Origin: a virus | Taxonomy: Duplodnaviria > Caudoviricetes | Direction: 5' to 3' (one strand) | IMG/VR virus record: IMGVR_UViG_3300028591_000071 | Length of the DNA: 64,000 nucleotides | Shown: in pieces, positions 1 to 64,000 of the stretch | How positions within the stretch are numbered: the first letter of the stretch is position 1 | Layout: each line of letters starts with the position of its first letter | Notes under the pieces: generated by a model | Database searches by the model: none | What the model saw: the letters and a program-made list of their open reading frames with translations, nothing else | What the model was told of the DNA's origin: nothing | Made by a program: the position numbers and the translations under genes

Positions 1-508
1 TCTTCACTACATTGTCGTAGTCATTCTCACCGGTGAGGTCATATGTATTGTCGCCTACCTGATAGTTTGAAAATTCATCCCATCCTTCTTCGCCTTCACC
101 ATCCTGAGGTTCTGCAGGCTCTTCGCCTTCGATACCCGCATCAACTGGTGCTTCCTCGGCTCCTGCCTGTGGCTGTTCTGCTCCCGCCTGCATTGCATTA
201 GGGTCCTGTGCTCCCGCCTGTGGCTGAGGTCCTTCTATCTCGTCATTCTCGTCTTCGCTGACATCTGATGAAGAACTTTCTTCGGAATCTTTTTCATTCT
301 CATCTTCGGCGTCATTCTTTTCGTCATCATCGACAACCTCGTAGTCCTTTTCTTCCTCGTCTTCTACGCTCTCTCTGAGTGCGTCCTTAACGGCTTCATT
401 AAGCATACTACCAAGTGTCTTCTTGCTCTCCTCCTTTATAGCGGAAACTATTGAATCCATCTCTAAAAGTGCTTGAGCTGCTACGCCTTTATTATTCTTT
501 ACGCTCAT
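1..508 (-). CDS. Prohead core/scaffold protein (gp22-like position), runs off the left edge
   Basis: ATG at 508 gives MSVKNNKGVAAQALLEMDSIVSAIKEESKKTLGSMLNEAVKDALRES..., very acidic; directly downstream of the prohead protease; ATATTTAT motif at 544-551. Confidence 0.65.
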   Translation of the reverse strand, partial: MSVKNNKGVAAQALLEMDSIVSAIKEESKKTLGSMLNEAVKDALRESVEDEEEKDYEVVDDDEKNDAEDENEKDSEESSSSDVSEDENDEIEGPQPQAGAQDPNAMQAGAEQPQAGAEEAPVDAGIEGEEPAEPQDGEGEEGWDEFSNYQVGDNTYDLTGENDYDNVVK

Positions 509-621
509 TTTAAAATCAGCAATTATTTCGGTTATTTTTAATAATAAATATCAGTATGTTTTGAAAAAAATCGTAAATGCCTACTAAAACAGGTGTTTAT
601 GGTTTCTATTTAAACCTTTTC

Positions 622-1344
622 TTAAAGAATTTGCCCCAAAATCTCATCTGCCCTGATGAATCTTTCGTCCAAAACAGGCTTCTCTTCCTCTTTTGACTCA
701 AGATATTGCCCCAATTCTTCCTTTCCGTTAGGGGAGATAAAGGCCCCCGGAGTACTAGGGTCACTAACCACATCCCAACAGACTATCTCATAATCATCAG
801 CCACATAGAGTATTCCCATCTTGTTCGTAACGGTTCCGAGACCCCTTGATGAAACGCCTATTTTATATCCTTGCAGCAAAAGGTTTGCTGTTTGGTCACC
901 CTGACAGGATATGATTCCATGCTTCCTGAAGCCCGGGCTTGTTATGATTTCAAGTTTTCCTACAAGCGTGTGTCCTTCCCAATGGAGTTCTACAATGTTT
1001 ATCGCAACGCGTGAAAGGTCTATTACTGATTCTGATGGGTGATTCAATTCTCCCATTGCCCTTTTCTCCTGAATCTTGGCCGCGTAGTTATTTACTTCCC
1101 TCTTAAGGATTTCCTCAGGATAAATTCTTCCGTTTGCGTTCTCAATGCCGTATTTTTGGAATACCGCATCTACAACAAATGGGTATGGGCAATGAAACTC
1201 GTCTCCCGATGCGTTTTCGGCGTTGATTGCCTCAAACAACTTCTTATTGTTTCCGCATTCTGAGGAGATGAATCCGTCATGCTCTATAAGCAAGCCGGTT
1301 CCAGTCTGCCCCTTCTTTATTTCAACTAAATTTTGTCTGTCCAT
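622..1344 (-). CDS. Prohead core protease, T4 gp21-like
   Basis: Motifs NANGRIYP, GELNHP, GVSSRGLG, WDVVSDPSTPGAF typical of gp21-family maturation proteases. Confidence 0.92.
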   Translation of the reverse strand: MDRQNLVEIKKGQTGTGLLIEHDGFISSECGNNKKLFEAINAENASGDEFHCPYPFVVDAVFQKYGIENANGRIYPEEILKREVNNYAAKIQEKRAMGELNHPSESVIDLSRVAINIVELHWEGHTLVGKLEIITSPGFRKHGIISCQGDQTANLLLQGYKIGVSSRGLGTVTNKMGILYVADDYEIVCWDVVSDPSTPGAFISPNGKEELGQYLESKEEEKPVLDERFIRADEILGQIL

Positions 1345-1345
1345 A

Positions 1346-2506
1346 TTATAACTCCTCTGGGTGGATATAATCGTCTGTTATTATTCCCTTGTCTTTTTTC
1401 ATCTTGTCCATCCTGTCAACGAACTTGTCGTATTCAGAATCATCCTTTGCCTTATTGCAAATAAACGCCATGATTCTCCTTCCCTTCTTAGTTCCTGCAA
1501 GAACCTCTTTCATAAGGAAGTTGAATTTATCGGTCTCCAATGAAGACAATCTTTTAAATAAATAGGGTATATAGTCGAAACTTATGTCATTTAATGATTT
1601 TCTGACCATATTCCACATATGTCTTCCCAATCTCATGTCCCATGGCTCGGCCTTAAGGAAATCAGACTTTCCGAGAACGGATATAGCCCTGTTTCTTTCC
1701 TTTGGAAGCCCGTGTGAAATGAATAAATCCATGAAGCCCCTTATCGTCTCGCAAAGCAAGAACGGGAATATGACCCCCTGCGACTCTATCCTGCATTTTG
1801 TTTCCTCATTTCCGAGGCGGAGTTCAAATGTTCCCATCTGCAGGTTGTTATCGTCGGTCATTCCCAAATCTTCTTTCGTAAAGAGAAGATAATTGTTAAG
1901 GGCTGTTATTTCCGTGTATAGTTTTCTGAGTTCAGGATTTATCTCGTCAATTTGATGAAGGACGGATTCGTCGATTGAATATGATAAATCAAGGCCGATT
2001 CCCATACATACCGCATCCAAGAATCTTCTCTTATAAACCTCGCCCTTTATTGCCATCGCGTCTCCGAGGTCGTCGAATTCCATGTCTTCATCTCCGTCGG
2101 CGGGGTCTAATATGACTGAATCCCTGCTTGTGTCCACCTTGTCGGTAAGTGTTATGGAAAGGTCGACCGCATCTTCAGGAACCGCAAACAGGTCAATGAT
2201 ATAATTGAAGCATATCTTTTCGAGTTCGCTCCTATATGGCCTTTCAATTTCTTCACATTTGTGAATAAGACCAGCCAAAGCGGATTCAAGGGAAGTCTCA
2301 TCAACTCCGTCGATTGAACCTATTTCTTTTAAGGCATCCTTTGCAGAATCGAATTCGGTATTTACTACTTTCAATATATAAGGTATGTCATAGATATCCG
2401 GAATCGCCGGATTATTACCCAATGACGTGCGATGCTGTAAAACCGCCTGTCTTATATCATCAGGTATTGTATCTAATAAAATTGATTCTGTAATCAAACG
2501 TTTCAT
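1346..2506 (-). CDS. Hypothetical phage protein, probably virion-associated
   Basis: Long ORF; likely start MKRLITES at 2506, just after ACTATTTAT (2513-2521, minus strand). Confidence 0.6.
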   Translation of the reverse strand: MKRLITESILLDTIPDDIRQAVLQHRTSLGNNPAIPDIYDIPYILKVVNTEFDSAKDALKEIGSIDGVDETSLESALAGLIHKCEEIERPYRSELEKICFNYIIDLFAVPEDAVDLSITLTDKVDTSRDSVILDPADGDEDMEFDDLGDAMAIKGEVYKRRFLDAVCMGIGLDLSYSIDESVLHQIDEINPELRKLYTEITALNNYLLFTKEDLGMTDDNNLQMGTFELRLGNEETKCRIESQGVIFPFLLCETIRGFMDLFISHGLPKERNRAISVLGKSDFLKAEPWDMRLGRHMWNMVRKSLNDISFDYIPYLFKRLSSLETDKFNFLMKEVLAGTKKGRRIMAFICNKAKDDSEYDKFVDRMDKMKKDKGIITDDYIHPEEL

Positions 2507-2564
2507 ACCTATATAAATAGTTAATATATAACAAAAATGGCCCACATTGCTGTGAGCCATAACC

Positions 2565-3008
2565 TTATTTAAATGATTCCCGAAGTTGTTTCTTTGTCAT
2601 AACAGTTCCTTCTACTCTCATTTTCTTTAATCTCGCTTTTTCTATGTCTTTCTTTGAATAAGACTTTGTTTCGGATATTCCATCACCTGATATTTCAACA
2701 TCACCGCCAGTTCCTGTTGCTGCCGGGTTCAATTGATTCTGCATCGCCCTTTCAATTGTGTCACCCTTTCCGACTTCAACGTGCTGTGTCAATTTGGAAT
2801 CGTCCGACCCGTTTTGTGAATTCGGGTTTGATATGTGTATAACAGGGTCTCCGAGTTTGCTTGCCTGATTGATGTCTGCCCTGTTCTGTGTAACGGTATT
2901 TACCATTCCTGCTATGGTATTTGCCGTTGACTGGAGCCCGACATTCACATTGTTCTCCTCATTTAAACAACGGTCTAACTGCTTTGTATTAATTACAATC
3001 CTTTTCAT
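2565..3008 (-). CDS. Hypothetical head-associated protein
   Basis: N-terminus MKRIVINTKQLDRCLNEE resembles the shared leader; lies in the head operon. Confidence 0.55.
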   Translation of the reverse strand: MKRIVINTKQLDRCLNEENNVNVGLQSTANTIAGMVNTVTQNRADINQASKLGDPVIHISNPNSQNGSDDSKLTQHVEVGKGDTIERAMQNQLNPAATGTGGDVEISGDGISETKSYSKKDIEKARLKKMRVEGTVMTKKQLRESFK

Positions 3009-3009
3009 A

Positions 3010-3558
3010 TTATTTGAACTTTGGTGAATTGAATGGAGATTTCTTATTTAGTTTTCCGCCTTTCTTTTTCTCCACCGCATTATTCTTTTCATCTTCGGGT
3101 TGAGTTGTCAATAAGTTTTCGTTAATTGCCCTTAACTGACCTTTTCTGAAAATGACAGTTTCCATCATTGGTGCTGCATTCGGGTCTCCGCCTTCAGGAC
3201 CATCCATAGGTGGCATTTCCCCGCCGTCTTCAGGCCCATTTGATTCGTCTCTTGAAATCATACTTTCAATGTAACCCCTTGCCGCCTTCTTGTCTTCATC
3301 AGAAAGTTGGTTAAAGAGAGACATCGTGCTGTCATCACCTTCTCCGCCCTCAGGCTCGTTCATAGGCGGCTCGCCTTCCATTCCAGGGCCTCCTCCCATG
3401 TTTGGGTCAAGTTCTCCGTTTCCGTCAGGCGGTACATCTCCGCCCATTCCGTCCATAGGCGCTCCCGCAGGGTCTCCTTCAGGACCATTTGGGCCCATAT
3501 CTCCCGCAGGAACATCAGAAGCACCGTCCATAGGTGCCGGAGCCGGTGCCCCGCCCAT
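3010..3558 (-). CDS. Pro/Gly/acidic protein, probably the -1 frameshift extension of 3624-5411
   Basis: Frame stays open upstream of the ATG exactly to the A9 run at 3630-3638. Confidence 0.65.
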   Translation of the reverse strand: MGGAPAPAPMDGASDVPAGDMGPNGPEGDPAGAPMDGMGGDVPPDGNGELDPNMGGGPGMEGEPPMNEPEGGEGDDSTMSLFNQLSDEDKKAARGYIESMISRDESNGPEDGGEMPPMDGPEGGDPNAAPMMETVIFRKGQLRAINENLLTTQPEDEKNNAVEKKKGGKLNKKSPFNSPKFK

Positions 3559-3623
3559 AGATGGTGCTTCGTTATTGCTACCGCCTAACTTGAGGACTTT
3601 TCTCTCGTCCTCAAAGTTTTCAG

Positions 3624-5411
3624 TTACTCTTTTTTTTTATTCTCGCCCTCGATAGGGATACCGGCCTTCAATTGGTACATGATGTCCTTGGTAACTGCAT
3701 CAACCAACTGATTGAACGGGTCACCGTCACCAATCTTTGAGCCGAATGGCTCTTCGCTGTGAACGCTCTCGTCGTTCCAGTCTTCACCCCACTGATTCTT
3801 GTCTTCACCCGTTGTAGGGAGTTCCATTGGCTTCTTCCTGTAGCCAGGGTGCTTTCCGAAAACATGGAGTTCATCTTCTGCGAGAATCTTGCTAACAACA
3901 GACTCTACGATGCTGTTCATAATCTTCTGCTTTGCTTCCATCATTGGAGTTGGCTCCATCATGCTGCCGTCACCGCACTCGTCAAGGTCGTCATCGTCTC
4001 CGAGGGTATCCTCGTCTCCGCCGAATTCACCTTCTCTTTCTCCCGAGAGGTCAGCACCGAATTCACCTTCGTCGTCTGCGCCAAGGTCTTCGCCACCATC
4101 AGCGTCGAGTTCATCTTCGCCGCCGTCTGCGAATGACTCTGCGTCACCTTCGAAATCAGGTTCCTCACCTGCGATATCTCCGACAGGTTCCTCTTCGCCA
4201 CCGTCTAATTTTGCACGGAGTGCGTCAAGTTGTGCCTGAAGGTCTTCAATCTGTGCCATAAGGTCAGCATCGTCGTCGCTTTCAACGCCGTCCTCTGCAT
4301 CAAAGTCGTCTTCTGCGTCAAGTTCTGAATCAAAATCGGCAGCGCCGCCATCAACATCCTCAACACCCGCGTCAAGGTCTGTATCTGTTGCAGGGTCTTC
4401 GTCGTCTCCGCCGAAATCCTCTACATCAAAGTCATCTCCGCCTTCTGCAGGAACAGCCTCTGTGTCAACATCGGCCTCTGTATCAACAGGTGCTTCTACA
4501 TCTTCCTCTCCGTCGAGTTCTTCTTCCTCATTTACATTCTTGTTGAATGGGTCGTTGTTATGGTCGGTATCTGCCTCACCAACTCCTGCTGATGAAGGAA
4601 GTCCCTCTGAAGCCCAATCGTTCTCTTCCTCGTTGACCTTCTGCTGTCCATCCATTTCCCAACCGATTTCCTTAGGGTCGCGGCCCTTTCCGATGCCTTC
4701 GGTCCCCCAGTTCTCCGTGTTAGGGTGGAGAGGAGCGTCACCGATGTCTCCGGCCTCTTCCTTGAGCTGGTCTTTTGGATTGCCTTCACCCTGGTCGAAT
4801 GGAGCAACTTTCTTATCAACACCATTGGTCTTTGAACCCTTGTATTCAGGGTCTGCCTTTGTTTCCTTTCCGCCTTCGTCACCCTTCTTGCCTGTCTCGG
4901 CCTCAGGATTCTTGCCGTCGTACATTACAACGTCCCCGTCGCGTGAAGCGCCAATTTCGCTTGACTCTTCCATCAACATTGAAACATTGTACATAATCTG
5001 ACGTTGACGAGCGATTTCGTCGCGCATTGCGTCGGTTGCTTCCTGAAGTACCTGATGTGACCTGAAAGGATTAAGTGATTCGATATTCACTTTCTGGTCA
5101 TGCGCCTCATTGATGGAAGCCATTTTGAGTTCAAACTGCTTGAGGGCGTTTGCGTAACTCTTATATTCATAGTCGCCCTTGTTGCAGAACCCGCCAAGAT
5201 ACTCATAAGCCTCAGCGATAGTCTCCTTGCCCTTAGGAGCAGACTTAATATAATACTTGCTATTCTCCTTGATGATACCGTAAGTAACGCCGTCTGCTGC
5301 TACTGCGCGATGCTCAAGGGTGTGGGTTTTTAGGTTATTGCTCTCATTTAATTCCTTACCATAGGTATAAAGGTCTTTCATTCTTGCGAGAGCTTCGTCA
5401 AAACTTGGCAT
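3624..5411 (-). CDS. Highly acidic prohead core/internal protein
   Basis: 595 aa, D/E-rich, many L/I-x-E sites, ends in KKKE on an A9 run; ATATTTAT motif at 5455-5462. Confidence 0.7.
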   Translation of the reverse strand: MPSFDEALARMKDLYTYGKELNESNNLKTHTLEHRAVAADGVTYGIIKENSKYYIKSAPKGKETIAEAYEYLGGFCNKGDYEYKSYANALKQFELKMASINEAHDQKVNIESLNPFRSHQVLQEATDAMRDEIARQRQIMYNVSMLMEESSEIGASRDGDVVMYDGKNPEAETGKKGDEGGKETKADPEYKGSKTNGVDKKVAPFDQGEGNPKDQLKEEAGDIGDAPLHPNTENWGTEGIGKGRDPKEIGWEMDGQQKVNEEENDWASEGLPSSAGVGEADTDHNNDPFNKNVNEEEELDGEEDVEAPVDTEADVDTEAVPAEGGDDFDVEDFGGDDEDPATDTDLDAGVEDVDGGAADFDSELDAEDDFDAEDGVESDDDADLMAQIEDLQAQLDALRAKLDGGEEEPVGDIAGEEPDFEGDAESFADGGEDELDADGGEDLGADDEGEFGADLSGEREGEFGGDEDTLGDDDDLDECGDGSMMEPTPMMEAKQKIMNSIVESVVSKILAEDELHVFGKHPGYRKKPMELPTTGEDKNQWGEDWNDESVHSEEPFGSKIGDGDPFNQLVDAVTKDIMYQLKAGIPIEGENKKKE

Positions 5412-5478
5412 ATTGTTTCTATTTTTATTTCGAAATTATTTCGTTATTTTTCATATAAATATCGTTCAAAGTCAAAAA

Positions 5479-8400
5479 CTACGATAAACTATTCAATTTA
5501 TCATATGTATCTGACATCAAAGTCGTAATTTTTTCTATATATCCTAATCTTCGGAGGCACTTAAAAATAAGGTTTCCGTTTGTAATTTCTATCTCTTTAT
5601 CGTTCAGACTGCTTTTCCTTTCCTTTTTTATCTCGTCGAAAAGTTTGTCAGCATCTTCAGACACTTTCCTTATTTTATAATCGCTATCCGCTCCCTTATA
5701 AATAGTAAGAAGTTTGTCAATTTTATCAATGTATTCTGCCACCTTATTTTTAATAAGTGACTTGTTTATCTTTGACTTAGATAACTTTTCCCTTTCAGGT
5801 TCCTTAATCCATTTGTCCTTGTCGAGAGAATAGACACCGGTTGACGCATGCTTCTCTTTCGTGTCCTGTACATATAGTTCAACTGGGAAGCCGAATATCT
5901 TAAGGTCTTTATGCTCGTCGTTCCAAAGTTTCTTCTGTGAATAGAAATAGTTATCAACGAAATCGGTTCTCTTATCAACCTTTGAATAATCCATAAGGAC
6001 ATGAAGGTCAATGTCCGAAAATTTCTTATTCCAATTGTAATTGGCGAGAGAGCCCGTCATTATGATATCGTCAGGCTTGACCCAATCAACCCCAAGAAAC
6101 TCGATGAAATCGTCTGCTATATCTAATAATTTCATTCTAATCCTCGAATCGAGTCGCCCGTCTTTCCAGAATTTGGGGTTGAGTTGCGTCTTTATGTTAA
6201 ATGATGATAGGTCAATATCGTCAGGGTCTGTTGCTTCAGAAAGATTTTCTATTCCGTCAGGGTTACGCCTCTGCATGAGTTGAATGAGCCATTTTGAGTA
6301 TTTACCCTCCTGAAGGATATCCTTTGAATCCTTCTTTGCATATTCAGTCCATTTCCTGAAATAGACATTCCCCTTGAGGTATGCTTCAGATTCAATCTCT
6401 TCAAGACGCTCGTTATCCTTCACATCATCTTCTGAACTGAAATTAAGGTCAACGCCGTCAAGGTTCTGTGAGTGGTGAATCATCTCGTGCGCGTATGTGC
6501 GTAATATATCTTTAGGGTGTCTGTCCTTACAGAATATTACAATCGTTTTTGATTCAGGTTCATAATACCCTGTCTTTATGAAAAGTCCGTCCTGTTCATC
6601 CCAATTAAGTCTAATCTTCGGATATGGATATACATTGAGGCCGTCGTTCTTCATGAATTCGGCAATGGACCTCATCATAGGCGTATAATCATCTGCGGAA
6701 TGCATTTCAATTGATTCATTTACCGCATGGAAATATTCATTGTTTCCGCCTTCTCCGCCAATCTTATATTCATCTGCTTCAGGTTCTGCGCCTTCTGCCA
6801 TTTCATGTTGAACAGAGCCAAACGGAACCTTCCTACCAAATTCATCATATTCCCAAGAGCCGTCTTTTCCCGGAATAAACTTGAACACATCTTCAAACTT
6901 AATTCCAAGCAGTTTTTCCAACTGGCCCTTTGTGAGATAGTCTCCGTCAAATTCGTTTGGCATGTTGTATCTTGAATATACGACGAAATTGTTTTTAAAA
7001 ACGATGACAACAAATCTGCTGAGGCCATAGTAGTCGTATGGGAATTTCCAAGAGCCGGGTTTGTTTGTCCAAGACAAGTCGCTGTTTATAAGACCCATTT
7101 CGCCCATGTCATCCTCTTCTCCTGCGATATCGCATAGTTCTCCGAATTGGTTTGCATATTCCTGATTTTCCATCGCCTCGTCGTGCTTGTTGATGAGTTC
7201 TTCGTTCTCAACGAGGTAAACAGTCCCGTCTCCAATCAATCCATACCAAAGGTCGTCTGCATATGAAATACACCATTCGCCATCGCAACGGGCATTCATT
7301 TCATCATAACTATCAATTCTTGTAACGGTGAACCCGTCTTTGAGCCTGACCATTTTTTCCGATGTGGAAAATTCAGTTCCTTCGAAATCGGGGACAAAAA
7401 ACTTCTCTTTTAGTTCCTCAAAGGTTTTTCCTCCGAGATTAGGGTCGTTTATTCCTTGTCTTTCATAATAATTGCTGTTAGCAATCTTATATAATATCTT
7501 ATTAAGTACGCTGTATTCATCCCTTGGCAGTCCCTCCTCAAAAAGAATCCTCATAACCCCAAGCATGAATCTTCCTCCGCAAACTCTTGCATAAGGAATA
7601 GCCTCATAGATTTCCATTACCTTATTTCTAATGTCTTGGAAGTCAGTGAGTCCGAATTTTTCCTTAATATATTTGTTTACCTTTCGGTCGTTTGAGTTTT
7701 CGTCAATCACTTCTTCTTCCATCATTCCACCACCGGTAACTGCATCCATGATTCCGGCATTTACCTTGTTATGAACTTGGTCTTGTGCGGTTGGAACTTT
7801 TTCTTCCAGGAGATGCATCTGCATGAGTTGCTGATTATTTCTTGGCTTAAATGTTTGCAGATAGTTTATGCCTGTCAATTCCTGTATCTGCTCTGCGTTC
7901 CACATGTTGTTATGATTTTCTCCGCCGAATTCGTGGTTCCATCTCGTAGTAACATTATCAGGAAGTCCGTCCGCCCCAACTATTAGGGCAATAAGTGAAA
8001 GCCCATATTCGTCAAGCGGGCAATTTTCGCCCTGTTCCCTAGGGACATTCTCGAATCCGTCACGCATCAAGATATACAACTTTCCTCCGTTACTGAGATA
8101 TTGCGAATATTCCCATAATCCATTCTGTCCGCACACACACCAATCAGTATATTGGTCAAGCATATTAAGTATATTCCTTCCATTCGCATCAGGAGTAACC
8201 ATTCCCTGATGATTAACGGTATCGTTAATTGGAACAACCTTATAATGATGGTTGCCTCCCCCATTGTATTGCGCTAATCGTTCTTTCGCTCCATTTACAT
8301 ACGCATCCATTTTCCCGGCAAATTTTTGCATAATCTCGCCGTAAGACATACCATTAAGGTCTTTATCCAATTCTTCTCCGTCAAGCATAAACTCAGGCAT

Positions 8401-8868
8401 CTTGTCAATCATCTTCATCAACTTTGAGAACTTGATGATTCCGCCACCATTCATGTTTTCACCGAAAGAATAAAATCCGAGGTCTTGGCAAAGAATCCTC
8501 GCTATTCCGACAATATATTTATCAGGGCCGTTTCCGTGTGATATTCCGACCTGCCCCTTAAGATTAAGGACAAGGAAGTCTATGAAACGGTTCATTCCGT
8601 GTTGGTTATTCTTAACCGAGACCCACGCACCTTGTTCCTGCCCTTCCGGGTTGCACATATCATGTAACCAATTGGGCACATCTGAAAGCGGGGTCATTAA
8701 ATATGGCTTACAATATGTTCTATTGCAATTATCGGCAATGATTTTCATCACCTTCTTCCTGTCAGTTCCCGTCTCCTCGTTCAACATCATGGACCATCTG
8801 CCCGTTTTACTGGTAGATTTTTCCAATTCGTTCCGCTGATTTTCCGTTATGTAAATGGTTTTCATCAA
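5479..8868 (-). CDS. Multidomain protein: two PcfJ-like (WC) domains, zincin HExxH domain, C-terminal pol-beta-type nucleotidyltransferase
   Basis: TDWCVCG and GEWCISY; YAHEMIHH; TGSLANYNW...SDIDLH (GS..DxD). Confidence 0.7.
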   Translation of the reverse strand: MMKTIYITENQRNELEKSTSKTGRWSMMLNEETGTDRKKVMKIIADNCNRTYCKPYLMTPLSDVPNWLHDMCNPEGQEQGAWVSVKNNQHGMNRFIDFLVLNLKGQVGISHGNGPDKYIVGIARILCQDLGFYSFGENMNGGGIIKFSKLMKMIDKMPEFMLDGEELDKDLNGMSYGEIMQKFAGKMDAYVNGAKERLAQYNGGGNHHYKVVPINDTVNHQGMVTPDANGRNILNMLDQYTDWCVCGQNGLWEYSQYLSNGGKLYILMRDGFENVPREQGENCPLDEYGLSLIALIVGADGLPDNVTTRWNHEFGGENHNNMWNAEQIQELTGINYLQTFKPRNNQQLMQMHLLEEKVPTAQDQVHNKVNAGIMDAVTGGGMMEEEVIDENSNDRKVNKYIKEKFGLTDFQDIRNKVMEIYEAIPYARVCGGRFMLGVMRILFEEGLPRDEYSVLNKILYKIANSNYYERQGINDPNLGGKTFEELKEKFFVPDFEGTEFSTSEKMVRLKDGFTVTRIDSYDEMNARCDGEWCISYADDLWYGLIGDGTVYLVENEELINKHDEAMENQEYANQFGELCDIAGEEDDMGEMGLINSDLSWTNKPGSWKFPYDYYGLSRFVVIVFKNNFVVYSRYNMPNEFDGDYLTKGQLEKLLGIKFEDVFKFIPGKDGSWEYDEFGRKVPFGSVQHEMAEGAEPEADEYKIGGEGGNNEYFHAVNESIEMHSADDYTPMMRSIAEFMKNDGLNVYPYPKIRLNWDEQDGLFIKTGYYEPESKTIVIFCKDRHPKDILRTYAHEMIHHSQNLDGVDLNFSSEDDVKDNERLEEIESEAYLKGNVYFRKWTEYAKKDSKDILQEGKYSKWLIQLMQRRNPDGIENLSEATDPDDIDLSSFNIKTQLNPKFWKDGRLDSRIRMKLLDIADDFIEFLGVDWVKPDDIIMTGSLANYNWNKKFSDIDLHVLMDYSKVDKRTDFVDNYFYSQKKLWNDEHKDLKIFGFPVELYVQDTKEKHASTGVYSLDKDKWIKEPEREKLSKSKINKSLIKNKVAEYIDKIDKLLTIYKGADSDYKIRKVSEDADKLFDEIKKERKSSLNDKEIEITNGNLIFKCLRRLGYIEKITTLMSDTYDKLNSLS

Positions 8869-8890
8869 CGATAAATAGTTTTATAAACAA

Positions 8891-8917
8891 AAAGAGCCAC
8901 CGAAGCGGCTCTCTTTT
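8891..8917 (-). terminator. Intrinsic terminator (bidirectional shape)
   Basis: AAAGAGCC-ACCGAAGC-GGCTCTCTTTT downstream of 8937-9158. Confidence 0.7.
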
Positions 8918-8936
8918 CGTTATTTGCAAGATTTGA

Positions 8937-9158
8937 TTATCCACCAATCTGTGCTCCGTTCTCTTCGAAGAACTTCTCAACATCAACAATCTCGAGCTGG
9001 TCGTGCCCAAGTGCCTTAGCACCCATGAACTCGATAAGCGGCTGCTCATCGTTCGTTCCGACACCGCCGGCTGCGTCGATTGCCTTAGGCATGAGTCCTT
9101 CAAACTCAATTCCTTCGATGAAATCATAGTTCATCATTTCATGGTTTTCTGTAAACAT
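8937..9158 (-). CDS. Small protein paralogous to the N-terminus of 9186-10775
   Basis: YDFIEGIEFEGLMPKA..ALGHDQLEIV..FEENG versus YDFIEGIVFDGLAPKA..HLGADALEVI..FEKSG. Confidence 0.7.
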   Translation of the reverse strand: MFTENHEMMNYDFIEGIEFEGLMPKAIDAAGGVGTNDEQPLIEFMGAKALGHDQLEIVDVEKFFEENGAQIGG

Positions 9159-9185
9159 AATAGCTATTAGTTTTTTCTTTTATTT

Positions 9186-10775
9186 TTAGTCTTTAACAAC
9201 TTCATATACTTTCTTTCCTTCTTCAACGGATTCTACTACATGATAACCTTCTGCAACATAACTTACAGGACCGCCAGGTTCGCCGTATGTAACTGCGGGG
9301 TTATACTCGTAAAATTTACCGCCGTAAACTTTGATTTTTGCTGTTCCAGCAGTATAATTTGCGTCGTAGCAATTTAACAAGAACTTAAGGTTTCCATTAG
9401 CGTCCCTTTCTGCGGTTTCCGCGTTAAGCAGTTTGAATGTTCCGCCATATACATTGATGGTTCCGAGTAACGAATAAAGCGTGTGGGTGTAACCGCGATA
9501 TTCGCCTGACATGAGGTTAACGACGGCATTTTCTCCATTTGAGAAAATAAGATATGCTTCGTGATTGTTTTCAAATACGCCACCGCCAACGGAGTCCATG
9601 ATTGTGATTTCTGAAGCGCCGCCCCTTATGTAATATGAGCCAAGGTTTGAACTTTCCGCCCTTGTGTCGCCGCACCTCCAAGTATGTCCGTTAAGGTCGA
9701 TAATTTCCTTTCCGCTTGCAAGTACAGAGTATGCACGACCCTTTGTCAGTTCAATATCAGTATCGAGGATAATCTTACCATTTGCAGGTGATGATGACAT
9801 AAGTTTTGAGTTACTGTCCTGTGTCACATGGTATTCAGGGTAAGTAATAACACAACCGTCAGGGACAACCAACTCATCGACGAAATCGTTGATGTCAGTT
9901 CCGTTTACGAAGATATTTCCTTTCTTAAGGATAAGTTTGTTGGCGTGGAATCCATTCTTTAACACAAGCGTGTTTTCGCTTACGGTCGCAGTAAGAACAT
10001 CATATTTTCCACCCACTTCAACAGTTGCGTTTGGCGCGTAGATTTCAGGGCTTGCAGTAACTGCGGTAACGCCATCGCTGAGCGTCAATTTTTCCTCTCC
10101 AAGATAAGTGATTCCGCAATCATCTCCCACGAAGTTAACAGAAACGCTTACAGGCTGATTCGTATCTTCAACTGATATGGTTCCGTGTACATTAGGGTAT
10201 TGTGAACTTTCCACCGGCAACGACTTTCCGCTTAGGTAAATGTCATTATATTCCCCCTTTAGATAAACACTTCCGCCATTTGATACAACCGACACATTTG
10301 TAGGCTCTTCACTAGTGTTGTAAATCATCAAAGACTTTCCACTAGACTCATTGGTGAATGTCGCCCCGTTTTGAACCGCTCCGGAAATCGCGCCAGTGCG
10401 CTTTGCTCCTTCTGGAACCGTTATGTTGTTAACAGAATCTGTGCTTGTTGAATACCTTGTACTTCCTGATTCAGCCGTCATTCCCGCAGCGATATCTTCA
10501 GCCGCCTGTTCTTGTTCCGCTGTATTTTCAGTTTCTTCGGGTTTTACTACTTCATGTTTTGTTTCACCGCTTTCGGACCCGCCTGACTTTTCAAACAAAG
10601 CATTGATGCTTATCACTTCAAGTGCATCAGCACCAAGGTGTGCACTTTTAAATAAATGATTGGATTTGGCATCTCCGCCATCGCCGGTTGAATATCCTTC
10701 CATCGCCTTCGGTGCAAGACCGTCGAATACTATGCCTTCGATGAAGTCATATTTTTTCATTTCATTGTTAGCCAT
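9186..10775 (-). CDS. Putative virion surface/adhesin-like beta-rich protein
   Basis: 529 aa with repeated I(N/K)VYGG.F beta-helix-like motifs; ACTATTTAT at 10807-10815. Confidence 0.5.
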   Translation of the reverse strand: MANNEMKKYDFIEGIVFDGLAPKAMEGYSTGDGGDAKSNHLFKSAHLGADALEVISINALFEKSGGSESGETKHEVVKPEETENTAEQEQAAEDIAAGMTAESGSTRYSTSTDSVNNITVPEGAKRTGAISGAVQNGATFTNESSGKSLMIYNTSEEPTNVSVVSNGGSVYLKGEYNDIYLSGKSLPVESSQYPNVHGTISVEDTNQPVSVSVNFVGDDCGITYLGEEKLTLSDGVTAVTASPEIYAPNATVEVGGKYDVLTATVSENTLVLKNGFHANKLILKKGNIFVNGTDINDFVDELVVPDGCVITYPEYHVTQDSNSKLMSSSPANGKIILDTDIELTKGRAYSVLASGKEIIDLNGHTWRCGDTRAESSNLGSYYIRGGASEITIMDSVGGGVFENNHEAYLIFSNGENAVVNLMSGEYRGYTHTLYSLLGTINVYGGTFKLLNAETAERDANGNLKFLLNCYDANYTAGTAKIKVYGGKFYEYNPAVTYGEPGGPVSYVAEGYHVVESVEEGKKVYEVVKD

Positions 10776-10822
10776 AATGTTTTAAAGTTAGTGTTTTATA
10801 CTAACCATAAATAGTCAGGAAA

Positions 10823-11545
10823 CTAGAAAGTTTTGAGCATGTGTCTCCTTAATATGTTCTGTGCTGTTCCCGAGTTCTTTTTTATGTCTCTCACCAATGC
10901 AATGTCCCTCGATGATGCCGCCGTCATCGCCGCATCACGTTCTTCATCACCCTTAAAGCCGCCCTTTGTTTTAGTAATCTTAGGATTTATATTCCTCGGG
11001 GCATCAAGCATGTGATACACAGTAACCCTTTCGGGCTCGATGCAGAGAATGTCCATCAAATAATTCTGTGCCATTATATCTGCCCCCTGATAATCACCGA
11101 CAATGAATTTTGCATTTGGATTTTCGTGGAGTGCAAAGTTTATAAGTGGTTCGTAATTGAATTCGAATTCGTTTGCTGTTATATCCCTGTGGCCTGAAAT
11201 AAAATAGGTATTTTCAACATCCAACGTGTCTTCTTCCGATTTATGCAGTTCTTCATAAATCTTGTCAAGGTCCGCGTTACCTACCTTCTCATATTCATAC
11301 TTTCCCTTTATCACCTTGTTCAGGGTCTTTCCCTGTGACGCATCAGTTCCGCCACCGACGAAGAGGACATAATCTTCAAATTTTACACCCGTATATTTGT
11401 ATGTGGTTCCGTTGTTGAATGTTATGAACAGGTCGCCTTTGTTTTCGTTGTCGTATTCAACCATCTCGGAGTATTTTATCATTGACGAATCATACCACAC
11501 TTTTTGAGTTTTCGTTTTTTCTTCGTATATTTTTTTGAGTATCAT
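10823..11545 (-). CDS. KTSC domain fused to a SLOG/YspA-like domain
   Basis: N-terminal DSSMI..LFITFNNGTTYKY..SQGKTLNKVIK (KTSC); C-terminal FISGHRD..VGDYQGAD..RDAAM (SLOG-like). Confidence 0.65.
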   Translation of the reverse strand: MILKKIYEEKTKTQKVWYDSSMIKYSEMVEYDNENKGDLFITFNNGTTYKYTGVKFEDYVLFVGGGTDASQGKTLNKVIKGKYEYEKVGNADLDKIYEELHKSEEDTLDVENTYFISGHRDITANEFEFNYEPLINFALHENPNAKFIVGDYQGADIMAQNYLMDILCIEPERVTVYHMLDAPRNINPKITKTKGGFKGDEERDAAMTAASSRDIALVRDIKKNSGTAQNILRRHMLKTF

Positions 11546-11605
11546 GGTTTTTTATTTTAATATAAGGTATATAGTTCGTCAAATCAATACGGCTGAACCC
11601 CCTTA

Positions 11606-11637
11606 TTTGCTTTTTAATCCATTTTTGTGTATATTTG
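11606..11637 (+). promoter_or_regulatory. Bacteroidetes sigma-A-type promoter for clpC
   Basis: TTTG-N20-TATATTTG matches the -33/-7 consensus. Confidence 0.7.
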
Positions 11638-11665
11638 CAAAGACAAGAAATTTTATTTTTAGCAT

Positions 11666-14218
11666 ATGGCAGAAAACGAAAATGCAAAACCTGATGTACA
11701 GGTTCCAACACCGCAGATGTCGGATGAATTGATTAATCTTTTGGATTTCATAAAGAAGGATTTATCAAAAGAATTACCAACCCTCACGATTGACTTGAAT
11801 TATTTCCTCCTTGGAGTGTTGTCACACAAGGATAATGATTTGTATGTCCGTCTTGAGAGTTGCATCATGTCATCAACGCTGTCGGCGATGTACAACACAT
11901 GGTATCAGGTGGTTTCGACAAAACAGATTTCAGCGGTTAAGCCGAACAGGGTTCCTTCATTTGACCAAAAGATGACCGAAATCCTTATTGCCGCCGAAAA
12001 GGAGGCGATTGATATGGAGAGTGAATTTATTACTTCCGAACATGTTTTTCTCGCCATCCTCGCCGACCTCGATGATTCCAATAAAATAAGGAAGGTATTC
12101 AATAAAGCGGGCATCACATACGGTTATATGCGAGGAAAGATGTCAGAGGGGCGTCCAATGGAAGTCAAGGAAGTTGGAACTATTCAACTTCCAAACGGAG
12201 ACAATGCACAGGTAAGGATGATTCGGGTTAAAGACCCTGAAGACATCAAGCGTGCGATTAAGAAAATGACCGGCCACGATATCATGGAGGACATGATGGG
12301 TAATTCGGAGATGGTGCCCGGCATGTCAAGGAAGAAAAAAGGGAAAAGCCAATATATTGAGGAGTATTGCACAAACCTCAATAAACTTGCATCCGAGGGA
12401 AAGATTGAAAAACTCGTTGGAAGAGAGCGCGAGGTAAATGAAATCATCCGCATTCTCGGAAGAAAGAAAAAGAACAACGCAATCCTCGTCGGAGGAGAAG
12501 GTGTTGGAAAAACCGCGATTGGAGAATCTATCGCGTGGAACATCGTCCATGGAGATGTGCCCGAGTTCCTTGTTGACAGGAAACTCGTATCTCTTGACAT
12601 GACCGCTCTTATGGCGGGAACGACCCTTAGGGGCATGTTCGAAGAGCGAGTAAAGGGCATTCTCGACGATATTCGTGCAGATAATTCATACATCCTGTTT
12701 ATGGATAATATCGGAGCAATCCTCGCCGATAAGGGAAAGAACGATTTTGAGATTTCTGCGATGCTCTCCCGCGCTTTGGAAAATGGCGAGATTCAGGTTA
12801 TCGGAACATCTGATTTTGCCTCCTACAGGAAGACTTTTGACAAAGACCCGAGCCTTGCTCGCCGCTTTCAAAAAATTATAGTTGAAGCGCCGTCAAAGGA
12901 AGATTCCGTAAAGATACTTGAAGGTATTAAGCCTGCATACGAAAAGCATCACAATGTAAAATATGATGATGCCGCAATCAAAGCGTGCGTTGAACTTGCT
13001 GACAGATACATTTCCGAAAGAAACCTTCCGGACTCGGCCATCGACCTTATCGATGAGGCTGGCGCCCACGAGAGTTTGATTAACGAGCCAGAAAAGTTAA
13101 GAGAACTCCGTATAAAGATGCTTGAAGAAAAAGAAGAGGAATCCGCGCCGCTCATCGAAGAGTATAACGAACTCAAGAAAGAGTTTGACGAGGATAGAAA
13201 GGAGAATCCAATTATCGTTACGAAAGAGAATATCCTTGACATCGTTTCGATGAAAACTGGTATTCCGGTCAACAATCTTACATCTGATGACAAGAAGAAG
13301 TTGTCAAATATCAATGACAGAATCAAAGAGGGTGTAATAGGACAGGACGAGGCTATCGATACCATTTGCAAAGCCCTCAAGAGAAACCGTATCGGATTGC
13401 ACAAGAGCGGCTGTATGTACAGTTGTATAGAAATCGGAAAGACAGGTGTTGGGAAGACGCTTATTGCCAAGAAACTCGCCAAAGAATTGTTTGGCGACGA
13501 GAAGGCCCTTGTCCGTTTTGACATGTCTGAATATTCCGATAAGGTTTCGGTTAACAAACTCATTGGCTCGAATCCTGGATATGTCGGTTATGAAGAGGGC
13601 GGACAACTCACGGAAGCAATTAAGAACAAAAAGCATTGCGTGCTTCTCCTTGATGAAATTGAAAAGGCCGACCCCGAGGTGTATAACATCTTCCTTCAGG
13701 TTCTCGATGAAGGATTCCTTACTGACAACTCAGGCATGCATGTTGATTTCAGCAATGTGATTGTCATTTTCACTTCCAATGTTGGCGCAAAGGCCGCAAG
13801 CGAATTTGGTCGTGGAATTGGATTTAACGAGAATGAGTCAGAGAACACGAAGAGGATATTGCTTAAGCAATTGAAGGGCAAATTCCCGCCCGAATTCCTG
13901 AACAGAATAGATGACATAATCTATTTCAACTCACTCACAGATGACAATCTTAAGGACATCATCAAGATTGAACTCGACAAGTTGGAGAATAATGTAAATT
14001 CAATCGGCCACGACATTGAATATGATGACTGCGTTGTAGAATATATTCTTGAAATTGTCAAAAGCGAAAAAGAATTTGGTGCAAGACCGATTATGCGTGC
14101 GATACAGGATGAAATTGAAGATAAGATAACAGAAGCCATTCTCGACAACGACTACGAGGATGGGCACAGATTCAAAATTTCTTGTTGTTCCGACGAAAGC
14201 AAAGTCGTTGTTGCTTAG
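11666..14218 (+). CDS. clpC: ClpC/ClpA-like Hsp100 AAA+ ATPase
   Basis: Clp N-repeat (ITSEHVFLAIL), GEGVGKT, RNLPDSAIDLIDEAG, GKTGVGKT, GYVGYEEGG, LLDEIEKA, IGF loop, FGARP. Confidence 0.92.
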   Translation: MAENENAKPDVQVPTPQMSDELINLLDFIKKDLSKELPTLTIDLNYFLLGVLSHKDNDLYVRLESCIMSSTLSAMYNTWYQVVSTKQISAVKPNRVPSFDQKMTEILIAAEKEAIDMESEFITSEHVFLAILADLDDSNKIRKVFNKAGITYGYMRGKMSEGRPMEVKEVGTIQLPNGDNAQVRMIRVKDPEDIKRAIKKMTGHDIMEDMMGNSEMVPGMSRKKKGKSQYIEEYCTNLNKLASEGKIEKLVGREREVNEIIRILGRKKKNNAILVGGEGVGKTAIGESIAWNIVHGDVPEFLVDRKLVSLDMTALMAGTTLRGMFEERVKGILDDIRADNSYILFMDNIGAILADKGKNDFEISAMLSRALENGEIQVIGTSDFASYRKTFDKDPSLARRFQKIIVEAPSKEDSVKILEGIKPAYEKHHNVKYDDAAIKACVELADRYISERNLPDSAIDLIDEAGAHESLINEPEKLRELRIKMLEEKEEESAPLIEEYNELKKEFDEDRKENPIIVTKENILDIVSMKTGIPVNNLTSDDKKKLSNINDRIKEGVIGQDEAIDTICKALKRNRIGLHKSGCMYSCIEIGKTGVGKTLIAKKLAKELFGDEKALVRFDMSEYSDKVSVNKLIGSNPGYVGYEEGGQLTEAIKNKKHCVLLLDEIEKADPEVYNIFLQVLDEGFLTDNSGMHVDFSNVIVIFTSNVGAKAASEFGRGIGFNENESENTKRILLKQLKGKFPPEFLNRIDDIIYFNSLTDDNLKDIIKIELDKLENNVNSIGHDIEYDDCVVEYILEIVKSEKEFGARPIMRAIQDEIEDKITEAILDNDYEDGHRFKISCCSDESKVVVA

Positions 14219-14223
14219 TCTTA

Positions 14224-14249
14224 ATCCCACAGGTTTCTGTGGGATTTTC
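14224..14249 (+). terminator. Intrinsic terminator
   Basis: AATCCCACAG-GTTT-CTGTGGGATT-TT. Confidence 0.8.
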
Positions 14250-14292
14250 TTTATTTAACGGCTATTTATTTAAGAATATAGTATGCAATTAT

Positions 14293-15885
14293 ATGAAAAA
14301 AATTATATTGAGCGAATCACAGTCAAAAATGCTTGCATCAATTCTTAAAGAAGAAGAGAGACAAGTGCAAAACATGCCTGTTGATAAGAAGATGAATAAA
14401 CCATATTGTATAAACCCCGATAAAGTCCTTGCCGTAAAGAAGTACCTTGACAACGGATTTACAGCACACGATTTTGAAAGGGTCGGGGCTAATGGTTATC
14501 CGGAGAAGATTAAAATCATCACGATGAATGCTTCAAACGGACAGCCACTAAAGCCAATGTACAAAGACCAGTTAAAAGACCTCCTCATAGATAAGTTCCA
14601 AAAGATGTTCTTGGATAAGGTTGAAAGGGAGATGTTCATCACGCAGGTCTTGAATGACTGGCTCAACGGCTCCATAGGTGTTCATGGAACGCTTACTACA
14701 AATCTATTGAAAGAAACTACGGTGTCTTCTGATATGGTTGATGAGCGTGCCTCTGAAACAAATACGGAGCCAACAGAAAAGCAAAAAGAAGCCGGAAACT
14801 ATAAGATGGGGCACATCTCAATTAAGGGAATGCATATTTCAATAGAAAATCCAAAGGGGTCGCTCAGGAAGGGGAAGGACCGCAACGGAAAAGAGTGGGA
14901 AGTAAAGATGAAAAATCATTACGGATATTTCACCAACACGACCGGAAACGGAAAGGATGGTGACGCTGTGGATGTGTTCATCGGACCTCATACAGAGGAT
15001 TTCGACAAGATTTATGTCGTTGACCAAAAAGTTGATGGTGAATTTGATGAGAGCAAGGTCATGCTCGGATTCTATGACAAGGATGAGGCAAAGAGGGCTT
15101 ATTTATCAAATTATTCACCTGGATGGAATGGATTTTGGAAGATAACAGCTGTTTCAATAAAGACCTTCAAGAGGTGGCTCTATCGCGGAAACAAACAAAG
15201 AAAACCGTTCTTCGATTATGTTACGATAAAGAAACAGAAACTTAACGAAGCAAGGCTCAATGAAGAAGAATATAATGAAATAAGATTCATTGGAAGAGCG
15301 TTTGATGAGAAGGGGGCGCAAGAAATTGCTGAAGAGTTAAATGCAAAAGGAATAGAAACATATGTAAGAGGAACTTCGGTCTATATCATTGTAGAACAGG
15401 ACAGAATGTACCCTTCATATGTCGATGAGATTGAATCCCTCGCAAAGAGAACCATGGGCGAATACATGCAGACCCACTCAATTACCGCAGACGAGCCTGA
15501 ATTTGCGACTGCATTGTCAGAGGATATTTCTCCTTTGGACATGTACAAAAACCTCAAGACAAATAATCCAGGAATATCAAGAACCGAAGAGCCACCATTT
15601 GACTCATGGAAAAGAGTGAAGAGAAAGGACGGAAAAATGAACTTGAAGAACATAGATACCGATGAAGTTCTTTCAGATATTTGGTTTGATTGGATTGGTT
15701 ATCTAATAAATGGTTATGCAATAGTTGGAATTGATGATAAGGGATACAACCTTATTGACAAAGACGGCAACATCATTTTACCGGAATGGCACGAAGATAT
15801 ATACGAACCGCTTGGCAACGAAGACAGTTATGTTATAGTTGATGGAAAAGAAAGGTCGTTGTTCAATCCGACATCTGAAAAATAA
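14293..15885 (+). CDS. Multidomain protein with a polyvalent-protein-type inorganic pyrophosphatase (InPase) domain and C-terminal WG-like repeats
   Basis: GNYKMGH..IENPKGS..HYGY..DGDAVDVF..FDESKVMLG; true start MKKIILSESQ after CTATTTAT (14262-14269). Confidence 0.75.
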   Translation: MKKIILSESQSKMLASILKEEERQVQNMPVDKKMNKPYCINPDKVLAVKKYLDNGFTAHDFERVGANGYPEKIKIITMNASNGQPLKPMYKDQLKDLLIDKFQKMFLDKVEREMFITQVLNDWLNGSIGVHGTLTTNLLKETTVSSDMVDERASETNTEPTEKQKEAGNYKMGHISIKGMHISIENPKGSLRKGKDRNGKEWEVKMKNHYGYFTNTTGNGKDGDAVDVFIGPHTEDFDKIYVVDQKVDGEFDESKVMLGFYDKDEAKRAYLSNYSPGWNGFWKITAVSIKTFKRWLYRGNKQRKPFFDYVTIKKQKLNEARLNEEEYNEIRFIGRAFDEKGAQEIAEELNAKGIETYVRGTSVYIIVEQDRMYPSYVDEIESLAKRTMGEYMQTHSITADEPEFATALSEDISPLDMYKNLKTNNPGISRTEEPPFDSWKRVKRKDGKMNLKNIDTDEVLSDIWFDWIGYLINGYAIVGIDDKGYNLIDKDGNIILPEWHEDIYEPLGNEDSYVIVDGKERSLFNPTSEK

Positions 15886-15912
15886 AAAAGGGCAGGTTTC
15901 AACCTGCCTTTA
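15884..15912. terminator. Bidirectional terminator between convergent genes
   Basis: AAAAAAGGGCAGGT-TTCA-ACCTGCCTTT. Confidence 0.75.
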
Positions 15913-16615
15913 TTTGTTTAAGATTGCTTCCGTAGAAGTCCGTTGGACTCGTTCCGCAATATTCGGCCATCCTCGTTATTGCATCCAAATAAGACATTCC
16001 GCCCCACCCGAATAGCGTTGATGGGTCTGATTTTACATGTTCAAGTTTTGGGCAGTCCACTTCATAGAATGCAACGCTCGAAACCCCGTCTATCTTTTTT
16101 GCTGCGGAATTGAATTGCTGAATGTTTCCTTTCTCACATTTACAAATCCACCATTTATAGTCAGTTCCTTCTGGCTTCTTTATTATGCATAATATAGCGG
16201 CGTCGTACTGTTGGTTCTTGCCTTCGGTATCCGTGTCCGTCCTTATTGTTTCAGATGAAATTTTCCACCCGTCGGCGTTTATTCTCTGAGCGATGCTCAT
16301 GAATTCCTTTCCGTGTTTGTTTTGCGGACATATCCCCATTACGAGATAAACATATTCATGACACATTTCGTGCAGAAGAGTACTTATGACGGCATTTTCG
16401 TCCCTTGAATAACGGTTTGTAAGCGTTATCTTTCCGGTTCCATTGACTTTCGTAATCTTAAGTGTTTTAAGATTATACCTTGCATCAAGGTCATATACGC
16501 CCCATAGCCCGCTAAGTCCCTCAACTGCAAATTGCGGGGTAGGCAACTGCCCGCCAAAATACTTCTGATTGTATTCGGCGAACTTCTGCCTCATCCATGG
16601 AACTGTTGGAATCAT
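15899..16615 (-). CDS. SprT-like zinc metalloprotease domain protein
   Basis: FAEYNQKYFGG..TLLHEMCHEY..HGKEF. Confidence 0.8.
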   Translation of the reverse strand: MIPTVPWMRQKFAEYNQKYFGGQLPTPQFAVEGLSGLWGVYDLDARYNLKTLKITKVNGTGKITLTNRYSRDENAVISTLLHEMCHEYVYLVMGICPQNKHGKEFMSIAQRINADGWKISSETIRTDTDTEGKNQQYDAAILCIIKKPEGTDYKWWICKCEKGNIQQFNSAAKKIDGVSSVAFYEVDCPKLEHVKSDPSTLFGWGGMSYLDAITRMAEYCGTSPTDFYGSNLKQIKAG

Positions 16616-16986
16616 TACTTGCTAACCTTAATGAAACAACCGGTTTGACCATTGTATTCTTCCATACCTTCCGCCCTTGTTCTTACGCCCTTATCTTGAT
16701 AATAGATGTTGAGGTCTTCAACAAGTTCCTCGAAAGGAAGTGATTCATCAAATGCAAACACTGCATCATTACTCTTATAGCACCTGAGTACCAAGAAATT
16801 AGGGCCCTTATCGGCTGTGACTGCTTTCCATCCGTTACCTTTTATAACATCAGACGCTTTCTGTGGTTTTCCTTCCGGTCTTGTCCTTCTGAAAAGGCCC
16901 TCACTTAGCATCTTTTTTGTTGCGTTATAAACTATAGCGGCAATCTCGTTTTCGTTCAACTTAAGTTTGTTCATATTAAAATGCAT
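16615..16986 (-). CDS. Hypothetical protein with the shared leader motif
   Basis: KLKLNENEIAAIVYNATKKMLSE; CTATTTAT at 16996-17003. Confidence 0.6.
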   Translation of the reverse strand: MHFNMNKLKLNENEIAAIVYNATKKMLSEGLFRRTRPEGKPQKASDVIKGNGWKAVTADKGPNFLVLRCYKSNDAVFAFDESLPFEELVEDLNIYYQDKGVRTRAEGMEEYNGQTGCFIKVSK

Positions 16987-17170
16987 TTTATATCTATAAA
17001 TAGAATGTATATTACTAAAAAAGCGGGATTTCTCCCGCCAAAACCTTACACAAGCGGAAGAGGCCCTGTCTCTCTAAAATATGCCGTCCAATCCGAAGGT
17101 GGTTTGACGATAATTATCTTGTTTCTTTGGAAAATACTACAAAAAAGCGTATATTAGACAAAAAATTAGT

Positions 17171-18751
17171 ATGATTTTTAGCAAAGAACAGGAAGACATA
17201 TTCGAATACGCGCAAAAGGGGCCGTTCAACATGGTTATTCAAGCGGTCGCAGGTGCGGGAAAAACAACGACGCTCATTGAATGCGCAAACAGGATTGACA
17301 GCGACAAGCGGATACTGATGCTCGCCCATAACAGGTCTACAAGGGACACGCTAAAGGAGCGGATAGGGAACAAGCCGAATGTGAGGATTTTTACTCTTCA
17401 CGGGCTTGCGTATAGGATGTTTTCCGAGCATTTCGAAAAGGAGCCGAAAATCAACGAGGAAAAATATAGGGAATACATAAACAAAAATCTGTCTGACATA
17501 GCCGGATTCAAATTTGAATCTTTATCACATCAGAAAAAGATGATGTATAAAGCAAATGTGTTTGATATGTTGGACAAGGCGAGGTATAACCTAAAACAAT
17601 CAGAAAAGGAAATTAAGAAACTCGCAGAAAAGAAATACGGATACACACTCGTTGCAAACGAGGCCGAAACGGTTTCTAAAATCCTTAAATGGGGCGCGGA
17701 AAATTTGGATGTTGTAGATTTCCAAGACCTGCTTTGGCTACCGTCGCAAATTGGCTACTACACGAAAAAATATGTGGCTGATGTGATAATGCTCGACGAG
17801 GCACAGGATGCGTCACTTGCTCAACAAGATATCGTAAAACGGTGTTTTATGAGGCAGACAAGGTTAATGGCGTTCGGAGACAGAGACCAAACAATAAACA
17901 ATTGGTGTGGCTCAGATATTGAATCATTTGAACATCTGCACGACAGTAATGAATTCCGCCGTCCTGCGGTTGATTTCCCGCTTACAACGAATTACAGGTG
18001 CGGAAAGAACATAATAGAATACGCGAAACAATTTACCGACAATCCGATAAAGGCAAAAGACGATGCAGAAGACGGCATAGTGCGGCACGAAGCGAGCCTT
18101 AACGATGTTGCAAACGGAGACATGATTCTTTGTAGGAATGTTGCGCCATTGATGGCTGTTTATAGGATTGGCATTTCATTGGGAAAGAAAATGTATTTCC
18201 GTGGCGAATCGCTCGGAAAGAATCTCATAGAACAGGTGGATTGTGCGACGGGCGACAAGATAGAAGATATTATAAAGAGTCTAAAACGAAGGTTGATTGC
18301 CACATGGGAATTTCTTACCATCAACAGCGACCTTGGAGAAAAAGAGACGATGACCGACCCGAGGGTGGTATCGCTTCTTGACACGATACAAACGCTTGAA
18401 AACCTACCGAGAACGGTTGAAACAAGGCATGACCTTGAGAAATTTTCAAGAGATGTATTTTTGGAGGAAGGGAAAGAAGGTATAGAACTGTCAACCATCC
18501 ACAGGGCAAAAGGACTTGAGGCAGACAATGTGTTTATTATTTGTCCGTCACTTATACCATCAAGACTTGCAACGCTTGACTGGCAGCAGAAAGAAGAACG
18601 CCACCTCCAATATGTAATGTGTACGAGGCCGAAGCATAGTCTTAATTTTATTACAGAAAAAGAAGTTCGTCCATACAGTGCTTTTTCCGATAGCATTGCA
18701 TTGTATTCGGAATTGAAAAAAATAAAGGAAGAAGTAATAGAAGAACGATAA
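17171..18751 (+). CDS. UvrD/Rep-like SF1 helicase
   Basis: AVAGAGKT, LDEAQD, GDRDQTI, LTTNYRC, STIHRAKGLE, YVMCTR. Confidence 0.9.
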   Translation: MIFSKEQEDIFEYAQKGPFNMVIQAVAGAGKTTTLIECANRIDSDKRILMLAHNRSTRDTLKERIGNKPNVRIFTLHGLAYRMFSEHFEKEPKINEEKYREYINKNLSDIAGFKFESLSHQKKMMYKANVFDMLDKARYNLKQSEKEIKKLAEKKYGYTLVANEAETVSKILKWGAENLDVVDFQDLLWLPSQIGYYTKKYVADVIMLDEAQDASLAQQDIVKRCFMRQTRLMAFGDRDQTINNWCGSDIESFEHLHDSNEFRRPAVDFPLTTNYRCGKNIIEYAKQFTDNPIKAKDDAEDGIVRHEASLNDVANGDMILCRNVAPLMAVYRIGISLGKKMYFRGESLGKNLIEQVDCATGDKIEDIIKSLKRRLIATWEFLTINSDLGEKETMTDPRVVSLLDTIQTLENLPRTVETRHDLEKFSRDVFLEEGKEGIELSTIHRAKGLEADNVFIICPSLIPSRLATLDWQQKEERHLQYVMCTRPKHSLNFITEKEVRPYSAFSDSIALYSELKKIKEEVIEER

Positions 18752-18752
18752 T

Positions 18753-19007
18753 ATGGGCTCAATAAGAAGACACAAGAAACACGAATCCGACTACGATTCA
18801 TATCAGGCATGGCCGATAGTTGATGAGGAACATGACCGCCTTAAATTTGGTGACATTCCGTTTGCTTCAACACGGTCATCCATTGGCCGCTCGTGGGACA
18901 ATAACTCTGTGCTACAGATAAAAGTCAAACAGGACTTCAAAGAAGATGAATATCCGCAAATGCAATATTCTGAAGCTTTTACATTCCATTTTATTTCGAT
19001 GATATGA
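18753..19007 (+). CDS. Hypothetical protein
   Basis: ORF abutting the helicase stop. Confidence 0.45.
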   Translation: MGSIRRHKKHESDYDSYQAWPIVDEEHDRLKFGDIPFASTRSSIGRSWDNNSVLQIKVKQDFKEDEYPQMQYSEAFTFHFISMI

Positions 19008-19054
19008 TTTTTGTTTTTTGAAGATTTTTTTGTATATATTAGTTAATAGAAATT

Positions 19055-20179
19055 ATGGTTATAAACAAATTCAAGAAAACTGGGAATGTAAATCTCCCAT
19101 TTACAGAATCAGGCTACTACGGCGATGTCGATGGACTTTCGCTGCAGAACATGTTCTATGCAAGAAACGGCGTTTTTCCAAGTTGTTTTTTGTTTGATTA
19201 CGAAACAAGGACAAACGGAGATTTCACCTTTGACACGCACAAGATGTCAAAATACCTCATAGAGAACATAGACCCCGAAGAGAATGTGGAAATATCCACT
19301 TATTATACAAAGATTCTTGGGAGTCCAGAAGACAAACTCGAACTTGGGTTCTGTATTATTCTCAACAAGAGTAAGATTTATGCCCGTTTTGAGAAAAGGG
19401 TTACCGAATCGTATATCCTTTATACAAACGACCATGCGGACGAATTTGAGAAGTTCCTTGAAATGGTGCTTCAGTTCTATGTCGCTCCAACGGGCGAGGA
19501 AAACACATATTGGAGAATCTGTTCTGCGCAGGGAGGATACTACCTTGAAAAGGGTAACACAAAGTGCCCTCCGAATTTCGATGTTGCAAAATTATACAAC
19601 GACTCATTTGCTGCGGAAGATGAAAAGATTCAAAAATTCATCGAGGAAAAGGAGAACAGCGGCCTTGTAATCCTTCACGGAGAAAAGGGAACGGGTAAGA
19701 GTTCATATATCAAACACCTTATCAACAAACACCCTGACAAGAAATTCGTTTTTGTTCCCGCCGCCATGATTAGGCTTCTTGGGGATACCTCTTTCGGGTC
19801 GTTCCTTTCAACCCTCAACGAGCATGTAATTATCCTTGAGGATTGCGAGGGTGCAATCAGGGACAGGAAGAATCAAATGTTCGGGGATACCGCAGCCGTA
19901 TCACTCCTTCTTAACATGACGGACGGAATTCTCGCAGATGACCTTAACATGAAGTTCATCTGTACCTTCAACGAGGACATGAACAACATTGATTCGGCTC
20001 TCTTGAGAAAGGGAAGATGCGTGTCAAAGTATGAATTTGAGCCGCTTTGTGCTGAAAAGGCGCAGAAACTACTCAGCGAGCGAGGAATTGATGCACTCGT
20101 AACAAAACCGCTTACGCTTTCAGACATCTTCCATTATGAAGATGATGATTACCAAATAAAGAAGAAATCAATAATCTAA
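19055..20179 (+). CDS. AAA+ ATPase
   Basis: [33 protein letters not shown]. Confidence 0.85.
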
Positions 20180-20180
20180 T

Positions 20181-20396
20181 ATGCCAAAAACACAACCATT
20201 ATCAGCCGAAGGTGTTGTAACCGAGGCTCTTCCAAATGCCATGTTCAGGGTTGAGCTTGACAACGGATACAACATACTTTGCGTTGCAAGTGGAAAAATG
20301 AGAAAGAACTATATTAAAATAATAGTCGGTGATAAGGTAAAGATAGAGATGACCCCTTATGACCTGACGAGAGGACGAATAGTAACAAGATTATAA
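20181..20396 (+). CDS. infA: Translation initiation factor IF-1
   Basis: [49 protein letters not shown] is the canonical IF-1 sequence. Confidence 0.95.
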
Positions 20397-20419
20397 ACCA
20401 TTTTTAAACATTTTTAGTT

Positions 20420-20848
20420 ATGCTTAATTCATTGATTAGATTGCTTGACGATTCCAATCTTGATTATCTTGAGAATCGCCTCAGTGCGGGTATTGACCGC
20501 TTCAAGAAGGCTTTTGGCGCCGCTTTTACTTCACTTGAGGACAAGGAAGACCATTATGAACTCGCTCTTGATGTCGCTGACGACGCAAAGGCAAGCAATG
20601 TCTCCGTTAATTATGATGACGAGACCCGTGAACTCTCTGTCGAGTATAAGTACGAGTCTGCCAATTATAAGAACACAGCCACTGTCATTGAGACTTTGCC
20701 TGTAGATGCGGATGAGGAGACTATTGGCGCAACCGTAGAAAACGGAAAGTTCACGCTTACCGTTTGGAAAAAGGTTGTTGAGGATAATGAGCCTGAAGAG
20801 GAAGTTTCAGATGTGATTGTTCCAATCAACAGAAAGAACCGCAAGTAA
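20420..20848 (+). CDS. Small heat-shock protein (Hsp20-like)
   Basis: EDHYELALDV..VSV..LPVDAD..IGATVENGKFTLTV.K alpha-crystallin pattern. Confidence 0.7.
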   Translation: MLNSLIRLLDDSNLDYLENRLSAGIDRFKKAFGAAFTSLEDKEDHYELALDVADDAKASNVSVNYDDETRELSVEYKYESANYKNTATVIETLPVDADEETIGATVENGKFTLTVWKKVVEDNEPEEEVSDVIVPINRKNRK

Positions 20849-20849
20849 A

Positions 20850-20884
20850 AAAAACAAGGGAGGGCTTGATGCTCTCCCTTTTTA
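20850..20884. terminator. Bidirectional terminator
   Basis: AAGGGAGGGC-TTGAT-GCTCTCCCTT-TTT. Confidence 0.75.
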
Positions 20885-21604
20885 TTTCATATAGTTGTTT
20901 ATGAATTCAAGCAAATCAGAATATCCGCTGTTGAATGCCATCCGTTCCCCAAATTCTTCGCAGAGGTCTTCTTCGTCAAAACCAAGCAGCCACCTGACGG
21001 CTTTCAGTTTTTTACCTTTGAATATTCCCGTTCCCCGCTGAGTGTCAAGCCTTCTCTGCTGCTTAATCCAATCAATGAGCCCGTGGCCACATTCATGCCA
21101 AAGACTTACCCTTATTTGGTCTATCACATCGTCGTAGGTTATGAAATCATCTTCATCTTCGAGCCATGACATTATAGCAGCCTTATTCACGGAAAATCTC
21201 ATGCAGCCATCACGCCTGACGCTTCTGTTCTGATACACAGCCACGCAGTCAGCGTAATATCCCGAAAAATCGTAACGCTTGTTGAACTTCGCCTTTATTC
21301 CGAATTGCGATAGATATTCGTTTATTAACTGGCATATTTGCGAGACTTCGTCATCGAAATTCTGTTCAACCATATCGGAAACCTCAGATTCGGCAATCAT
21401 CCTGACTGATTCATAGACCATTTTCCTGATGTCATCCTCACATAGGTCAATCTTGTGTTTTTCCTTTCTCGTGTAGGCTTTCTTGTTTCTCGTCTTGGTT
21501 GTCCTGAACACAGTCGGCTTACCGTGATGTTCGATGTCTTCCCGTCTTCTCTCAGCACCGTCACGCTTGATTATGTCTCTGTTTATGTCAGTCTTTTTCG
21601 GCAT
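20882..21604 (-). CDS. Fusion: ArfA-like basic peptide, shared targeting-like motif, HExxH domain
   Basis: HGKPTVFRTTKTRNKKAYTRKEKHK; LCEDDIRKMVYESVRMIAE; WHECGH. Confidence 0.6.
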   Translation of the reverse strand: MPKKTDINRDIIKRDGAERRREDIEHHGKPTVFRTTKTRNKKAYTRKEKHKIDLCEDDIRKMVYESVRMIAESEVSDMVEQNFDDEVSQICQLINEYLSQFGIKAKFNKRYDFSGYYADCVAVYQNRSVRRDGCMRFSVNKAAIMSWLEDEDDFITYDDVIDQIRVSLWHECGHGLIDWIKQQRRLDTQRGTGIFKGKKLKAVRWLLGFDEEDLCEEFGERMAFNSGYSDLLEFINNYMK

Positions 21605-22416
21605 TACTTAAGCGATTTGATATAGTTTATTATTCCGTCAACATGTGTCTTAATCACGGCTTCTCTTCCTGAGGCAGAAAGGATATACGACACATCGTCA
21701 GGGTTATCGTAGAAGAAATTTTCCGTAAGGACTGCCGGGCACAGAGACTTATAGATAACCGTGAAATTTGCCTCCCAATCCCTGTCTCCATCGGACATGT
21801 CTTTTCTTATAGCCCTTCCTTTGAAGTTTTTCTCCGCTTCGTCATAAAGTGCTTCAGCGAGTTTGTCGCTCTTCGTAGTACCCTTTGTCGTATACGCGCT
21901 CCACCCTTTAGCCTTCATCCATTCGCTTCCATTTCCTGCTGCGTTAGAGTGAATAGACACCAAGATGCAGTTTGCTGCGCCAAGTTTTTTACAGAAGGCG
22001 TTCACCCTGTTTGCCCTTTCTGTAAGGGATATGTCACTTTCTTCCTTTACGAGGAGTTCGGCATCGTATCCACGGCGTACCAATTCGTCAACAATCGGCT
22101 TTGCAATCTCCCTGTTCCACTTATATTCGTAGAACTCTATTTCAGGTTTAACCTTCGCAGCACACCAAGGACTTCTTTTTCCCGGCGTGTTCGTTCCGTG
22201 CCCGTTGTCTATGAGAATCTTTATATTTGACTTCTTTCCTGTCAGCGTTATTGTTTCTTCCGTTGTGCCGCTCTCTTCTTTGGGCTCTTCTTCGTGTATC
22301 GGCTCTGTGACGGTAATCGTTTCACCGCTTTCAACGCTTGGCTCAGATACGATTGGCTCCTCTTTCTTAAAGAGCCCTTTTATAAAATCAATTAACGCTT
22401 TAAACAAATTCTTCAT
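21604..22416 (-). CDS. N-acetylmuramoyl-L-alanine amidase (Amidase_3), endolysin
   Basis: ILIDNGHG..PGKRSP..E..LVSIHSNA..PAVLTENFF. Confidence 0.9.
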   Translation of the reverse strand: MKNLFKALIDFIKGLFKKEEPIVSEPSVESGETITVTEPIHEEEPKEESGTTEETITLTGKKSNIKILIDNGHGTNTPGKRSPWCAAKVKPEIEFYEYKWNREIAKPIVDELVRRGYDAELLVKEESDISLTERANRVNAFCKKLGAANCILVSIHSNAAGNGSEWMKAKGWSAYTTKGTTKSDKLAEALYDEAEKNFKGRAIRKDMSDGDRDWEANFTVIYKSLCPAVLTENFFYDNPDDVSYILSASGREAVIKTHVDGIINYIKSLK

Positions 22417-25009
22417 CTCCGTTCCTCCTTCTATCAACATCTATTATTGATTTGTAAATCTTGTTGAAATTTTCCCTCACCTGTACCTGTTCAGGATATA
22501 TAATCGATTGAACTATTTGCCCAATTTCAGGTTTGTTCGGATATGTAATAAAAACCGGATTTTTTGACCACGGCAGATAGCTAAATCTTATTTCTTTTCC
22601 ATTTCTCGTTGTCGTAAATTGAATTCCACCGTCATACGATTTTGACAAATCAATTCCATCCAGCAATATTCCATTCTGATTCGGAAGAAGGCTCGTATCT
22701 ATACCGTTTGTCTCAATATAGAAAAAACGATTATTGTCAATCACAGGAATATAAGCGTTGGCCGATATCCTACCACCTTGGATAATGTTCAATTTCTTTT
22801 TCAGAACGATATTCTTGTTTCCCATGATATATCCACCGGTAAGGTCTTGGTCCCAAATTACCCAAACTACGATGTTGGTGTCTGCTACGATTCCGTAAAA
22901 AACAGGCGTTTTTCTTCCACTAACCCCATTCAGAACACAAGTTCCATTGAAATAGTCGTACAAAGAAACATTATCTTTATCTTTTCCGAGATAAACGAGG
23001 CCGAGTTTTTCAAGTTGAGGAACCGTTCCATATACGCCAAATTCTCCTTCAATCGCAAACCTACCCGCTTCTATGTCAAATACATTTACATGGTCATTTT
23101 TGTCGGTAACAACGACATATCCATCATGTATATTTTGGTATGCCATCTTTTTGAACGGACCGAATATTCTTGGGCCATCCTGTCTGTCAAATGAGAATAT
23201 GTAAAAGTCTTTGCCCTCCGTTCTGCATGCCCAATAAAATCCCCTTGAAGTCATTGGTCTGCTGTAATCATCCACCGTATCACCGACCCATTTCCTATTG
23301 TCAATATCAAAGAAGCGGAAACCCGTAGAGTCTTCACATATTGCGAGGTCGCATGCCGTGGTCGAATACCATTCTATATCTTTGAATGGATGTTCAAAAA
23401 CAAATTTCTTTTCTTCAACGGAGTAGATATTCTTTCCCGGCTTTCCTTCAACGATAAAGAAATGGTCGTTGATTTTTTCGGCTATGTGGTAGTTGGCTTC
23501 GGATTCTGATTCAAGTTCATACTCAAAATATTGTCCTTTCGCACATAGTTTCCCTCCCTTCATGAACGGGGTAAAATAAGACTTTTCTGGCTTGTCATTA
23601 TGGATGAAGAAATCATATCCTTCGCTATCCATATAAAGAAGCCCGCGATTTCCGTTCACATATATCAATTCAACAAATGAGCCAGGATATGTGTTAAGTC
23701 CTGGGTTCGTTCCTTTATATTGGCGGATAAACGCCTCGATTGCTTCTGACGGTTCTACGCTTTCTATTGAAAAATCTGAATCCGCGTCTTCAAGTTCCTT
23801 TATCTTATACGGCCCATAGCCGCCATTTGCAGGGACAGCAAACACTTTACCCCCTCCCGTTGCTATAATATCAACTTCCCTTGAACATCTTATGGACAAA
23901 TCGTCTTCTTCTTCCCAATCAAAATAGGTTCCGCCCCATCGTCCGTCAGATTCTTCTCCGTAAACGAGAACCGGATATTCGTGATAATCTTTCAATATCG
24001 CTATCGGTTCGTCCGTGTTTGGATATGACTTTATGAGGAAGTCTTCGGGATTATATGGCGTATTCGGGAAAACGGAATCCGAATAGTCTTCGTTATCATA
24101 AAGAAACCAATTAACGCCGTCAATGTCGCAGTCATCATTTTCCTCAGGCATGAGGTCGAGATATCTTCCGTTATAATCGAGAACTCCGATTGCAGCGTTA
24201 ATCCTCTCTTCTTCGTATTCTATTCTTCTGCGTTCAGCGTCATTTTCCGGTCCGTTTTCTATTATTTCTCCGTATCTTTCATCCTGACTTCTGTAGAAAT
24301 CAACAACGCCCTCAGGAAAATCCATCTCAGAAATATTTACCCTGTGGTCGTACTTATCCATGAACTCGCCTGCCCAATTTTCCCATTCAAACAAGAATTG
24401 ATATCTTTTGTATGGGTATTCCTTGTTATCTTCAGGACATATTTCACTTCCCCGCCTGTCAAAATTAACCCAAAGAGGACCCTTTGATGAATATCTGTTA
24501 TAGTAATGCTGCCCATCTCCGAAAGCGCCAGCCGTACACCATTTGCACCCCTTTCCGAGTTTCTTTGCCGCCGGATATGAATGCGGGACGGCAATAGTCC
24601 ATTCGGGTGTATCATAAACGACGTCAAAGTCATTCTCTTCTTCGCTACCATCTTCCTTGTCAAGAACGGGGTCCACATCAGGAAGCATCTCAATCGCTTG
24701 TGCAACGCTTTTCATCGCATTAAGGTCAAGTCCTTGGCCGGCTCTCTCCTTGAAGAGTTTGAAAACCCTCTTCATCGTCTTATCTTTTATCGCTGAAAGT
24801 ATAACGTTTCTTTCGCTCTCCCAATGTATAAGAACCCAATTCGTGAAGTTTTTCTTCTTGGTCGGGTCTATCTCCAAAAGGTAGTTAAGAACTTCCTGCG
24901 GAACACCCTTTCCCTGTACGAACTTATATTCCATAGTCCGCTTTATCTCCTCGGGTGACTTCGCTTCGGCTATCAATCTATCGTAATATTCTTCAAGTCC
25001 TAAAATCAT
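22400..25009 (-). CDS. Large protein with a PcfJ-like domain and beta-repeat C-terminal region
   Basis: WTIAVPHSY.AA..LG..KWCTA..YQF; start MILGLEEYY after ACTATTTAT (25029-25037). Confidence 0.6.
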   Translation of the reverse strand: MILGLEEYYDRLIAEAKSPEEIKRTMEYKFVQGKGVPQEVLNYLLEIDPTKKKNFTNWVLIHWESERNVILSAIKDKTMKRVFKLFKERAGQGLDLNAMKSVAQAIEMLPDVDPVLDKEDGSEEENDFDVVYDTPEWTIAVPHSYPAAKKLGKGCKWCTAGAFGDGQHYYNRYSSKGPLWVNFDRRGSEICPEDNKEYPYKRYQFLFEWENWAGEFMDKYDHRVNISEMDFPEGVVDFYRSQDERYGEIIENGPENDAERRRIEYEEERINAAIGVLDYNGRYLDLMPEENDDCDIDGVNWFLYDNEDYSDSVFPNTPYNPEDFLIKSYPNTDEPIAILKDYHEYPVLVYGEESDGRWGGTYFDWEEEDDLSIRCSREVDIIATGGGKVFAVPANGGYGPYKIKELEDADSDFSIESVEPSEAIEAFIRQYKGTNPGLNTYPGSFVELIYVNGNRGLLYMDSEGYDFFIHNDKPEKSYFTPFMKGGKLCAKGQYFEYELESESEANYHIAEKINDHFFIVEGKPGKNIYSVEEKKFVFEHPFKDIEWYSTTACDLAICEDSTGFRFFDIDNRKWVGDTVDDYSRPMTSRGFYWACRTEGKDFYIFSFDRQDGPRIFGPFKKMAYQNIHDGYVVVTDKNDHVNVFDIEAGRFAIEGEFGVYGTVPQLEKLGLVYLGKDKDNVSLYDYFNGTCVLNGVSGRKTPVFYGIVADTNIVVWVIWDQDLTGGYIMGNKNIVLKKKLNIIQGGRISANAYIPVIDNNRFFYIETNGIDTSLLPNQNGILLDGIDLSKSYDGGIQFTTTRNGKEIRFSYLPWSKNPVFITYPNKPEIGQIVQSIIYPEQVQVRENFNKIYKSIIDVDRRRNGDEEFV

Positions 25010-25049
25010 ACTATACAATATCTCTAAGATAAATAGTTTATGCCTTCCA

Positions 25050-25081
25050 TTTGTGCTATTCAAATTATTTTTGTATATTTG
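25050..25081 (+). promoter_or_regulatory. Sigma-A-type promoter
   Basis: TTTG-N20-TATATTTG. Confidence 0.65.
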
Positions 25082-25085
25082 AGAC

Positions 25086-25691
25086 ATGGAAAACATGGTA
25101 GCAAAAATCATTCAGAAAATGAAGAAAGACGGAAAGACCCGTTTTTGGTCTCCTATGTTCGGCACTACTGAAGTTACGGAAGTGACTGATACTATGATAG
25201 AGATTCATGCCGAATACAATCATCTTAATGGCATCACACTTAACGGCGATGGAAAAATGGACGATGGCGGAGAGGTGCTTATATTCCCCGAGAAGGGCGT
25301 CAATTGGGACGAATCAATGCTGTACGACGACGGAGAAATAAAGCCGCTCGGATATTACATCACTGATGAAATCAAGGTAAGGGTAATCAAAGATGCTGTT
25401 GATAACCTTGATTTCGAACTAATTCATCGGGTAATGGACCTCCTTAATTGGACATGGTGGACGCCCGAAGGCGGCGCAGTTCCGTCCGTCTATGAATTGA
25501 AGAAAACGGTGAGCAGTTATCTTGGCGATATTCTTTCCAGAAAGGAATGCGATAATTATCACATCGCGACAGGCGGGTTTGAGTATTCATTCAGAGTTTA
25601 TGAGCCAAATGAAGGCGAGGCGGATACCTTTGACAACTGCGTTAATGTCAGTGTAAAATTTGTCTTAGATGACTTTGATTCTTTGATTTAG
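25086..25691 (+). CDS. Hypothetical protein
   Basis: ORF between a sigma-A promoter and a terminator. Confidence 0.6.
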   Translation: MENMVAKIIQKMKKDGKTRFWSPMFGTTEVTEVTDTMIEIHAEYNHLNGITLNGDGKMDDGGEVLIFPEKGVNWDESMLYDDGEIKPLGYYITDEIKVRVIKDAVDNLDFELIHRVMDLLNWTWWTPEGGAVPSVYELKKTVSSYLGDILSRKECDNYHIATGGFEYSFRVYEPNEGEADTFDNCVNVSVKFVLDDFDSLI

Positions 25692-25718
25692 GCGTTGGAA
25701 AATTCCAACGCTTTTTTT
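25692..25718 (+). terminator. Intrinsic terminator
   Basis: GCGTTGGAA-AA-TTCCAACGC-TTTTTTT. Confidence 0.8.
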
Positions 25719-25769
25719 ATGAAATCATAAATTGATGCAACGAACTATTTATAAGAAAACTTATAAGTT

Positions 25770-26252
25770 ATGAAGTGTATTGATAAAATTAAAGAACTCT
25801 GGGCAAAGATTGTTGCTTGGGTAAAGGGTGCATCATCAAAGGTTGACGACTTCATCGTCAAGTACGCACCTATCGCTGTTACGGTCGTTAACAGCATCAA
25901 GGATTTCAATGAGTCTGCAACCGCAGATGTAGTTGAGATGATTTTGTCAAATGTCAAGGATAAGTACGGCAACAAGCTTGTTCCTATCATAAGAACATGG
26001 TTGGAGGTTACCCTTCCAAAGGTTATCGATGCTCTTAACCTTGCGAATGAAGTTGCAGAAGGCGCAACGCTCGCAGAGAAGATTCTCGCGGCACAGAAGG
26101 CAATTGCTCTTCTTCCGGAGAGCCTCAATGCTACCACATGGACAACGCTTTCAACCCTTCTTGCAAACGCACTTGCTGATGACAACAAGCTCTCACTTTC
26201 TGAGGCATTCGCAATCATCGGTTATGTTTACGAGAACAATCTCAACAAGTAA
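25770..26252 (+). CDS. Hypothetical amphipathic-helical late protein
   Basis: ACTATTTAT at 25744-25752; terminator at 26274-26304. Confidence 0.6.
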   Translation: MKCIDKIKELWAKIVAWVKGASSKVDDFIVKYAPIAVTVVNSIKDFNESATADVVEMILSNVKDKYGNKLVPIIRTWLEVTLPKVIDALNLANEVAEGATLAEKILAAQKAIALLPESLNATTWTTLSTLLANALADDNKLSLSEAFAIIGYVYENNLNK

Positions 26253-26310
26253 TTCTTTGAGGGATAAAAAAAGAAATCCACTCCAATTGGGGTGGATTTT
26301 TTTTGTTTAT

Positions 26311-27643
26311 GATTTGCGAACGGGAAAACCCACTACTTTAGTGGTGGGATGAAAGCGAACTCACCTTCTTTTTTGCAAATATACATTTTTTTTACAAAAA
26401 ATCAAAACTTTTTGTAAAAACAAACTATTTATATGTAGAATGAAGGAAATTTACAAATCATACAGATTCAGAATCTACCCGAACAAGGAACAACAAGCCG
26501 TCCTTGCCCGGTATTTTGGCTCTGTGCGTTTTGTGTATAACTATTTCCTTGCTGAACGGAAACGACAATACGAAGAAAGAAATTATTCTGATAATTACTA
26601 TGCACAGGCGAAGGCGTTGACGGAACTCAAGCATTCTGAAGAATTCTCGTGGCTATCCGAAATCAATTCCCAAACCCTACAGCACGCACTTCGTCATCTT
26701 GAAACGGCATATGTCAATTTCTTCCGTGGAAATGCAAAGTTTCCCTCATTTAAATCAAAGAAAGCCAAGAATAGTTTTACTGTTCCACAGCATTGTACAA
26801 TATCAGGCAACAAAATCTATATTCCTAAGTTCAAAGAAGGCATTAAGGTAAGGGAGCACCGCAAGGTTAAGGGTACTGTAAAGAGTATGACAATTTCTTT
26901 GACACCGGCTGGTAAATACTATGTTTCCATCCTATCAAAAGAAAATTGTGAAACTATAGGCAAAACCGGTAAGGCGGTAGGTGTTGACTTGGGCTTGAAG
27001 GATTTCGTTATTACCTCCGATGGAAAGAAGTATAAGAATCATCGTTACATAAAACAATATGAAAAAAAATTAGCGGCAGCGCAAAAGCATCTTTCTCGTA
27101 AACAACACGGTAGCAATTCCTATGAAAAACAAAGAAGAAAAGTTGCCAAGATATACGAGAAAATAACCAACTGTCGTATGGATAATCAACAGAAAGTTTC
27201 TCTTGATTTAATCAGAAACTATGATGTTATCTGTTTAGAAGACTTAAACATCAAGGGGATGGTTAAAAACCGTCACATGGCAAAAGCAATCAATGACGCC
27301 TCCTGGGGACAATTTGTTTCAATGCTCTCCTATAAGGCAGAATTAAATGATAAACAGGTTGTCAAAATAGATAGATGGTATCCTTCAAGCAAAACCTGCC
27401 ACAATTGCGGGTGGGTTAATGAAGGTTTAAAACTATCCGACAGGCAATGGGTTTGCCCTCATTGTGGCGAGGTGATAGACAGAGATGTTAATGCTGCTAA
27501 AAATATCCTCTCAGAAGGATTAAGAAATATATCGGTGGGGCACACCGATTACACTGATGGAGACAGAGTAAGACTTAGTAATAAGCATCAGTCCGTGAAG
27601 TCAGGAAGAAGCCCACGATTTTAATCGTGGGGGTCTATGTCAC
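26311..27643 (+). mobile_element. IS200/IS605-family element, TnpB only (IS1341-like)
   Basis: LE hairpin CCCACTAC-TTTA-GTGGTGGG (26329-26348) after TTTAT; RE hairpin CCCACGATT-TT-AATCGTGGG (27612-27631), ending TCAC; no tnpA. Confidence 0.85.
26440..27624 (+). CDS. tnpB: RNA-guided endonuclease TnpB
   Basis: HTH YRFRIYPN; RuvC GVDLG / LEDLN / DRDVNAA; Zn finger CHNC..CPHC. Confidence 0.95.
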   Translation: MKEIYKSYRFRIYPNKEQQAVLARYFGSVRFVYNYFLAERKRQYEERNYSDNYYAQAKALTELKHSEEFSWLSEINSQTLQHALRHLETAYVNFFRGNAKFPSFKSKKAKNSFTVPQHCTISGNKIYIPKFKEGIKVREHRKVKGTVKSMTISLTPAGKYYVSILSKENCETIGKTGKAVGVDLGLKDFVITSDGKKYKNHRYIKQYEKKLAAAQKHLSRKQHGSNSYEKQRRKVAKIYEKITNCRMDNQQKVSLDLIRNYDVICLEDLNIKGMVKNRHMAKAINDASWGQFVSMLSYKAELNDKQVVKIDRWYPSSKTCHNCGWVNEGLKLSDRQWVCPHCGEVIDRDVNAAKNILSEGLRNISVGHTDYTDGDRVRLSNKHQSVKSGRSPRF

Positions 27644-27653
27644 AATGAGTTTT

Positions 27654-29411
27654 TCATTGTCCCAATAACTTTTTTACGCACTCATTTATCATTTCTTCAA
27701 TATCTTCTTGGTTGAACAATGATGGCTCTTTTAATGCCCTCTTTGTGTTTGACACTTTAGCCGCGATTGAAGTTTTCTTTGACATAAAATCATATGACGG
27801 AACAAGTTCTGACAATTTTTTTATAGCATCATGTGTGTCAGTAACATTGGTTATAGTGACCGGTTTTCCGTTAATTCTAAATGTTAAAGAAGGAATAACA
27901 ATGTCTGATGGTTTTCTTCCCCTCTTTTTAGGCTCTCCATTTACTTTATCCAATTTTTTGAGTTTCGATGCGGCTGCGTTACCTCTTTGATATTGTGTAA
28001 CAATACCCTTTCGCCTGTCTTTCATCCTCTCATATGCCGCATGGTTTCTTGCTTTCTTGTCTTTGTCCGCAGTCTTTATATCTTCATCATGCGGCCATAT
28101 CATTTTCATTATATTCGCCGCCGCCACAAACAATTTCTTATAATTGTCAAGGTTAAACCTTTCTTCAATTATCTTGAAGATTGAATGTATCATTGATTTC
28201 GATATGCCCTTAAGAAAATCAAACTTTGGATTGCTGCTAAAACAATATTTTGCTATTTCCGAATTAGTCAAAGATTCGTATGTAGAAAATATCATATCGG
28301 TTATCTTCTTGTTCAAACTCGGTTCCCTTATCGGGCCGGTCAATTCTTTAATGACACTAAGAACATTTTCTGCTGAGAATAATGAATTGAATCTGAAAAG
28401 ACCGGTATGCATGTTAGATTCGTTAACGGGCACTAGATTGCCATATTTTTCCATGAAAAGAACAATCCAAACAAAGACGGCGAGATTTTTGAGTTTTGCA
28501 CTCTCAATCAACTTCGGCATTCTTTTTTTCTTTGCCTGCATCGTGTCTAATTTATCTGTTATTTCCGGTCTCCATGTAAGCGGAGATATGCCAACTTTTT
28601 CTCCCGCGCTTTTAATTCTCTCAAAATCAGGCCTGTTATATGATTTAAAATCCCCATAGACATGAATCTTCCCTTCAACGGGGGTTCCTTTTGCTAAATC
28701 CAAAATTTCTTTAGCGTCAACTATAGAATCTTTGGACGATGCCAATATATCTATCCTCGTAATATAATTGAGTATTCCGTCAAAATCGTATGTGTAGCCA
28801 AACAATCTATCTTCGGCTTGTTTAATCATTGACATTTTTGTTGCGTCACCGTTCGCCCATTTGCCCGAGGTAGTTTGAAGGTTGTGTTTATGGACCTTTC
28901 CGTTCTCATCAGTATATGGCCCGAAAAAATCTATTGGCTTTATAACGCGGCCGGCGGACAATGCCCTTCCATCAAATGTTATTCTTGCAGAGCCAACACT
29001 GTTTGGTAATGTTGGGGATACATTTATCTGTTTTCCTCCCTTTCCGTATGAGGCATTAGGGTCTATTGCCTTTGTATAGCCCCAGTTTGCGTTTGGACTT
29101 CTTGTAAGACTTAGATAATGAGTGTAATTACCTTCTCGTCCCAATATTTGTTTATCAACTTTTCCAGGATGGCTTAGTGAGAAATATCCGCCATTCTTTC
29201 CGTTGTTCTGGAGCATTGACTTTATTGAGTTTATGCTTGTAAAATGGTATAGAATTTCAGAGCCGCCCCTTTCATTTATTTTGTTTTCGTTTAGTGCGGA
29301 TTGATGGTCGAATTTACTCCTGTCATGGCATAGCGTTCCCATATTCCTTTCAAGGAGCAAGGAAACACATTCTGTAACCATCTTGCGTATATCTGATTCT
29401 AAAAATACCAT
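27654..29411 (-). CDS. Putative ADP-ribosyltransferase-fold virion protein, targeting-like motif at both ends
   Basis: LYHFT / LSLTRS / QAEDR triad; N-terminal FLESDIRKMVTECVSLLLE; C-terminal QEDIEEMINECVKKLL. Confidence 0.5.
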   Translation of the reverse strand: MVFLESDIRKMVTECVSLLLERNMGTLCHDRSKFDHQSALNENKINERGGSEILYHFTSINSIKSMLQNNGKNGGYFSLSHPGKVDKQILGREGNYTHYLSLTRSPNANWGYTKAIDPNASYGKGGKQINVSPTLPNSVGSARITFDGRALSAGRVIKPIDFFGPYTDENGKVHKHNLQTTSGKWANGDATKMSMIKQAEDRLFGYTYDFDGILNYITRIDILASSKDSIVDAKEILDLAKGTPVEGKIHVYGDFKSYNRPDFERIKSAGEKVGISPLTWRPEITDKLDTMQAKKKRMPKLIESAKLKNLAVFVWIVLFMEKYGNLVPVNESNMHTGLFRFNSLFSAENVLSVIKELTGPIREPSLNKKITDMIFSTYESLTNSEIAKYCFSSNPKFDFLKGISKSMIHSIFKIIEERFNLDNYKKLFVAAANIMKMIWPHDEDIKTADKDKKARNHAAYERMKDRRKGIVTQYQRGNAAASKLKKLDKVNGEPKKRGRKPSDIVIPSLTFRINGKPVTITNVTDTHDAIKKLSELVPSYDFMSKKTSIAAKVSNTKRALKEPSLFNQEDIEEMINECVKKLLGQ

Positions 29412-29512
29412 ATTACTAATAGATAAATAGTCCGTTACAGGTCATTTGTTATGCATTTTAATAATTTAACAAAAACCGAATAAAATAGTATTTATTATTA
29501 AAGACAATTATT

Positions 29513-30370
29513 GTGAAATTTACCGAAACAGACATAATGGAAATGACCCGCAGGGCTGTAGAACGGATTCTTTCTGAAAATGTTCAGAACGAATTGGAAT
29601 CGTGGCATGGCTCTGCTGCTGATTTCGATAAATTTGACTTAAGTTTCATTGGGACGGGTGAAGGAACGCAGGCCTATGGATACGGAGTATATGTAACGGG
29701 TGTTGAAGATACGGGAAGGATGTACGCCGTGGTAGCGACATATAACGGAAATGTAAAAACAAACAAAAGTGCTGAGTCACTTAAGCAATACAAGAGATTC
29801 GTTTCGGCCCTGAAAAGCGTGCTCAAAGAAATAAGGAAAAACATTGGCAACAACCCATCAGAATTTATACCATTTGCTGTTAATAAGATATCAAAGGTGA
29901 AGGGTGTTACTCCTGAGATGATTGATATGGTCAGGTCTGCAGATTCAATTTGGAAAATGAGGCAGTTGTTCGTCAGGTTTCAAACCATGGCAACAAGGTC
30001 TTTCTCAAGATTCCTATACAGACTTGAGATACCTGATGAAGGATATATTGATTGGAACAGCACGGATACAAACCTGATAAGTAGAATATATGAGGAATTC
30101 AAGAAAAATTTCGATGTAAGGCATGTCAATCTCAAAAAGGTACAAACATTCGGAGACCTGTATTCACAATTAAGAGGGTGGTCAAAATTGAGACATGAGG
30201 CAAAGAAAACAGTTATACCACAGAAACAAATTAGTTTGTTCTTATCAAAACTTGGATATACAGGGATAAGGGTTCCAATCGGGAACATGCACGGAGGAGA
30301 CAATATTGGAAATAATTATGTGATATTCGATGCCAATGACATAAAGATAGAAAATAAGGAGAGGTTTTAA
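29513..30370 (+). CDS. Polyvalent-protein-type ADP-ribosyltransferase-like domain protein
   Basis: WHGSAADFDKFDLSFIGTGEGTQAYGYGVY...GYTGI...NYVIFD; leader MKFTETDIMEMTRRAVERILSE. Confidence 0.65.
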   Translation: MKFTETDIMEMTRRAVERILSENVQNELESWHGSAADFDKFDLSFIGTGEGTQAYGYGVYVTGVEDTGRMYAVVATYNGNVKTNKSAESLKQYKRFVSALKSVLKEIRKNIGNNPSEFIPFAVNKISKVKGVTPEMIDMVRSADSIWKMRQLFVRFQTMATRSFSRFLYRLEIPDEGYIDWNSTDTNLISRIYEEFKKNFDVRHVNLKKVQTFGDLYSQLRGWSKLRHEAKKTVIPQKQISLFLSKLGYTGIRVPIGNMHGGDNIGNNYVIFDANDIKIENKERF

Positions 30371-30455
30371 GCCTCTCTTTTTCATTTTGCATTTTCCGTA
30401 AAATCCGCCGAAACACACTATTTATTTTTGAAAGGAAGAAACAAATCCAACATTT

Positions 30456-30785
30456 ATGGCAAAAGAGAAGAAGGATGTTAATATCGCGAGAGAGTGGGCG
30501 AAATTAGGCATAGGCGTGTTCTTTGCCATCGCCGGCGTAGGTCTCATAGCATGGAGCATGCTCATACCTCCTGCGGGGGTGATACATGCCACCGTACTCG
30601 GAGCATTCGGAACGCTTCTCACATGGGCGGGAGCGATGTTCGGAATGGATTCCAATACGAAGATAAAAATGCACGAACAGGACATCGACTTCGAGATAAA
30701 GAAAATGGAACTCGACGAACGCATGCGGCAGTTCGATGCCCGTCTCTATGCCGAAACGAGGAAAGAAGAAAAGAAGGAAGAATAA
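30456..30785 (+). CDS. Holin-like two-TM membrane protein
   Basis: Two hydrophobic helices around a PPAG turn, charged C-terminus; ACTATTTAT at 30417-30425. Confidence 0.55.
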   Translation: MAKEKKDVNIAREWAKLGIGVFFAIAGVGLIAWSMLIPPAGVIHATVLGAFGTLLTWAGAMFGMDSNTKIKMHEQDIDFEIKKMELDERMRQFDARLYAETRKEEKKEE

Positions 30786-30812
30786 TTTTGTGATACATAT
30801 CTTATTTATAGA

Positions 30813-30846
30813 AAATGCACTTCCATTAAACAGGAAGTGCATTTTT
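30813..30846. terminator. Bidirectional terminator
   Basis: AAAATGCACTTCC-N8-GGAAGTGCATTTT. Confidence 0.8.
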
Positions 30847-30876
30847 GTTTTTACGATATAATGATGTATATTTGCA

Positions 30877-33216
30877 TCATGCGTTCAGAAGCAATGACAC
30901 GCATTCATTGACCATTTTCTTTATGTCAGATTCGTTTATGCGCATTGTATCAGGCTTTCCTTCTATCTTTCCAAGATATTCTCCGCTATTCGGGTCTATT
31001 ACATGCCAAATATCGTTTTCATATTCGTCATATGACTTGTTAAAATAAAACTTTCCTTGAACGACATCGTATTCGTAGATTTCCTTGGCAATGATTTTAC
31101 CGGTGGATAAATTGACCAAATCGTTCAGTATGCTATCATCGTTAAAAGAATATCTCTCCAATAGAGCAATCGCTCCCCAAACACGCCTGCGAACGAAATG
31201 TCCTTTGAATCTCGCCAAAACATCGCTTCCTCCGTCTACCGTTCCCCCGTTTGCGGACACCACAAACGCGTGCGAGCAAATGTCGTCCGACCAATCGCTT
31301 GATTCTTCGTATGCCCTGCTTACAAAGTTTCGTTCAAAATCGTTCGTTCCATTGCATTCAACATTAACCAACATTCTGTTTGTTTCCCTTGAGATAATCC
31401 TGAATATTCCAAAATCAAATTTTATTGGGTACCCCATTTTCGCCTCGTTATCGCTGCCGTGTTCAATAATGGCGTGGATAAGTTCATCGTCGTACATCCC
31501 ATCATTGACACTCTTTTCAAGTGATGCCGTGGCCTTTTGTTCGAAGGTGATTACTCGTTCCTCCCAATAATCTTGCTCATTTTCTACCCCTTTGACTGTT
31601 TGTTCAATAAGTTCTCCGTACGGAATCTCTTGCAAGAGTTTGTTTAATGTTTCAGGATTTGAGAAAAGTGCGGCGACATCTTTCATATTCTTGTCCTTGT
31701 CAAGAAAGTCACAGCACGAATCAAGTTCCCCGTCTTCGTAGAATTGGCATTGGATGCTGAGTTGTCTGTTTTTCTTTGAAACGAACTGAACAAGGCAAGC
31801 ATATCCTTCTGTTGTATAGTAGCAGAACATCTTGAAACCGTTATACCTTCCCGCAATGTCAGATGCCGTGCACCAGTGTGAGTCTCCGTAATATTTCTTT
31901 GATGCGGAATAACTTGTCGTACAGGTGACGAGCACATTATCGTCTTCAAATATCTTTATGAGCCCATTATCGGCGAATTTCATTTCTGTGTGATAAGGCA
32001 TCTTTTCCGTTGTTTCAAGAAAACGAAGAAGTGAATGGAACGAAGGGTTTCTACCTCTTTTCTTCCACCCGTTTATCATGTCAATGACATATTGCCTTCC
32101 CTCGCCATCAAGTTTGTTCCAAACCCCAGGAACCTTCTCTGCGAGTTGTTGACTCCATCCACCATAGTCCTTGAACATGGCATCTAGCGCGAGTTTATGG
32201 AGCGGGGTCATTGTCGGAGCACCGGACATGAATGCGTTCCACTGCTCAGGTGAAACCTTATCCTTGTAAAATTTGTTGTATGCATCGGCTGAAGAAATCT
32301 CGTTGAGCATCGCCTTCTTGAACGCGGAGACAACCATCTCCTTCAAGTCATTTCTGGTCATCTCCATAACGGTTCCGTTGTCAATCCTTGCCGTAAATTT
32401 AAATTTACCCAACTCATTTACAATCGGTTTACCTGTGATGTCCCAATATCTGTATGTTTTCATTTCGTGCTTGTATCCTTTTTCGAACAGTAGGCTTACC
32501 AAATCAGGGTCTTGTGATGTGAGGAGCCTCAGGCATCTTCCTTCCCTACTTTCAATCCTTTCCACTTCGCCGACAAGATTCCAATTATTGGCATTCATGA
32601 GCCTAACTTCTCCGTTTTTCATATACATGACTACGACAATAATCCTTGAGGCTTTTGCCGCCGCTCTTCTTTTTTTCTTTTCGGCGAACACGGAATTGAG
32701 TTCCATCTCGTTCATCTGCTCAGCCTTCGCAATCCTTTCTACGGTGAAGAACTCGTTTGACTTTTGGCTGACTCGGAACGCTATAGACTTGAATTCATTG
32801 CCGTGGTGCTGAACGGGCCTCCATCCATCCATGTTGCAATAATAATGGCACATCTCATGAATCAATGTGCTGAGCGCAGCCTTTTTTGACCACTTATAAT
32901 TGCCGTTCAGTTCAATGCGAGGCTTGCAGACCGATGCGAAATTTTCTTTCGTGATGTAGTTTTTGTCGCCCCACATATCCTTTGTAAACATCCTTCTTGA
33001 ACTCTTGGAAACATATATGCCGGTGCCGGTTATCTTGAACCAACCAAGAACACCGCCCTCTGCGCCCTTTCCTGTTGTGAAGAGCCCGAATGAACAATCT
33101 CCAAGTTTTCCGTCAAAGTAAGATGTGTTCAACCTGTTATACTCCGTCTGAATCCAAGCGGGGGTAAGGTCAATTACATCATTCTCATCAAGTTCGTTTA
33201 TCAGGTCGTATTTCAT
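30877..33216 (-). CDS. Multidomain protein: SprT-like protease plus PcfJ-like domain
   Basis: TLIHEMCHYY..HGNEF; SHWCTA; internal MTRNDLKEMVVSAFKKAMLNE and terminal INESDIKKMVNECVSLLL motifs. Confidence 0.7.
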   Translation of the reverse strand: MKYDLINELDENDVIDLTPAWIQTEYNRLNTSYFDGKLGDCSFGLFTTGKGAEGGVLGWFKITGTGIYVSKSSRRMFTKDMWGDKNYITKENFASVCKPRIELNGNYKWSKKAALSTLIHEMCHYYCNMDGWRPVQHHGNEFKSIAFRVSQKSNEFFTVERIAKAEQMNEMELNSVFAEKKKRRAAAKASRIIVVVMYMKNGEVRLMNANNWNLVGEVERIESREGRCLRLLTSQDPDLVSLLFEKGYKHEMKTYRYWDITGKPIVNELGKFKFTARIDNGTVMEMTRNDLKEMVVSAFKKAMLNEISSADAYNKFYKDKVSPEQWNAFMSGAPTMTPLHKLALDAMFKDYGGWSQQLAEKVPGVWNKLDGEGRQYVIDMINGWKKRGRNPSFHSLLRFLETTEKMPYHTEMKFADNGLIKIFEDDNVLVTCTTSYSASKKYYGDSHWCTASDIAGRYNGFKMFCYYTTEGYACLVQFVSKKNRQLSIQCQFYEDGELDSCCDFLDKDKNMKDVAALFSNPETLNKLLQEIPYGELIEQTVKGVENEQDYWEERVITFEQKATASLEKSVNDGMYDDELIHAIIEHGSDNEAKMGYPIKFDFGIFRIISRETNRMLVNVECNGTNDFERNFVSRAYEESSDWSDDICSHAFVVSANGGTVDGGSDVLARFKGHFVRRRVWGAIALLERYSFNDDSILNDLVNLSTGKIIAKEIYEYDVVQGKFYFNKSYDEYENDIWHVIDPNSGEYLGKIEGKPDTMRINESDIKKMVNECVSLLLNA

Positions 33217-33381
33217 CGGCGTACAATTATTTTAAAATAAATAGTTCGTGGCATTTGTTTATCTGGCATGGTTTTTGTATTATATTCATTGAAATTAATT
33301 GAAGCGATATGAAAATTATTGGATTTGGTGTCATCATCTTGCTTGGAGCAATTTGGTGGAGTGTAAAAGAAAGTGAATAGT

Positions 33382-33885
33382 ATGAAGAATTTCCCTATTG
33401 AAAAAGACGGAAAGACCTATTGGGTAAGCCGTTCCGTCGCGGCTGTTGCTTATGTTTTTTCTTATGATGAGAACGGGAAGATGTGTGTCCTTGCCAATAA
33501 GCGGGGGCCCGGCCTTCCTAACAATATAGGAAAGTGGAATTGTCCGAGCGGATTCCTTGACTATGGGGAAACAATCAGGCAATGTGCGATGAGGGAGGTA
33601 TTTGAAGAGACGGGTGTCCGTATAAACGAAGACGACCTTAAGTTGTATGCCGTTGACGACAATCCGAATCGTTCAAATCAGGTTGTTCTTTTCCGCTATT
33701 ATGCAAAGGCAGACCATTCGGAGAAATTGACAAACGAAAACTGCGAACCAAACGAGGTTGAAGAGGTCAAGTGGATTCCGCTCGACGAGATTGGGAATTA
33801 CGATTGGACATCGGACATCCATGTCAGGGCACTTTTTTCTTGCGCAAATGCAGTTGTTACCGGAGGCAAAGTGACTGTATTTTGA
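33382..33885 (+). CDS. Nudix hydrolase
   Basis: Nudix box GFLDYGETIRQCAMREVFEETGV. Confidence 0.9.
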   Translation: MKNFPIEKDGKTYWVSRSVAAVAYVFSYDENGKMCVLANKRGPGLPNNIGKWNCPSGFLDYGETIRQCAMREVFEETGVRINEDDLKLYAVDDNPNRSNQVVLFRYYAKADHSEKLTNENCEPNEVEEVKWIPLDEIGNYDWTSDIHVRALFSCANAVVTGGKVTVF

Positions 33886-33911
33886 AAAGTTAGATGAATT
33901 TTGTATATTTG
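33881..33911 (+). promoter_or_regulatory. Sigma-A-type promoter heading the small-gene array
   Basis: TTTG-N19-TATATTTG. Confidence 0.65.
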
Positions 33912-34059
33912 CGATATAGAAAATTAAAGAACAAAGATGAGTAAAAAAGATATTTTGAACGAGATTAAGTATCAGATGAATGAAGGATGTTCCGACTGCT
34001 TTGATTTCATTGATTGGCTCAGGGACTTCATTGACGAACAACTTGACGAATTTTAGGAT

Positions 34060-34278
34060 ATGACTAAGGAAGAAAAGAGAGAACAGTTTGCCCCGAAACG
34101 GTGGTCGTTATATTGCAACGATGTATTTGTTGCTTCGTTTGCATCACATACGGAAGCAAAACACGCGCTCTATAATAAGTGTGAAGAAATAAAAAAGCAT
34201 CCACGCAAATATCGCGGAAAATATTACACAATAAAACCAGACGAAAATGACACAGGAAGAGAAACGGGTTTTAATTAA
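34060..34278 (+). CDS. Hypothetical protein (MTKEEK start)
   Basis: ORF in array. Confidence 0.5.
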   Translation: MTKEEKREQFAPKRWSLYCNDVFVASFASHTEAKHALYNKCEEIKKHPRKYRGKYYTIKPDENDTGRETGFN

Positions 34279-34404
34279 CTGGTGTAAAAAGAAAAAGAAA
34301 GAATTTGATTGGTATCCTCTTACTATGCGTAATATTATATCCGGCAATCCGAACAAAGACAAAATAGAGTTGCTTGATGAATTTATTGAAAAAATATCAG
34401 AGTT

Positions 34405-34773
34405 ATGACACAGGAAGAAAAACAAATATTACTAAAAGACCTTTGCTCAAGGTTGTTTTATGGAGTTAGAGCAAGATTTTGCGATGGGGTAAAAGAGGAG
34501 ATAGATGATGTTTGGGACATTGATATGTTCAGTGGTGCAATCAATGCAGATTATATCATTGATGATGTCAAACCTTATCTCCGTCCAATGTCTTCTATGA
34601 CCGAGGAAGAGAAGGATGAGTTATTAAATCTTCGTAAGGAAATGAATATGCACATGCATCCGTGGATTGATAGAATATTGGATTTTTATCTTTCTCACCA
34701 TCTAGACTGGCGTGGTTTGATTCTCCTTGGACTCGCTCTTGAAGCACCGGAGGGCATGTATAAAACTGAATAG
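34405..34773 (+). CDS. Family A paralog
   Basis: MTQEEKQ..DLCSRL.YGV..KPYLRPMSSM..HHLDWRGLI..GLALEAPEGMYKTE. Confidence 0.75.
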   Translation: MTQEEKQILLKDLCSRLFYGVRARFCDGVKEEIDDVWDIDMFSGAINADYIIDDVKPYLRPMSSMTEEEKDELLNLRKEMNMHMHPWIDRILDFYLSHHLDWRGLILLGLALEAPEGMYKTE

Positions 34774-34779
34774 AACATT

Positions 34780-35238
34780 ATGTGCTTACTTACCACCCGC
34801 CAAACACCACTTGTCGCTGCTAACCCTATAAGAGTCTATAAGGTCCTGGAGGTGATGCCTCCACAATTGTCCTGTAGAACCCCATTCAGACATTTCGATA
34901 TAGCGTTCGATGAGGAAGGAAAATGTGAACTAAAAGCAGAAATAGAAGGGCAAAAATTTTCAACTGGCGTGTTCGTTGTCCAATCCGGAATACATTCATT
35001 CCGTAAACAATGGGCGGCAGAAGAATTAACAAAGGATATCGCACCATCCATACACATGGGACGGCATAGCAAAGCTAAAGTCTTCTATGCAATAATCCCA
35101 ACGGGAAGTGAATACTACCTCGGCGAGGATGAGGATATAGTGGCAAACCACATGATTATCTTCAAAAGACACGACCTTATGAGGGACTATATGAACAAAC
35201 AAGACATTACACATAGAAAATATGACACAGGAAGATAA
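34780..35238 (+). CDS. Hypothetical protein, paralog of 49863-50405
   Basis: MCL..YKVL..TPF..SGIHSF..IP.G pattern shared. Confidence 0.6.
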   Translation: MCLLTTRQTPLVAANPIRVYKVLEVMPPQLSCRTPFRHFDIAFDEEGKCELKAEIEGQKFSTGVFVVQSGIHSFRKQWAAEELTKDIAPSIHMGRHSKAKVFYAIIPTGSEYYLGEDEDIVANHMIIFKRHDLMRDYMNKQDITHRKYDTGR

Positions 35239-35671
35239 ACAACTATTACTCATAACACTTTGTGGTATGTTGCCTTATGGGGTAAATTTGCACATAGAGT
35301 TTTATGATTTGCAGGGCGATGGAAAACTTGCAAACAGGGATATAAAATTAACTCCGGGCAATATCGCCTATTGCTTTGATAACAGCCATTGGGTGAGTGT
35401 CAAACCTTATCTTCGCCTTATGTCAAGCATGACTGAAGAAGAGAAAGATGAACTCAATAATTTATTTAATGGTACATTTCAATATTTCAATCAAAGGGTT
35501 ATTTCAGCTGAATGGGATAACAATGAGGCAGTTTTTGTTGGAGAACTTGATTGCTCAAAGTTAATTGATTGGCTCAATGCCCATCACTTTGACTACCGTG
35601 GGTTAATTGAGAAAGGTCTTGCTCTTGAAGCACCGAAGGATATGTACAAAACTGAAAAGATATGGAAGTAG
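35222..35671 (+). CDS. Family A paralog
   Basis: Same termini, different central segment. Confidence 0.75.
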   Translation: MTQEDKQLLLITLCGMLPYGVNLHIEFYDLQGDGKLANRDIKLTPGNIAYCFDNSHWVSVKPYLRLMSSMTEEEKDELNNLFNGTFQYFNQRVISAEWDNNEAVFVGELDCSKLIDWLNAHHFDYRGLIEKGLALEAPKDMYKTEKIWK

Positions 35672-35853
35672 TAGCAAATAAACATTCAAAGAGATACCCG
35701 ATAGAAATAAACTTTCAGGATGTTGATAAGGAAGTTTCAGTTGTTTTTTCATTGGAAAATGCAAAAAAGTTGTTGTCTGACTTGGGCGCGGCAATTAAAG
35801 AGATAGAAAATGGGATTGGCATTGGAAGCACCTGAAGATATGTACACACAGAT

Positions 35854-36081
35854 ATGAACAGGAAAGACGAAATCATCATCGAAGCCGAGAAGGACCTTCT
35901 CGACCTCATAACAAGACTCAAGGGACTCCATGGGGCTTACGTCCGTGAACGTGACTACTGCGCCATACGGAACCTTGCACTGGCAGCTAACAACATAAAG
36001 AAAGACTGCATGAGAATCATGGACACCTTCGATTTCGTGGAACCCAACATGAGGGACAATGACCGCGACCTGCTGAGGTGA
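35854..36081 (+). CDS. Hypothetical protein
   Basis: ORF flanked on both sides by family-A C-terminal remnants. Confidence 0.55.
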   Translation: MNRKDEIIIEAEKDLLDLITRLKGLHGAYVRERDYCAIRNLALAANNIKKDCMRIMDTFDFVEPNMRDNDRDLLR

Positions 36082-36287
36082 CAAAAAAGATTTAGTTCTT
36101 GGAACACCTGAAGGAATGTATTAAAGCATATGAAAATAAAAGAACTTATTTGGAAACTAATAGAGCCCAGCGTGAAAAGAAAGCGTGCATATTATGAGGG
36201 GCTTTGGTGTAAAGGAAAAATGTCTGCCGGGGAAATGTGTGAGAAAGTTGCAAATCTTTATAGATTAAAACCCTAATATGAATAGAT

Positions 36288-36524
36288 ATGAATAAGATTT
36301 TACTTAACAGTTACGATGGTTTTGTCTCTTTTGTAGATGCTCATACCGGTAACATTCCCGGACACGGAAATGTCGTATCTGATTTTTGGACAAGCCCTGA
36401 AAAATATCCTTGTGTGGTCATTTGGGGTATTAGATATGATGGGAATGGTCCTGATGAACTATATGGGGAGTTTGTTTATTTAGATGATTTTGAAGCACCT
36501 GAAGATATGTATAAAACTGAATAA
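36288..36524 (+). CDS. Hypothetical protein ending in the family-A tail
   Basis: Unrelated body followed by FEAPEDMYKTE. Confidence 0.6.
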   Translation: MNKILLNSYDGFVSFVDAHTGNIPGHGNVVSDFWTSPEKYPCVVIWGIRYDGNGPDELYGEFVYLDDFEAPEDMYKTE

Positions 36525-36530
36525 ATTATT

Positions 36531-36713
36531 ATGAAATTCCGTCAGGCAAAAAAGATAGTTGAACATTGTGACAAATATCGTGGATGGTATCATGGAACAC
36601 CTCATTGGTATAAGAAGGCTGTACAGGTATATGTTCATCACAAAAAGCGAAGCAATTGGCATTTCTATGAATCAAGAAGAATTATCAACAAGCAAGGACA
36701 AATAATAATATGA
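36531..36713 (+). CDS. Small basic hypothetical protein
   Basis: MKFRQAKKI start; overlaps next ATG. Confidence 0.5.
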   Translation: MKFRQAKKIVEHCDKYRGWYHGTPHWYKKAVQVYVHHKKRSNWHFYESRRIINKQGQIII

Positions 36714-37069
36714 TTACCGAAGATTATGTAAGCTTTGAAACAGCAAAGATTTTGAAGGAAAAAGGGTTTGATGAAGAATGCATCTATGTTTATCGTCACG
36801 ACGGTTCGGAAGATATTTGGGATGCTGATGAAGAAGATATTGCATGTCAGAAGCCAACCCTCCAAATGGCTATGAAATGGTTAAGGGAAATTCACGATAT
36901 TGATATTGTTGTTACATTACACAGGCCGGATAATACTAAATGGTATCTTTGGGACGCTTATACCGATTCAGATGTCCATTATTCCAAATTTATTAATGGG
37001 TATGCGTATCGTAAAAATGAGGAAGCATGTGAAGCAGCAATAAAGTATTGTCTTGAAAATTTGATTTAG
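36710..37069 (+). CDS. Family B paralog
   Basis: MITEDYVSFETAKILKEKGFD..PTLQMAMKWLRE..EEACEAAIKYCLENLI. Confidence 0.75.
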   Translation: MITEDYVSFETAKILKEKGFDEECIYVYRHDGSEDIWDADEEDIACQKPTLQMAMKWLREIHDIDIVVTLHRPDNTKWYLWDAYTDSDVHYSKFINGYAYRKNEEACEAAIKYCLENLI

Positions 37070-37071
37070 AT

Positions 37072-37389
37072 ATGACACAGGAAGAATTAGACAGATATTG
37101 CAGGCAATACCTTTTGGATGTTCTTACTTACGAAGAATATCACAGCATGGGGCTCGACGGCTTCCGTGACTATGCGAAGGAACACATCATCCCAATCCCG
37201 AAGGCGGAACTTGTTGTCGGGCAGGAATACCCCGGTCACTGCAGGAATGCAAGCAGGGCGACTTGGGACGGAAAGAAGTTTCATTATGAAAAATATGAGT
37301 TTGGCACGGTTTTTGAAGAAACTATAAATCACTACGAGGACGATGACAAGATAGGAATTGATGTGTTCGTCCCGATAAAGGAAATTTAG
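37072..37389 (+). CDS. Hypothetical protein with a family-A-like start
   Basis: MTQEE then unrelated sequence (GHCRNA..WDG). Confidence 0.6.
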   Translation: MTQEELDRYCRQYLLDVLTYEEYHSMGLDGFRDYAKEHIIPIPKAELVVGQEYPGHCRNASRATWDGKKFHYEKYEFGTVFEETINHYEDDDKIGIDVFVPIKEI

Positions 37390-37406
37390 GCATAAAAGTA
37401 TGTAAT

Positions 37407-37769
37407 ATGGAACAGGATAAAAAGAAAGTACTTGTCCCGTGGGATGAATATCAGGGACTGTTAAAAGATAGCGAAGCCCTTAAAGAAGCGAGGGAAGAAT
37501 TGAAGAAAGACAGCAAGGAGCGTGGAGTTTATATGGAACACAAAATATATCTGTCAACCGAAAACCTTACAGGTCTTTCCTACATTAGTTCTGACATTCC
37601 CCGTCTGTCAATCATATCAAAGGAAGAAGGCCTTAAAGAGGCGCAGAATGAGATAGACAGGCTCTTGGTGGTGGTTAAAAACGTTAAGGATATTGCCGAG
37701 CAGCGCGAAAAAACTATTGACCGTCTCAGAAGTAGGAACCTATGGCAAAGGATTATTAACAAACGGTAA
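37407..37769 (+). CDS. Coiled-coil protein, paralog of 38058-38492
   Basis: KKV..P..EY..L..EL..D.KER..AQ.EI shared. Confidence 0.6.
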   Translation: MEQDKKKVLVPWDEYQGLLKDSEALKEAREELKKDSKERGVYMEHKIYLSTENLTGLSYISSDIPRLSIISKEEGLKEAQNEIDRLLVVVKNVKDIAEQREKTIDRLRSRNLWQRIINKR

Positions 37770-37820
37770 TTTAGCGGCAGTATGAAAGCTTCTGAAGAAA
37801 CGTATAAAACTGAATAAGGT

Positions 37821-38039
37821 ATGACTTACATTATTATAACCGTTGCGTTTGTACTTGGGTTACTCTGTTATGCGGTTGATAACATAATCACGAAATCAAA
37901 TGCTTTTCGTGAATTAAGAAAGACTCATTGGGAAACCGTCCTGAATTTAAAAACGTGGCTTAGTATTTTCATTATTCTGTGTGCAGCTGTTATTACATTA
38001 ACTGTAATATTTGGTGTAATTGGCGGAATTATTTTATAA
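37821..38039 (+). CDS. Two-TM membrane protein
   Basis: Two hydrophobic stretches. Confidence 0.55.
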   Translation: MTYIIITVAFVLGLLCYAVDNIITKSNAFRELRKTHWETVLNLKTWLSIFIILCAAVITLTVIFGVIGGIIL

Positions 38040-38057
38040 AAATGAGAAAAATATAAT

Positions 38058-38492
38058 ATGGAAACAACAGATACAAAGAAAGTGACACTCCCAATGTCGG
38101 AGTACGAATACCTCAAGGCGAGGGAAAAGGAAGCGGACGATATTAAGGCTGAACTCTTAAAGGAAGACAAGGAACGGAAGTATATCGTTATCAATGCAAG
38201 AGACCTTTATTATCGGGGAAAGGTCAATAAGTACATGGAAATATGGTCCGAGTCAGAAGTCTTAAGGGACGCACAGGATGAAATTAGCTACATGGACACA
38301 ATGCTGAACAGGGCTAATAAAACCATTGACTACTGCCGTGAGGAAATCCGCAAAGGAAACCACAACAAGGCTTGTCTTTATGATACCCTTATGGAGTGTA
38401 GGAAAATGACATTCTGTGAAAGGATTTTCAAGTGGAGGAAGATGAAGAAGAAGATGGAAGATGTTTTAAATGAAGATTCTAAACGAATTTAG
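38058..38492 (+). CDS. Coiled-coil protein, paralog of 37407-37769
   Basis: Shared N-terminal pattern with 37407-37769. Confidence 0.6.
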   Translation: METTDTKKVTLPMSEYEYLKAREKEADDIKAELLKEDKERKYIVINARDLYYRGKVNKYMEIWSESEVLRDAQDEISYMDTMLNRANKTIDYCREEIRKGNHNKACLYDTLMECRKMTFCERIFKWRKMKKKMEDVLNEDSKRI

Positions 38493-38496
38493 AAAT

Positions 38497-38676
38497 ATGA
38501 TTACTGAAGATTACGTTTCCTTTGAAACAGCCAAACTCCTTAAGGAAAAGGGGTTTGATAAAAAATGCTTTACTGTTTACAATAATAATCATGAATATCG
38601 TTCTTCAGATTATTTTGACTCTTATGAAGAAGCCTGTGAGGCAGGCATTAAATATTATCTTGAAAATTTGATTTAA
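38497..38676 (+). CDS. Family B paralog, internally deleted
   Basis: Both termini present; PTLQMAM core absent. Confidence 0.6.
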   Translation: MITEDYVSFETAKLLKEKGFDKKCFTVYNNNHEYRSSDYFDSYEEACEAGIKYYLENLI

Positions 38677-38678
38677 CA

Positions 38679-39125
38679 ATGGGATTGCCAAAAAGAGATT
38701 TATACGTTACATACCTTGGTGATGACAAAACCCTGTTTTTTTCTACATGGGTGCCACCAAAGAATAAAGACGGGGAATACTATCATCCATCCGATGTACC
38801 AATAGGGCTTGATATGTTCATTCCGAATGTACTCAATATGAAGCGTGATGAGGGGCCCGTTAAAGTTAAGGTGGTTAAGTCAGATAAGGAAACAGGATTA
38901 TGGCTTATATGCTATAATGATTGTTTCGGAAACGAAACACATCTTCACAATTACAAGCCAAGATTCAAACCAGATGCAAAATATCCGAAGATTGATTTCG
39001 ATTATGAAGATTCGCTTTATGATACAATGGACTATGAGCCTTGGTCAATCCACGTATGGGCTGAGGACTTTGGCATGAAAGCTGGTGACGGTCCAATACC
39101 AGTAACCCTTGAAGTATTGCCTTAA
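38679..39125 (+). CDS. Hypothetical protein
   Basis: Internal duplication GP(V/I)(K/P)V; 3' end overlaps a family-B tail remnant. Confidence 0.6.
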   Translation: MGLPKRDLYVTYLGDDKTLFFSTWVPPKNKDGEYYHPSDVPIGLDMFIPNVLNMKRDEGPVKVKVVKSDKETGLWLICYNDCFGNETHLHNYKPRFKPDAKYPKIDFDYEDSLYDTMDYEPWSIHVWAEDFGMKAGDGPIPVTLEVLP

Positions 39126-39144
39126 AAAATTGATTTAATAAACT

Positions 39145-39744
39145 ATGGATAATAGCCAACTATCAGAGCAGATAAACAAGAAATACGCCTCCCTGAAACG
39201 TCACGAGGCAAATGTAGAACGCTTGCTCAACAAAGAACCGTTCACAGAATTTGACAATAAAAAGTTGCACAGGGAAAAATATATGGTAAGGAAAATACGC
39301 AAGGCGATTTCCGATATTGAAGAACACCTCAAAAATAAGAATATGATTACAGAAGATTACGTTTCCTTTGAAATTGCAAAACTCCTTAAGGAAAAGGGGT
39401 TTGATGAAGTTACTTCAAAGTGGTATTTGAAATATAAAGGAGAATATTCCCTCGTTTCAAGAGGAAGTGCTGAACATACAGATGATTCCATTGATGTCCC
39501 AACTCTTCAAATGGCAATGAGGTGGCTGAGAGAAGTACATCACTTGTTCATTGGTGTTGAACCGAGACTGAGCTTTACCGACTACTACTGGATAACAGCT
39601 AATGTGTACAGAGTAAGAAAAAAGAACAGTTTATACCATGCCGAGCCTGTAGATGACTATAGCTGCGTGGCTTGCTGCGATGGGGATTCTTTTGAGGACG
39701 CCTGTGAAAAGGCTATTAAGTATTGTCTTGAAAATTTGATTTAG
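39145..39744 (+). CDS. Family B paralog with a fused N-terminal extension (B starts at 39343)
   Basis: MITEDY begins at codon 67. Confidence 0.7.
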   Translation: MDNSQLSEQINKKYASLKRHEANVERLLNKEPFTEFDNKKLHREKYMVRKIRKAISDIEEHLKNKNMITEDYVSFEIAKLLKEKGFDEVTSKWYLKYKGEYSLVSRGSAEHTDDSIDVPTLQMAMRWLREVHHLFIGVEPRLSFTDYYWITANVYRVRKKNSLYHAEPVDDYSCVACCDGDSFEDACEKAIKYCLENLI

Positions 39745-39893
39745 ATATGACTAAAGAACAAGCAATAGAACAACTTGAACAATCCATAGATGGGTGGTAC
39801 GAGTTTTGGGATGATGCTTCTCATCATATATCTGAAAAGGATATTGAAGCGATACAGATTTTGATTGAAATCGCAAAAAATAGTAAATAATAT

Positions 39894-41081
39894 ATGAAAC
39901 AAGAAGAAGCAATAGAAAGAATTAAGGCTCGTTTTGATAAATGGGCTTTGGATAATGAAGACATGAAAGCGATTCAAACCCTTATTCCCGAACTCCGCGA
40001 GAACGAGGACGAGAGGATAAGAAAGGCGTTGATTGAGGGTGTGAGACAAATTCGTTGTAAGAATGGTATCACGCAAGAACAGATGGTTGCTTACCTCGAA
40101 AAGCAGAAAGAAACAGGGATTCAATGGTTTAAAAGTGATAATGTGAAAAATCCCGACAAGCCGTATATTGACAAGGCAGGAATGTTTTACACGACTGACG
40201 GCAGAATGTGTTATGCTTCCGAGATTGAAAAGCAGAAAGAACAGAAGCCAATCAAGTGGACAGATTTGACTTGGAAAGATATAGTTGAGCTTGAAGGTAT
40301 CATCAATAATGTCCACTACGATTTCAGTGATGGAATAGGCCAAGAATCATTCGGAAAAGAAGTTCTTGAGAGATTTCGTAGTACAAAGGGCATAGAATAT
40401 CTTGATGAAGCAGAACAAAAGTATTGGCGAGAAGAGGGACAGAAAGAGCAGAAACTTGCTTGCGAAGACAATTTTAAGTGGACAAGTCAAGATGAAAGAT
40501 GTAGAGGCAAACTAATAGATATACTTGAACTCGCTGATATAAAATATCCAGCAACAAAAGATAGTAGAGACGAATTGTGGGAATGGCTAAAAGAATTACC
40601 AATGAAATTCCCCAACAAAAATGCTTTTGTATATGGTACTTTAGATAGTGACGATAAGTGGTCACAAACCGAAGAAATCTTAGGCGTTGATGGGAATCCT
40701 ACTTGCTATAAGCAGAAGCCCGCAGATGATAAATCCTTTGAAGAATGGATTGATGATTGGTGGAAATACAATAAGGTAAACAATCCTGATTCATATAACA
40801 AAGGCGATGAAATTCAATTCGACGAACAGGGTTTCAAGAGATTTTGCCGGGGCATTAGAAATATGTATCAACAGAAGCTCGTACATACCGCAAAAGAGAT
40901 GTGGAAAGAAATGAGGCTTGAGACATATGCTCAGGCATCTGGCAATCGCCACGAGCCAAATTATTCTGATGATTCTACGAAAATGTTTTCACTTTGTGAT
41001 ATAGACGAAATCTTCGAGAAAATCGATAATTCTATTGTTGGTTACAGCCCACAGATGATGTATCCAAAGAAGTATGTATAA
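39894..41081 (+). CDS. Family C modular protein
   Basis: Modules delimited by EDERIRK, YLEKQKE, KEQKP. Confidence 0.7.
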   Translation: MKQEEAIERIKARFDKWALDNEDMKAIQTLIPELRENEDERIRKALIEGVRQIRCKNGITQEQMVAYLEKQKETGIQWFKSDNVKNPDKPYIDKAGMFYTTDGRMCYASEIEKQKEQKPIKWTDLTWKDIVELEGIINNVHYDFSDGIGQESFGKEVLERFRSTKGIEYLDEAEQKYWREEGQKEQKLACEDNFKWTSQDERCRGKLIDILELADIKYPATKDSRDELWEWLKELPMKFPNKNAFVYGTLDSDDKWSQTEEILGVDGNPTCYKQKPADDKSFEEWIDDWWKYNKVNNPDSYNKGDEIQFDEQGFKRFCRGIRNMYQQKLVHTAKEMWKEMRLETYAQASGNRHEPNYSDDSTKMFSLCDIDEIFEKIDNSIVGYSPQMMYPKKYV

Positions 41082-41093
41082 AAACGATTAGAT

Positions 41094-41405
41094 ATGAGTA
41101 AAGCATTTTTCATTTATAGGGACGGCGAAAAATTCGGGAATCCAACGGGATACACGACAGAGAAAGGCGCGAAGAAATCACTTGTAGGTTGTGATGATTG
41201 GTACAGGCTCCTGATGCCTTATCAACTTCTCAATGCGAAGGAAGACATTAGCGAAGAAATGAAGGCAACAGGTTTCTTCTATTGGAGCAAATACGGCAAC
41301 TGTTGGTTGTTTGACAGGAAGGTTTGGAGCAGGAAAATATGGGCTCCGTATGTCAAGGAACACTATCAGATTATCGAAAAAAATTACGAAATAAATACCG
41401 ATTAG
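41094..41405 (+). CDS. Hypothetical protein
   Basis: ORF bounded by ATTAGATATG on both sides. Confidence 0.55.
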   Translation: MSKAFFIYRDGEKFGNPTGYTTEKGAKKSLVGCDDWYRLLMPYQLLNAKEDISEEMKATGFFYWSKYGNCWLFDRKVWSRKIWAPYVKEHYQIIEKNYEINTD

Positions 41406-41407
41406 AT

Positions 41408-41806
41408 ATGACACAAGAAGAAAAACAGTTACTCTTTAAGGACCTTTGTTCGAGGTTGCCTTATGGGGTTAAATGCAAAATACGTTATACGTTCAATAAC
41501 GAAACAACTTTTGGTGAGGATGTTGAAGCGGAAGAAGATGACGTTCTTGTCAAAATAGACCCACAAATCCAATCTGCATTTTTTGATTGGTATGGTGATT
41601 TTATAAGTATTGAAAATTTCAAGCCTTATCTCCGCCCAATGTCAAGTATGACGAAAGCAGAAAAGGAGGAATATGAGAAAATGACTGCTTGGGGCTCCTT
41701 TGATTGGGAAATGGTTGATTTCTATAATGAGCATCACTTTGATTATCGTGGATTGATACCTATGGGCCTCGCTCTTGAAGCACCTGAGGGAATGTATAAA
41801 CAGTAA
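41408..41806 (+). CDS. Family A paralog
   Basis: Conserved termini. Confidence 0.75.
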   Translation: MTQEEKQLLFKDLCSRLPYGVKCKIRYTFNNETTFGEDVEAEEDDVLVKIDPQIQSAFFDWYGDFISIENFKPYLRPMSSMTKAEKEEYEKMTAWGSFDWEMVDFYNEHHFDYRGLIPMGLALEAPEGMYKQ

Positions 41807-41920
41807 ATGATATGGACAAGGCGGAATATAATGTAACAATGTATCATTGCTACGTGAAATGCAAGCCACAGGAGGAAAAATGCAAGGACTGCGAGTTATT
41901 AAAGATTTATAGGGAAATAT

Positions 41921-42283
41921 ATGACACAGGAAGAAAAACAACTATTGCTGATTGATTTAAGTGCGAGGCTACCTTATGGAGTAAAAGTTCATATCACAGA
42001 CGAGTGGTTTTATGATAAGATTGAACCATATGATAGAAGACTTGATTGTGATGTTATAAAACATATAAGAGAAAATCGATACACAGTCAAGCCATATCTC
42101 CGTCCAATGTCAAGTATGACAATGGAAGAGAAAAGAGAGTATATCCCTGTTGGAAGAGGTATGTCCCCCGATAATCCAAGTGTTTTAGCTGATTGGCTCA
42201 ACGAACATTACTTTGACTATCGTGGTTTAATCCCAATGGGGCTTGCTCTTGAAGCACCTGCAGGAATGTATAAAGCAGTATAA
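41921..42283 (+). CDS. Family A paralog
   Basis: Conserved termini. Confidence 0.75.
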   Translation: MTQEEKQLLLIDLSARLPYGVKVHITDEWFYDKIEPYDRRLDCDVIKHIRENRYTVKPYLRPMSSMTMEEKREYIPVGRGMSPDNPSVLADWLNEHYFDYRGLIPMGLALEAPAGMYKAV

Positions 42284-42296
42284 AACACAGAAAAAA

Positions 42297-42515
42297 ATGG
42301 ATTACGAAAATTTTATAAATGAATACGATAAACAGCATGCTTGCTGCCCAATATGTCACAGTGAGAATTTTTCTTCAACAATGGTGGCATATCCCTACTA
42401 TGAAGAACATCCTGAAAATTACAAAGACAGGAATCGTGTGAGATGCCATGATTGTGGATGGGTAGGAATACGGCACGAACTTATTCCAATTATAAAGATG
42501 AGTAAAAAGAAATAA
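42297..42515 (+). CDS. Zn-ribbon protein
   Basis: CPIC...CHDC. Confidence 0.6.
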   Translation: MDYENFINEYDKQHACCPICHSENFSSTMVAYPYYEEHPENYKDRNRVRCHDCGWVGIRHELIPIIKMSKKK

Positions 42516-42528
42516 TAGAGATAGAAAT

Positions 42529-43182
42529 ATGAAACAAGAAGATAAACAACTTTTATTAATAGATTTATCTGCAAGGTTGCCTTATAAGGTGAAGGGGGTA
42601 TATGCCAGAACCGATATTAAAAACCTGTCCATATGTGAAATCACCGCGCATCTATATGGTGAGATGGAAGAATCATTTAATGGAAAAGAAAAATGCGAGT
42701 TTATCCCCTATCTCCGCCCAATGTCAAGTATGACGGAGGAAGAAGAAAATGAATATAGAGCAATAAATTGTTATGAAGGCTTATTTCCTCGTAATGAAGA
42801 AGCCCTTGATTATGTTCTTGAACATCATTTTGACTATCGCGGCTTGATTGAAAAAGGTTTTGCTCTTGAAGCACCTCCGGGGATGTATAATAAAGAAGAG
42901 TCAGAAAAAGAGAGTGAGATTCCCATCCCAAAAACCGTTGATGAGGCAGTAAAAACTTTGGCTAAGATAGTTTCAAAAGAAGACAGGGATTACCTTCTCG
43001 AAAACGGTGCAATTTCAATGCATAACTCATTGGGTAGATGGATTAGGAATGAATGGGGACTATGGACCGGTTCTGAACTTAAAGATGAGATGATGAATAT
43101 GAATAAAGGCCTTAATCACCCTGATGATATGTCGAATTATATTATAGAAGAATTCATTAAATATTGGAATAGTAAAATATGA
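42529..43182 (+). CDS. Family A paralog with a fused C-terminal domain (DUF6794-like)
   Basis: After EAPPGMY: PKTVDEAV..HNSLGRWIRNEWGLW..HPDDMS. Confidence 0.65.
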   Translation: MKQEDKQLLLIDLSARLPYKVKGVYARTDIKNLSICEITAHLYGEMEESFNGKEKCEFIPYLRPMSSMTEEEENEYRAINCYEGLFPRNEEALDYVLEHHFDYRGLIEKGFALEAPPGMYNKEESEKESEIPIPKTVDEAVKTLAKIVSKEDRDYLLENGAISMHNSLGRWIRNEWGLWTGSELKDEMMNMNKGLNHPDDMSNYIIEEFIKYWNSKI

Positions 43183-43574
43183 TGACTGAGGACTACGTTA
43201 GTTTTGAAACGGCAAAACTCCTGAAAGAAAAGGGGTTTGATGGAGATGGCAGTCATTTCTATGAAAATAAAAAGATTGTTAGTTTTGTTGATTATTGGAA
43301 TAGAATAACACCTTATGAAAGGTATTGTGCTATAGAATGCCCAACCCTCCAAATGGCTATGAAGTGGTTGAGGGAAGTGCATAATCTCCATTGTGCTGTT
43401 GATTATGATTTTGCCCTCGGATGGTATTGCCAAATTACTAGCCTCAAAGAAACCGTTGAATACGATTACGAAGAATTAGTGAAACATTATCATCCGGAGA
43501 AGAACAGCGGTTTTTCATCCCCAGAAGAAGCCTGTGAATCGGCTATTAAGTATTGTCTTGAAAATTTGATTTAG
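43179..43574 (+). CDS. Family B paralog
   Basis: Conserved termini and PTLQMAMKWLRE. Confidence 0.75.
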   Translation: MMTEDYVSFETAKLLKEKGFDGDGSHFYENKKIVSFVDYWNRITPYERYCAIECPTLQMAMKWLREVHNLHCAVDYDFALGWYCQITSLKETVEYDYEELVKHYHPEKNSGFSSPEEACESAIKYCLENLI

Positions 43575-43884
43575 ATGGACAACACAGTAACAACAGAGAA
43601 ACTTAATCTGTATCTCTTCTCAGGAAGTCCTTCGAGGCTTTGCATTTGTTTTTGCCAATAAATCTTTGTATTTTTATATAAATAAGAATTATAACAAGAG
43701 AAAAAATGAAAACAACATTAACCTTGGGTGACATTGGAACGATAACAATCCCAAAGAAAAAAGAAGCTCAACAGTGGCTTTATTCGCTAATTGAAAGTTT
43801 TGTGTGGAGAAAGGATTATCCATATAGTAAAACTCAAATTCTTAAATATATTGCTGAATTATAAACACAATACAGGTAAGAATT

Positions 43885-45873
43885 ATGACAAGAGAAGAAG
43901 CAATAAAAGAAATCAAGATGTGGGGAATCGAAGCCCCAAGACAAAGAGAAGCACTTGAAACACTCATCCCCGAACTCAAAGAGACCGAGGACGAGAGGAT
44001 AAGAAAAGCGCTTATTAACCTCGTAAGTACGGTTGGAGAGTATTATCTCCCGAAACTTGAAGCCAGAAACAAGATGCTTGCCTACCTTGAAAAGCAAGAG
44101 ATATTTTCAAAAAATGGAGAAGGTTGTTACTATTATCACGCAGATGGTAATTATACTTTTATTGGCTCGATGGGGTTCGGACCAATCGAAGATATAAAAC
44201 TTAACGGGGAGCGACCTAAAACCGAAAATAATAGCGTTGACTTGTCAGGTGCTTGTCTTTGTGTAGAAAAACAGAAAGAAGCAAGTAAAGCAATAGAAGC
44301 GGTAGATAGGATTGACAAGTACATTGATGAACATCTTGCCAATGCTCATGATATGAAGGATTCCAACCCTGACAAAAAGTATTACCGTGGATGGGATGAC
44401 GCTCTTGGTGAAATGGCTAGAATATTGCAAGATGTTTATTCGGGAGAAAAGCAGAAAGAATCTTTACATATTTCCGAAACATGTAAAGAAAGTGCTGATT
44501 CTTTTACAGATGAGGACGAGAGGATAAGGAAATGGTTGTATGACTATATAAGTAATTGTCCTAATAATAACTTTGCCTTCTACGGTGGGGTCGGTAAAGA
44601 TGCAGTCTTGAACTACCTCGAAAAGCAGAAAGAAGAGGAAGGATATGAGGAAATTCCTGTGGAATCCACACTTGAATATAAGTTGGGATTTAAAGCGGGC
44701 AAGGAATCTGAAAAACAGAAAGAGCAAGAACATATTTGTGATTCATATCAATTTGAGGAAGGATTCAAGACAGGTTTAGAAATAGGCTTGAGGAATCAGA
44801 AAGAGCAAAAGCCCATACGCGATATTATATCCGGTGATGCTATTGAGTCTTGTATGCTTCGTTATCTCCAATCCGCCGCTAATCGGAAGGATGACATTGA
44901 AATTATTGAAGATACGAAAAAATATAAAAAGGAACTTCTTGAAATAATCGAAAAAGAGCAGAAGCCAGTGGAATGGGACGATGATGAGATGATGTGTAAA
45001 AGGGCAATAGCGATATTAAAACGACAACGAGACTTTTGGAGTTATGACGGGTCAATGGATAAATTCCCACCAGCAACGCCGAGAAAAGACCTTGTCAATG
45101 CTCTTGATATTGCTATATCTTACCTTGAAAAGCATAAACTTGATGCTTCAAAACTTGAGAACTTTGACCCTGTTGATGTACTTAATAGGATAAAGACGGA
45201 GTGGCCGATGGCTTGGGAAAAAGTTGTCGGAAAGCAAGAGTGGAGCGAAAAGGATGAACGGATAAGGAAAGGATTAATTAACTTCCTTCGTTCTTCGTTC
45301 ATCAAAGAAAACGTCACTGATGAAACGGTTGCCCCGTGGATTACCTACCTTGAAAGGCAGAAGCCGTTCGTTACAATACCTGCGACTGAAATTGTCAAAA
45401 ACGAGCCAATGGAGATGCCAAGCGGAGAGTCTCTCGATGCTTTAGCAGATGTTGTACAAGCCAAAGATTGGAAGCCCACCGAGAAACAAAAATATGATGG
45501 AAATATGGATAATGAATGTATTAAGCTTTGTAATACTCTCAATTCCATCCCATCAATAGATACATTTGAATCTTGCTGCGGGCATTTGAAAGACAGGTAT
45601 TCTATATGGTTTTTCTGTAATGATATTATTACAATCTCACGACTTGGAAGATGTGTTGAGCGTAATTATTCTGACGGGAAGTGGGAGTTACTTGTGGATT
45701 CAACTGACACCCACCCAACCGGTGTTTTCTGTTTGAGAAGCAAAGTTCCTTTCCAAGATTATGTTGAAATGGATGAATCTGTAAATGAACTGTGTAACGG
45801 TATTCAATATTGGTTTAACGCGAAATTTGATTCCTATTTTAATGCGAGATTGGGAATAACAGAAACAACCTAA
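43885..45873 (+). CDS. Family C modular protein (about 10 modules)
   Basis: Three DERIRK and many EKQ/KEQKP junctions; terminal TFESCCGH domain. Confidence 0.7.
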   Translation: MTREEAIKEIKMWGIEAPRQREALETLIPELKETEDERIRKALINLVSTVGEYYLPKLEARNKMLAYLEKQEIFSKNGEGCYYYHADGNYTFIGSMGFGPIEDIKLNGERPKTENNSVDLSGACLCVEKQKEASKAIEAVDRIDKYIDEHLANAHDMKDSNPDKKYYRGWDDALGEMARILQDVYSGEKQKESLHISETCKESADSFTDEDERIRKWLYDYISNCPNNNFAFYGGVGKDAVLNYLEKQKEEEGYEEIPVESTLEYKLGFKAGKESEKQKEQEHICDSYQFEEGFKTGLEIGLRNQKEQKPIRDIISGDAIESCMLRYLQSAANRKDDIEIIEDTKKYKKELLEIIEKEQKPVEWDDDEMMCKRAIAILKRQRDFWSYDGSMDKFPPATPRKDLVNALDIAISYLEKHKLDASKLENFDPVDVLNRIKTEWPMAWEKVVGKQEWSEKDERIRKGLINFLRSSFIKENVTDETVAPWITYLERQKPFVTIPATEIVKNEPMEMPSGESLDALADVVQAKDWKPTEKQKYDGNMDNECIKLCNTLNSIPSIDTFESCCGHLKDRYSIWFFCNDIITISRLGRCVERNYSDGKWELLVDSTDTHPTGVFCLRSKVPFQDYVEMDESVNELCNGIQYWFNAKFDSYFNARLGITETT

Positions 45874-46112
45874 GAAACTGATATGAGAGAAATAGATTAC
45901 GAAGCCTTACGGATATGGCTTATAGAACATGGCTATTTTGTAGGCAATCATGAAGTAGCAGAAGCATTACGGAAACTTGCTGATATGTGGGATGATTAAA
46001 CTGATGTAAAACATAGGGCAGAGGTACAAGGATGATTTTTAGCAAATTTACCTACCTTGTATTAATGGTCTCTGCCCTTTTAAACATAATGATTTTAATA
46101 TAAGATTAAATT

Positions 46113-47099
46113 ATGGGAGAATTGTATTACGATAGGGAGAACAAAAAGTTCTATGTAAGAGAGATTATAACTGAAAAGAATGGGGACATTCTGATAGCTA
46201 CCGACGAAAAATATGTGGATATAACTGATGAAATCGTTGAACTGTTTCAGGAATACATCGCCAAGGATGGAAGACAAGTGTTATGTTTTGACACCACAAT
46301 GCTTCAGTTACCAGACACAGTGTATAAGGAAGGTAAAAAGTTGGACTATTCCGGTTATCCAAGCGTAGGTAAGACACGGGAAGAAATAAAATCGGAAAAT
46401 AACGTAGATATTAATCGTCTTGAAAAAGATTCAAATTCATTTTTCAAACAAGTTCACGATTCTATTATCTGGCATAGGGGTCTTAGAACAGGCATGGAAC
46501 TTGGTTTTAACGAAGGGACCAAAAGTAAAAGTAAAGTTTTTACTATCGAAGAAATAGAAAACTTCGTTCACGACCATATTCAACAGAAGATTGATAACGA
46601 TGAGTTACATTTGACCGGCATTGGTAACGATAATTTTGAAAGAGAGTTTATGATATATAGAAATGCTCTTTTTGAAGGTATCGTAAATGGCATTAGTATG
46701 TGCAACAACAAAGTAGAAGGCATTGAAGATAATCTCAAATCCCTCCGTCCCCAACCAAAGCAAGAGCGGCCAATTAAAGAGGGGGATAAAGTAAGAATTC
46801 ATTGCCGGAATGATAGGGATAAAGATACAATTGCTATCTTTGATGGTAAAGTTGGCGAGGTAATCCATGTATGGGATGCTAAAAGGAATCCGTGGGGACA
46901 TATTGGCGTTAGACTGGATAACGACTGTAATGACGGTTTTTATGAAGATGAGATTGAAGTCCTTGATGAGTCTCATTGGAAGCCCAACGAGGAGCAAATG
47001 GAGGCCTTAAATTATGCCATTCAAGTGTTGGCTCCAAGGGCTGCAAAAGCATCCGAAGAACTGGAAATCCTTTGTGAACAACTCCAGAGACTGATGTAA
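46113..47099 (+). CDS. Modular protein with SLRPQ / WKP.EEQM modules
   Basis: Long ORF in array, ends EQLQRLM. Confidence 0.6.
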   Translation: MGELYYDRENKKFYVREIITEKNGDILIATDEKYVDITDEIVELFQEYIAKDGRQVLCFDTTMLQLPDTVYKEGKKLDYSGYPSVGKTREEIKSENNVDINRLEKDSNSFFKQVHDSIIWHRGLRTGMELGFNEGTKSKSKVFTIEEIENFVHDHIQQKIDNDELHLTGIGNDNFEREFMIYRNALFEGIVNGISMCNNKVEGIEDNLKSLRPQPKQERPIKEGDKVRIHCRNDRDKDTIAIFDGKVGEVIHVWDAKRNPWGHIGVRLDNDCNDGFYEDEIEVLDESHWKPNEEQMEALNYAIQVLAPRAAKASEELEILCEQLQRLM

Positions 47100-47389
47100 A
47101 ACCATAGGGTGCGAAGTAGAATAATAGAAATATTGGAGCGGGTCATGCCGTACTGCATACACCGTGATTTATTACGGTTACTCCGTAAAAGTATGCAACG
47201 CACCCTTTTAATTGATTAAGATATGAGACTATTTCATAAACATAAATGGGAGTTAGTTGAAAACAAACTTGTTAAAGTATATGCCAGGACAGATGCCGAG
47301 ACAGAACGTCCAGTTGAATTTCACTATGTAGAAATTCAAAGGTGTAAAGACTGTGGTAAGATAAGAAAACAGATAATAAAGTTTTAGCC

Positions 47390-47632
47390 ATGTGTAACAT
47401 AGAATTTCCACACTTTGGTGCGTCATATCCCGATGCTCATTGTATAGATGGTTATCTATATGATATGGACTCCTATGAAGATGGAGCATATACTATCGGC
47501 GGTGATGACCCCTGCCCCTTCTGCAACACGGAAGAATGGCTGAAGGACGTTCTTGATGATGAAATCTTTAAAACACAAGAGGAAGCCCTTGGATGGGTTG
47601 AAAAAATGAGGACAAGATATGAAATACATTGA
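47390..47632 (+). CDS. Small Cys-containing phage protein
   Basis: FGASYPDAHCIDGYLYD.D..GGDDPCPFCN. Confidence 0.6.
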   Translation: MCNIEFPHFGASYPDAHCIDGYLYDMDSYEDGAYTIGGDDPCPFCNTEEWLKDVLDDEIFKTQEEALGWVEKMRTRYEIH

Positions 47633-47912
47633 CGTAGAACTTCTCCGTGAGAGAATTGAGAAGATTCAATATGCAATAGAACCAATGTTTATTAAAGGAG
47701 ATGATTCTGTTTATGATGGAGAGAATGATGCATATAATAGGGTGCTTCGTATCATCGACTCTCTCGAGCAGGAGCAAGAAAGTGTTGCTGAAAGATTCGC
47801 AAGAATAGTTCGTGGGAATCTAATCGGAATAGACAAAGACGTGCAACAAAAGTTTGAGCAACTTTACTTTGAAATTACTGGAAATAAAATGTATGGAGGT
47901 TACAATGACTAA
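47619..47912 (+). CDS. Family D paralog
   Basis: KYID..IDSL..FEQLYFEITGNKMYGGYND. Confidence 0.65.
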   Translation: MKYIDVELLRERIEKIQYAIEPMFIKGDDSVYDGENDAYNRVLRIIDSLEQEQESVAERFARIVRGNLIGIDKDVQQKFEQLYFEITGNKMYGGYND

Positions 47913-48237
47913 ATATATTGATGCAGAAAAGCTGATTGCTTTGCTTGAACAAAGAAAGAAGCAGTTGGCACGGTGGACTGACAAAGAATATGCAAATCAA
48001 CGTATTGATGAGATTGATTGTATTCTTGATGTTGATATTGACTCTTTCCAGCAGGAAACTTCAGAAATAAGTCTTGAAGAGTTTACCGAAAAAATGAAAG
48101 ATTGGAAAGCAAGATATAACTATCCAGACAATATTCCAATTAAAGCTACAATGGCTTTTACTGCAAGAATGTTCTATATGTACCCTGATGTTGCAAGAGA
48201 ATGGTATGATGGATTACCTAAAGTAACACAAGATTAG
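47905..48237 (+). CDS. Family D paralog
   Basis: MTKYIDAEKL..IDSFQQE. Confidence 0.65.
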   Translation: MTKYIDAEKLIALLEQRKKQLARWTDKEYANQRIDEIDCILDVDIDSFQQETSEISLEEFTEKMKDWKARYNYPDNIPIKATMAFTARMFYMYPDVAREWYDGLPKVTQD

Positions 48238-48239
48238 TT

Positions 48240-48551
48240 ATGACTAAATACATTGATGCAGAAAAACTGGCAAGTAAGGTAAAGAAACTTAATATAGTAA
48301 CAAAGACATATGAGGAGCAAGTTTCTTTTTCTACTGCTCTTTTAATGGTTATTGAACTCATTGATACTCTCAGCAAGGAACAGACGGATGTGGATTTGGA
48401 GAAGGAGGTTGAAGAATACTTTCAAGGATATTGGCCCGGAATGGAAACGGCAGAGCAATGTAATACTGATTTGCATTTTACACCACCGTCGATAATGCGA
48501 ATGATAGAGCACTTCTTCGAACTTGGACAATGTAACGCAAGAAAGAAATGA
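48240..48551 (+). CDS. Family D paralog
   Basis: MTKYIDAEKL..IDTL..DLEKE. Confidence 0.65.
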   Translation: MTKYIDAEKLASKVKKLNIVTKTYEEQVSFSTALLMVIELIDTLSKEQTDVDLEKEVEEYFQGYWPGMETAEQCNTDLHFTPPSIMRMIEHFFELGQCNARKK

Positions 48552-48846
48552 AACAATATGTTAAAATAGACCGAAAAGTGTTGTTTGAGATTTGTGATGC
48601 GATTCTTGAACACGATGGATATGCAGATGAAAATTTCTGTCCGGAGAATGATGTCCCGTGCTATTGGCATTATTGGGATAAAGACTTCCGCAGAAAGGTA
48701 GAAAACATTAGAAAGAACTCTTAACGCAAGAAAGGAGGAAAAGAAATGACAACAGCAGCATTATGGGCAATAGCAGTCGCCCTGGGAGGAATATGGATAG
48801 TCTTATCAGACATCAGGGACATCTTAAAAAACAAGGAGGAACAGAA

Positions 48847-49533
48847 ATGAGCGACATTGAGAAGATACGTCAATATATTGAAAGGCGAAAGAAAGAACTG
48901 GAAGAACAAATTGTGGATATTTACGATTCAAAGGCCGCTCTACGGAAAGACGAACTGCAAAAACTTCTTTCCTTCATTGACTCCCTGCCAGAAGAAAAGC
49001 CGTCAGAGAACTTGAATAAACTTATACAAAAATGGGACAGAATTGACATCAATACGGTTTTGAAAGTAAAAGTCAAAGCAACAGGGAAAGTTATTGATGG
49101 ATTCTATGATGGAAGGGGACATTTTGACCACTTCATTGACCATGATGTCTTTGATAGGTATTCTATTGATGAGGTGGAATTGATACCAGATGAAGAGCCA
49201 AGCAAAGGTTTGGATGTAATTGATTTCTGCAAACCCATTGACCCCGGTATTGCACAATGTATTGCTGACCATTGGTGGGAAATGTTGGGAGATAAAGAAC
49301 CCGACAAGAGTCAGGAGGAAGCGGCAATAACATACAGCAAACAAGTCTCCGATGGTCATAATTACCGCGACCTACGAGCTGGCTTTATCGCCGGAGATAA
49401 GTGGGGCGCTGAACAGTTTGCTAAAATAGTTCGTGCAAATCTGTCTGAAATTGGGAAAAATGCACAATCTCAATTCGAGCAACTTTACTTTGAAATTACA
49501 GGAACTAAAATGTATGGAGGATACAATGACTAA
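48847..49533 (+). CDS. Family D modular paralog
   Basis: IDSLPEE..FEQLYFEITGTKMYGGYND; 3' end duplicates 47844-47916. Confidence 0.65.
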   Translation: MSDIEKIRQYIERRKKELEEQIVDIYDSKAALRKDELQKLLSFIDSLPEEKPSENLNKLIQKWDRIDINTVLKVKVKATGKVIDGFYDGRGHFDHFIDHDVFDRYSIDEVELIPDEEPSKGLDVIDFCKPIDPGIAQCIADHWWEMLGDKEPDKSQEEAAITYSKQVSDGHNYRDLRAGFIAGDKWGAEQFAKIVRANLSEIGKNAQSQFEQLYFEITGTKMYGGYND

Positions 49534-49608
49534 ATAATAGGGAACGATATACTTGTTTACACTAAGCTCTTGACTCTTTCCAGAGAAACAATATATTTAT
49601 AGAAAAAG

Positions 49609-49748
49609 GAAGCCACATTGCAGTGCCTATTTCCGACGAGTGCTACAAACAATCAAGGACTGGCCAATCAAGTGAGCGCTCTACATAACCTCAGACCCGC
49701 ATTGCAGATTTCAGCAAGCGAAAAAGAAAACACTGGCGTTGTGGCTTC
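49609..49748 (+). ncRNA. Candidate structured ncRNA (~140 nt)
   Basis: Ends pair (GAAGCCACA/TGTGGCTTC, CAGTG/CACTG); lies between ATATTTAT (49593-49600) and a terminator. Confidence 0.45.
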
Positions 49749-49773
49749 TACCTATAAAGGTAACTAAAAATTG

Positions 49774-49806
49774 AAACGCATCCTGTTTGGGGATGCGTTT
49801 TGTTTT
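49774..49806 (+). terminator. Intrinsic terminator
   Basis: AAACGCATCC-N7-GGATGCGTTT-TGTTTT. Confidence 0.8.
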
Positions 49807-49862
49807 CACAAGGATAACATGTAAATCACTCATCGCTTTAATGGGAAAAAATCCCGAGGGTG

Positions 49863-50405
49863 TTAACCTTCGGGATTGTTTGTAAATATTTCTTTTATTA
49901 TTTTCACGTTGAATGAAGAAAGAAGGCCGAAGTCTCCGTCATTGACAACCTCTTCGGGGCTTAGGACTCTGATGAACTTAAGCCGCTTCGATGCCATTTC
50001 GCGCCCGTTTCCTTCGATGAAGAAAAAGTCCCCTTCGGGAATTTCAAACTCCACCACCAACGGTGTAAAGCGGCCCGAGAATGTTTCGTCAAAAAAATAA
50101 ATGGCATTTTCCGCAGCGAAAGACGGCCTTGAACAGGAATGAATAAATCCAGAAGAGACACAGTATCTTGGCTTTATATAATAACGGCAGTCAACCTCGT
50201 CCTTAAGGAGAAAATCCCGTCCAATGAATTCTTCGTTCTCGCAAACCACTTCTTCATCCCCCAAGGCGTAGTGCATTTCTTCTCTAAGGTCCCACACATA
50301 TCCCATTTGGTATGGGGAGACGATGGACCTGCCGTTATCAAGCAGCAGTTTATAGCACCTCATTGGTGTGTCGCAGTATTCTATTGTTGCATTTGATAGA
50401 CACAT
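49863..50405 (-). CDS. Hypothetical protein, paralog of 34780-35238
   Basis: MCL..YKLL..SPY..SGFIHS..EIPEG. Confidence 0.6.
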   Translation of the reverse strand: MCLSNATIEYCDTPMRCYKLLLDNGRSIVSPYQMGYVWDLREEMHYALGDEEVVCENEEFIGRDFLLKDEVDCRYYIKPRYCVSSGFIHSCSRPSFAAENAIYFFDETFSGRFTPLVVEFEIPEGDFFFIEGNGREMASKRLKFIRVLSPEEVVNDGDFGLLSSFNVKIIKEIFTNNPEG

Positions 50406-50533
50406 ACCTTATTCCTTTAATCGTTGTTAGTACTTAATATACAAAAAATTCGGATGGGTTCAAAATCATTTTTATTTTTGGCACGGTTTTTGTATATTAT
50501 GATAAAGGAAAAAAACTTTATATCAAATATATT

Positions 50534-51214
50534 ATGAACAGAAAAGACCTACAGGAAAAGTATAATATCATCGGTAAAAATGATGACATCTACCTTTATA
50601 GAAAGCATGGGGAATATGAAAGGGGGTTCGGATATTGTGGAAACATTTCCCTGAAAAATGGGAAGGCTGTCTTCAACGGAGTTCAGTATCCGACGATAGA
50701 AGCCCTCGACGCCGCTCTCCGCGAATGGGAAAAGACTCTTCCTTGGCCGGTGGACACATATAATCCGATGCTGAGGAAAGGGGCGGTGGTCGAAGACCGT
50801 GTCGTTTGGTACCTCACCGAGAAAATGGGATTCAAGACCGTACATGCCGATTGGTCCGTTCGATATTCAAAGGAGATTGGCATTAACTCATCCATTTCCT
50901 TCAGTGTGGATAGAAATGGGATTGATAGTGATAAAATAACTATCATCTGTCCCTACGGTCCATATACCTTCAGGGAGGAATTCACGGATGCCGAATCGGC
51001 GGTCGCCATGATTTCTTCGTTGGTCAGGCAGCAGGTCTTGCAGATGTCATCGGGGATGGTGGAAGCACTTTCCGTATGTCCCGATGTCGATGTTCCTGAA
51101 ATGGAAGCATATGTAAAATCGAACAAAAACATTTTCGGCATAGAAAAAATCGATTACAAGTCGATGATGATTTCCCTGCTCGAAAACGAACTTAAGAAAC
51201 TGAAAGGAGAATAA
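50534..51214 (+). CDS. Hypothetical protein
   Basis: 226-aa ORF after an AT-rich divergent promoter region. Confidence 0.6.
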   Translation: MNRKDLQEKYNIIGKNDDIYLYRKHGEYERGFGYCGNISLKNGKAVFNGVQYPTIEALDAALREWEKTLPWPVDTYNPMLRKGAVVEDRVVWYLTEKMGFKTVHADWSVRYSKEIGINSSISFSVDRNGIDSDKITIICPYGPYTFREEFTDAESAVAMISSLVRQQVLQMSSGMVEALSVCPDVDVPEMEAYVKSNKNIFGIEKIDYKSMMISLLENELKKLKGE

Positions 51215-51222
51215 AGGAGGAA

Positions 51223-51615
51223 TTGATTATGACAAAAGAAGAACTGAAGACCTTTTTGGGACTGAATGATAAATTCATCGAAGACTGTAACCGTGTTTGT
51301 AACATTTTAAATGGCAGCAAAAAACGCCATGGAGAATGTGAAAATATCTCTTATGCAGACAGATTCAACATCGAAGACAATAGCGTTTGGTGGGAAGGTG
51401 ACGAATATTGGTCATATGGCGGACATGAGAAGCATTGTGGCTATTTCGATATCGAGTTCCTTACAATGTCCGATGATGAACTTCTTGAAATCGTAAAGAA
51501 GGAAAACGAGGAATACGACAGGAAAAAGGAGCAGAAAAAGAAGGAGAGGGAAGAAAGGGAGAAGGCCAAAAGGCTTGCCGAATATGAACGACTCAAAAAA
51601 GAATTTGGACAATGA
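51223..51615 (+). CDS. Hypothetical protein with a charged C-terminal helix
   Basis: RBS AAGGAGG; ends EYERLKKEFG. Confidence 0.6.
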   Translation: MIMTKEELKTFLGLNDKFIEDCNRVCNILNGSKKRHGECENISYADRFNIEDNSVWWEGDEYWSYGGHEKHCGYFDIEFLTMSDDELLEIVKKENEEYDRKKEQKKKEREEREKAKRLAEYERLKKEFGQ

Positions 51616-51766
51616 TTGGATAGTGTGAACAACTACCGGGGTTTAATGTTTACAAATAAAAAACGGAATTATCCCTTTGTGTGTTGTGAATAAGTCAGAA
51701 AAGAACCGCAGTTGGCTTCTATCTTCTGCGGTTTTTCGTTATCTTTGTAGAAACTAAAATACGGTT

Positions 51767-51976
51767 ATGGGGAATAGCATTAAATGCCCAATTTGTAATC
51801 AAATGGTGGCGGTGAGGTCAAATGCAGTAACACCTATTGGGTTTGACCATGAGATTCAGATGGTTGTATCAGATTGTGGCCACTTGTGCGGATGTATAGA
51901 TAATGCATATTACATTAACACAGTTCGCGCCTTAAACAATCTAACCAGGCAGTTGTCAGCTGAGAAGAATCGGTAA
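51767..51976 (+). CDS. IS passenger: small Zn-finger protein
   Basis: CPIC..CGHLC; TATCTTTG box at 51740-51747. Confidence 0.5.
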   Translation: MGNSIKCPICNQMVAVRSNAVTPIGFDHEIQMVVSDCGHLCGCIDNAYYINTVRALNNLTRQLSAEKNR

Positions 51977-52544
51977 TACGATTTTTCTTTAAGAAATCGT
52001 TTTGTATTTCTATATCTTGGTCTGACATATTGTTAGGCCATACTTCTCCTTTGTTATCAACAACGGTTTTCTTATAAACCTTTACTCCGTTGTCAGCAGA
52101 TGTTTCAAGTACCCTTCTAATACATTCTTTAACAATCATTCTTAAATCAGATTCTGAAAGTGTGACTGTTTTTCTTTCACAAAGCGGAATTGGGGAATTG
52201 TGGTAATCTCCTTCATAGAGAGCATCTTTTACATTGAAAACATATCCACCTTTTCGTGTTTTCTTGATAACGCCAGCGAAATACCAATGACGGTATTTTG
52301 TTACCAACCACTTGTGCGCTTCCCACGGATTATAAGATGAACCCCTGACATCAGTTTCGTATGTGACTTGTTGCCCGTGAAAGGACGCCACAGTCACAGC
52401 CTCTGACGATAATTGTGTTCGGAGAATTGCTCTTGCTCTTGGGGAACGAATCCTCTTTGCCCTATTCTTGTAGAAATGGGCATATTTCTGCGCTATTAGT
52501 GTATTGATAGCACCATTGGGAGGAAAGTTAATCGTTACGAGCAT
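51915..52544 (-). CDS. IS passenger carrying the phage targeting-like motif
   Basis: VTLSESDLRMIVKECIRRVLE. Confidence 0.6.
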   Translation of the reverse strand: MLVTINFPPNGAINTLIAQKYAHFYKNRAKRIRSPRARAILRTQLSSEAVTVASFHGQQVTYETDVRGSSYNPWEAHKWLVTKYRHWYFAGVIKKTRKGGYVFNVKDALYEGDYHNSPIPLCERKTVTLSESDLRMIVKECIRRVLETSADNGVKVYKKTVVDNKGEVWPNNMSDQDIEIQNDFLKKNRITDSSQLTTAWLDCLRRELC

Positions 52545-52696
52545 TCATCATCAATTCTATCAGCAAGCTTATTGAACTCTGATAAAACTGACTTGCGAAC
52601 TTCCTCGGTTGACAGAATACCATTCTCTTCCTCTTCAGTTAACAACTCTGCATTCCTTAACGCTTCCTCTTTCAGTATTTGTTCTTCAAGAATCAT
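52535..52696 (-). CDS. IS passenger: small acidic protein (53 aa)
   Basis: MILEEQILKEEALRNAELLTEEEENG..; overlaps the next ATG. Confidence 0.55.
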   Translation of the reverse strand: MILEEQILKEEALRNAELLTEEEENGILSTEEVRKSVLSEFNKLADRIDDECS

Positions 52697-52775
52697 ATTC
52701 AATTACAGTTTTATCAAATATACCAAAAATAGCTGGTTTTTACAACTATAAATAGTTTGAAAATCACAAACATCC

Positions 52776-53717
52776 CTATGCTGCAACGGAAAGTTTCACG
52801 AGATTTGCAAATCCGTCCTCAACCTTGCGGTGGTTCATACGGAAGCAGAACTCATCCATATAAGTCTGCATATGCTTAACCGATACATGGTGGTAGATTC
52901 CGTAGACACCCCTCTTGACGATTGCCCAAAACGATTCAATACCGTTGGTGTGCTTTCCGTCACCCTTGGAGAACTCAACCTCATGGTTCACCATGATACG
53001 AATGAAATTCTTCGTATTCTCAACCCTGCCTTCATCAATCACATTATAGCCACTATATTGGTCAGTCATAACAGTAGTACCTTCCTTGCAAGCATCGTTA
53101 AGTACCTTCAACAACTGTTTGCCCGTCAGTTTCTGCCCATTGGCATTTGCAGTAGCCACAACACAATGTACCCTGCCACTATTCCTTTCTTTAACACCAA
53201 TCACAGGTGTTTTGGAGGATGAACCCCTGCCACGCTTATTGAACTTCTCATTGGTTTCCCTTTCAAAGTGAACATTCTCCTTGCGAGGTTTGCCACCCAC
53301 ATAGGTTTCATCCACTTCAACAATGGCTTCAAAGCAATCCTTGTATTCCTCCTTGCCCATAATCTCACGGATAAGATGAAGCATACGCCATGCTCCCTTA
53401 TAGGATTTCATACCAAGTTCCCTCTGCAACTGACAAGCGGAGATACCCTTCTTGGCAACCATAACGAGGTTGATGGCGTAGAGCCACATACGGATGTCAA
53501 GATGGGTGTTTTCAAAGATGGTTCCCTTCAGTACGGAGAAATGGGATTTGCAGTTGTTGCAGTACAAATCCTTACCATTGTTGGCACTGTCACGGTAGAT
53601 GTTGTGAACACAACCGCAGAACGGACAGACATAAGGACCGTTGTACTTAACCTTGATGATGAAGTCAATGGCCGACTTCTCCGTGGGGAAACGCTTATGG
53701 AAATCAAAAATAGTCAT
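52776..53717 (-). CDS. IS1595-family DDE transposase
   Basis: CPFC..CNNC Zn ribbon; EVDETYVGG, TDQYSGY, VNH, HTNGIESFW. Confidence 0.93.
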   Translation of the reverse strand: MTIFDFHKRFPTEKSAIDFIIKVKYNGPYVCPFCGCVHNIYRDSANNGKDLYCNNCKSHFSVLKGTIFENTHLDIRMWLYAINLVMVAKKGISACQLQRELGMKSYKGAWRMLHLIREIMGKEEYKDCFEAIVEVDETYVGGKPRKENVHFERETNEKFNKRGRGSSSKTPVIGVKERNSGRVHCVVATANANGQKLTGKQLLKVLNDACKEGTTVMTDQYSGYNVIDEGRVENTKNFIRIMVNHEVEFSKGDGKHTNGIESFWAIVKRGVYGIYHHVSVKHMQTYMDEFCFRMNHRKVEDGFANLVKLSVAA

Positions 53718-54088
53718 AGTTCAAGTCCTTTAACCTAAATCTATGACTATATACCCTAAAAGTCCAGAATTCTTACAACACTAAAAGGGATAATTCCGAA
53801 TATTTGTTGAAAGTGCTGAAAGAATCTGTCATATCCCGAGTATGAGTAACTATGAAACTCCCGTTAAAAGTAGCCTCATGATAACACTCGACACTTTTCC
53901 GACTTTTTACGTCGAAAAGTGAAACTTTCTGTCGGGTGGCGCGTATATACTCATGCCTTCTGATTGGTAAAGGGTGCCTTTCAGTCGTAGAGTAGCCGGA
54001 CACGGTCCGGTGACGCCAACCGAGCTGCGGAATCAGCCGCGGTGGATCATTACCCGCTAGTATCAATAGAAAACCAAAACTATCTGCA

Positions 54089-54334
54089 ATGACGACAAAC
54101 ATCGCTGTAGCCGCGCAGATTGCGCGCCCCACTATCCCTTTTGTTCTCAAGAGCGTCCTTCCTGCCGAGACGGAAAGCCGTCTTGACCGAATCTGCTGCG
54201 GAGCTCCCGTGGCCGAGGTCTATCGGGACGAGTCCCGCCCCTGGTGGGGGCTTGTTGATAACGACAAGGTCTACGAGACCATCGCCTCTGACCATTTACA
54301 GGCCTATGTCCGACTGATATCCGCCAATGCCTGA
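54089..54334 (+). CDS. Hypothetical protein
   Basis: ORF overlapping the start of the sigma factor gene. Confidence 0.45.
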   Translation: MTTNIAVAAQIARPTIPFVLKSVLPAETESRLDRICCGAPVAEVYRDESRPWWGLVDNDKVYETIASDHLQAYVRLISANA

Positions 54335-54875
54335 GCCTATGGCCAAAACCGGACGGACTTTTGTCTTTGACGCCGAAGCGGCGCTCAAAGCGGCCACCCT
54401 CGCCGTTATCGGCCTCACCTCCGCCTGGAAGTACAAACTTCAGGAATCGGACAGGAAGGAGATAATCGCCGAGGCCGTAGCCAAGGCGTGGAGCCACCGA
54501 GAAACTTATGACGCAGTACGGGCCTCTTTCCAGACCTGGGTCGGACGTATCGCACGAAACACCCTGCTGGATCATATCCGCAGGGCCAAGTCCCGGGAGG
54601 ACTCCCCTGCCCAGGAGAACGACGTAATGGCCGAGAAGTCTCCCGACACGTTAATGATGGAGGACGAAGGACTCGAGGCTATCCAGCGTGCCGTAGAAAG
54701 GCTTCCCGAGGCATATAGAGATATTATTGCCCTCTTATCGGAAGGCAAGCGTCCCCAGGAGATTGCCGAGATCCTGGGATGCTCCCCAAATGCAGCCACC
54801 ATTCGCTGCTGCCGTGCCCGCAAGGCGCTGCGAGAGCTTCTTAAAGGGAACATGCAAGAAAGCGGACGTCAATAG
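54327..54875 (+). CDS. ECF-type RNA polymerase sigma factor
   Basis: Region 2 SFQTWVGRIARNTLLDHIRR; region 4 LPEAYR..EIAEILG..RARKALR. Confidence 0.85.
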   Translation: MPEPMAKTGRTFVFDAEAALKAATLAVIGLTSAWKYKLQESDRKEIIAEAVAKAWSHRETYDAVRASFQTWVGRIARNTLLDHIRRAKSREDSPAQENDVMAEKSPDTLMMEDEGLEAIQRAVERLPEAYRDIIALLSEGKRPQEIAEILGCSPNAATIRCCRARKALRELLKGNMQESGRQ

Positions 54876-54903
54876 GTATAAATAGGAAAACGAACTGACG
54901 AAT

Positions 54904-56610
54904 ATGAGAAGCAAAAGAGAATCCACCATCTTTGAAGAGAAGAACTTCATTTCCGAGGACGAGACGGTCCAGACCCAGGCGGCATGCCTGAACCGCATTT
55001 ATCGTAAGGTAAATTCCACCGGCCTTTCCGCCGATACTATCCAGGAGCTCCGTGACGATATCGATTACGTCGCCGAGCGCTACCATATCGACAACCAAGG
55101 AGCGGTGCTTCTTGCCGCCATCCTCGAGAAGTCGGCCACCAACAACCTCATGGACGACGAGGACCTGGCTATGTATCTCGGCTGCACGAACATCGAGTTC
55201 ATCCGCTATCACAAGAAGCTTCGCGACATGGACAAGGCGGGAATCATTCAGATTGGCGGAGGTCGTGGCGGCCGTCGTTGCTATAGGGTGAGCCCGGAGA
55301 CGCTGAAGGCCGTTGAGAGCAACGGGGAGTTCAGCCCGGTAAAGATGTCCGGACTTACGACGGAGGAGTTCTTCTCCCGTTTCCGCAAGTTCTTCGGATC
55401 GTTCAGAAACGACACTATAGATGCAGATCGGCTTCTGGAAGAGCTGGATAGCCTGGTAAGCTACAACGACCATCTTTCCTTCTGCAAGAAAGCTTTGGAG
55501 TCTGCTCTCTACTCCGATTGCACCAACACGGAGCGCAGGATGTTCTATTACATCTGCCATCGCTACGTAACACACGGGAGCAAATCCGTGGATATCGAGA
55601 CTCTCACGAACTTCACCGAGTTCATGGAGGATGACGAATGCATCAAACGCCGCATCGCCAACGAGCATATGTCCATGCAGCGTAGCGGCCTTGTCAGCTT
55701 TGCCATCGAGGATGGATTCGTGGACACGGGCTCCTTGTCCCTTTCCGACAAGGTAAAGGCAGAGTTCTTCAACGAGGTAGTCTTGACCCCGGAGGAAACC
55801 GTTCGTCATCGCGATATCGTCAGCGCTGAAACCATCCAGGAGAAGGAGCTCTTCTTCAACGAGGCGGAGAGCGCCCAGGTAGCCCGCCTGGAGAACCTCC
55901 TTGACGCCGAGAATTTCAAGGAGGTGCAGAGACGTCTTCTCTCTACAGGAATGCGCAAGGGGTTCAATGCCATCTTCTACGGTGCCCCGGGCACTGGCAA
56001 GACCGCCAGCGTATACGAACTTGCCCGTCGCAGCGGCAGGGACATCTTCCGCGTGGACATGACCAAGCTCAAGAGCAAGTGGGTTGGTGATAGCGAGAAG
56101 GCGGTTCGTGGTGTGTTCAAGATTTACCGGGCTATGTGCAAGGGCAAGGAAAAGGCTCCCATCCTGCTTTTCAACGAGGCGGATGCTGTCTTCACAAAGC
56201 GTATAGAGAACGTCGAGCAGAGCGTCGACCAGATGAACAACGCCATCCAGAACATCATCCTGGAGGAGATGGAAAGCATCGAGGGCATCCTCATCGCCAC
56301 CACCAACCTCCTCTCCAACCTGGACCCTGCCTTCGAGCGCAGGTTCATCTTCAAAGTTGAGTTCAAGATGCCCGAGAAAGACTCCCGTGCCAAGATTTGG
56401 AAGTCCATGATTCCAGGTCTCTCGGATGAGGACGCGGCCGTTCTTGCCGACAAGTATGCCTTCTCCGGCGGCAACATCGAGAACATCGCACGGAAGAGCA
56501 CCGTTGAATATGTCCTTTCCGGGAACGAGCCCACACTTTCGTCCTTGGAGGGTTACTGCCAGGAGGAGATTCTAGACCGTAAGGAGAATCGCAACCGAAT
56601 CGGATTCTAG
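54904..56610 (+). CDS. AAA+ ATPase
   Basis: GAPGTGKT, LLFNEAD, TTN, LDPAFERR, C-terminal RIGF. Confidence 0.85.
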   Translation: MRSKRESTIFEEKNFISEDETVQTQAACLNRIYRKVNSTGLSADTIQELRDDIDYVAERYHIDNQGAVLLAAILEKSATNNLMDDEDLAMYLGCTNIEFIRYHKKLRDMDKAGIIQIGGGRGGRRCYRVSPETLKAVESNGEFSPVKMSGLTTEEFFSRFRKFFGSFRNDTIDADRLLEELDSLVSYNDHLSFCKKALESALYSDCTNTERRMFYYICHRYVTHGSKSVDIETLTNFTEFMEDDECIKRRIANEHMSMQRSGLVSFAIEDGFVDTGSLSLSDKVKAEFFNEVVLTPEETVRHRDIVSAETIQEKELFFNEAESAQVARLENLLDAENFKEVQRRLLSTGMRKGFNAIFYGAPGTGKTASVYELARRSGRDIFRVDMTKLKSKWVGDSEKAVRGVFKIYRAMCKGKEKAPILLFNEADAVFTKRIENVEQSVDQMNNAIQNIILEEMESIEGILIATTNLLSNLDPAFERRFIFKVEFKMPEKDSRAKIWKSMIPGLSDEDAAVLADKYAFSGGNIENIARKSTVEYVLSGNEPTLSSLEGYCQEEILDRKENRNRIGF

Positions 56611-56649
56611 GCGAAAGAATCCTCATTACAACTTGTATATAATACCACT

Positions 56650-57729
56650 ATGGCAAATATCAACGTTAATACAACCGAGCTGATCCAGCTCCTCGACATT
56701 ACTCCCGCCGACCACAATCTCATGCTGGTGGGCAAGCACGGTATCGGCAAGTCGGAGATTCTGACAGACTATTTCTCCAAGAAGGACATGCCCGTTGTGG
56801 CGCTCTTCTTGGGCCAGATGAGCGACCCGGGTGACCTCATAGGCATTCCCAACAAGAACGAAGAGACCGGCAAGACGGATTTTATGCCTCCTTACTGGTT
56901 TCCGCTGGATGGCAAGCCCATCGTCCTCTTCCTTGACGAACTGAATCGCGCAAGGCCGGAAATCCTCCAGACCATCATGGACCTGGCGCTTAACCGCAAA
57001 CTTGCCGGACGCAAACTCCCGGAGGGCAGCCGCATCATCAGTGCTGTGAATGCTGGTGACCAGTACCAGCTGACGGATCTTGACCCGGCGCTGGTCAGTC
57101 GTTTCAATATCGTGAACTTCCGTCCTACCGTGCAGGAGTGGTTGCTTTGGGCTCGCAAAGCCGATGTGGATGGCCGTGTCATCGACTTCATCCAGGAGAA
57201 CCAGATTTGGTTGGACAAAGACCCCGATGCGAAGGAAGGTGAAGATACCGGCCTGGACAAAACCCCTGACCGGCGCGGCTGGAAGCGTGTCTCGGATATT
57301 CTCAAGCAATCCGGGGAACTGAGCCCGCTGCTTACCAAGGCAATCTCTGCCGTTGTTGGCCCGAAGGCAGCCAGTGCCTTCGTCAGCAATGTTTCCAGCC
57401 GGAAGATAGTTTCCGGACGTGAGGTGATCCTGGGCTTCCCTAAGGTCAAGGAAAAACTGGACAAGTATGAGCTTCACCAGATCTCGGTGGTCAATGACGG
57501 CATCTACCGATTCCTTGAGGTTGAGAAGGTATCAGCTAAAGACAAGGAAACGGCCAAGAAGAACCTTGAGGACTACTTCTGTTATCTGACAAAGTCCAAG
57601 AAAGAGGCCGCAGCTCACTTTGCCAACCTCTTCGTCCAAAAGACGTACCCTAACGCCGTGGCGTTCATCGCAAGGGAGTGTCAGGTCCTGACTATGATGT
57701 TCATCTCCTACGTGAAAGGAATCAAGTAA
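56650..57729 (+). CDS. MoxR-like AAA+ ATPase
   Basis: GKHGIGKS, LFLDELNRA, DLDPALVSRF. Confidence 0.85.
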   Translation: MANINVNTTELIQLLDITPADHNLMLVGKHGIGKSEILTDYFSKKDMPVVALFLGQMSDPGDLIGIPNKNEETGKTDFMPPYWFPLDGKPIVLFLDELNRARPEILQTIMDLALNRKLAGRKLPEGSRIISAVNAGDQYQLTDLDPALVSRFNIVNFRPTVQEWLLWARKADVDGRVIDFIQENQIWLDKDPDAKEGEDTGLDKTPDRRGWKRVSDILKQSGELSPLLTKAISAVVGPKAASAFVSNVSSRKIVSGREVILGFPKVKEKLDKYELHQISVVNDGIYRFLEVEKVSAKDKETAKKNLEDYFCYLTKSKKEAAAHFANLFVQKTYPNAVAFIARECQVLTMMFISYVKGIK

Positions 57730-58914
57730 ATGAGGGATCGCATTACAACTATCCTGGAGCACTGGTTCATACAAGAGCCAGCGCTTTTCCAGGTTCTCTG
57801 TACCCACGAGCTTGTATCCAACACGCTGATGGAGTGTCCTGTCAGGAGCGGCAAGAGGCGCGTCGAGTATAATCCCGAGTATCTCCTCGAGATGACTGAC
57901 CAGGGACTGGAAGAGGCTCTCCGCACCGAGGCCGTGCGCATTCTGCTCAAGCATCCTTACGAGCGGAAGCCGGACGGATGCAGTCAGCAGGCTATCGCCA
58001 TAGGGTCCAATATCGTAGTAGGAGACAACTACAAGTATTCCGCCTTCAAGATCGACAAGCCGGCGGACTACGATCTGCCTGCCGGAATGGCCTATGAATG
58101 GTACTCCAGAAAGATTCAATCCATGCTGCCTCCGGGCGCCGGGGGTAACGGTGGGGAAGATGGAGATGACAACCAGAAGCCGGGACAAGGAACCGGGGAA
58201 GGGCGAAATGGTAGTCTGGATGACCGGTTTGAAAGAACATCGGACAAGAATCAGGACCTTTCCGAACTCTGGGACGAGGACGATCTGACGGTCGCCATGA
58301 TTAACGGAGTGATTGAAGGCTGCACATCCTGGGGCTCGCTTGCCGGTGCCTTCGCTGAGCAGCTCAAGGCTTCCACTAAGGCCAAGATTAATTGGCGTAA
58401 TGTCTTCAGCGGCTTCAGGGCGAGCATTCTATCTTCCAAGCGCAAGCTTACCCGTATGCGTCCGAACCGTCGCACTGGGTTTGAGAACATGGGCTCTATC
58501 CGTCGTTTCGATACCAAGCTGCTGGTGGCGGTGGACGTGAGCGGATCCATCTCCAGTGAAAGCCTAAGTTACTTCTACGGCGTTATCAATAGTGCTTTCC
58601 GTTACGGCTTCGAGTCCATCGATGTCATACAATTCGATTGTGGCGTGCGCGTGGTTCAGAGTCTCAAGAAGGTGATGCGTGAGGTGATCGCCATCGGCCG
58701 TGGCGGGACCAGTTTCCAGGAACCCATCGAGTATGCTCACGAGAATGACTACGATGGCCTGCTGATCCTGACTGATGGCTATGCTCCGGAGCCGATAATC
58801 CCTAACAATATGCGCTGCAAGATCATCTGGGTGTGCCAGGACAAGAACTGTTATGAGGCCCACCATCACTGGATGGAGAAATCCGGACGTGTCTGTACAA
58901 TTGAACTGCGATGA
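57730..58914 (+). CDS. vWA-domain partner of MoxR (DUF2201-like)
   Basis: MIDAS DVSGS..GGT..LTDG. Confidence 0.8.
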   Translation: MRDRITTILEHWFIQEPALFQVLCTHELVSNTLMECPVRSGKRRVEYNPEYLLEMTDQGLEEALRTEAVRILLKHPYERKPDGCSQQAIAIGSNIVVGDNYKYSAFKIDKPADYDLPAGMAYEWYSRKIQSMLPPGAGGNGGEDGDDNQKPGQGTGEGRNGSLDDRFERTSDKNQDLSELWDEDDLTVAMINGVIEGCTSWGSLAGAFAEQLKASTKAKINWRNVFSGFRASILSSKRKLTRMRPNRRTGFENMGSIRRFDTKLLVAVDVSGSISSESLSYFYGVINSAFRYGFESIDVIQFDCGVRVVQSLKKVMREVIAIGRGGTSFQEPIEYAHENDYDGLLILTDGYAPEPIIPNNMRCKIIWVCQDKNCYEAHHHWMEKSGRVCTIELR

Positions 58915-59465
58915 ATGGAAAGAAAATACAGGAAATGACCGAGGAGGAAGTCCTCAATCACGTGGCTACGGCTATTCATGACTATCTGATGCGAATTCGT
59001 CCGCAGCACGGCGAATTCGTTCTGGAGGATTGCATGGCCAGACAGGTCAGTGAGTTGAAGATGCTGTTCCGCTGGAGTCGCGGGCTGGGAAGGAGGGATT
59101 CCTTGAGTCCCCAGGATGTTCAGGAGCTTGACATTACCATCAATCATTTCCTGCCTCAGATGCAGGAGCGGGCTCGTGCCGTGCAACTGCATTATACTAA
59201 AGAGCAAACCCTGTGGAAGATCAAAGGGACTTCGGCAGAAGCGCTCATCAAGAAGGCTTTTCAGGATGTGGGAATGAAAGCAGTCGTAGAGTGCCAGAGG
59301 TATCGAGCTAAAGTAATTATCGACCTTGGCGGGCGCACACTTCGTATCTATGTGGGATTCAAGGCCCTTGAGCAGGAGGACACTCTGCCCAATGTGACCC
59401 GGGCGGTTCTGGACTTGAAGGATGCCGCGTGCCGGATTGGTGGTGATATTAAACTTGGAAGATAG
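58911..59465 (+). CDS. Hypothetical protein
   Basis: Coupled to the vWA gene; MTEEEVLN segment resembles the next gene. Confidence 0.55.
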   Translation: MNGKKIQEMTEEEVLNHVATAIHDYLMRIRPQHGEFVLEDCMARQVSELKMLFRWSRGLGRRDSLSPQDVQELDITINHFLPQMQERARAVQLHYTKEQTLWKIKGTSAEALIKKAFQDVGMKAVVECQRYRAKVIIDLGGRTLRIYVGFKALEQEDTLPNVTRAVLDLKDAACRIGGDIKLGR

Positions 59466-59466
59466 T

Positions 59467-60054
59467 ATGTTCAGATTCTTGAGAAGACCGTTCCCTATGA
59501 CTGATGAGGAGGTAATCAATCAGGCTCTGAAGGCGGTCAATGAATACGCAAAACAGCATAAAGGAAGCGATTTTGACATCGACGAAAGTGTCAAGTGCGC
59601 CGTCAAGGCTGTTGAGCCCGTATGGAGAAGTGTAAGATATCCCGGACGTATTCTAAAGCCGTCACAGGCTTTGGAACTCAAGGAGATTACCGGCCGGGTA
59701 AAACCGCAGCTGGAACAGCGAGCCCGGGCTCTTGCTTATGAGTGCATGAAAAAGCAGAAAATCGAATCGATTAAACTGACGAGCTATGAAGCACAGATTA
59801 CCTCCGGACTTAGGGCGAGGGGCTATATGTTTCATTATGACTGGCAGAAAAGCAAGGTCGTGGTCACTATCAAAATCAGCGATACGCTTGCATGCACGCA
59901 GGAAATTAAGTACTCTGACATTAAACGGGGACTTCTCCCCGGCATTATAGCTGATGTGGCAGAGGCGGTGGATCTGCTGATTGGCAAAAACCTGAAGGTG
60001 AGTGTTTGGAAGATGTCAAATGATTGGAAAAGATGGGTAACATGGAGCTCTTAG
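59467..60054 (+). CDS. Hypothetical protein
   Basis: MTDEEVIN..RARA.. similarity to the previous gene. Confidence 0.55.
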   Translation: MFRFLRRPFPMTDEEVINQALKAVNEYAKQHKGSDFDIDESVKCAVKAVEPVWRSVRYPGRILKPSQALELKEITGRVKPQLEQRARALAYECMKKQKIESIKLTSYEAQITSGLRARGYMFHYDWQKSKVVVTIKISDTLACTQEIKYSDIKRGLLPGIIADVAEAVDLLIGKNLKVSVWKMSNDWKRWVTWSS

Positions 60055-60827
60055 ATTTCAAATCTATTACGGCGGAAGCCGTTAAGGAAATCAGCAGTAT
60101 TCCTCTGGAACGACCGGGCGGCTTCTTCAACAGGCGTCAGGTCAAGGTTGATATTTCTCCGGAAACACTTCGAGAGATGCTTCTAAGAAAGGTCTGGGGA
60201 AAAGGAGTAGGGCTGTTAAATACTCAGGAAGCGAAAGCTGAGCCTCTCGTTGCAGAAAAGGCTTTATCGGAACTCATGAAGAGGGGGGCCGTCAAAGACA
60301 AGATTATCTATAAGAAGGATTCGTTCCGCCTGAAACTTGAGAATAGCCAGTACCGGGCATATACATTCGGCGTATCAGGGGCGGTTTACGCCTGCCCGTG
60401 GCCATCAGAGAAACGATATGAGATTCTGATGTCCGGAACCATGTTCGCGGATTTCATCCTTCAGTTCGATGCAGAGATTCCGGAAATGGTCTCTCGCATC
60501 CCGGAGATTATTGAGGTCCTCAAGATGAGGGAGTTGGAGGAAAGGAAGCGAAGGATGGAGAATGAGTTGAAAGAACAAGTCCTTCGGTCCCTCATAGAAC
60601 AATACCTGAAACCCATTGGACTTTCCGTACGCTATAAACTCGATGAAGGAGACATGGTCTCGATGGATATCTCTCAAACCCTCACCGCGCATTTGGAAAT
60701 GCCTCTGGCCCAGATGATGGACAAACTGAAAGATGCCGATGCCTTTAAAGCGTTACTACAGGCAGAGGAAGAACCCGGGATTATTATAGACGACGAGGAC
60801 GACCTCGAGAATATGCTTATTCCTTAA
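60042..60827 (+). CDS. Hypothetical protein
   Basis: ORF in the same operon. Confidence 0.55.
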   Translation: MELLDFKSITAEAVKEISSIPLERPGGFFNRRQVKVDISPETLREMLLRKVWGKGVGLLNTQEAKAEPLVAEKALSELMKRGAVKDKIIYKKDSFRLKLENSQYRAYTFGVSGAVYACPWPSEKRYEILMSGTMFADFILQFDAEIPEMVSRIPEIIEVLKMRELEERKRRMENELKEQVLRSLIEQYLKPIGLSVRYKLDEGDMVSMDISQTLTAHLEMPLAQMMDKLKDADAFKALLQAEEEPGIIIDDEDDLENMLIP

Positions 60828-60886
60828 TTCCGTGTAAGAATATATCCGGTCTTCGGTATAAGTAGACGATAACACAAACGGACACT

Positions 60887-61087
60887 ATGAAGAACGAAGA
60901 CCAATTCCCCACAGACAAGCTGGTGCAGAATACCATTTCTGCCTTCAGGAACGGATACATTGGAGACGAACAGGCCATGTTTGCCATTGACTTTGCGGCC
61001 AAGCTGGGCGATACAGATGCTCAGGCACTGCTCGATAAGTGCAAGGAAATCGGTGTAGCAGAGGCGTTTAACTCAATCGGCAAGTAG
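60887..61087 (+). CDS. Hypothetical protein
   Basis: Short ORF in co-oriented run. Confidence 0.45.
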   Translation: MKNEDQFPTDKLVQNTISAFRNGYIGDEQAMFAIDFAAKLGDTDAQALLDKCKEIGVAEAFNSIGK

Positions 61088-61090
61088 TCT

Positions 61091-61585
61091 ATGTCGATGT
61101 GTCTCCAGATGATTCAGAAGCCTCCGGTGGTCTTCACGAAGTACGACCCGGCAAAGGTCATTAGCCACTCGGACCTTGTTTTGGCGCTTAACTCACGCAG
61201 AAGCGATGCTATCTCCTGGCTCTGGCTAAGCTATGGACGTGCCGTGCTGGATGATGTCAATCCTTGTATGGAAGCAAACGAAGGAGCTGCAGCAACCATC
61301 GCTTTTACATCCTGCTACAAGAGCCTCTCAAAAATGGAGGTTAACCAAATGCCTGGTTCCAACTATGAGCTGAAGGTCGGAGATACGAGCCTATATCTGT
61401 CTGAGACGGACGAGGGAGACGTATTCCTCTATTTCTTCTCTCCGGAGAAGTCTTTCAGCCGCAGGGAGGAGTGCAGAATCGATCTTACCGATTTCGGAAG
61501 CGATGCGGCCGCATACTTCATAGCGACAGTATTTGAATCATATAAACCCGTAGTGCGATACTTTGATACGAACAAATACGAATAA
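61091..61585 (+). CDS. Hypothetical protein
   Basis: ORF in co-oriented run. Confidence 0.5.
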   Translation: MSMCLQMIQKPPVVFTKYDPAKVISHSDLVLALNSRRSDAISWLWLSYGRAVLDDVNPCMEANEGAAATIAFTSCYKSLSKMEVNQMPGSNYELKVGDTSLYLSETDEGDVFLYFFSPEKSFSRREECRIDLTDFGSDAAAYFIATVFESYKPVVRYFDTNKYE

Positions 61586-61768
61586 CCCGTCAGCTTAACA
61601 GAACCATTAACCAGGGATACAAAACGCTCCAATGGCGAAACCTACTACTGCAGCGAGCCTACATCCAATGTCGGGAAAGTAGGCCAGAAACGATGGAACA
61701 ACTGCGTTGTGAAGCACATAGATAAGGTTAAGTGACAAAAAATGATTAAATTTGAATTTATCATCTCA

Positions 61769-62074
61769 ATGGACAAAGCAAAACGAACAATGAAACCTAA
61801 AAAGAAACAGAAGAAACTCCGGATTACGGAGAGGGATTTCCTCCTGGCCAACCGAAGGGCGGCGAGGATCGAGGAAATCGAAGCGCATGGCCGGCCGGTT
61901 TCATTCCGGGGGGCTATCCACAAGTCCAAGAAGGTCTACAATCGCAAAGCACTGAAAAGGCAGGCATCTGATGATGACCTGCCTTTATCATTGACGTCTG
62001 TCTCTCCTTCCGCTCGGGTCACGGATGACGATTTCGTTCAGGAACGCATCCAGATCTCCCTGGAACTCCGATAA
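61769..62074 (+). CDS. ArfA-like alternative ribosome-rescue factor candidate
   Basis: HGRPVSFRGAIHKSKKVYNRK; TAAATTTG -7 box at 61747-61754; internal hairpin at 61956-61986 before the stop. Confidence 0.55.
   Translation: MDKAKRTMKPKKKQKKLRITERDFLLANRRAARIEEIEAHGRPVSFRGAIHKSKKVYNRKALKRQASDDDLPLSLTSVSPSARVTDDDFVQERIQISLELR
61956..61986. terminator. Hairpin/terminator inside the ArfA-like ORF and at the end of the convergent gene
   Basis: AAAGGCAGG-CATC-TGAT-GATG-A-CCTGCCTTT. Confidence 0.65.
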
Positions 62075-62944
62075 GTCATAGAGGACAGGAGTCAGTTGGT
62101 GGCAGACGCTGATAGCCACATACCTACGTCCAGTCAACGGGAAAACCCATACCATCTTATCCGGGTTATTATGGACCCGCAGCGGCTCTCCGAACCGATT
62201 CTTCAGGGCATTGACGGAGTGATAGCCGCAGCAGTCCGCACCGATAGTCTCCAGGTCACGCAGTTTCTGCGCTCCATCGATATGCCAGGCATCACCTAGG
62301 CAGAGCCATTCCGGAACGCATTCACGGTACTTTCGCAGTGTCCGGTGGAACGGGGCCCCGACACCCGTGAAGTTGGTCCAGTTGCCTGCGAATCCCCAGC
62401 ACTGGATGAAGCAGAGCATCTTCGGGGCAAGACCCCGGCTGCAGTAGAGCTGCTGGAACGTAGCGAGTCCCTCGCCGCAGACGAACAGCAAAGAGAACCG
62501 CTCGGGACCATGTTCCTCGCCTCGGTCGGCATTACGCTCGAACACGACCCAATGGGCGAAATGGGCAGGACCGTCCTTTGTTCCAAGGAAGGAATCCCAG
62601 TAGTGGGGACTGGCCATGGGCTCCGGACGAGCCTCGGGTGAAACCATCTCCAGATGCCAGTCGGCCGGGATGTACTCCTCCCGGCGGAGGCTGCGGTGGC
62701 CAAGTACATGATAGCCCAGCACCGTCCTCGTGTCACGGATGTATTCCACCTCCGACACGTCGAAATCGCAGTACACGAAGCTATTGATGCCCAGGCTCCG
62801 CCAAAGGGTGTTGCACAAACGGATGGGCCGTCCGTCGGTACGGCTGGCCGGGTAATAGAGAGAGTCTTTCAGCAGGTCGTCCATTAGGACGGAGCCGCGA
62901 GCGATGCGGTCGGGAGTAAGGTCGTTCAGTCTCATAGCAACCAT
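61988..62944 (-). CDS. Hypothetical protein
   Basis: SLYYPAS.DG.P..FVYCD..RFSLLF..EG.ATF..LY pattern. Confidence 0.6.
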   Translation of the reverse strand: MVAMRLNDLTPDRIARGSVLMDDLLKDSLYYPASRTDGRPIRLCNTLWRSLGINSFVYCDFDVSEVEYIRDTRTVLGYHVLGHRSLRREEYIPADWHLEMVSPEARPEPMASPHYWDSFLGTKDGPAHFAHWVVFERNADRGEEHGPERFSLLFVCGEGLATFQQLYCSRGLAPKMLCFIQCWGFAGNWTNFTGVGAPFHRTLRKYRECVPEWLCLGDAWHIDGAQKLRDLETIGADCCGYHSVNALKNRFGEPLRVHNNPDKMVWVFPLTGRRYVAISVCHQLTPVLYDLSEFQGDLDAFLNEIVIRDPSGRRDRRQ

Positions 62945-62998
62945 ATATACTCCCCACTCATGTCTTTCTTACACACATCCCGTCCCTACTCAGACCGT

Positions 62999-63481
62999 TC
63001 ACTGCCCCATGGCAAGATCAATGATACCTTGAGGGATGACCGGGGTGTAGTCGAAGTCACCCGGGCTTCCCTGTTCCATCACATCCCCGTACAACGCCTC
63101 GATGCTGGCTACCTTCTCGGCTTCGCTCAATTTGTTGAAGTTCTTGATGGTACGGCGACGCTGCCCTTCCGGGATCTCGAAATAGCCGCAAAGATGCCCC
63201 TCAATAAGCCAGTGCTTGTAGTTGGCATAGCTCGCGGCATCGTACGACGCATAATCAAGTGCCTGGTAGATCTCCGGGCACTTCTCTTTGAGGCCGAGTT
63301 TCTCCACGTCGGTCTCACCTCCATTCTCCTTGATCAGAGCGACGAGCTGCTCCACCTGGTTATCCTCCAGCGACACGCACCCCTCTCCTTCGGCATACTC
63401 GCCCACGCCGTTGCAGTGATAACCCAGACAAATCTCAATCGTGAAATCGAATTTTTTCATATCATAACAAGTTAAATCCAA
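62999..63481 (-). CDS. Hypothetical protein
   Basis: Co-oriented ORF. Confidence 0.5.
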   Translation of the reverse strand: MDLTCYDMKKFDFTIEICLGYHCNGVGEYAEGEGCVSLEDNQVEQLVALIKENGGETDVEKLGLKEKCPEIYQALDYASYDAASYANYKHWLIEGHLCGYFEIPEGQRRRTIKNFNKLSEAEKVASIEALYGDVMEQGSPGDFDYTPVIPQGIIDLAMGQ

Positions 63482-64000
63482 ATATTTCCATCGGAGATAG
63501 TAACGGGAAACCGTCTCAAGATCTCCATACCGACAACGCCGTCAACACCGATAACGGAAAGCATCATCTGCAATGAACCGGGAAGATGTCCTGCCTTCAT
63601 CGTAAAATCATTCCCGGCGAAAGAGGCGGGGAACTCGAATATAGGTGTTTCAAAGGTATCTCCATGAACCAACGGATTGAAGTCTGTCACCTGACCAATC
63701 GGATTGAGTCCTCCCGTAAATGACCCGGATACGTACGATGTCGGCGCACCCGTGTCTAGTATGATTTTGGCGGGCTTTCCGGTCAGAAACATATCCACAG
63801 ACATATAGCCCATCCCCATCCTGGAAGGAAGGCGGGTCATGCCGTCAGTCGAAGGATTGAGAGAAAGTTTCCCTCCGGGAATGTCAATCTTCATCCCTAA
63901 CCTGGAGATGATATCCATCCCCAACAATCCAGAAACATTCACGCCAACCTTCTCAGCTATGTATGAAGAATCCACCCCCATTAAGGAATCAGGTACTGGG
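63472..64000 (-). CDS. Retropepsin-like aspartyl protease, 5' end probably outside the window
   Basis: GLLGMD, ILDTGAP, GVVGMEIL. Confidence 0.75.
   Translation of the reverse strand, partial: PVPDSLMGVDSSYIAEKVGVNVSGLLGMDIISRLGMKIDIPGGKLSLNPSTDGMTRLPSRMGMGYMSVDMFLTGKPAKIILDTGAPTSYVSGSFTGGLNPIGQVTDFNPLVHGDTFETPIFEFPASFAGNDFTMKAGHLPGSLQMMLSVIGVDGVVGMEILRRFPVTISDGNIWI

Follow-up and report, generated by a model that had tools for sequence, protein, structure and literature searches.

A three-glutamate helical peptide on unrelated phage proteins and its possible role as an address label for the prohead core

Introduction

Why would unrelated proteins of one phage, some with enzyme domains, carry the same short peptide at either end or between their domains? 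The window (the whole stretch of 64,000 nucleotides analysed here) raises this question. The first-pass annotation described an amphipathic motif of about 20 residues on six ORFs and took it for a packaging tag. We see about an even chance that the peptide is an address label through which late proteins of an uncultured, T4-related jumbo phage of the rumen would dock into the prohead core during its assembly.

Results

A peptide shared by unrelated proteins

The motif is real: in a six-frame scan with a seed HMM, eight copies distributed over the six named ORFs score 26-33 bits, and the next match scores 7.7 bits. The peptide, hereafter the tag, is helical and about 26 residues long, with the consensus (M)KKNT(I/V)(K/R)L(N/T)ESQL(R/K)K(I/M)(V/I)xESVK(K/R)(V/I)LKE; the hydrophobic moment of five of the eight copies lies within the top 10%. 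A profile scan of the window and its relatives, as the annotation had proposed, points the same way. The profile, compiled from 275 tag copies that all come from proteins outside the window, recovers six of the eight copies as the top six matches in the window (31.7 to 9.2 bits) and misses the two most divergent (the 29513 N-terminus and the 30877 internal copy); relatives also carry the tag. Neither the seed HMM nor this outside profile finds the tag in any of the small ORFs, about 45 in number, on the plus strand between 33.4 and 51.6 kb of the window. The tagged genes are:

16615-16986, minus strand: 123-aa protein, N-terminal tag at nt 16885-16974 (35.6 bits with A1, 13.0 with the outside profile); promoter box at 17003
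20882-21604, minus strand: 240-aa protein with a basic N-terminus, an internal tag at nt 21371-21460 (40.8 bits; 16.1 with the outside profile) and an HExxH domain
27654-29411, minus strand: 585-aa protein with N-terminal (nt 29331-29420) and C-terminal (nt 27657-27731) tags; promoter box at 29430
29513-30370, plus strand: 285-aa protein, N-terminal tag at nt 29504-29593 if the GTG start is used (30.6 bits, seed HMM)
30877-33216, minus strand: 779-aa protein; in order, a SprT-like domain, an internal tag (nt 32287-32376), other domains and, at the C-terminus, a second tag (nt 30880-30954; outside profile, 24.7 bits); promoter box at 33244
51915-52544, minus strand: 209-aa protein, internal tag at nt 52086-52175 (38.4 bits; best window match of the outside profile, 31.7 bits)

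In one pair of copies 14 of 20 residues are identical as against 4 of 13 codons, and synonymous codons vary among the copies, so the tag is conserved as a peptide and is no DNA repeat.

As had been claimed, the tag is portable and independent of position, occurring N-terminally, internally and C-terminally on unrelated proteins, and modules fuse or split at tags and leaders between the window and its relatives. The tag precedes the C-terminal domain of the 240-aa protein and follows it in the counterpart from the complete relative G002 (G002_26726-27052). Residues 5-276 of the 779-aa protein match G002_248764-249831, and its divergent internal tag begins at residue 282, at the module joint. 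Among 11 orthologues of the 585-aa protein (P0161-P0171), 10 have a C-terminal and 6 an N-terminal tag variant scoring at least 8 bits; where the N-terminal score is lower a variant is visible by eye, and the tags persist down to 35% identity. These orthologues have an invariant E42-N43, and the fold match of the protein to DarT is weak. In its AF2 model the tags form helices at the two ends (residues 5-23 and 568-584), and linkers modelled with low confidence separate them from the rest.

The enzyme labels given earlier fared unevenly. InPase (3.7e-51), nucleotidyltransferase (NTP_transf_2, 6e-6) and SprT-like were confirmed, the last both in the 779-aa protein (3e-8) and in the gene at 15899-16615 (6.9e-14), whose start is overlapped by one base by the 123-aa ORF. 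The ART-like label of the 285-aa protein has a match, to ART-PolyVal, that at 24 bits falls below the cut-off of 31.2, and the PcfJ-like and ArfA-like labels have no Pfam match at E <= 0.1.

Distribution among relatives

Related phages, uncultured and with genomes of 200-390 kb, have 5-15 tag copies (or carriers) each, and a profile search matched 2004 clusters among 1.84 billion proteins. The tag matched no Pfam family and nothing in cultured phages, and no published description of it was found. Most carriers are small proteins without assigned function, and the tagged enzymes are hypervariable between relatives. Of nine relatives whose flanking sequence is long enough, six have tag ORFs on the strand of the protease gene and no more than 1.7 kb from it (P 2e-4), and G008 has the same arrangement. 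In the window the tagged genes are dispersed among helicase, amidase, NUDIX and transposase genes, outside the head cluster. A 73-kb IMG/VR contig rated 92% complete encodes a canonical tag protein and has neither an S77 protease nor a gp23-like capsid gene.

Promoter context

The (C/A)TATTTAT box, a late-type promoter motif, has 19 copies in the window, 13 of them in sense 13-51 nt ahead of a start codon. It heads five of the six tagged units, and the sixth has a GTATTTAT variant, in agreement with the placement first reported. That variant lies 25 nt upstream of the GTG at 29513 and, together with the MKFTE.DI starts of other tagged proteins, backs that start. The 240-aa gene lies downstream of an amidase gene (21604-22440) and of a box at 25036, and the box of the 209-aa gene lies 211 nt upstream, at 52755. 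In G002 a ACTATTTAT box heads 7 of 10 tag genes as against 80 of 505 genes overall (P 1.6e-4). The ACTATTTAT box also stands ahead of head-cluster genes and of other late-looking (putative tail and fibre) genes, and because the late-type promoter heads transposase and homing-endonuclease-like genes as well, it is not a mark of virion proteins alone.

Three conserved glutamates

Across the 275 copies, Glu occupies columns 8, 17 and 25 in 94%, 93% and 85%, and Asp replaces it once in 293 classed copies, at column 25. Two residues before each Glu stands L/I (86%, column 8), V/I (99%, column 17) or L (84%, column 25), and the first two Glu are each followed by Ser. The three are probably head-protease-type sites, with L/I/V at P3, matching the site aligned to the T4 gp23 cut: AMLSE|A in the G002 capsid protein aligns with the maturation sites of T4 gp23 (LTE|A) and gp24 (LRE|S), so L-x-E specificity is plausibly retained. 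The third Glu is kept in 236 of 268 N-terminal or internal copies as against 12 of 25 C-terminal ones (Fisher P 7e-6), a relaxation confined to C-terminal copies, where no downstream cut would be required. The usual start position holds Met in 68 of 161 copies that are not N-terminal (28% expected). Glu with Lys/Arg four residues on recurs at columns 8/12, 17/21 and 21/25, and strict Glu with Lys/Arg at that distance is also expected of a stable solitary helix. The broader suggestion that L/I-x-E sites separate domains throughout these proteins did not hold, since their bulk density in tagged proteins (18.1 per 1000 residues) is not above that of other phage proteins (14.8; P 0.12).

The head cluster

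At one end of the window lies a set of head genes, listed here with an InPase gene that bears a similar leader.

2-508, minus strand: acidic scaffold (N-terminal 169 aa), gp22 analogue by position, with a tag-like helix at residues 28-50 (nt 359-427); promoter box at 551
622-1344, minus strand: prohead protease of the T4 gp21 family, Peptidase_S77 (PF03420, E 1.2e-26; phrog_207 head maturation protease, 5.9e-43)
1346-2506, minus strand: conserved head-cluster protein directly upstream of the protease, leader MKRLITE; 51% identical to G002_71146-72339
2565-3008, minus strand: small head-cluster protein, leader MKRIVINTKQL; homologue of G002_70090-71073, which begins MKKIIITRSQL
3624-5411, minus strand: second acidic core-like protein, weakly tag-like helix at residues 497-513 (nt 3873-3923); promoter box at 5462
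5479-8865, minus strand: 1128-aa protein with leader MKTIYITENQ, variable middle and C-terminal nucleotidyltransferase; promoter box at 8878
14293-15885, plus strand: leader MKKIILSESQ and polyvalent-type InPase (PF18823); promoter box at 14262

The protease, correctly named in the annotation as gp21-type, shares 33-37% identity with the proteases found in cultured T4-like Vibrio phages and 58-78% with those in IMG/VR jumbo phages. In G002 the gene order is protease, acidic scaffold, gp23-like capsid protein (PDB T4 gp23, E 2.8e-28), and the middle gene, G002_73918-75483, is 47% identical to the window's scaffold. The N-terminal helix of the scaffold and the tag can be aligned in register, and their putative cut sites coincide as well (hhalign: probability 86%, P 5e-6); scaffolds are the top non-tag proteins for two tag profiles. 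Between single sequences the resemblance is weak (in a set of 594 proteins, P 0.001-0.005), and amphipathic helices of like composition may align by chance. The second acidic protein, not portal-like, has conserved ends round an acidic low-complexity middle (alignment A6); its helix matches the tag at hhalign P 0.013.

Looser leaders of the MKK type had also been counted as tags. They recur in orthologues and at a fusion joint (MK.I.ITE.Q), although their profile scores are poor. For the gene directly upstream of the protease, whose start we place at 2506 because of a promoter box at 2520, an [LIV]-x-E immediately precedes the conserved ILLD.LP.D start in nine of nine orthologues, and L004 retains the leader within a fusion protein. 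The InPase protein joins two modules that G002 encodes in separate genes, each with its own leader (residues 1-141, G002_59222-59674; residues 144-320, G002_51605-52255). The 1128-aa protein has only its leader and C-terminal 255 aa in common with G002_65535-67787, and its middle contains an HExxH metallopeptidase-like segment; the protein also has a weak DUF6782 match (1.5e-4). Family searches with the product of 2565-3008 gave no match.

Discussion

Resemblance to the phage's own scaffold helix, combined with three head-protease-type sites, makes a capsid address label a likely function of the tag. A short strand followed by an amphipathic helix, it would mimic the helix near the N-terminus of the acidic scaffold, and tagged proteins would be built in along with the scaffold while the capsid shell is still open. 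The S77 protease would cleave the tag behind the Glu of as many as three (L/I/V)-x-E sites, which would destroy tag and scaffold and leave the cargo in the head. Because the tag brings its own cut sites, we propose that it is usable N-terminally, C-terminally or between modules, and that tagged modules, their tag being functional in any position, are free to fuse and split. Core binding, cleavage and delivery into the host are steps that we infer. Among the cargo are InPase, an SprT-type metallopeptidase and a weakly matching ART domain, families that occur in polyvalent proteins predicted to be virion-packaged (PMC5512222).

The alternative that survives best, unlikely as we judge it, is that the tag docks onto a hub other than the capsid core, such as the ClpB-like AAA+ protein at 11666-14218 or a host factor, in folding, regulation or localisation. 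Conservation over more than 2000 protein clusters implies a single conserved partner, and the head cluster, unlike that of T4, includes a ClpB-type ATPase (matching phrog_4871 at E 8.5e-202) and also a KTSC protein; the dispersal of the window's tagged genes and the contig with a tag and without the S77 protease fit as well. Such a hub would not, however, account for the scaffold helix matching the tag in register, for tag genes that cluster next to the protease, or for the third Glu being lost selectively from C-terminal copies.

Loading into the prohead could also be correct and release into the host wrong, the carriers being extra core or inner-body blocks that are degraded or retained. The conserved head cluster does consist largely of tag or leader proteins (1346-2506, 2565-3008, 5479-8865; G002_72377-72994), which occupy the slot of T4 gp67 and gp68, and tag-like helices occur in two acidic scaffold-like proteins. 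We nevertheless consider this quite improbable, since many carriers belong to families predicted to act in the host (InPase, metallopeptidases, nucleotidyltransferase, possibly ART; PMC5512222) and carriers are hypervariable between relatives, as T4 internal proteins are.

Similarly doubtful is the view that the peptide is no more than a stable helix or an oligomerisation element that spread as small phage genes were duplicated and shuffled, its Glu and Lys forming salt bridges: the i/i+4 recurrence, the hydrophobic moments, the small carriers without assigned function and the unenriched bulk L-x-E agree with it, but it does not account for a motif that unrelated enzyme domains carry and that stands both before and after one and the same domain, for three Glu almost never swapped for Asp, for terminal helices that stand apart from the fold of the 585-aa protein and yet persist as variants in its orthologues, or for the enrichment near late promoters and the protease.

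The address label proposed here has its closest counterpart in T4, whose diverse internal proteins have only the capsid-targeting sequence (CTS) in common (PMC3012670) and whose Alt loses both N- and C-terminal propeptides, at ITE and LTE (PMC5694885). As with IPI, IPII, IPIII and Alt, the gene set comprises a gp21-family protease, a scaffold and a gp23-like capsid protein, and unrelated, hypervariable late proteins share a short conserved leader whose last residues are (L/I)-x-E. In both systems this leader resembles the scaffold N-terminus; in T4, IPII and IPIII begin MKTYQEFIAEA and gp22 begins MLKEQLIAEA. No homology of the tag to the T4 CTS or core proteins is detectable; it differs from the CTS in length (about 26 residues as against 10), in its N-terminal, internal and C-terminal use, often twice per protein, in its three Glu sites and in its 5-15 carriers per genome. 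Targeting is demonstrated in T4, whereas the function of the tag is read from sequence.

In the jumbo phages phiKZ, 201phi2-1 and SPN3US many head proteins are cut after Glu at short motifs, with multi-site propeptides and identical N-terminal propeptides among paralogues (PMC5694885). The ejection and inner-body proteins of those phages are cut by an S80 protease at A/S/G-x-E, in contrast to the S77 enzyme here, and no portable common tag of 26 residues is described there. The polyvalent proteins of Iyer et al. 2017 (PMC5512222) are likewise modular, predicted to be packaged, and endowed with InPase, SprT/MPTase-like peptidase and ART-PolyVal-like domains. Release here would use the head protease instead of an internal autoprotease, and the domains here lie mostly on separate or few-domain proteins, each with the common tag.

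Encapsulin cargo-loading peptides and the targeting tails of HK97-like scaffolds and proteases are short terminal peptides, at either end, that load unrelated cargo into an HK97-fold shell; they bind the shell protein and are not known to be removed. The tag, by contrast, likely has the scaffold core as its receptor and seems made to be cut.

Results

Eight copies of the tag, a helical peptide of about 26 residues shared by unrelated proteins, lie in six open reading frames (ORFs) of the window, all at the positions where the first-pass annotation had seen a common motif:

16615-16986, tagged protein
20882-21604, tagged protein with an HExxH domain
27654-29411, minus strand, tagged protein of 585 aa
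29513-30370, tagged protein with an N-terminal copy
30877-33216, tagged protein with an SprT module and an internal copy
51915-52544, tagged protein

The seed HMM scored these copies at 26–33 bits, against 7.7 bits for the next match in a six-frame search. Because this test is circular, a second profile was made from 275 copies in outside proteins only. In a scan of the window, the check that the annotation had proposed, it ranked six of the eight copies as the top six matches (31.7 to 9.2 bits) and missed the two most divergent, namely the N-terminal one in 29513-30370 and the internal one in 30877-33216. The former depends on a GTG start that is supported by a GTATTTAT box 25 nt 5′ of it and by the MKFTE.DI starts of other tagged proteins. 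Copies with 14 of 20 identical residues share identical codons in just 4 of 13 cases, so selection is on the peptide; a DNA repeat or an RNA signal is ruled out by these differing synonymous codons.

The consensus of the tag is (M)KKNT(I/V)(K/R)L(N/T)ESQL(R/K)K(I/M)(V/I)xESVK(K/R)(V/I)LKE. Searched with a profile of the tag, 1.84 billion representative proteins yielded 2004 matches at E ≤ 1e-3, of which 34 reach E ≤ 1e-10; two copies are present in most of the top 150, with a median spacing of 124 residues. Five relatives have 5–14 copies each, dispersed across the genome, and two further complete genomes have 15 and 14. The 295 copies classed by placement came from the top 150 proteins, the window and G002, a complete relative genome (392,823 bp, GC 29.6%, examined as loci L022-L041); 124 are N-terminal, 144 internal and 27 C-terminal, and the window shows all three placements. 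Almost no Pfam matches were obtained for the top tag proteins, neither the 585-aa protein nor a canonical two-tag protein had a tblastn match in cultured phages, a search for loci related to the 585-aa protein found none, and a literature search for the motif strings gave no match. Viral contigs were also searched at the DNA level, with a degenerate pattern of the tag's 9-residue core; of the 32 stretches found, 28 contain a tag that scores 15 bits or more. A family of 350–400 aa on IMG/VR contigs (loci L047, L051, L062, L065, L066, L070 and L071) ends in the second half of the tag only, ...VKE(T/S)VKKVLKE(Y/H)(I/T)NKKK, and has no homologue in the window or G002.

The HExxH domain of 20882-21604 follows the tag in the window and precedes it in G002, and the window inorganic pyrophosphatase (InPase) protein, at 14293, joins two modules that G002 encodes in separate genes, each with a leader. 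In 30877-33216, the SprT module stops at residue 276 and the internal tag runs from residue 282. A Met at the usual start position is retained in 68 of 161 non-N-terminal copies, compared with 28% expected, which fits repeated fusion of tagged genes. In the 585-aa protein the domain behind the N-terminal tag begins ERGGSEILYHFTS. Its orthologues retain variants of the end tags down to 35% identity, with a scoring C-terminal copy in 10/11 and a scoring N-terminal copy in 6/11, the rest being recognized by eye; E42 and N43, with which the N-terminal tag ends, are invariant. In the AF2 model of the 585-aa protein, which is of low confidence (pLDDT 63), the tags are terminal helices (residues 5-23 and 568-584) that low-confidence linkers set apart. 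The best PDB fold matches of this model are weak (E 0.06), and the DarT DNA ADP-ribosyltransferase-like fold that they would predict is a lead only.

The head genes of the window are as follows:

2-508, at the window edge, N-terminus of a very acidic protein, downstream of the protease gene
622-1344, Peptidase_S77, gp21-family prohead protease (PF03420, E 1.2e-26; phrog_207, 5.9e-43)
1346-2506, head-cluster gene upstream of the protease gene
2565-3008, head-cluster gene upstream of the protease gene
3010-3558, head-cluster gene upstream of the protease gene
3624-5411, minus strand, head-cluster gene upstream of the protease gene
5479-8865, head-cluster gene upstream of the protease gene

These matches bear out the proposal that 622-1344 encodes a protease of the T4 gp21 type. 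Its relatives, 58–78% identical, are found on IMG/VR contigs of 130–393 kb; the closest matches in cultured phages, none of which is close, are from T4-like Vibrio phages (33–37% identical). The first 52.6 kb of the window, with a GC content of about 40%, is jumbo phage DNA. From 52.7 to 64 kb, GC rises to about 50% and there are no G002 homologues; this part (52700-64000) has genes for an IS1595 transposase, an ECF sigma factor, an AAA ATPase and MoxR/VWA proteins. It might be an inserted mobile element, one end of the genome or a join made in assembly, and lies outside the tag finding.

The gene order in G002 is protease, acidic scaffold and gp23-like major capsid protein (PDB T4 gp23, E 2.8e-28). 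On this basis 2-508, whose G002 orthologue lies between the protease and capsid genes, was assigned as the scaffold from its position and acidic composition. A three-way alignment places AMLSE|ATD of the G002 capsid protein opposite the maturation sites of T4 gp23 (LTE|AEI) and gp24 (LRE|S), and L-x-E specificity has thus probably been kept. Leaders of the MK.I.ITE.Q type, which resemble the tag's first half, start three of the upstream head-cluster proteins and the InPase protein. In 1346-2506, [LIV]-x-E immediately precedes a conserved ILLD.LP.D start in 9/9 orthologues, and one relative keeps this leader within an 898-aa fusion protein. The product of 3624-5411 was ruled out as the portal: it is acidic, and its conserved N- and C-terminal domains flank a long low-complexity middle, an alignment pattern by which it looks like a second, scaffold-type core protein. 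A helix at its residues 497-513 is weakly tag-like (P 0.013). Because the portal was not located, T4 synteny is claimed for the core genes, protease, scaffold and capsid gene only. A ClpB-type AAA+ protein (11666-14218, plus strand; phrog_4871, E 8.5e-202) and a KTSC-domain protein (10823-11545, minus strand) also lie within the head cluster and are conserved in G002, whereas T4 has nothing comparable in that place.

The late-type promoter motif ACTATTTAT is found 13–51 nt 5′ of starts and heads the head-cluster genes as well as other late-looking (putative tail and fibre) genes. The claim that the tagged units follow this box held for five of the six in the window, the sixth having a one-base variant; in G002 the box heads 7/10 tag genes, compared with 80/505 genes overall (P 1.6e-4). 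Homing-endonuclease-like genes in G002 also have the box 5′ of them, and an IS605/TnpB-type transposase gene of the window (26440-27624, plus strand; phrog_506, E 2e-137), with a 66% identical copy in G002, starts 15 nt 3′ of a box copy. The block of small plus-strand ORFs at 33.4–51.6 kb, which we infer to be early genes, contains a single box and lacks the tag. Within this presumed early block, at 34400-43600 (plus strand), eight or nine small paralogues similar to G002_390754-391152 and G002_370852-371265 form an expanded family.

At three positions of the tag, 94%, 93% and 85% of copies have Glu; Asp occurs there just once in the 293 classed copies. The residue two ahead is L/I, V/I or L, respectively, and the first two Glu are followed by Ser, a pattern that reads as three consecutive candidate T4-style sites: L-K-E occupies tag columns 23-25 in 85% of copies, and L-N-E and V-x-E lie further upstream. 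The third Glu is retained in 236/268 N-terminal or internal copies versus 12/25 C-terminal copies (Fisher P 7e-6). A signal that needs cutting on the cargo side only would behave this way; alternatively, a helix end could relax the position. The more general claim that L/I-x-E sites separate domains in tagged proteins was rejected as a bulk enrichment (18.1 per 1000 residues vs 14.8 in other phage proteins, P 0.12); L/I-x-E is common everywhere, and the individual junction sites therefore carry no weight unless conserved.

A conserved helix of the scaffold (residues 27-48) can be aligned to tag columns 7-28 so that the Glu sites line up. The probability by hhalign was 86% (P 5e-6) with two different tag alignments, and in single-sequence scans the two scaffolds rank 1st and 3rd among about 575 non-tag proteins, though at P 0.001-0.005 only. 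By these comparisons the likeness is suggestive, not proven. Among nine relatives with enough flank, six have same-strand tag ORFs within 1.7 kb of the protease gene (P 2e-4), either upstream of it or between protease and scaffold, and G008, another compared genome, has two more directly upstream of it.

Discussion

The central proposal of the first-pass annotation, a shared motif that works as a capsid-loading, protease-trimmed signal, is partly supported and has in our estimate an even chance of being right; its motif stood, and some of its side claims fell. That the tagged proteins are then delivered into the host we purely infer. An S77 protease gene is present in all six large motif-bearing contigs (completeness estimate <90% or complete), and the motif-bearing contigs without one have completeness ratings of 32% and 53%. 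An exception to this link is L049/G012 (IMGVR_UViG_3300021387_000535, 73 kb, rated 92% complete): it has one canonical N-terminal tag protein, but neither an S77 protease nor a gp23-like capsid gene. The tag might instead be a docking peptide for another hub, a reading that we consider unlikely.

That the tag is a mere helix or oligomerisation element we hold to be rather improbable. About equally improbable, and overlapping with the capsid-loading reading, is that the tag loads structural core proteins and not effectors. Of the enzyme labels, InPase (3.7e-51), SprT-like (3e-8 and 7e-14) and nucleotidyltransferase (NTP_transf_2) proved sound by Pfam. The ART-like label fell short, ART-PolyVal scoring 24 bits in the window under a cut-off of 31.2, and the PcfJ-like and ArfA-like labels had no Pfam match at E ≤ 0.1.

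Extending the capsid-loading reading, we suggest, though as less likely than not, that the tag is a scaffold-derived copy and a signal that loads proteins from any position and brings about its own destruction. Which proteins a whole clade of uncultured T4-related jumbo phages packages and probably injects (>2000 clusters, mostly of unassigned function) would then be readable from sequence, and tagged modules would be swapped, joined and separated as units. If the tag does serve for loading, a single profile search would list what numerous uncultured giant phages carry in their capsids; this cargo, most of it without a family, would meet the host first and provide the best candidates for anti-defence and takeover roles. 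T4-style capsid targeting would also be possible from either protein end or between domains, and a longer, well-defined peptide would be at hand for loading foreign proteins into capsids.

InPase, SprT-like and NTP_transf_2 families belong to the polyvalent proteins, for which Iyer et al. predicted packaging in virions (PMC5512222). Signature domains of that group are InPase, MPTase/SprT-like and ART-PolyVal, and 2 to 15 effector domains are combined in one polypeptide; among the tagged proteins, 5479-8865 and 30877-33216 have several modules and most others have one. On paper, the tag system would work like the loading of T4 internal proteins, a diverse defence-related set that has only the capsid targeting sequence (CTS) in common and is loaded into the scaffolding core (PMC3012670). 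The leaders of those proteins are removed by gp21, and Alt is shortened at either end by loss of a propeptide (PMC5694885). Shared with T4 are a phage-encoded S77 protease, a protease–scaffold–gp23-like capsid block (seen in full in G002; in the window, the protease and, at the edge, the scaffold N-terminus) and, as a sequence pattern only, an (L/I)-x-E leader end. The T4 CTS, too, resembles a scaffold N-terminus: IPII and IPIII start MKTYQEFIAEA and gp22 starts MLKEQLIAEA (T4 loci L076:3417-4416 and L042:9118-9927). In contrast to T4, the tag has no detectable homology to the CTS (MKTYQEFIAE), leaders differ in length and sequence, and the tag profile scores at most 2.4 bits against T4 gp21, gp22, gp23, gp24, gp67 and gp68; unlike the N-terminal T4 leader, the tag is also internal and C-terminal. 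What is specific here is a defined 26-residue tag with a triple Glu, one that can stand anywhere in a protein, is similar to the scaffold and is very widespread.

Follow-up and report, generated by a model that had tools for sequence, protein, structure and literature searches.

Small release-factor-recruiting rescue factors are represented by ArfA (YhdL; PF03889; PDB 5MGP) in beta- and gammaproteobacteria and by BrfA (YqkK; PDB 6SZS) in Bacillus subtilis (PMC6881298). F25 of ArfA contacts RF2, and in both ArfA and BrfA the KH pair contacts U534 of the 16S rRNA (PMC8012679, PMC6881298). For such factors to act, the mRNA channel must be almost empty (PMC6881298). Both are made from non-stop mRNA, and in the case of brfA an in-frame terminator places the gene under tmRNA control (PMC8012679). 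Further factors of this kind probably exist beyond the reach of similarity searches (PMC8012679, PMC6881298), and neither ArfA nor BrfA is listed in a survey that covered 1,956 genomes of the FCB group (PMC11633108). Phage genes have also been annotated as ArfA, among them gp30 of pelagiphage HTVC027P (PMC12753301). On the side of the virion, head proteases of the T4 type cleave behind Glu and trim internal proteins that carry a tag; in T4, IPI-III and Alt carry a capsid-targeting sequence that is cut by gp21 (PMC5694885, PMC9958956), and IPI provides a precedent for a small injected cargo directed against host defences.

The gene analysed here, at 20882-21604 (-), lies in a window of 64,000 nucleotides (the whole stretch of DNA studied), whose first ~53.7 kb belong to a T4-like jumbo phage with a GC of 0.36-0.45 over most of its length and whose remainder is bacterial, with a GC of about 0.53. 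The phage stretch was found in sheep and cattle gut metagenomes, and relatives sit on contigs of 165-400 kb. The gene is the third of a three-gene unit and its start overlaps the stop of the amidase gene. Its parts and immediate surroundings are listed below, with the evidence in brackets.

20882..21604 (-): whole gene of 240 aa, composed of a basic module, a helical LxE tag and an HExxH domain (ORF, homologues, DNA runs)
21452..21604 (-): rescue-factor-like module, aa 1-51 (profiles, alignment, AF2 model)
21437..21445 (-): LCE, predicted head-protease site, aa 54-56 (conservation as [LIMF]xE; cleavage putative)
21389..21451 (-): helical tag, aa 52-72, with IAE at its end, a probable capsid-loading tag (tag common to other phage proteins)
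20885..21388 (-): HExxH domain, probably zincin-like, with HECGH (aa 170-174) at 21083-21097 (conservation, weak fold match)
21604..22440 (-): Amidase_3 gene, endolysin-like, directly upstream and a conserved neighbour (domain match, loci of relatives)
20856..20880 (no strand assigned): terminator-like hairpin past the stop codon, between the module gene and the convergent HSP20 gene (hairpin scan)

A preliminary description of this DNA had placed LCE, a shared motif and an HExxH domain behind an N-terminal piece, and all of them were found at the expected places of the 240-aa ORF; the residues quoted for the N-terminal piece are present at aa 19-51. The module consists of a helix (aa 7-27), HGKP, FR (aa 33-34) and a basic tail, YxRKxKH (aa 44-50). 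The predicted cut after LCE would release a 55-residue peptide (aa 2-56) with 18 K/R and 10 D/E. In the AlphaFold model, which is ribosome-free, helix 7-27 is followed by a disordered tail (33-51) and by a long helix from the LCE site onward; a fold search with the full model of the 240-aa protein gave no match at E<=0.001. The fused protein has seven homologues with 60-97% identity, three DNA runs (one of them possibly the source) show the region unbroken and with no indel listed within the ORF, and synonymous changes exceed replacement changes in the module codons, so that we regard the gene as real. That the majority of relatives are unfused could point to an assembly error or to a chance read-through, but the fused homologues and the contigs intact in all three runs led us to reject an assembly artefact as the origin of the fusion, and the probability left to either is negligible. 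In one sheep metatranscriptome there are RNA contigs over 20949-21272 and 21364-21544, possibly through DNA carry-over.

The N-terminal piece had been presented as a phage ArfA. By family model it is not an ArfA member: PF03889 (Pfam/NCBIfam) matched neither the gene, nor the module, nor any of 51 family members, and the module has a long N-terminal helix of its own and no GKG. The proposed likeness to the E. coli ArfA core nevertheless stood in a weak form, above what composition explains for the phage clade. A search of 177,635 PDB sequences, many of them K/R-rich ribosomal proteins, with the phage-module profile returned E. coli ArfA first, at E 0.23, level with the unrelated LptA at E 0.24. 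Against 18 ArfA sequences assembled for comparison, the same profile scored 22.3 (probability 52%, E 1.5e-4), and none of 100 column shuffles, which keep composition, reached this value (maximum 15.5). Pure K/R bias, named beforehand as a possible sole cause of the similarity, is therefore unlikely for the phage clade. The bacterial clade alone did not beat its shuffles against ArfA (7/116), and the broad family profile does not retrieve ArfA. An alignment selected for KH reached a probability of 63%, a figure that is partly circular, and for this reason we relied on the unselected phage alignment.

In the alignment to ArfA, F33-R34 falls on F25-R26 and YxRKxKH on YMRKGKH, with a three-residue gap at GKG, the KKGKGSY segment of ArfA being missing in the phage module; the RF2-augmenting strand is not formed in the ribosome-free model. 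K49-H50 is invariant in the phage alignment, and KH occurs in 41 of 43 phage cores versus 5 of 108 bacterial-type cores, giving the phage module the basic, KH-bearing C-terminal tail of ArfA and BrfA. The module shares with ArfA the size of the active piece and an F-R pair followed in register by the basic motif. It differs from ArfA in falling below the Pfam threshold, in having its own 20-residue helix with HGKP and in its capsid-type tag, and the module family differs in its Bacteroidales range and in a terminator that takes the place of the RNase III layout. BrfA is similar in its N-terminal helix, in the aromatic residue before a short strand and in its KH tail, but no BrfA chain appeared at E<=10 in PDB searches with three profiles, the phylum is another one, and the phage version is tagged and stop-terminated. 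Library scans gave no ArfT-type match. DUF7230 (PF23876), the nearest named family in an Atlas search (0.87-0.89, a lead only) whose other clusters were unnamed, is weakly matched by KH-bearing family members, over the tail only and below the cut-off (best E 0.0045). A bridge to ArfA is provided by Pseudoalteromonas phage J2-1, in which the two overlap: its annotated ArfA (ATN93434.1) is without GKG and passes both PF03889 and DUF7230. One JGI record calls a stand-alone relative ArfA. A complex prediction of the module with Bacteroidales RF2 scored 0.31 against a mark of 0.32 and was used neither way. The likeness may reflect either remote homology to ArfA or convergence.

A homologue of the module is present in the bacterial part of the window, with which the N-terminal piece had been said to align.

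61790..62074 (+): Bacteroidales homologue, 94 aa from the conserved Met (homology, homologue starts)
61956..61987 (+): GC-rich hairpin within the bacterial ORF, with TTTAT behind it (-20.3 kcal/mol, z -5.2)

The alignment was recovered both pairwise (41% identity over 39 aa, E 3e-8) and between profiles (probability 97%, E 2.6e-11). The bacterial ORF spans 61742-62074 (+), and homologues mostly start at Met 61790. With a combined profile, 595 clusters were retrieved at E<=0.001, and the named carriers are nearly all Bacteroidales; the family is present in 24 of 301 order-level, 24 of 121 family-level and 5 of 401 phylum-level genomes searched. No relative was found by an IMG/VR scan and tblastn of GenBank phages, and literature searches restricted to papers free of subscription returned no description of this Bacteroidales and phage module family. 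In a tree based on 50 columns, which gives no direction of transfer, the KH-bearing members are grouped with good support and for the most part away from the others.

The bacterial core ends at YxRK, and the tails beyond it are freely variable. The hairpin at 61956-61987 lies about 10 nt past YNRK and about 85 nt ahead of the stop, and a non-stop mRNA is predicted. A GC-rich hairpin with a U-tract ~10 nt after YxRK, ending ahead of the stop, was found in 29 of 32 long-tailed genes of a close set (29/77 overall). Among loci from evenly drawn Bacteroidales genomes an in-frame terminator was present in 17 of 32, compared with 3 of 272 control gene ends, at a hairpin cut of -10 kcal/mol that several more hairpins just missed. 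The stems differ in sequence by lineage, with pairing and position kept. Hairpin-less genes, about half of the bacterial ones, mostly stop 6-14 codons past the core, making products of similar length. To judge from the sequences, this layout matches the non-stop design of brfA and, more generally, that of ArfA, in about half of the bacterial relatives. The phage genes examined have no in-frame terminator hairpin; since many bacterial relatives have one, the suggested escape from tmRNA control gains indirect support. ArfB was found in none of 24 carriers versus 100 of 277 non-carriers (Fisher p 5e-5, uncorrected for kinship and genome size), and the exclusion was not significant within one family (0/24 versus 7/97, p 0.34). 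Because of the in-frame terminators and the missing ArfB, it is the bacterial relatives that most strongly support the rescue reading. The family appears to bear the hallmarks of back-up ribosome-rescue factors, and we consider it likely that its members work as such, in the manner of ArfA and BrfA.

As for the virion, the features of a capsid-targeted internal protein include a T4-type prohead protease, which the phage, like T4, encodes itself.

622..1344 (-): T4-type head maturation protease, predicted processing enzyme (PHROG 207, E 6e-43; Peptidase_S77)

The same helix as in the tag starts, ends or lies inside several other proteins of the phage. Much as in T4, a short tag with a putative Glu site at its end is found on unrelated proteins; it differs in being a helix of ~21 residues, compared with 10 residues for the T4 sequence, and in its variable position, since here it either follows the cargo at the C-terminal side or separates two cargos. 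T4-type head proteases have the consensus L/I-x-E. In counts drawn from related phages, which are not independent, 44 of 51 relatives have a first site behind the module that conforms to [LIMF]xE and 7 lack it, LxE closes the tag in 10 of 11 fused versus 1 of 40 stand-alone forms, and internal [LIM]xE occurs in 0 of 43 phage cores versus 48 of 108 bacterial-type cores. C-terminal copies of the tag in other proteins are also without the end site. LxE density was no higher in the scaffold than in ClpB and gave no distinction between head and other proteins. The product of the gene behind the scaffold starts in a way that we take to be like a gp23 propeptide, with LLSE/A closing this propeptide-like part. 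A capsid-loading role of the tag is probable, the conserved first site lends indirect support to the release at LCE that had been proposed, and packaging and cleavage of the module are somewhat more likely than not. The same or a similar helical LxE tag (N-terminal, C-terminal, both or internal) was noted at 27654-29411, 30877-33216, 51915-52544, 16615-16986 and 14293-15885; an InPase domain is carried by one of the other helical-tag proteins.

The relatives show that fusion to the HExxH domain is not the design. About 40 of them are stand-alone module and tag proteins of 71-84 aa, and in the stand-alone loci that were fetched the gene has, as here, the amidase gene on one side and convergent HSP20 and IF-1 genes (window 20420-20848 and 20181-20396, respectively) on the other. 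On one contig of 397 kb the two are split, the module gene standing next to a separate HExxH gene that has an N-terminal tag of its own, and in other phages three other cargos stand behind the tag. In a sister group the module follows an N-terminal tag or lies within proteins of 470-1100 aa, and in a 1101-aa phage protein it is flanked by LNE at both sides. We therefore rejected HExxH as a necessary partner: the constant partner of the module is the tag, and the HExxH fusion is incidental, since most relatives have only module and tag at the same locus and others a different cargo. The domain, with HExxH and downstream Glu residues conserved and a weak fold match to 3e11 (E 0.39), may have been joined through recombination at the shared tag.

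The unit as a whole is preceded by a short element.

25029..25036 (-): CTATTTAT element, 27 nt ahead of the probable true start of the first gene of the unit (869 aa) (position counts; function putative)

CTATTTAT was seen before genes 14 times, with 4.5 expected. Here and in three relatives it lies ahead of head-region genes, tagged genes and the module-gene unit, and in the same four it is absent before ClpB-, UvrD- or AAA-like genes. In its wider form, [CA]TATTTAT, it is a probable late promoter, and together with the tag and the LxE sites it is consistent with a late, packaged and processed cargo. The [CA]TATTTAT element corresponds to the T4 late box in reverse complement, and lies 13-51 nt ahead of gene starts at 551, 2520, 5462, 8878, 10814, 17003, 25036, 29430 and 33244 (-) and at 14262, 25745, 26425 and 30418 (+). 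A TnpB/IS605-like ORF (26440-27624, assigned by reading the sequence) stands directly behind a CTATTTAT element.

In the reading that we favour, an unnamed family of small peptides in Bacteroidales rescues ribosomes by recruiting release factors, and the module is its phage copy. The basic tail of the module would be inserted into the mRNA channel that is empty on a non-stop ribosome, and a release factor, with RF2 the most likely one, would be recruited by the F-R strand. Many bacterial genes would make the peptide from non-stop mRNA, and its level would for that reason be held low by tmRNA. The phage version, with no internal terminator and with a helical tag, would be produced late and loaded into the prohead, where the head protease would cut after LxE and leave a peptide of ~55 residues, the HExxH domain being a second cargo attached through the shared tag. 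Once injected, the peptide might keep host ribosomes recycling upon early mRNA cutting. Rescue after mRNA- and tRNA-cleaving defences had been proposed; as factors of the ArfA type work on ribosomes whose mRNA channel is empty, the mRNA half of this proposal fits, and tRNA cutting would matter only indirectly, after secondary mRNA cleavage. Cas13 is common in Bacteroidota, and mRNA-cutting toxins or Cas13 are a plausible selective pressure. The whole chain, that is, a packaged, protease-released and tmRNA-independent rescue factor, falls slightly short of what we would call probable. More tentative still is the history that it suggests, in which an undescribed tmRNA-regulated peptide family covers the absence of ArfB in Bacteroidales, and a rumen jumbo phage clade took the gene, swapped non-stop control for a capsid tag and processing by the head protease, and delivers the mature peptide by injection to counter RNA-cutting defences.

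Part of this picture would change if the phage protein were a rescue factor neither packaged nor cut, with a tag that is a general helical interaction motif, and freed ribosomes during the late, high-rate synthesis of virion proteins. The late-type promoter element and the amidase linkage suit such late intracellular action, as do the 7 of 51 relatives missing the first LxE and the untagged ArfA genes common in phages. The recurrent pairing of module and tag, in several layouts (N-terminal, C-terminal and embedded), argues otherwise, together with the double LNE framing and the loss of the end site where nothing follows, and we hold late action outside the virion to be unlikely, if well worth keeping in view. 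A function away from the ribosome, as a basic peptide that binds nucleic acids (in the phage perhaps an internal protein that packs DNA) and resembles ArfA through K/R richness, would agree with the weak ArfA scores (E 0.23 in PDB; probability 52-63%) and with a bacterial clade that alone is not significant; it is quite unlikely given that composition-keeping shuffles never match the phage-clade score, and it would leave the in-frame terminators and the ArfB exclusion unexplained.

It may also be that the phage module binds the mRNA channel as a blocker, competing with tmRNA-SmpB or a host factor or parking ribosomes, and brings about no peptide release. Its best-matched part is indeed the rRNA-binding tail, the RF2-activating N-terminal half of ArfA is unrelated, and the KH-bearing members are mostly grouped apart. 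Since the phage module retains the entire bacterial core (helix, HGKP and FR) beyond the tail, and its synonymous codon changes exceed replacements, we judge blocking to be very unlikely and prefer the rescue reading. If true, phages would have a new route to protect translation from the first minute, by way of a rescue factor that is carried in the virion and matured by the head protease, and the surprise is limited because phage ArfA genes are already annotated. Traced through its phage copy, a concrete candidate rescue family in gut Bacteroidales is at hand, with a testable regulatory element; this cellular part is the most testable one, and phage culture is not needed for it.

Some observations concern the setting. 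No tRNA or tmRNA gene was found in the window. At ~53700-53800, beside a transposase-like ORF (52776-53717), GC shifts sharply from a phage-like ~0.39 to a bacterial ~0.53, which may mark a contig join or a chimera. As the bacterial stretch is compositionally different from the phage part, we rejected it as evidence for the host, and the presence of two module homologues in one window is thus uninformative in this respect. One rumen Bacteroidales genome has five copies of the cellular gene, which may reflect mobility or bin contamination. A stand-alone KH-bearing member (4001-4168 of its contig) was noted on a conjugative element, flanked by genes for a YWFCY/TraG coupling protein and a topoisomerase, and on low-GC contigs (0.26-0.38) there are short members with a KH tail that are untagged and stop-terminated. 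Finally, ArfA-like frames lacking a GenBank gene annotation of their own were seen in Pseudomonas phage pf16, Caulobacter phage Cr30 and Roseobacter phage CRP-212.

Follow-up and report, generated by a model that had tools for sequence, protein, structure and literature searches.

Why would small, otherwise unrelated genes in one region of a phage genome begin and end with the same few sequences? The question is raised by an array of ~29 co-directional genes in the genome of an uncultured giant (jumbo) phage of the rumen. The array spans 9.6 kb (33937-43574) of the 64,000-nucleotide stretch analysed here, which we call the window, and all of its genes and gene ends lie on the + strand. Neighboring genes are separated by gaps of 2-19 nt or overlap at ATGA, a packing that fits the translational coupling proposed in the first-pass annotation. 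Bacteroidota-type promoter-like motifs flank the array at 33900-33911 and 43665-43676, and the array is probably a single, translationally coupled transcription unit driven by a host-type promoter. The first-pass annotation had read the locus as an integron-like recombination platform in which conserved gene ends act as boundary sequences around captured cargo. We find that the array is a variant of known phage mosaicism and not an integron-like machine.

Two paralogous families and their conserved blocks

The array holds five genes of family A and four of family B, as first counted, together with five stray family ends. Family A is comprised of copy 1 (34405-34773, 122 aa), copy 2 (35222-35671, 149 aa), in which mutation of the usual stop adds four codons, copy 3 (41408-41806, 132 aa), copy 4 (41921-42283, 120 aa) and copy 5 (42529-43182). 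The C-terminal part of copy 5 is a fused DUF6794 domain (PF20594; residues 133-212, 75.3 bits against a Pfam gathering threshold of 27.1), and this architecture is seen again in other phages. In IMG/VR, family A occurs on 113 stretches from rumen giant-phage contigs of up to 413 kb, and it is also found on rumen MAG contigs of 286-410 kb. The relatives that were fetched contain 235 intact family-A genes as well as fragments, 17 of them tail-only, 8 head-only and none middle-only; the tail-only fragments mostly start at the GLALEAPEGMY segment.

Family B corresponds to phrog_12005 (E-values 3.3e-12, 1.3e-8 and 2.6e-11), which carries no function annotation in PHROGs. Of the 137 profile positions, copy 1 (36710-37069) covers 2-127, near full length, while copy 3 (2-90) and copy 4 (2-97) cover the N-terminal two-thirds only. 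Copy 3 (39145-39744) carries an unrelated N-terminal extension of 66 aa ahead of its B domain (39343-39744), and copy 4 lies at 43179-43574. The remaining member is a mini-gene (38497-38676) that consists of head and tail only, its middle and beta-sheet having been deleted in frame. Family B is present on 267 IMG/VR stretches, again rumen giant-phage contigs, with 148 intact genes in the fetched relatives. Both families are phage-only and multi-copy in rumen jumbo phages, their products are small and mostly acidic, and their ESM Atlas entries are viral hypothetical proteins.

The families had been described as having near-constant termini and variable middles. The constant termini hold; the pattern was incomplete, because each family also has a conserved middle block, KPYLRPMSSMTEEEK in family A and PTLQMAMKWLREVH in family B. 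AlphaFold2 modelling of A copy 3 (pLDDT 86, pTM 0.79) predicts an N-terminal helix, a small variable beta-barrel and C-terminal helices. The model of B copy 4 (pLDDT 88, pTM 0.82) predicts a helix, a variable three-stranded sheet and a second helix. In both models confidence is highest in the conserved blocks, and the variable regions form beta-strands, so that head, middle and tail blocks together make up the predicted structural core of a single domain. The variable sheet is probably a binding surface. The C-terminal half of family B (alpha-beta3-alpha) matched solved dsRBDs with a best Z of 5.4 (rmsd 3.4 over 68 residues), which is under the tool's meaningful level, and Foldseek gave E > 0.1.

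Codon usage bears on what keeps the blocks conserved. Synonymous-codon entropy in the middle and tail blocks of family A amounts to 0.83-0.93 of the value for the variable regions of the same family, and over the last 14 codons the synonymous diversity ratio is only mildly reduced (0.81-0.83). Synonymous constraint is limited to the first 7 codons of A (0.52-0.59) and, mildly, the last 8 codons of B (0.60-0.67). Since synonymous sites of the A tail vary almost freely, selection on the protein, and not a role as DNA sites, is what preserves the ends. The gene ends are segments of a protein core, and an internal block is as conserved as they are and as much used as a crossover point, which speaks against the idea of dedicated boundary sequences.

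Stray gene ends and shared gene heads

All five stray ends reported earlier translate as written. A 24-mer of the A tail occurs 7 times with at most 3 mismatches and a 27-mer of the B tail 5 times, against 0.00 expected by chance in each case. The first stray A tail, MGLALEAPEDMYTQI (35807-35857), overlaps the end of gene 35662-35835 in a different reading frame and terminates in a stop that shares bases with the ATG of gene 35854; its portion at 35807-35848 is significant alone in a six-frame HMM search of the window (E 5.5e-5). The second (36086-36124) is degenerate and lies in a 48-nt spacer before gene 36130; it is weak as protein, and its 24-nt DNA core is matched with 3 mismatches. The third (36489-36524) is fused in frame to an unrelated gene (g78, 36288-36524) at an 8-nt microhomology, TTGAAGCA. 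It is 84% identical to the tail of A copy 1 over 44 nt, and relatives of the recipient gene terminate in ...DDFEA or ...DDFED. The fourth, MKASEETYKTE (37782-37817), sits in a 51-nt spacer and is degenerate; its counterpart in the related phage L005 reads MEAPEGMYKN. The stray B tail (39109-39138) overlaps the stop of gene 38679-39125 in another frame and outscores all hits of a reversed-sequence control.

Heads are shared as well. The claim that MTQEE or MTKEE heads start unrelated ORFs was borne out, as 12 ORFs open with a head of the MT[QK]EE type; all of them lie on the + strand between 34 and 52 kb, and the rest of the window has none. Gene 34060-34278 (MTKEE, 72 aa) runs at its 3' end through the head of the next gene in another frame. 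That next gene (34247-34408, MTQEE, 53 aa) forms a discrete module shared with L005 and L080 at 92-97% identity, with the homology beginning exactly at its ATG. An unrelated MTQEE gene (37072-37389, 105 aa) directly follows the tail junction of B copy 1, TTTAGATATGAC. The identical junction at B copy 3 is followed by an MTKEQ gene (39747-39890, 47 aa), whose head is common to genes 39894 and 43885. B copies 1, 3 and 4 are identical over 34-36 nt that span the stop codon and the start of the following gene.

Joins between modules and how they may arise

The array is not syntenic with that of related phages, as one would expect of the recombining region first proposed. It is made of gene-sized patches that are 80-97% identical to L005, L009, L012, L079, L080 and others, in shuffled order. 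Outside gene 39894-41081, 24 of ~30 patch ends lie within a family block or at a gene boundary; together these blocks and boundaries occupy 29% of the sequence. This agrees with the earlier suggestion that breakpoints are non-random relative to the motifs; the enrichment at the blocks is partly an artefact of BLAST extending into conserved sequence, since the upstream two-thirds of the tail reaches no more than paralog-level identity (0.70-0.79) in the majority of tail events.

In base-level alignments, identity switches within the final 15-40 nt of an A tail, at the middle block or at a start codon. Between L060 and L049, identity becomes perfect 36 nt before the tail ends and stays so downstream, while upstream it is at paralog level, and in three further pairs (L060 and L030, L025 and L066, L066 and L030) the switch lies inside the last 15 nt of the tail. 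L063 and L034 match at 100% identity as far as the middle block and are unrelated beyond it; L064 and L045 are 100% identical up to the tail and then unrelated. Within L036, two paralogs share a variable segment at 99% identity that is bounded by the middle and tail blocks. Two of the stray tails in the array are themselves joins, with the short conserved sequence present in both partners exactly at the module junction. At 37782-37817 the left module is common to L005 and the right one to L079 and L038, and the stray B tail at 39109-39138 is also found in L012, there with a different downstream gene. The A-tail core is present at at least five junctions in relatives. Joins that lie exactly at start codons fit illegitimate recombination with selection for intact genes equally well. 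The resolved joins amount to ~10-15 independent events among relatives more distant than RB49 and phi1, none of them close enough to map every breakpoint of the array, and all come from metagenome assemblies, in which repeats can give chimeric contigs.

We consider it fairly probable that the paralog blocks act as by-product crossover points in a hyperplastic accessory-gene region of this rumen jumbo phage. The head, middle and tail blocks are maintained by selection on the protein as a folding core. They are repeated dozens of times per genome and across co-infecting relatives and keep runs of 15-36 nt of DNA identity, and because of this recurrence they would serve as by-product crossover points for homologous or short-homology recombination. 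Two types of exchange would follow, one that swaps variable segments between paralogs and one that swaps whole neighboring genes along with the final ~15-40 nt of the family gene that precedes them. Deletions, illegitimate or microhomology-mediated, would leave out-of-frame stray tails, head-plus-tail mini-genes and in-frame fusions as scars, and stray tails would survive owing to their position in the ~40 nt just ahead of the next start codon. Paralogy, the part that the blocks play in the structure, mosaicism, where the joins lie and the microhomology fusion are shown by the data; a driving role for homology, the recombinase at work and early expression of the genes are what we infer.

A rather unlikely alternative is that tandem paralogs are born and lost by illegitimate recombination with joins anywhere, that only intact, coupled genes survive, and that the ends play no mechanistic part, stray tails being decaying relics. 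The nearly free synonymous sites of the A tail agree with it, as do the loss of the family peptide sequence from the stray tail at 37782 relative to its L005 counterpart, the several joins exactly at an ATG and the mostly paralog-level identity of the tails in tail events. Spacers of only 2-6 nt would also make any viable join resemble one at a gene boundary. However, random breakage is an unlikely source of the in-register switches seen within coding blocks, where 99-100% identity gives way to unrelated sequence, and no join was found inside the variable segments, which are about half of each gene.

It is quite unlikely that the last ~40 nt of a family gene, its stop, the short spacer and the next start form a putative translation re-initiation unit that travels with the downstream gene, with the first ~7 codons (ATG ACA CAR GAA GAA AAA CAA) as a favored start context. 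Stray tails do shrink to a common minimum of ~14 codons immediately before the next ATG, two of the window's four retain an ATG together with a stop codon that touches or overlaps the following start, and downstream gene and tail end are co-inherited. The strong synonymous bias in the first 7 codons of A points the same way, and so do the MT[QK]EE heads of unrelated genes, which are found only in the gene class of this array. Yet the last 14 codons of A are not strongly constrained, and many array genes are packed equally tightly with no upstream tail; this explanation is also compatible with crossover points and does not exclude them. We likewise doubt that the tail end (~40 nt), the stop, a 2-6 nt spacer, the ATG and A-rich first codons are a selected, portable junction element that couples translation and is a preferred crossover site. 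If it were so, giant phages would own a coding-embedded counterpart of the T4 PeSL cassettes, and single genes could move between co-infecting genomes, perhaps via excised circles.

A dedicated integron-like or PeSL-like cassette system, with repeated ends as selected sites for a specific enzyme and circular excised intermediates, is highly improbable: repeated junction sequences at module borders, the perfect 34-36 nt identity among B paralogs and the reduced synonymous diversity of the last 8 B codons are what it would produce, but the middle block is used for crossover as much as the ends are, the A-tail synonymous sites are free, and neither a candidate enzyme nor a candidate site turned up in the following scans. 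Pfam and PHROG scans, which covered the flanking and larger ORFs and part of the smallest ones, matched SprT-like, NUDIX, DUF6794, ClpB-like and UvrD profiles; in the array and next to it they gave no match to an integrase, an RT or any other recombinase. The repeated gene ends are direct coding repeats, and among the 25 longest of 64 inverted-repeat pairs between 32 and 46 kb there was no attC-like repeat recurring at gene ends. Promoter-like sites (48 against 41.7 expected) and terminator-like sites (9 against 8.4) are neither enriched in the array nor recurrent at junctions.

Relation to known systems and significance

The proposed by-product crossover at paralog blocks can be compared with systems already described. 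The promoter-early stem-loop (PeSL) units of T4-type phages are non-coding and combine a sigma-70-like promoter with a terminator stem-loop (Arbiol et al. 2010, PMC2839356; Comeau et al. 2014, PMC4122927). As in the PeSL cassettes, short repeats are dispersed through hyperplastic regions rich in small ORFans. Recombination between PeSL repeats inserts, deletes and replaces genes between related phages (PMC2839356; PMC4122927), and exchange between the blocks of the array may do the same. Unlike them, the repeats of the array are coding blocks of two protein families under protein selection, and its genes have spacers of only 2-19 nt and no flanking promoter and terminator unit. Integron arrays (IntI, attI, attC) resemble it in their co-directional, small and mostly promoterless genes, border repeats and single upstream promoter; they differ in that here no tyrosine recombinase or attC-type imperfect inverted repeat was found and the repeats are coding and also lie inside genes. 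Capture of unrelated cargo is not supported.

Further precedents are the short conserved 'boundary sequences' at module junctions of lambdoid phages (a model cited in Pope et al. 2011, PMC3029335) and the relaxed homologous recombination carried out by phage recombinases (De Paepe et al. 2014, PMC3945230), which likewise account for mosaic joins at gene borders by recombination at short imperfect homologies. In those phages most junctions show no such sequence, whereas the homologies of the array are obvious and numerous because they are part of expanded paralog families. Lineage-specific expansion itself is known from Bacillus phage G, whose zinc-ribbon family has ~35 copies (Iyer et al. 2021, PMC7824862). 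The array shares with it many copies of a small family in a giant phage genome, and differs in that two families are interleaved with unrelated genes and that segmental exchange and stray gene ends are documented.

The build-up and turnover of the large sets of small accessory genes in giant phages is poorly understood. Short boundary homologies were proposed long ago to cause mosaicism and are rarely visible at junctions. Here they are plain, numerous and coding, which opens the idea to testing in phage populations of the rumen. The two large phage-only families, which combine a fixed scaffold with a swappable beta-sheet, are candidates for polymorphic binding proteins, and one may speculate that what they bind are host or defence factors.

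Layout and distribution of the array

The array (33937-43574) contains about 29 genes, all on the + strand, that are separated by gaps of 2-19 nt or joined by ATGA overlaps. Two gene families recur in it. Family A is present in five copies (34405-34773, 35222-35671, 41408-41806, 41921-42283, and 42529-43182) and family B in four (36710-37069, 38497-38676, 39145-39744, and 43179-43574). Both have conserved head and tail blocks as well as a conserved internal (middle) block, not emphasized in the first-pass annotation. The last A copy ends in a DUF6794 domain at its C terminus, and the same architecture is seen again in other phages. Family B matches phrog_12005, which has no functional annotation in PHROGs. 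The second B copy is a 59-aa head-plus-tail remnant, and the third has a foreign N-terminal extension in front of its B domain (39343-39744). Most A and B proteins are acidic (pI 4.5-5.6); the exception is the fusion at 39145-39744 (pI 6.4). Twelve ORFs begin with a head of the MT[QK]EE type; all are on the + strand and fall between 34 and 52 kb. Such heads are a trait of this gene class and not of the whole genome. A MTxEEAIExI head is common to genes 39747, 39894, and 43885 (stretch 43885-45873).

The motif class TTTGTAT(A/T)TTT(G/A), possibly a host-type promoter, has 10 occurrences in the window where 3.0 are expected. Copies at 33900-33911 (TTTGTATATTTG, in the 51-nt spacer upstream of the array), 43665-43676 (TTTGTATTTTTA, in the 310-nt spacer downstream of it), 25070-25081, and 11626-11637 lie in spacers before the array, gene 43885, and a ClpB-like gene; TTTGTATATT is a similar motif. 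The array interior has no exact motif of this class and terminator-like sites are not enriched in the array, and it is therefore plausible that the host transcribes the array as one translationally coupled unit. Two other ideas were rejected. The putative late promoter (C/A)TATTTAT is absent from the A-tail end, and TAG recoding is at odds with long conserved ORFs that are intact under table 11 and with family ends that match TAG and TAA stops alike.

Among GenBank phages, the array DNA has no match and family A has no protein match. In IMG/VR, family A is encoded on 113 stretches and family B on 267, with contigs of up to 413 kb and up to 28 family-A matches within 20 kb in some relatives. 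Searches with single genes brought up no close relative of the window. The flanking SprT-like protein had one match (locus L001, 50% identity), the NUDIX gene and gene 38679 had none in IMG/VR, and gene 39894 had only partial matches in JGI metagenomes, the best on a 4.5-kb contig (L079). In rumen MAG collections, family A is found on contigs of 286-410 kb, none of whose compared loci is close to the window. Seven of these contigs (L166, L170, L171, L176, L177, L184, and L185) carry several family-A genes each under inconsistent labels (Bacteroidales, Firmicutes, Erysipelotrichaceae, or Bacilli), and they look like jumbo-phage genomes mis-binned as bacteria. The remainder of the window codes for ClpB-like, UvrD-like, and other proteins, and its source is read as an uncultured rumen jumbo phage. 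Many contigs among the fetched loci L003-L078 terminate less than 10 kb from a family-A gene, and both ends of one 363-kb contig carry A and B genes; such arrays may be prone to assembly breaks. Elsewhere in the window, G+C goes from about 0.39-0.41 up to 0.52-0.55 past about 54 kb, in a region (54000-64000) that encodes, among others, an AAA ATPase and a VWA/DUF2201 pair. Candidate causes are a different module, a foreign insert, and an assembly join.

Mosaic patches and base-level joins

Compared by BLASTN with the fetched loci, the window shows gene-sized patches with 80-97% identity to different contigs (including L005, L009, L012, L038, L079, L080, and L123), and their order differs in each. 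The array is therefore not syntenic or invariant in its relatives. Leaving aside gene 39894-41081, which is internally modular, about 30 distinct patch ends were counted, of which 24 lie inside a family block or no more than 12 nt from a gene boundary; these zones together make up 29% of the array. This enrichment is in part an artefact because BLAST extends into the conserved block where a shared gene borders two different paralogs; in the majority of these events the whole tail is only 0.70-0.79 identical against 0.91-0.95 for the flank. For locating joins, the patch-end count was replaced by base-level alignments. Within gene 39894-41081, patches end at recurring internal sites (around nt 194, 333-354, 540-564, 818-854, and 975-988), a pattern that fits mini-domains on EKQKE-type linkers that may themselves be shuffled.

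Base-level joins were resolved in a modest number of cases, all relatives being metagenome assemblies and none near-identical to the window. Between contigs L060 and L049, perfect identity sets in 36 nt before the end of the A tail and continues from there, with paralog-level identity before it. In three further pairs (L060 and L030, L025 and L066, L066 and L030), the switch in identity falls in the final 15 nt of the tail, within the GAAGCACCTGAAGGAATGTAT core. Contigs L064 and L045 match at 100% from upstream to the end of the second variable segment and at 0.78 in the tail, and are unrelated downstream. L063 and L034 are 100% identical as far as the middle block, with unrelated sequence beyond it. 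In L036, two paralogs 6 kb apart share a second variable segment that is 99% identical and bounded by the middle and tail blocks, with about 50-60% identity outside it. No join within a variable segment was seen in these alignments. Joins also fall at start codons. In L005 and L080, the match to gene 34247-34408 (92-97% identity) begins exactly at the ATG; the upstream neighbours are unrelated, and L080 also has a different gene downstream. Copies 36710-37069, 39145-39744, and 43179-43574 of family B share 34-36 identical nt that span the stop and the next ATG, and the codons just upstream differ at synonymous sites.

Stray ends and fusion scars

The first-pass annotation had described repeated family ends that also occur without their genes, and this description holds. 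The window contains 7 instances of the 24-nt A-tail core (3 mismatches at most) and 5 of the B-tail 27-mer, against 0 expected for each; 3 of the former lie outside intact A genes and 1 of the latter is stray. One stray A tail (35807-35848) has a significant protein match (E 5.5e-5). The stray ends are real. Stray A tails sit in larger spacers of 18, 48, and 51 nt and the stray B tail (39109) in the 19-nt gap 5' of 39145. The latter is preceded by the same gene in L012, but the next gene differs. The stray tail at 37782-37817 is common to L005 together with its left-hand gene and to L079 together with its right-hand gene, and L038 has the right-hand gene with just the final 14 nt of the tail.

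Some ends have become fused to other genes. Relatives' versions of gene 36288-36524 end in ...DDFEA or ...DDFED and the window version runs on to ...PEDMYKTE; the fusion point is an 8-nt microhomology, TTGAAGCA, which the A tail also contains. This is the signature of a microhomology-mediated fusion, most simply by loss of an adjacent A gene. An ORF without a family-A body (L079:1-190) ends in frame in ...LKASEDMYKTK right before a homologue of window gene 37821-38039, and is a second example of an A-type tail on an unrelated gene. At 34230-34278, 35222-35238, and 41921-41955, three upstream genes have no stop of their own and run on, in another frame, through the ATGACACAGGAAGA head of the gene that follows; as a result, all three end in ...DTGR-type residues. 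Such ends are what joins formed at the start codon would be expected to leave.

Across relatives, family A comprises 235 intact genes, 17 tail-only, 8 head-only, 2 head-plus-tail, and 0 middle-only pieces, and family B 148 intact genes, 8 tail-only, 6 head-only, and 1 middle-only. Most tail-only pieces of family A start at the GLALEAPEGMY segment, in short out-of-frame stretches. The relic at 37782 has drifted from its better-preserved L005 counterpart, MEAPEGMYKN, so its peptide is not under selection. As a rival or complementary reading to recombination scars, tail-only pieces converge on a minimum of about 40 nt just upstream of the next start, which suggests that stray tails may be retained for downstream translation.

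Conservation of the family blocks

The closest known ideas are the shuffling of modules through PeSLs in T4-type phages (PMC2839356, PMC4122927), the boundary-sequence model for phage mosaicism (as cited in PMC3029335), the relaxed homologous recombination that phage recombinases carry out (PMC3945230), and multigene expansions in jumbo phages (PMC7824862). The integron-like and PeSL-like comparisons of the first-pass annotation were dropped, as nothing of either kind turned up in the flanking and larger ORFs, the 25 longest inverted repeats listed, or the promoter-like and terminator-like sites of the array. Its proposal that end homologies mediate swaps and deletions survives in part, but the internal block behaves likewise.

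AlphaFold2 models were built from alignments of 93 (A) and 83 (B) sequences and are confident, with pLDDT 86 and pTM 0.79 for A and pLDDT 88 and pTM 0.82 for B. In the A model, a helix (residues 3-19) forms the head, a strand and a helix (71-94) the middle block, and a helix with the C-terminal segment the tail; the variable part forms beta-strands (22-67) at lower confidence. In the B model, all three conserved blocks (head, middle, and tail) are helical, and a three-stranded sheet (70-104) makes up the variable part. In both models, the conserved blocks are therefore the scaffold of one domain. Fold searches found no clear relative of either model; the best hits were small beta-barrels for A (Z 3.8; Foldseek E > 0.5) and a dsRBD-like fold for B (Z 5.4, below the tool's meaningful level; Foldseek E > 0.1).

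Codon usage, analyzed in 205 A and 138 B genes, agrees with the scaffold reading. In A, the synonymous-codon entropy of the middle and tail blocks reaches 0.83-0.93 of the value for the variable regions of the same family, and strong bias is seen only at codons 2-7 (0.59). In B, all blocks have 0.73-0.82 and the last eight codons 0.67. Together with the models, these values argue against the view of the ends as dedicated boundary sites, and indicate that the blocks of both families are maintained mainly through selection on the protein and not as DNA sites.

Follow-up and report, generated by a model that had tools for sequence, protein, structure and literature searches.

A shared IS1595-family element at a probable assembly mis-join between a rumen jumbo phage and Bacteroidales island DNA

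Insertion sequences of the IS26, IS1 and Tn5/Tn10 type give rise to cointegrates and composite transposons, in which a single IS with non-matching flanks joins two replicons or bounds captured DNA. The IS1595 family is not known to form cointegrates. Members of this family (Siguier, Gagnevin and Chandler 2009), such as MTnSag1 and tISCpe8 (PMC5704250), have a DDE_Tnp_IS1595 transposase, short terminal inverted repeats, an 8-bp target duplication and extra passenger genes, and are thought to move by replicative excision that yields a circular copy (PMC5704250). Repeats shared between genomes are also a source of chimeric contigs, typically where the repeat exceeds the insert size and the two genomes have similar depth; the signs are an abrupt switch in composition at the repeat edge, a short terminal foreign segment and reciprocal contigs that stop inside the repeat (bioRxiv 10.64898/2026.10.15.759294). 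Interspecies chimeras are common in short-read assemblies, with at least one such contig in 20.5% of near-complete metaSPAdes MAGs and in 69.4% of MEGAHIT MAGs (bioRxiv 10.64898/2026.10.15.759294).

The locus described here, in a 64,000-nt stretch of jumbo phage sequence (the window), shares the features of both. Its IS has the transposase, the inverted ends and a passenger gene of the IS1595 family, together with an 8-bp duplication for a bacterial copy of the element, and differs from the known family in that near-identical copies are common to huge rumen phages and Bacteroidales chromosomes. The junction carries these signs of a chimera at a shared repeat, and the putative mis-join differs from the usual case in that its two sides come from a jumbo phage and from the lineage that probably hosts it, which makes the shared repeat biologically informative in itself.

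An IS1595-family element at a compositional boundary

The element (Table 1) is bounded by perfect 15-nt inverted ends, CGGAATTATCCCTTT, at 51664-51678 and 53784-53798. Its transposase matches PF12762 at 2.6e-30 (105.9 bits; cut-off 27). The Zn-ribbon (PF12760) scores 19.7 bits, under the Pfam cut-off of 25.4 and in this respect different from known IS1595 members, with CxxC pairs visible in the alignment. The transposase shares 95% identity with an annotated transposase of a Candidatus Cryptobacteroides MAG and was seen on 134 contigs; the exact 209-aa passenger protein, for which no Pfam or PADLOC family was matched, was found on 11. Many rumen jumbo phages carry this IS family, as does Bacteroidales DNA. 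A megablast search with the IS found nothing in phage and plasmid collections, and the element is almost absent from 201 Cryptobacteroides-family MAGs, as expected for a repeat and hence not counted as evidence. The 8-bp sequences on either side of the element, ATAAAAAA (51656-51663) and AATATTTG (53799-53806), do not form a duplication, as the first-pass annotation had observed. Among complete elements of the same TIR family in IMG/VR phage loci, four of seven have a perfect 8-bp duplication and three have none that is perfect; a full copy in GC-rich DNA (L111; 99% identical) also lacks one.

Table 1 Features around the junction (window coordinates).
Feature	Position	Strand	Basis or remark
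Last phage gene (130 aa, 51223-51615) and 48-nt phage flank X ending ATAAAAAA	51223..51663	+	ORF list, sequence
IS1595-family element with passenger genes	51664..53798	-	2135 bp; inverted ends and transposase
Passenger ORF of the IS, 209 aa	51915..52544	-	ORF list
IS1595 transposase, 313 aa	52776..53717	-	DDE_Tnp_IS1595 (PF12762)
Right-hand copy of 8-bp target-site duplication, bacterial IS insertion	53799..53806		AATATTTG
Near-invariant non-coding leader, upstream of 81-aa ORF and ECF sigma gene	53920..54088	+	Alignment of window, L001 and L005
81-aa ORF and ECF-type sigma factor (182 aa; 54327-54875)	54089..54875	+	Sigma70_r2, r4_2
AAA+ ATPase, 568 aa	54904..56610	+	PF00004 at 1.3e-24
MoxR-type AAA_5 ATPase, 359 aa	56650..57729	+	Pfam
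VWA/DUF2201 metallopeptidase-like protein, 394 aa	57730..58914	+	Pfam
Six ORFs without family	58911-59465, 59422-60054, 60024-60827, 61091-61585, 61988-62944 (-), 62960-63475		ORF list
ORF cut by contig end, 175 aa present, weak aspartyl-protease-like motif	63472..64000	-	Sub-threshold matches

Composition and taxonomy both change exactly at the right edge of the repeat (53798). In 1-kb windows, GC content is 0.35-0.45 across 5-53 kb and 0.47-0.58 from 54 kb on (summary figures, 0.37-0.43 left versus 0.47-0.58 right of the IS right end), and in 200-bp steps it moves from 0.34 at 53.7 kb to 0.56-0.59 at 54.0-54.6 kb. The tetranucleotide correlation with the left part drops from 0.91-0.97 left of the IS to 0.17-0.42 right of it, and that with the right part climbs to 0.89-0.94 past the IS. 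The GC-richer DNA right of the TIR, remarked on in the first reading of the sequence, is thus a step in the GC and tetranucleotide profiles located at that very base. The same reading had seen no late motifs on the right, which is nearly so: the left part has 13 copies of the late-type motif CTATTTAT (0.25 per kb), and the right part a single one, at 54878. On the other side of the element, the composition of 51223-51663 is phage-like.

The contig is 306,240 bp long and ends at window base 64000, so that the GC-rich foreign DNA forms its last 10,202 bp. There is no return to phage sequence after 53798, and no IS end within 53.8-64.0 kb or at the contig end. Complete related jumbo phages measure 355-363 kb, from which it follows that part of the phage is absent from this contig.

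Bacterial-type genes right of the element

The right part matches a sheep-rumen Bacteroidales MAG contig at 98% protein and 93% DNA identity, and has matches in 55 of 201 Cryptobacteroides-family genomes. Its exact proteins occur on this contig alone, or on one contig more. The ECF sigma factor, AAA and MoxR-VWA proteins named in the first-pass annotation were recovered with Pfam, and their cellular look agrees with the taxonomy, the closest relatives lying in rumen Bacteroidales near Candidatus Cryptobacteroides. The AAA+ ATPase is 98% identical to its counterpart on the sheep-rumen MAG contig and 82% to that of Candidatus Cryptobacteroides, and a 96% identical variant occurs on 29 contigs, which reach 81 kb in length. 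With an IS-free Bacteroidales MAG contig, L001, the 81-aa ORF and the sigma factor share 90-91% protein identity. Upstream, almost every column of the leader is identical in the window, L001 and a third sequence, L005, the adjoining coding DNA being 77-93% identical. A hairpin at 53891-53921 stays paired despite changes in both arms. The fold z-score is -2.46. Rfam and tRNA scans of 51-64 kb, leader included, gave no match.

As in known MoxR (AAA_5) plus VWA pairs, a MoxR-type ATPase lies adjacent to a VWA-like DUF2201 protein whose N-terminal domain is metallopeptidase-like; unlike those pairs, this one is linked to another AAA+ ATPase and an ECF-type sigma factor, and the intact locus also has a sigma-70 paralogue. 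The MoxR-VWA pair is syntenic in four MAG contigs (L002, L003, L125 and L126), and in L125 (50.7 kb) and L126 (180.6 kb) the order is kept in full, with the sigma-70 paralogue divergent from AAA-MoxR-VWA. In L126 the module is flanked by miaA, PPIase and tauE on one side and by recQ, a kpsF-like gene, arginase and FKBP on the other. The right part is Bacteroidales chromosomal-island DNA.

PADLOC returned a generic AAA match to IetA and TRIP13 and nothing more on the right part. The six ORFs of 58911-63475 had no significant Pfam, PHROG or PADLOC match, and homologues of several of them adjoin the same module in MAG contigs. The terminal ORF (63472-63999), earlier called a retropepsin, is present and is 76% identical to contig C84 of G002, but its aspartyl-protease matches are sub-threshold (E 0.026-0.077). 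In one IMG/VR contig (L011/L115; 35.9 kb), MuA/MuB-like genes and a repressor adjoin this module. A Mu-like transposable prophage was dropped as a general description of the right part, the MuA-like genes in MAGs being on other contigs.

Two contexts of the element and the origin of the junction

The partner of the window's right flank was found in a contig of a sheep-rumen metagenome (L110; Ga0247611_10057688), in which 3840 nt of GC-rich DNA end in GCA AATATTTG and the contig then runs for 119 nt of sequence identical to the IS left end before it stops. In the window, the IS right end is followed by AATATTTG TTGAAAG. Pairing the two gives a perfect 8-bp duplication, with AATATTTG on both sides, and L001 holds the uninterrupted site, GTG AAAATTTG TTGAAGG, its homology to the window beginning exactly at 53798. 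Duplication and empty site together indicate that a copy of the IS inserted by ordinary transposition in Bacteroidales DNA, and that what lies to the left of the right flank's insertion site is bacterial-type DNA rather than phage. This bacterial copy lies between the sigma-70 paralogue and the AAA/MoxR/VWA operon.

A second contig from the same metagenome (L107; 89,684 nt) terminates 97 nt into an identical IS right end. Its flank is phage-like, the tetranucleotide correlation being 0.79 with the phage part against 0.21 with the right part, and has a 30-38-nt motif common to related jumbo phages; alternative genetic codes failed to extend the ORFs of L107. The flank starts AAAATGAT rather than ATAAAAAA, and is therefore not a clean duplication partner of the phage left flank. 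An IS right end with ATAAAAAA next to it, as expected for the right flank of the phage itself, was not found in 28 metagenome loci and 75 viral loci, nor did exact searches of IMG/VR for both window junctions and the phage flank return anything. Two complete relatives, G204 (near 81 kb) and G207 (near 355 kb), have homologues of the gene at 50534-51214, in a hypervariable region; the L107 flank had no tblastx match to the two 16-kb regions around them.

The IS is thus seen in at least two genomic contexts: X-IS (the window and a Logan contig of sequencing run X1), Y-IS (L110) and IS-Z (L107). The X1 contig covers 49675-51693, reaching 30 nt into the IS, which places phage DNA next to an IS left end in the sample. 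Two contigs that end inside the IS, one host-like and one phage-like, mean that all four ends are explained by a phage-IS-phage molecule plus a host-IS-host molecule, and L110 and L107 are the reciprocal ends expected from a mis-join by the assembler. The search for another IS copy with reciprocal flanks had been proposed as a check, and its outcome was positive for the chimeric option. Of the three origins first offered for the junction, chimeric assembly is accordingly favoured, and a cointegrate and the capture of a host island are less parsimonious.

We consider the junction to be probably an assembly chimera, in which two DNA molecules were mis-joined through near-identical copies of a 2.1-kb IS1595-family element. 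The jumbo phage has one of these copies, with left flank X ending ATAAAAAA, and the other lies in an accessory island on a rumen Bacteroidales chromosome, with the 8-bp duplication AATATTTG, between the sigma-70 paralogue (flank Y) and the ECF-sigma/AAA/MoxR/VWA operon (flank Y'). Short reads are unable to span 2.1 kb of identical sequence, and the assembler would have come into the IS from the phage side and exited on the bacterial side, producing X-IS-Y' and running on for 10.2 kb to the contig end. We infer that the joining occurred in the assembler rather than in a cell. The window contig presumably comes from the same assembly (Ga0247611) as L110 and L107; a Y-IS end is present there, and no IS-Y' end was found in searchable form.

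In run X1 the IS has a depth of ~31, the phage ~17 and the right part 16-19, figures that come from Logan contigs and so are per contig and summed over strains; fine-scale depth arguments were set aside for this reason. No Logan contig can bridge the 2.1-kb repeat. The IS depth equals the sum of two single copies, and with phage and right part so alike in depth a wrong choice of path would be easy. The X1 contigs break at the IS left boundary (51664). They differ from the window at several positions in 54.6-55.4 kb, and X1 may be other than the exact source of the window. Further observations sit less comfortably with a mis-join: the near-equal X1 depths (17 versus 16-19) are also predicted by physical linkage, and no phage right flank starting ATAAAAAA was found, yet the three family elements of seven noted above do not have a perfect duplication either.

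A real recombinant is possible but improbable. The phage IS and the island IS would have recombined in an infected Bacteroidales cell, or a composite transposon would have entered the phage, and a sub-population or the whole phage population would truly have at least 10 kb of host island. Both routes predict exactly what is seen, X-IS-Y' with the old duplication half AATATTTG retained; near-equal phage and right-part depths, with the IS at about double, would follow; and the substrates exist, given the spread of the IS family in rumen jumbo phages and Bacteroidales DNA. The L111 copy without a duplication suggests in addition that rearrangement at the IS may be frequent. A recombinant, however, needs a third molecule beyond the two that already explain all four ends, and the foreign DNA lies at the very end of the contig, with neither a return to phage sequence nor an IS end. 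The right part also occurs at 99-100% identity in other animals without adjoining phage DNA (in bovine runs X4 and X6, identity ~99-100% and depth near 0 over phage 50.0-51.3 kb), and the near-uniqueness of its exact proteins counts against a recombinant too. That at least 10 kb of host island (ECF sigma, AAA+ ATPase, MoxR-VWA) truly belongs to the genome of a virulent rumen jumbo phage, taken up by recombination or composite transposition by way of an IS1595 element shared with Cryptobacteroides-like Bacteroidales, is in our estimate unlikely.

A replicative cointegrate is very unlikely. Transposition of the island IS into the phage through a Shapiro-type intermediate would fuse the replicons with an IS at each junction, predicting X-ATAAAAAA/IS/AATATTTG-Y', as in the window, and Y-AATATTTG/IS/ATAAAAAA-X', of which L110 fits the left half. 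The IS right end followed by ATAAAAAA is the junction absent from the 28 metagenome and 75 viral loci, and a virulent phage genome of ~300 kb fused to a bacterial chromosome would be unpackageable. Compared with IS26-, IS1- and Tn5/Tn10-type events, neither a second copy of the IS nor an outer duplication can be seen, the contig ending first. Replicative excision to a circular copy, as thought to be used by IS1595-type elements, does not pass through cointegrates (PMC5704250). Finally, an old native block of the phage genome with the IS landed at its edge is barely credible: MoxR and VWA match the phage families phrog_1297 and phrog_1314 and the 35.9-kb IMG/VR contig has the module beside MuA/MuB-like genes, but the duplication partner and empty site and the housekeeping neighbours in the 180-kb L126 contradict it, the composition is wholly unlike phage, and related complete jumbo phages yielded no close relative of the AAA gene.

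The shared element as a host lead

The first-pass annotation held that the junction, whatever its origin, would point to the host, and this stands: the right-hand genes and the transposase are closest to rumen Bacteroidales near Candidatus Cryptobacteroides, a lineage at which the sequence evidence hints under an artefact and a real join alike. Whichever explanation is right, a near-identical IS1595 element is present both in a jumbo phage and in a rumen Bacteroidales chromosomal island, which shows that the IS1595 family here moves between huge phages and hosts. Should the junction be an artefact, the phage genome needs to be trimmed by its last 10.2 kb and regarded as incomplete at that end, and the two AAA-type ATPases, the VWA protein and the ECF sigma factor should not be counted as phage-encoded. 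If the capture were real, a huge phage would have been caught in the act of taking up host genes through an IS. The near-identical IS in phage and island is a concrete lead to the host of an uncultured huge phage, and a testable one.

Composition and position of the junction

The right end of an IS1595-family element (Table) coincides with an abrupt change in composition. GC content per 1-kb window is 0.35–0.45 over 5–53 kb and 0.47–0.58 from 54 kb to the end. Segments of 5 kb up to 50–55 kb correlate in tetranucleotide usage with the left 51.6 kb at 0.91–0.97; beyond this the correlation is 0.17–0.42, and 0.89–0.94 with the right part. The switch lies at 53798. The junction that the first-pass annotation placed at the IS end is confirmed as an observation, as are its GC-richer right side and the lack of a duplication around the element (ATAAAAAA on the left, AATATTTG on the right). 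A GC-rich patch (0.49–0.53) also lies within the phage part, at 3001–5000, over a 595-aa ORF with no Pfam or PHROG family.

An exact look-up assigned the window proteins to a single JGI/IMG contig, 306,240 bp long, that ends at window base 64000, making this its final window. The foreign-looking DNA is the terminal 10,202 bp only, and phage composition is not regained before the contig end. The remainder, judged by its left-hand genes, is a rumen jumbo phage. As complete relatives measure 354,809 and 363,317 bp, the ~296 kb of phage sequence here probably falls short of a whole genome.

Features of the window and of related loci
Feature	Location	Description
IS element	51664–53798	2135 bp; perfect 15-nt inverted ends
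IS transposase		313 aa; IS1595 DDE domain, 2.6e-30
Putative leader region	window 53891–54088; L001:310–520; L005:2330–2545	~170 nt, non-coding
Right-part genes, in order		ECF-type sigma, AAA+ ATPase, MoxR-type ATPase, VWA/DUF2201 protein
Downstream of VWA/DUF2201 gene		ORFs without family assignment; last ORF truncated
Block in MAG contigs	L126:8273–14737 (G153 contig C8); L125:1923–7580	second sigma-70 divergent from AAA+/MoxR/VWA-DUF2201 operon
Module in 3300042816_000186	L115:1636–5256; L011	AAA/MoxR/VWA, NADAR and ART genes
Full-length IS copy at another site	L111:6135–8273; L098:1–369	99% identical
Repeated phage motif	L107:3604–3641	38 nt
ORF in GC-rich patch	3624–5411	595 aa

A bacterial insertion site and an accessory island

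The IS ends were searched in the metagenome collection and the flanks compared. One contig, L110 (Ga0247611_10057688, 3959 nt), comprises a GC-rich stretch of 3840 nt with the terminus ...GCA AATATTTG and, after it, 119 nt that match the IS left end exactly; the contig stops there, inside the element. In the window, the IS right end is followed by AATATTTG TTGAAAG..., and L001, an IS-free contig of a sheep-rumen Bacteroidales MAG, reads ...GTG AAAATTTG TTGAAGG..., being homologous to the window from 53798 and to L110 up to the same octamer. An empty site with an 8-bp duplication is the classical signature of transposition. The L110 flank encodes a sigma-70 paralogue, a 282-aa protein, an ART/DUF3990-like protein and a NADAR protein, so that joining it to the right part restores the sigma-70/AAA neighbourhood of the MAGs. 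Duplication, empty site and restored gene order together indicate that the IS copy whose right end lies in the window had its insertion site in bacterial DNA. In the window this bacterial right flank is connected, across the IS, to phage DNA on the left.

The cellular genes announced by the first-pass annotation are present, except that its retropepsin (the last ORF) has only a sub-threshold resemblance to aspartyl proteases. Their taxonomy leads to rumen Bacteroidales. For the AAA+ protein, identity is 98% to the copy on L001 (3.2 kb), 82% to that of a ruminal Candidatus Cryptobacteroides MAG and 73% to that of another rumen Bacteroidales MAG, and the DNA of the right part matches 55 of the 201 genomes sampled from the family of the Candidatus Cryptobacteroides MAG. 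In MAG contigs of 50.7 kb and 180.6 kb, the AAA-MoxR-VWA genes adjoin a sigma-70 gene divergently. In the larger, the block is inserted between tauE and recQ, with miaA and cyclophilin genes on the tauE side and kpsF-like, arginase-family and FKBP genes on the recQ side. In genomes with the block, its sigma-70 is additional, as a second sigma-70 gene (55–58% identity) occurs in five of five genomes searched, and the block is accessory in these chromosomes. These identities, family matches, gene order and the extra sigma-70 together mark the right part as an island of accessory DNA in Bacteroidales chromosomes, belonging neither to a phage nor to the core genome. The window version adds an ECF-type sigma gene and an 81-aa ORF.

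Upstream of these two additions, the non-coding stretch is almost invariant across three loci whose coding DNA is only 77–93% identical. It is preceded by a hairpin whose pairing is maintained through changes on both sides. With a fold z-score of −2.46 and no Rfam match, it may serve the island as a leader or regulatory RNA; in the window copy a 33-nt GC hairpin segment, present in L001 and L005, is missing. The reported absence of late motifs on the right nearly holds: a single CTATTTAT, at 54878 just upstream of the AAA+ gene start, is probably chance. An IMG/VR contig, 3300042816_000186 (35.9 kb), carries the same module with MuA-like and MuB-like transposition genes, a CI-type repressor, SbcCD and a methyltransferase, and may be a transposable prophage that acquired it; MuA/MuB-like genes were not adjacent to the module in the MAGs examined.

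Four ends of the element and the origin of the junction

A second contig of the metagenome that yielded L110, L107 (Ga0247611_10000397, 89,684 nt), ends 97 nt into an identical IS right end. Its flank has a GC content of 0.44, and its tetranucleotide usage correlates with the phage part at 0.79 and with the right part at 0.21. L107 also carries a motif found (30–38 nt shared, 95–100% identity) at several places in two related complete jumbo phages of 355–363 kb from the rumen, including position 270–299 of the phage with terminal repeats; no copy of the motif was found in the window. The second IS copy with reciprocal flanks that the first-pass annotation proposed to look for was thus found, as L110 (host-like) and L107 (phage-like).

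The element therefore has phage and host partners on the left, and host and phage-like partners on the right. By duplication and gene order the two host flanks belong together, and the simplest second molecule is phage–IS–phage-like flank. The arrangement in the window, phage–IS–host, would then be a crossed path, and L110 and L107 the two stumps left behind. The phage-like flank starts AAAATGAT rather than ATAAAAAA, a mismatch softened by the seven complete phage-borne relatives of the element: four have an 8-bp duplication and three lack a clean one, and their insertion sites are A/T-rich. We infer that the window's contig comes from Ga0247611, where the host left end is present and no searchable IS–host right end was found; this would be explained if that end lies in the window's own contig.

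Evidence from sequencing runs consists of assembled contigs, none able to bridge the 2.1-kb repeat. The best match, sheep run X1 (0.97 of sampled words), covers the phage part in contigs at depth 15–20, with a break precisely at position 51664; the left half of the IS has a depth of 31.4 and the stretch 58.6–62.1 kb one of 16–19. Such values would be expected if two single-copy molecules, similar in depth, shared the IS; they also fit physical linkage and are not decisive; at such depths a coverage-guided choice of path could easily go wrong. In two bovine runs the right part is present at ~99–100% identity with depth near zero over phage 50.0–51.3 kb, so the island exists without the window junction; in one of them an IS relative has a different right flank.

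Of the three options first offered, chimeric assembly is best supported, and the junction probably arose during assembly, through two copies of the IS. Interspecies chimeras are frequent in short-read assemblies, with one or more such contigs in 20.5% of near-complete metaSPAdes MAGs and in 69.4% of MEGAHIT MAGs (bioRxiv 10.64898/2026.10.15.759294). A real recombinant could have formed if the IS copies of phage and host recombined homologously during infection, or through composite transposition. The local sequence expected is the same, but a further molecule is required, as is a second junction, which was not seen, and we consider this origin unlikely. A replicative cointegrate is highly improbable, as the IS1595 family is thought to move via a replicatively excised circular copy (PMC5704250) and packaging of such a fusion would not be possible. 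A native phage origin of the GC-rich block, contradicted by the empty site and chromosomal context, is scarcely credible.

The element as a pointer to the host

Full-length and reduced forms of the element occur elsewhere. The copy in L111, within a related GC-rich element, has a right flank matching the L110 NADAR gene (92%), and its flanks (CTTCTTAT and AAGAGTAT) again show no duplication, reflecting either another mis-join or frequent rearrangement at the IS. In contigs of X1 (depth 14.7) and of a further run, X2 (depth 4.4), position 52858 is followed immediately by 53757; both samples thus also contain a derivative of the IS that has lost the transposase but retains its passenger genes and both termini.

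One X1 contig, at double depth and showing no differences, covers the left 1.2 kb of the IS; over this stretch the copies in phage and host are therefore essentially the same, implying that exchange was recent. A Candidatus Cryptobacteroides MAG encodes a protein, annotated as 'IS1595 family transposase', that shares 95% identity with the transposase of the window; this protein sequence occurs on 134 contigs, the longest of 475 kb, and IS relatives with the same ends are dispersed over many rumen phage contigs. The suggestion that the junction would point to the host stands through the IS, which itself appears to link the phage to a host lineage near Cryptobacteroides. In practice, the contig should be trimmed at 53798 and the right-hand genes not credited to the phage; the Cryptobacteroides-like host lead is worth following.
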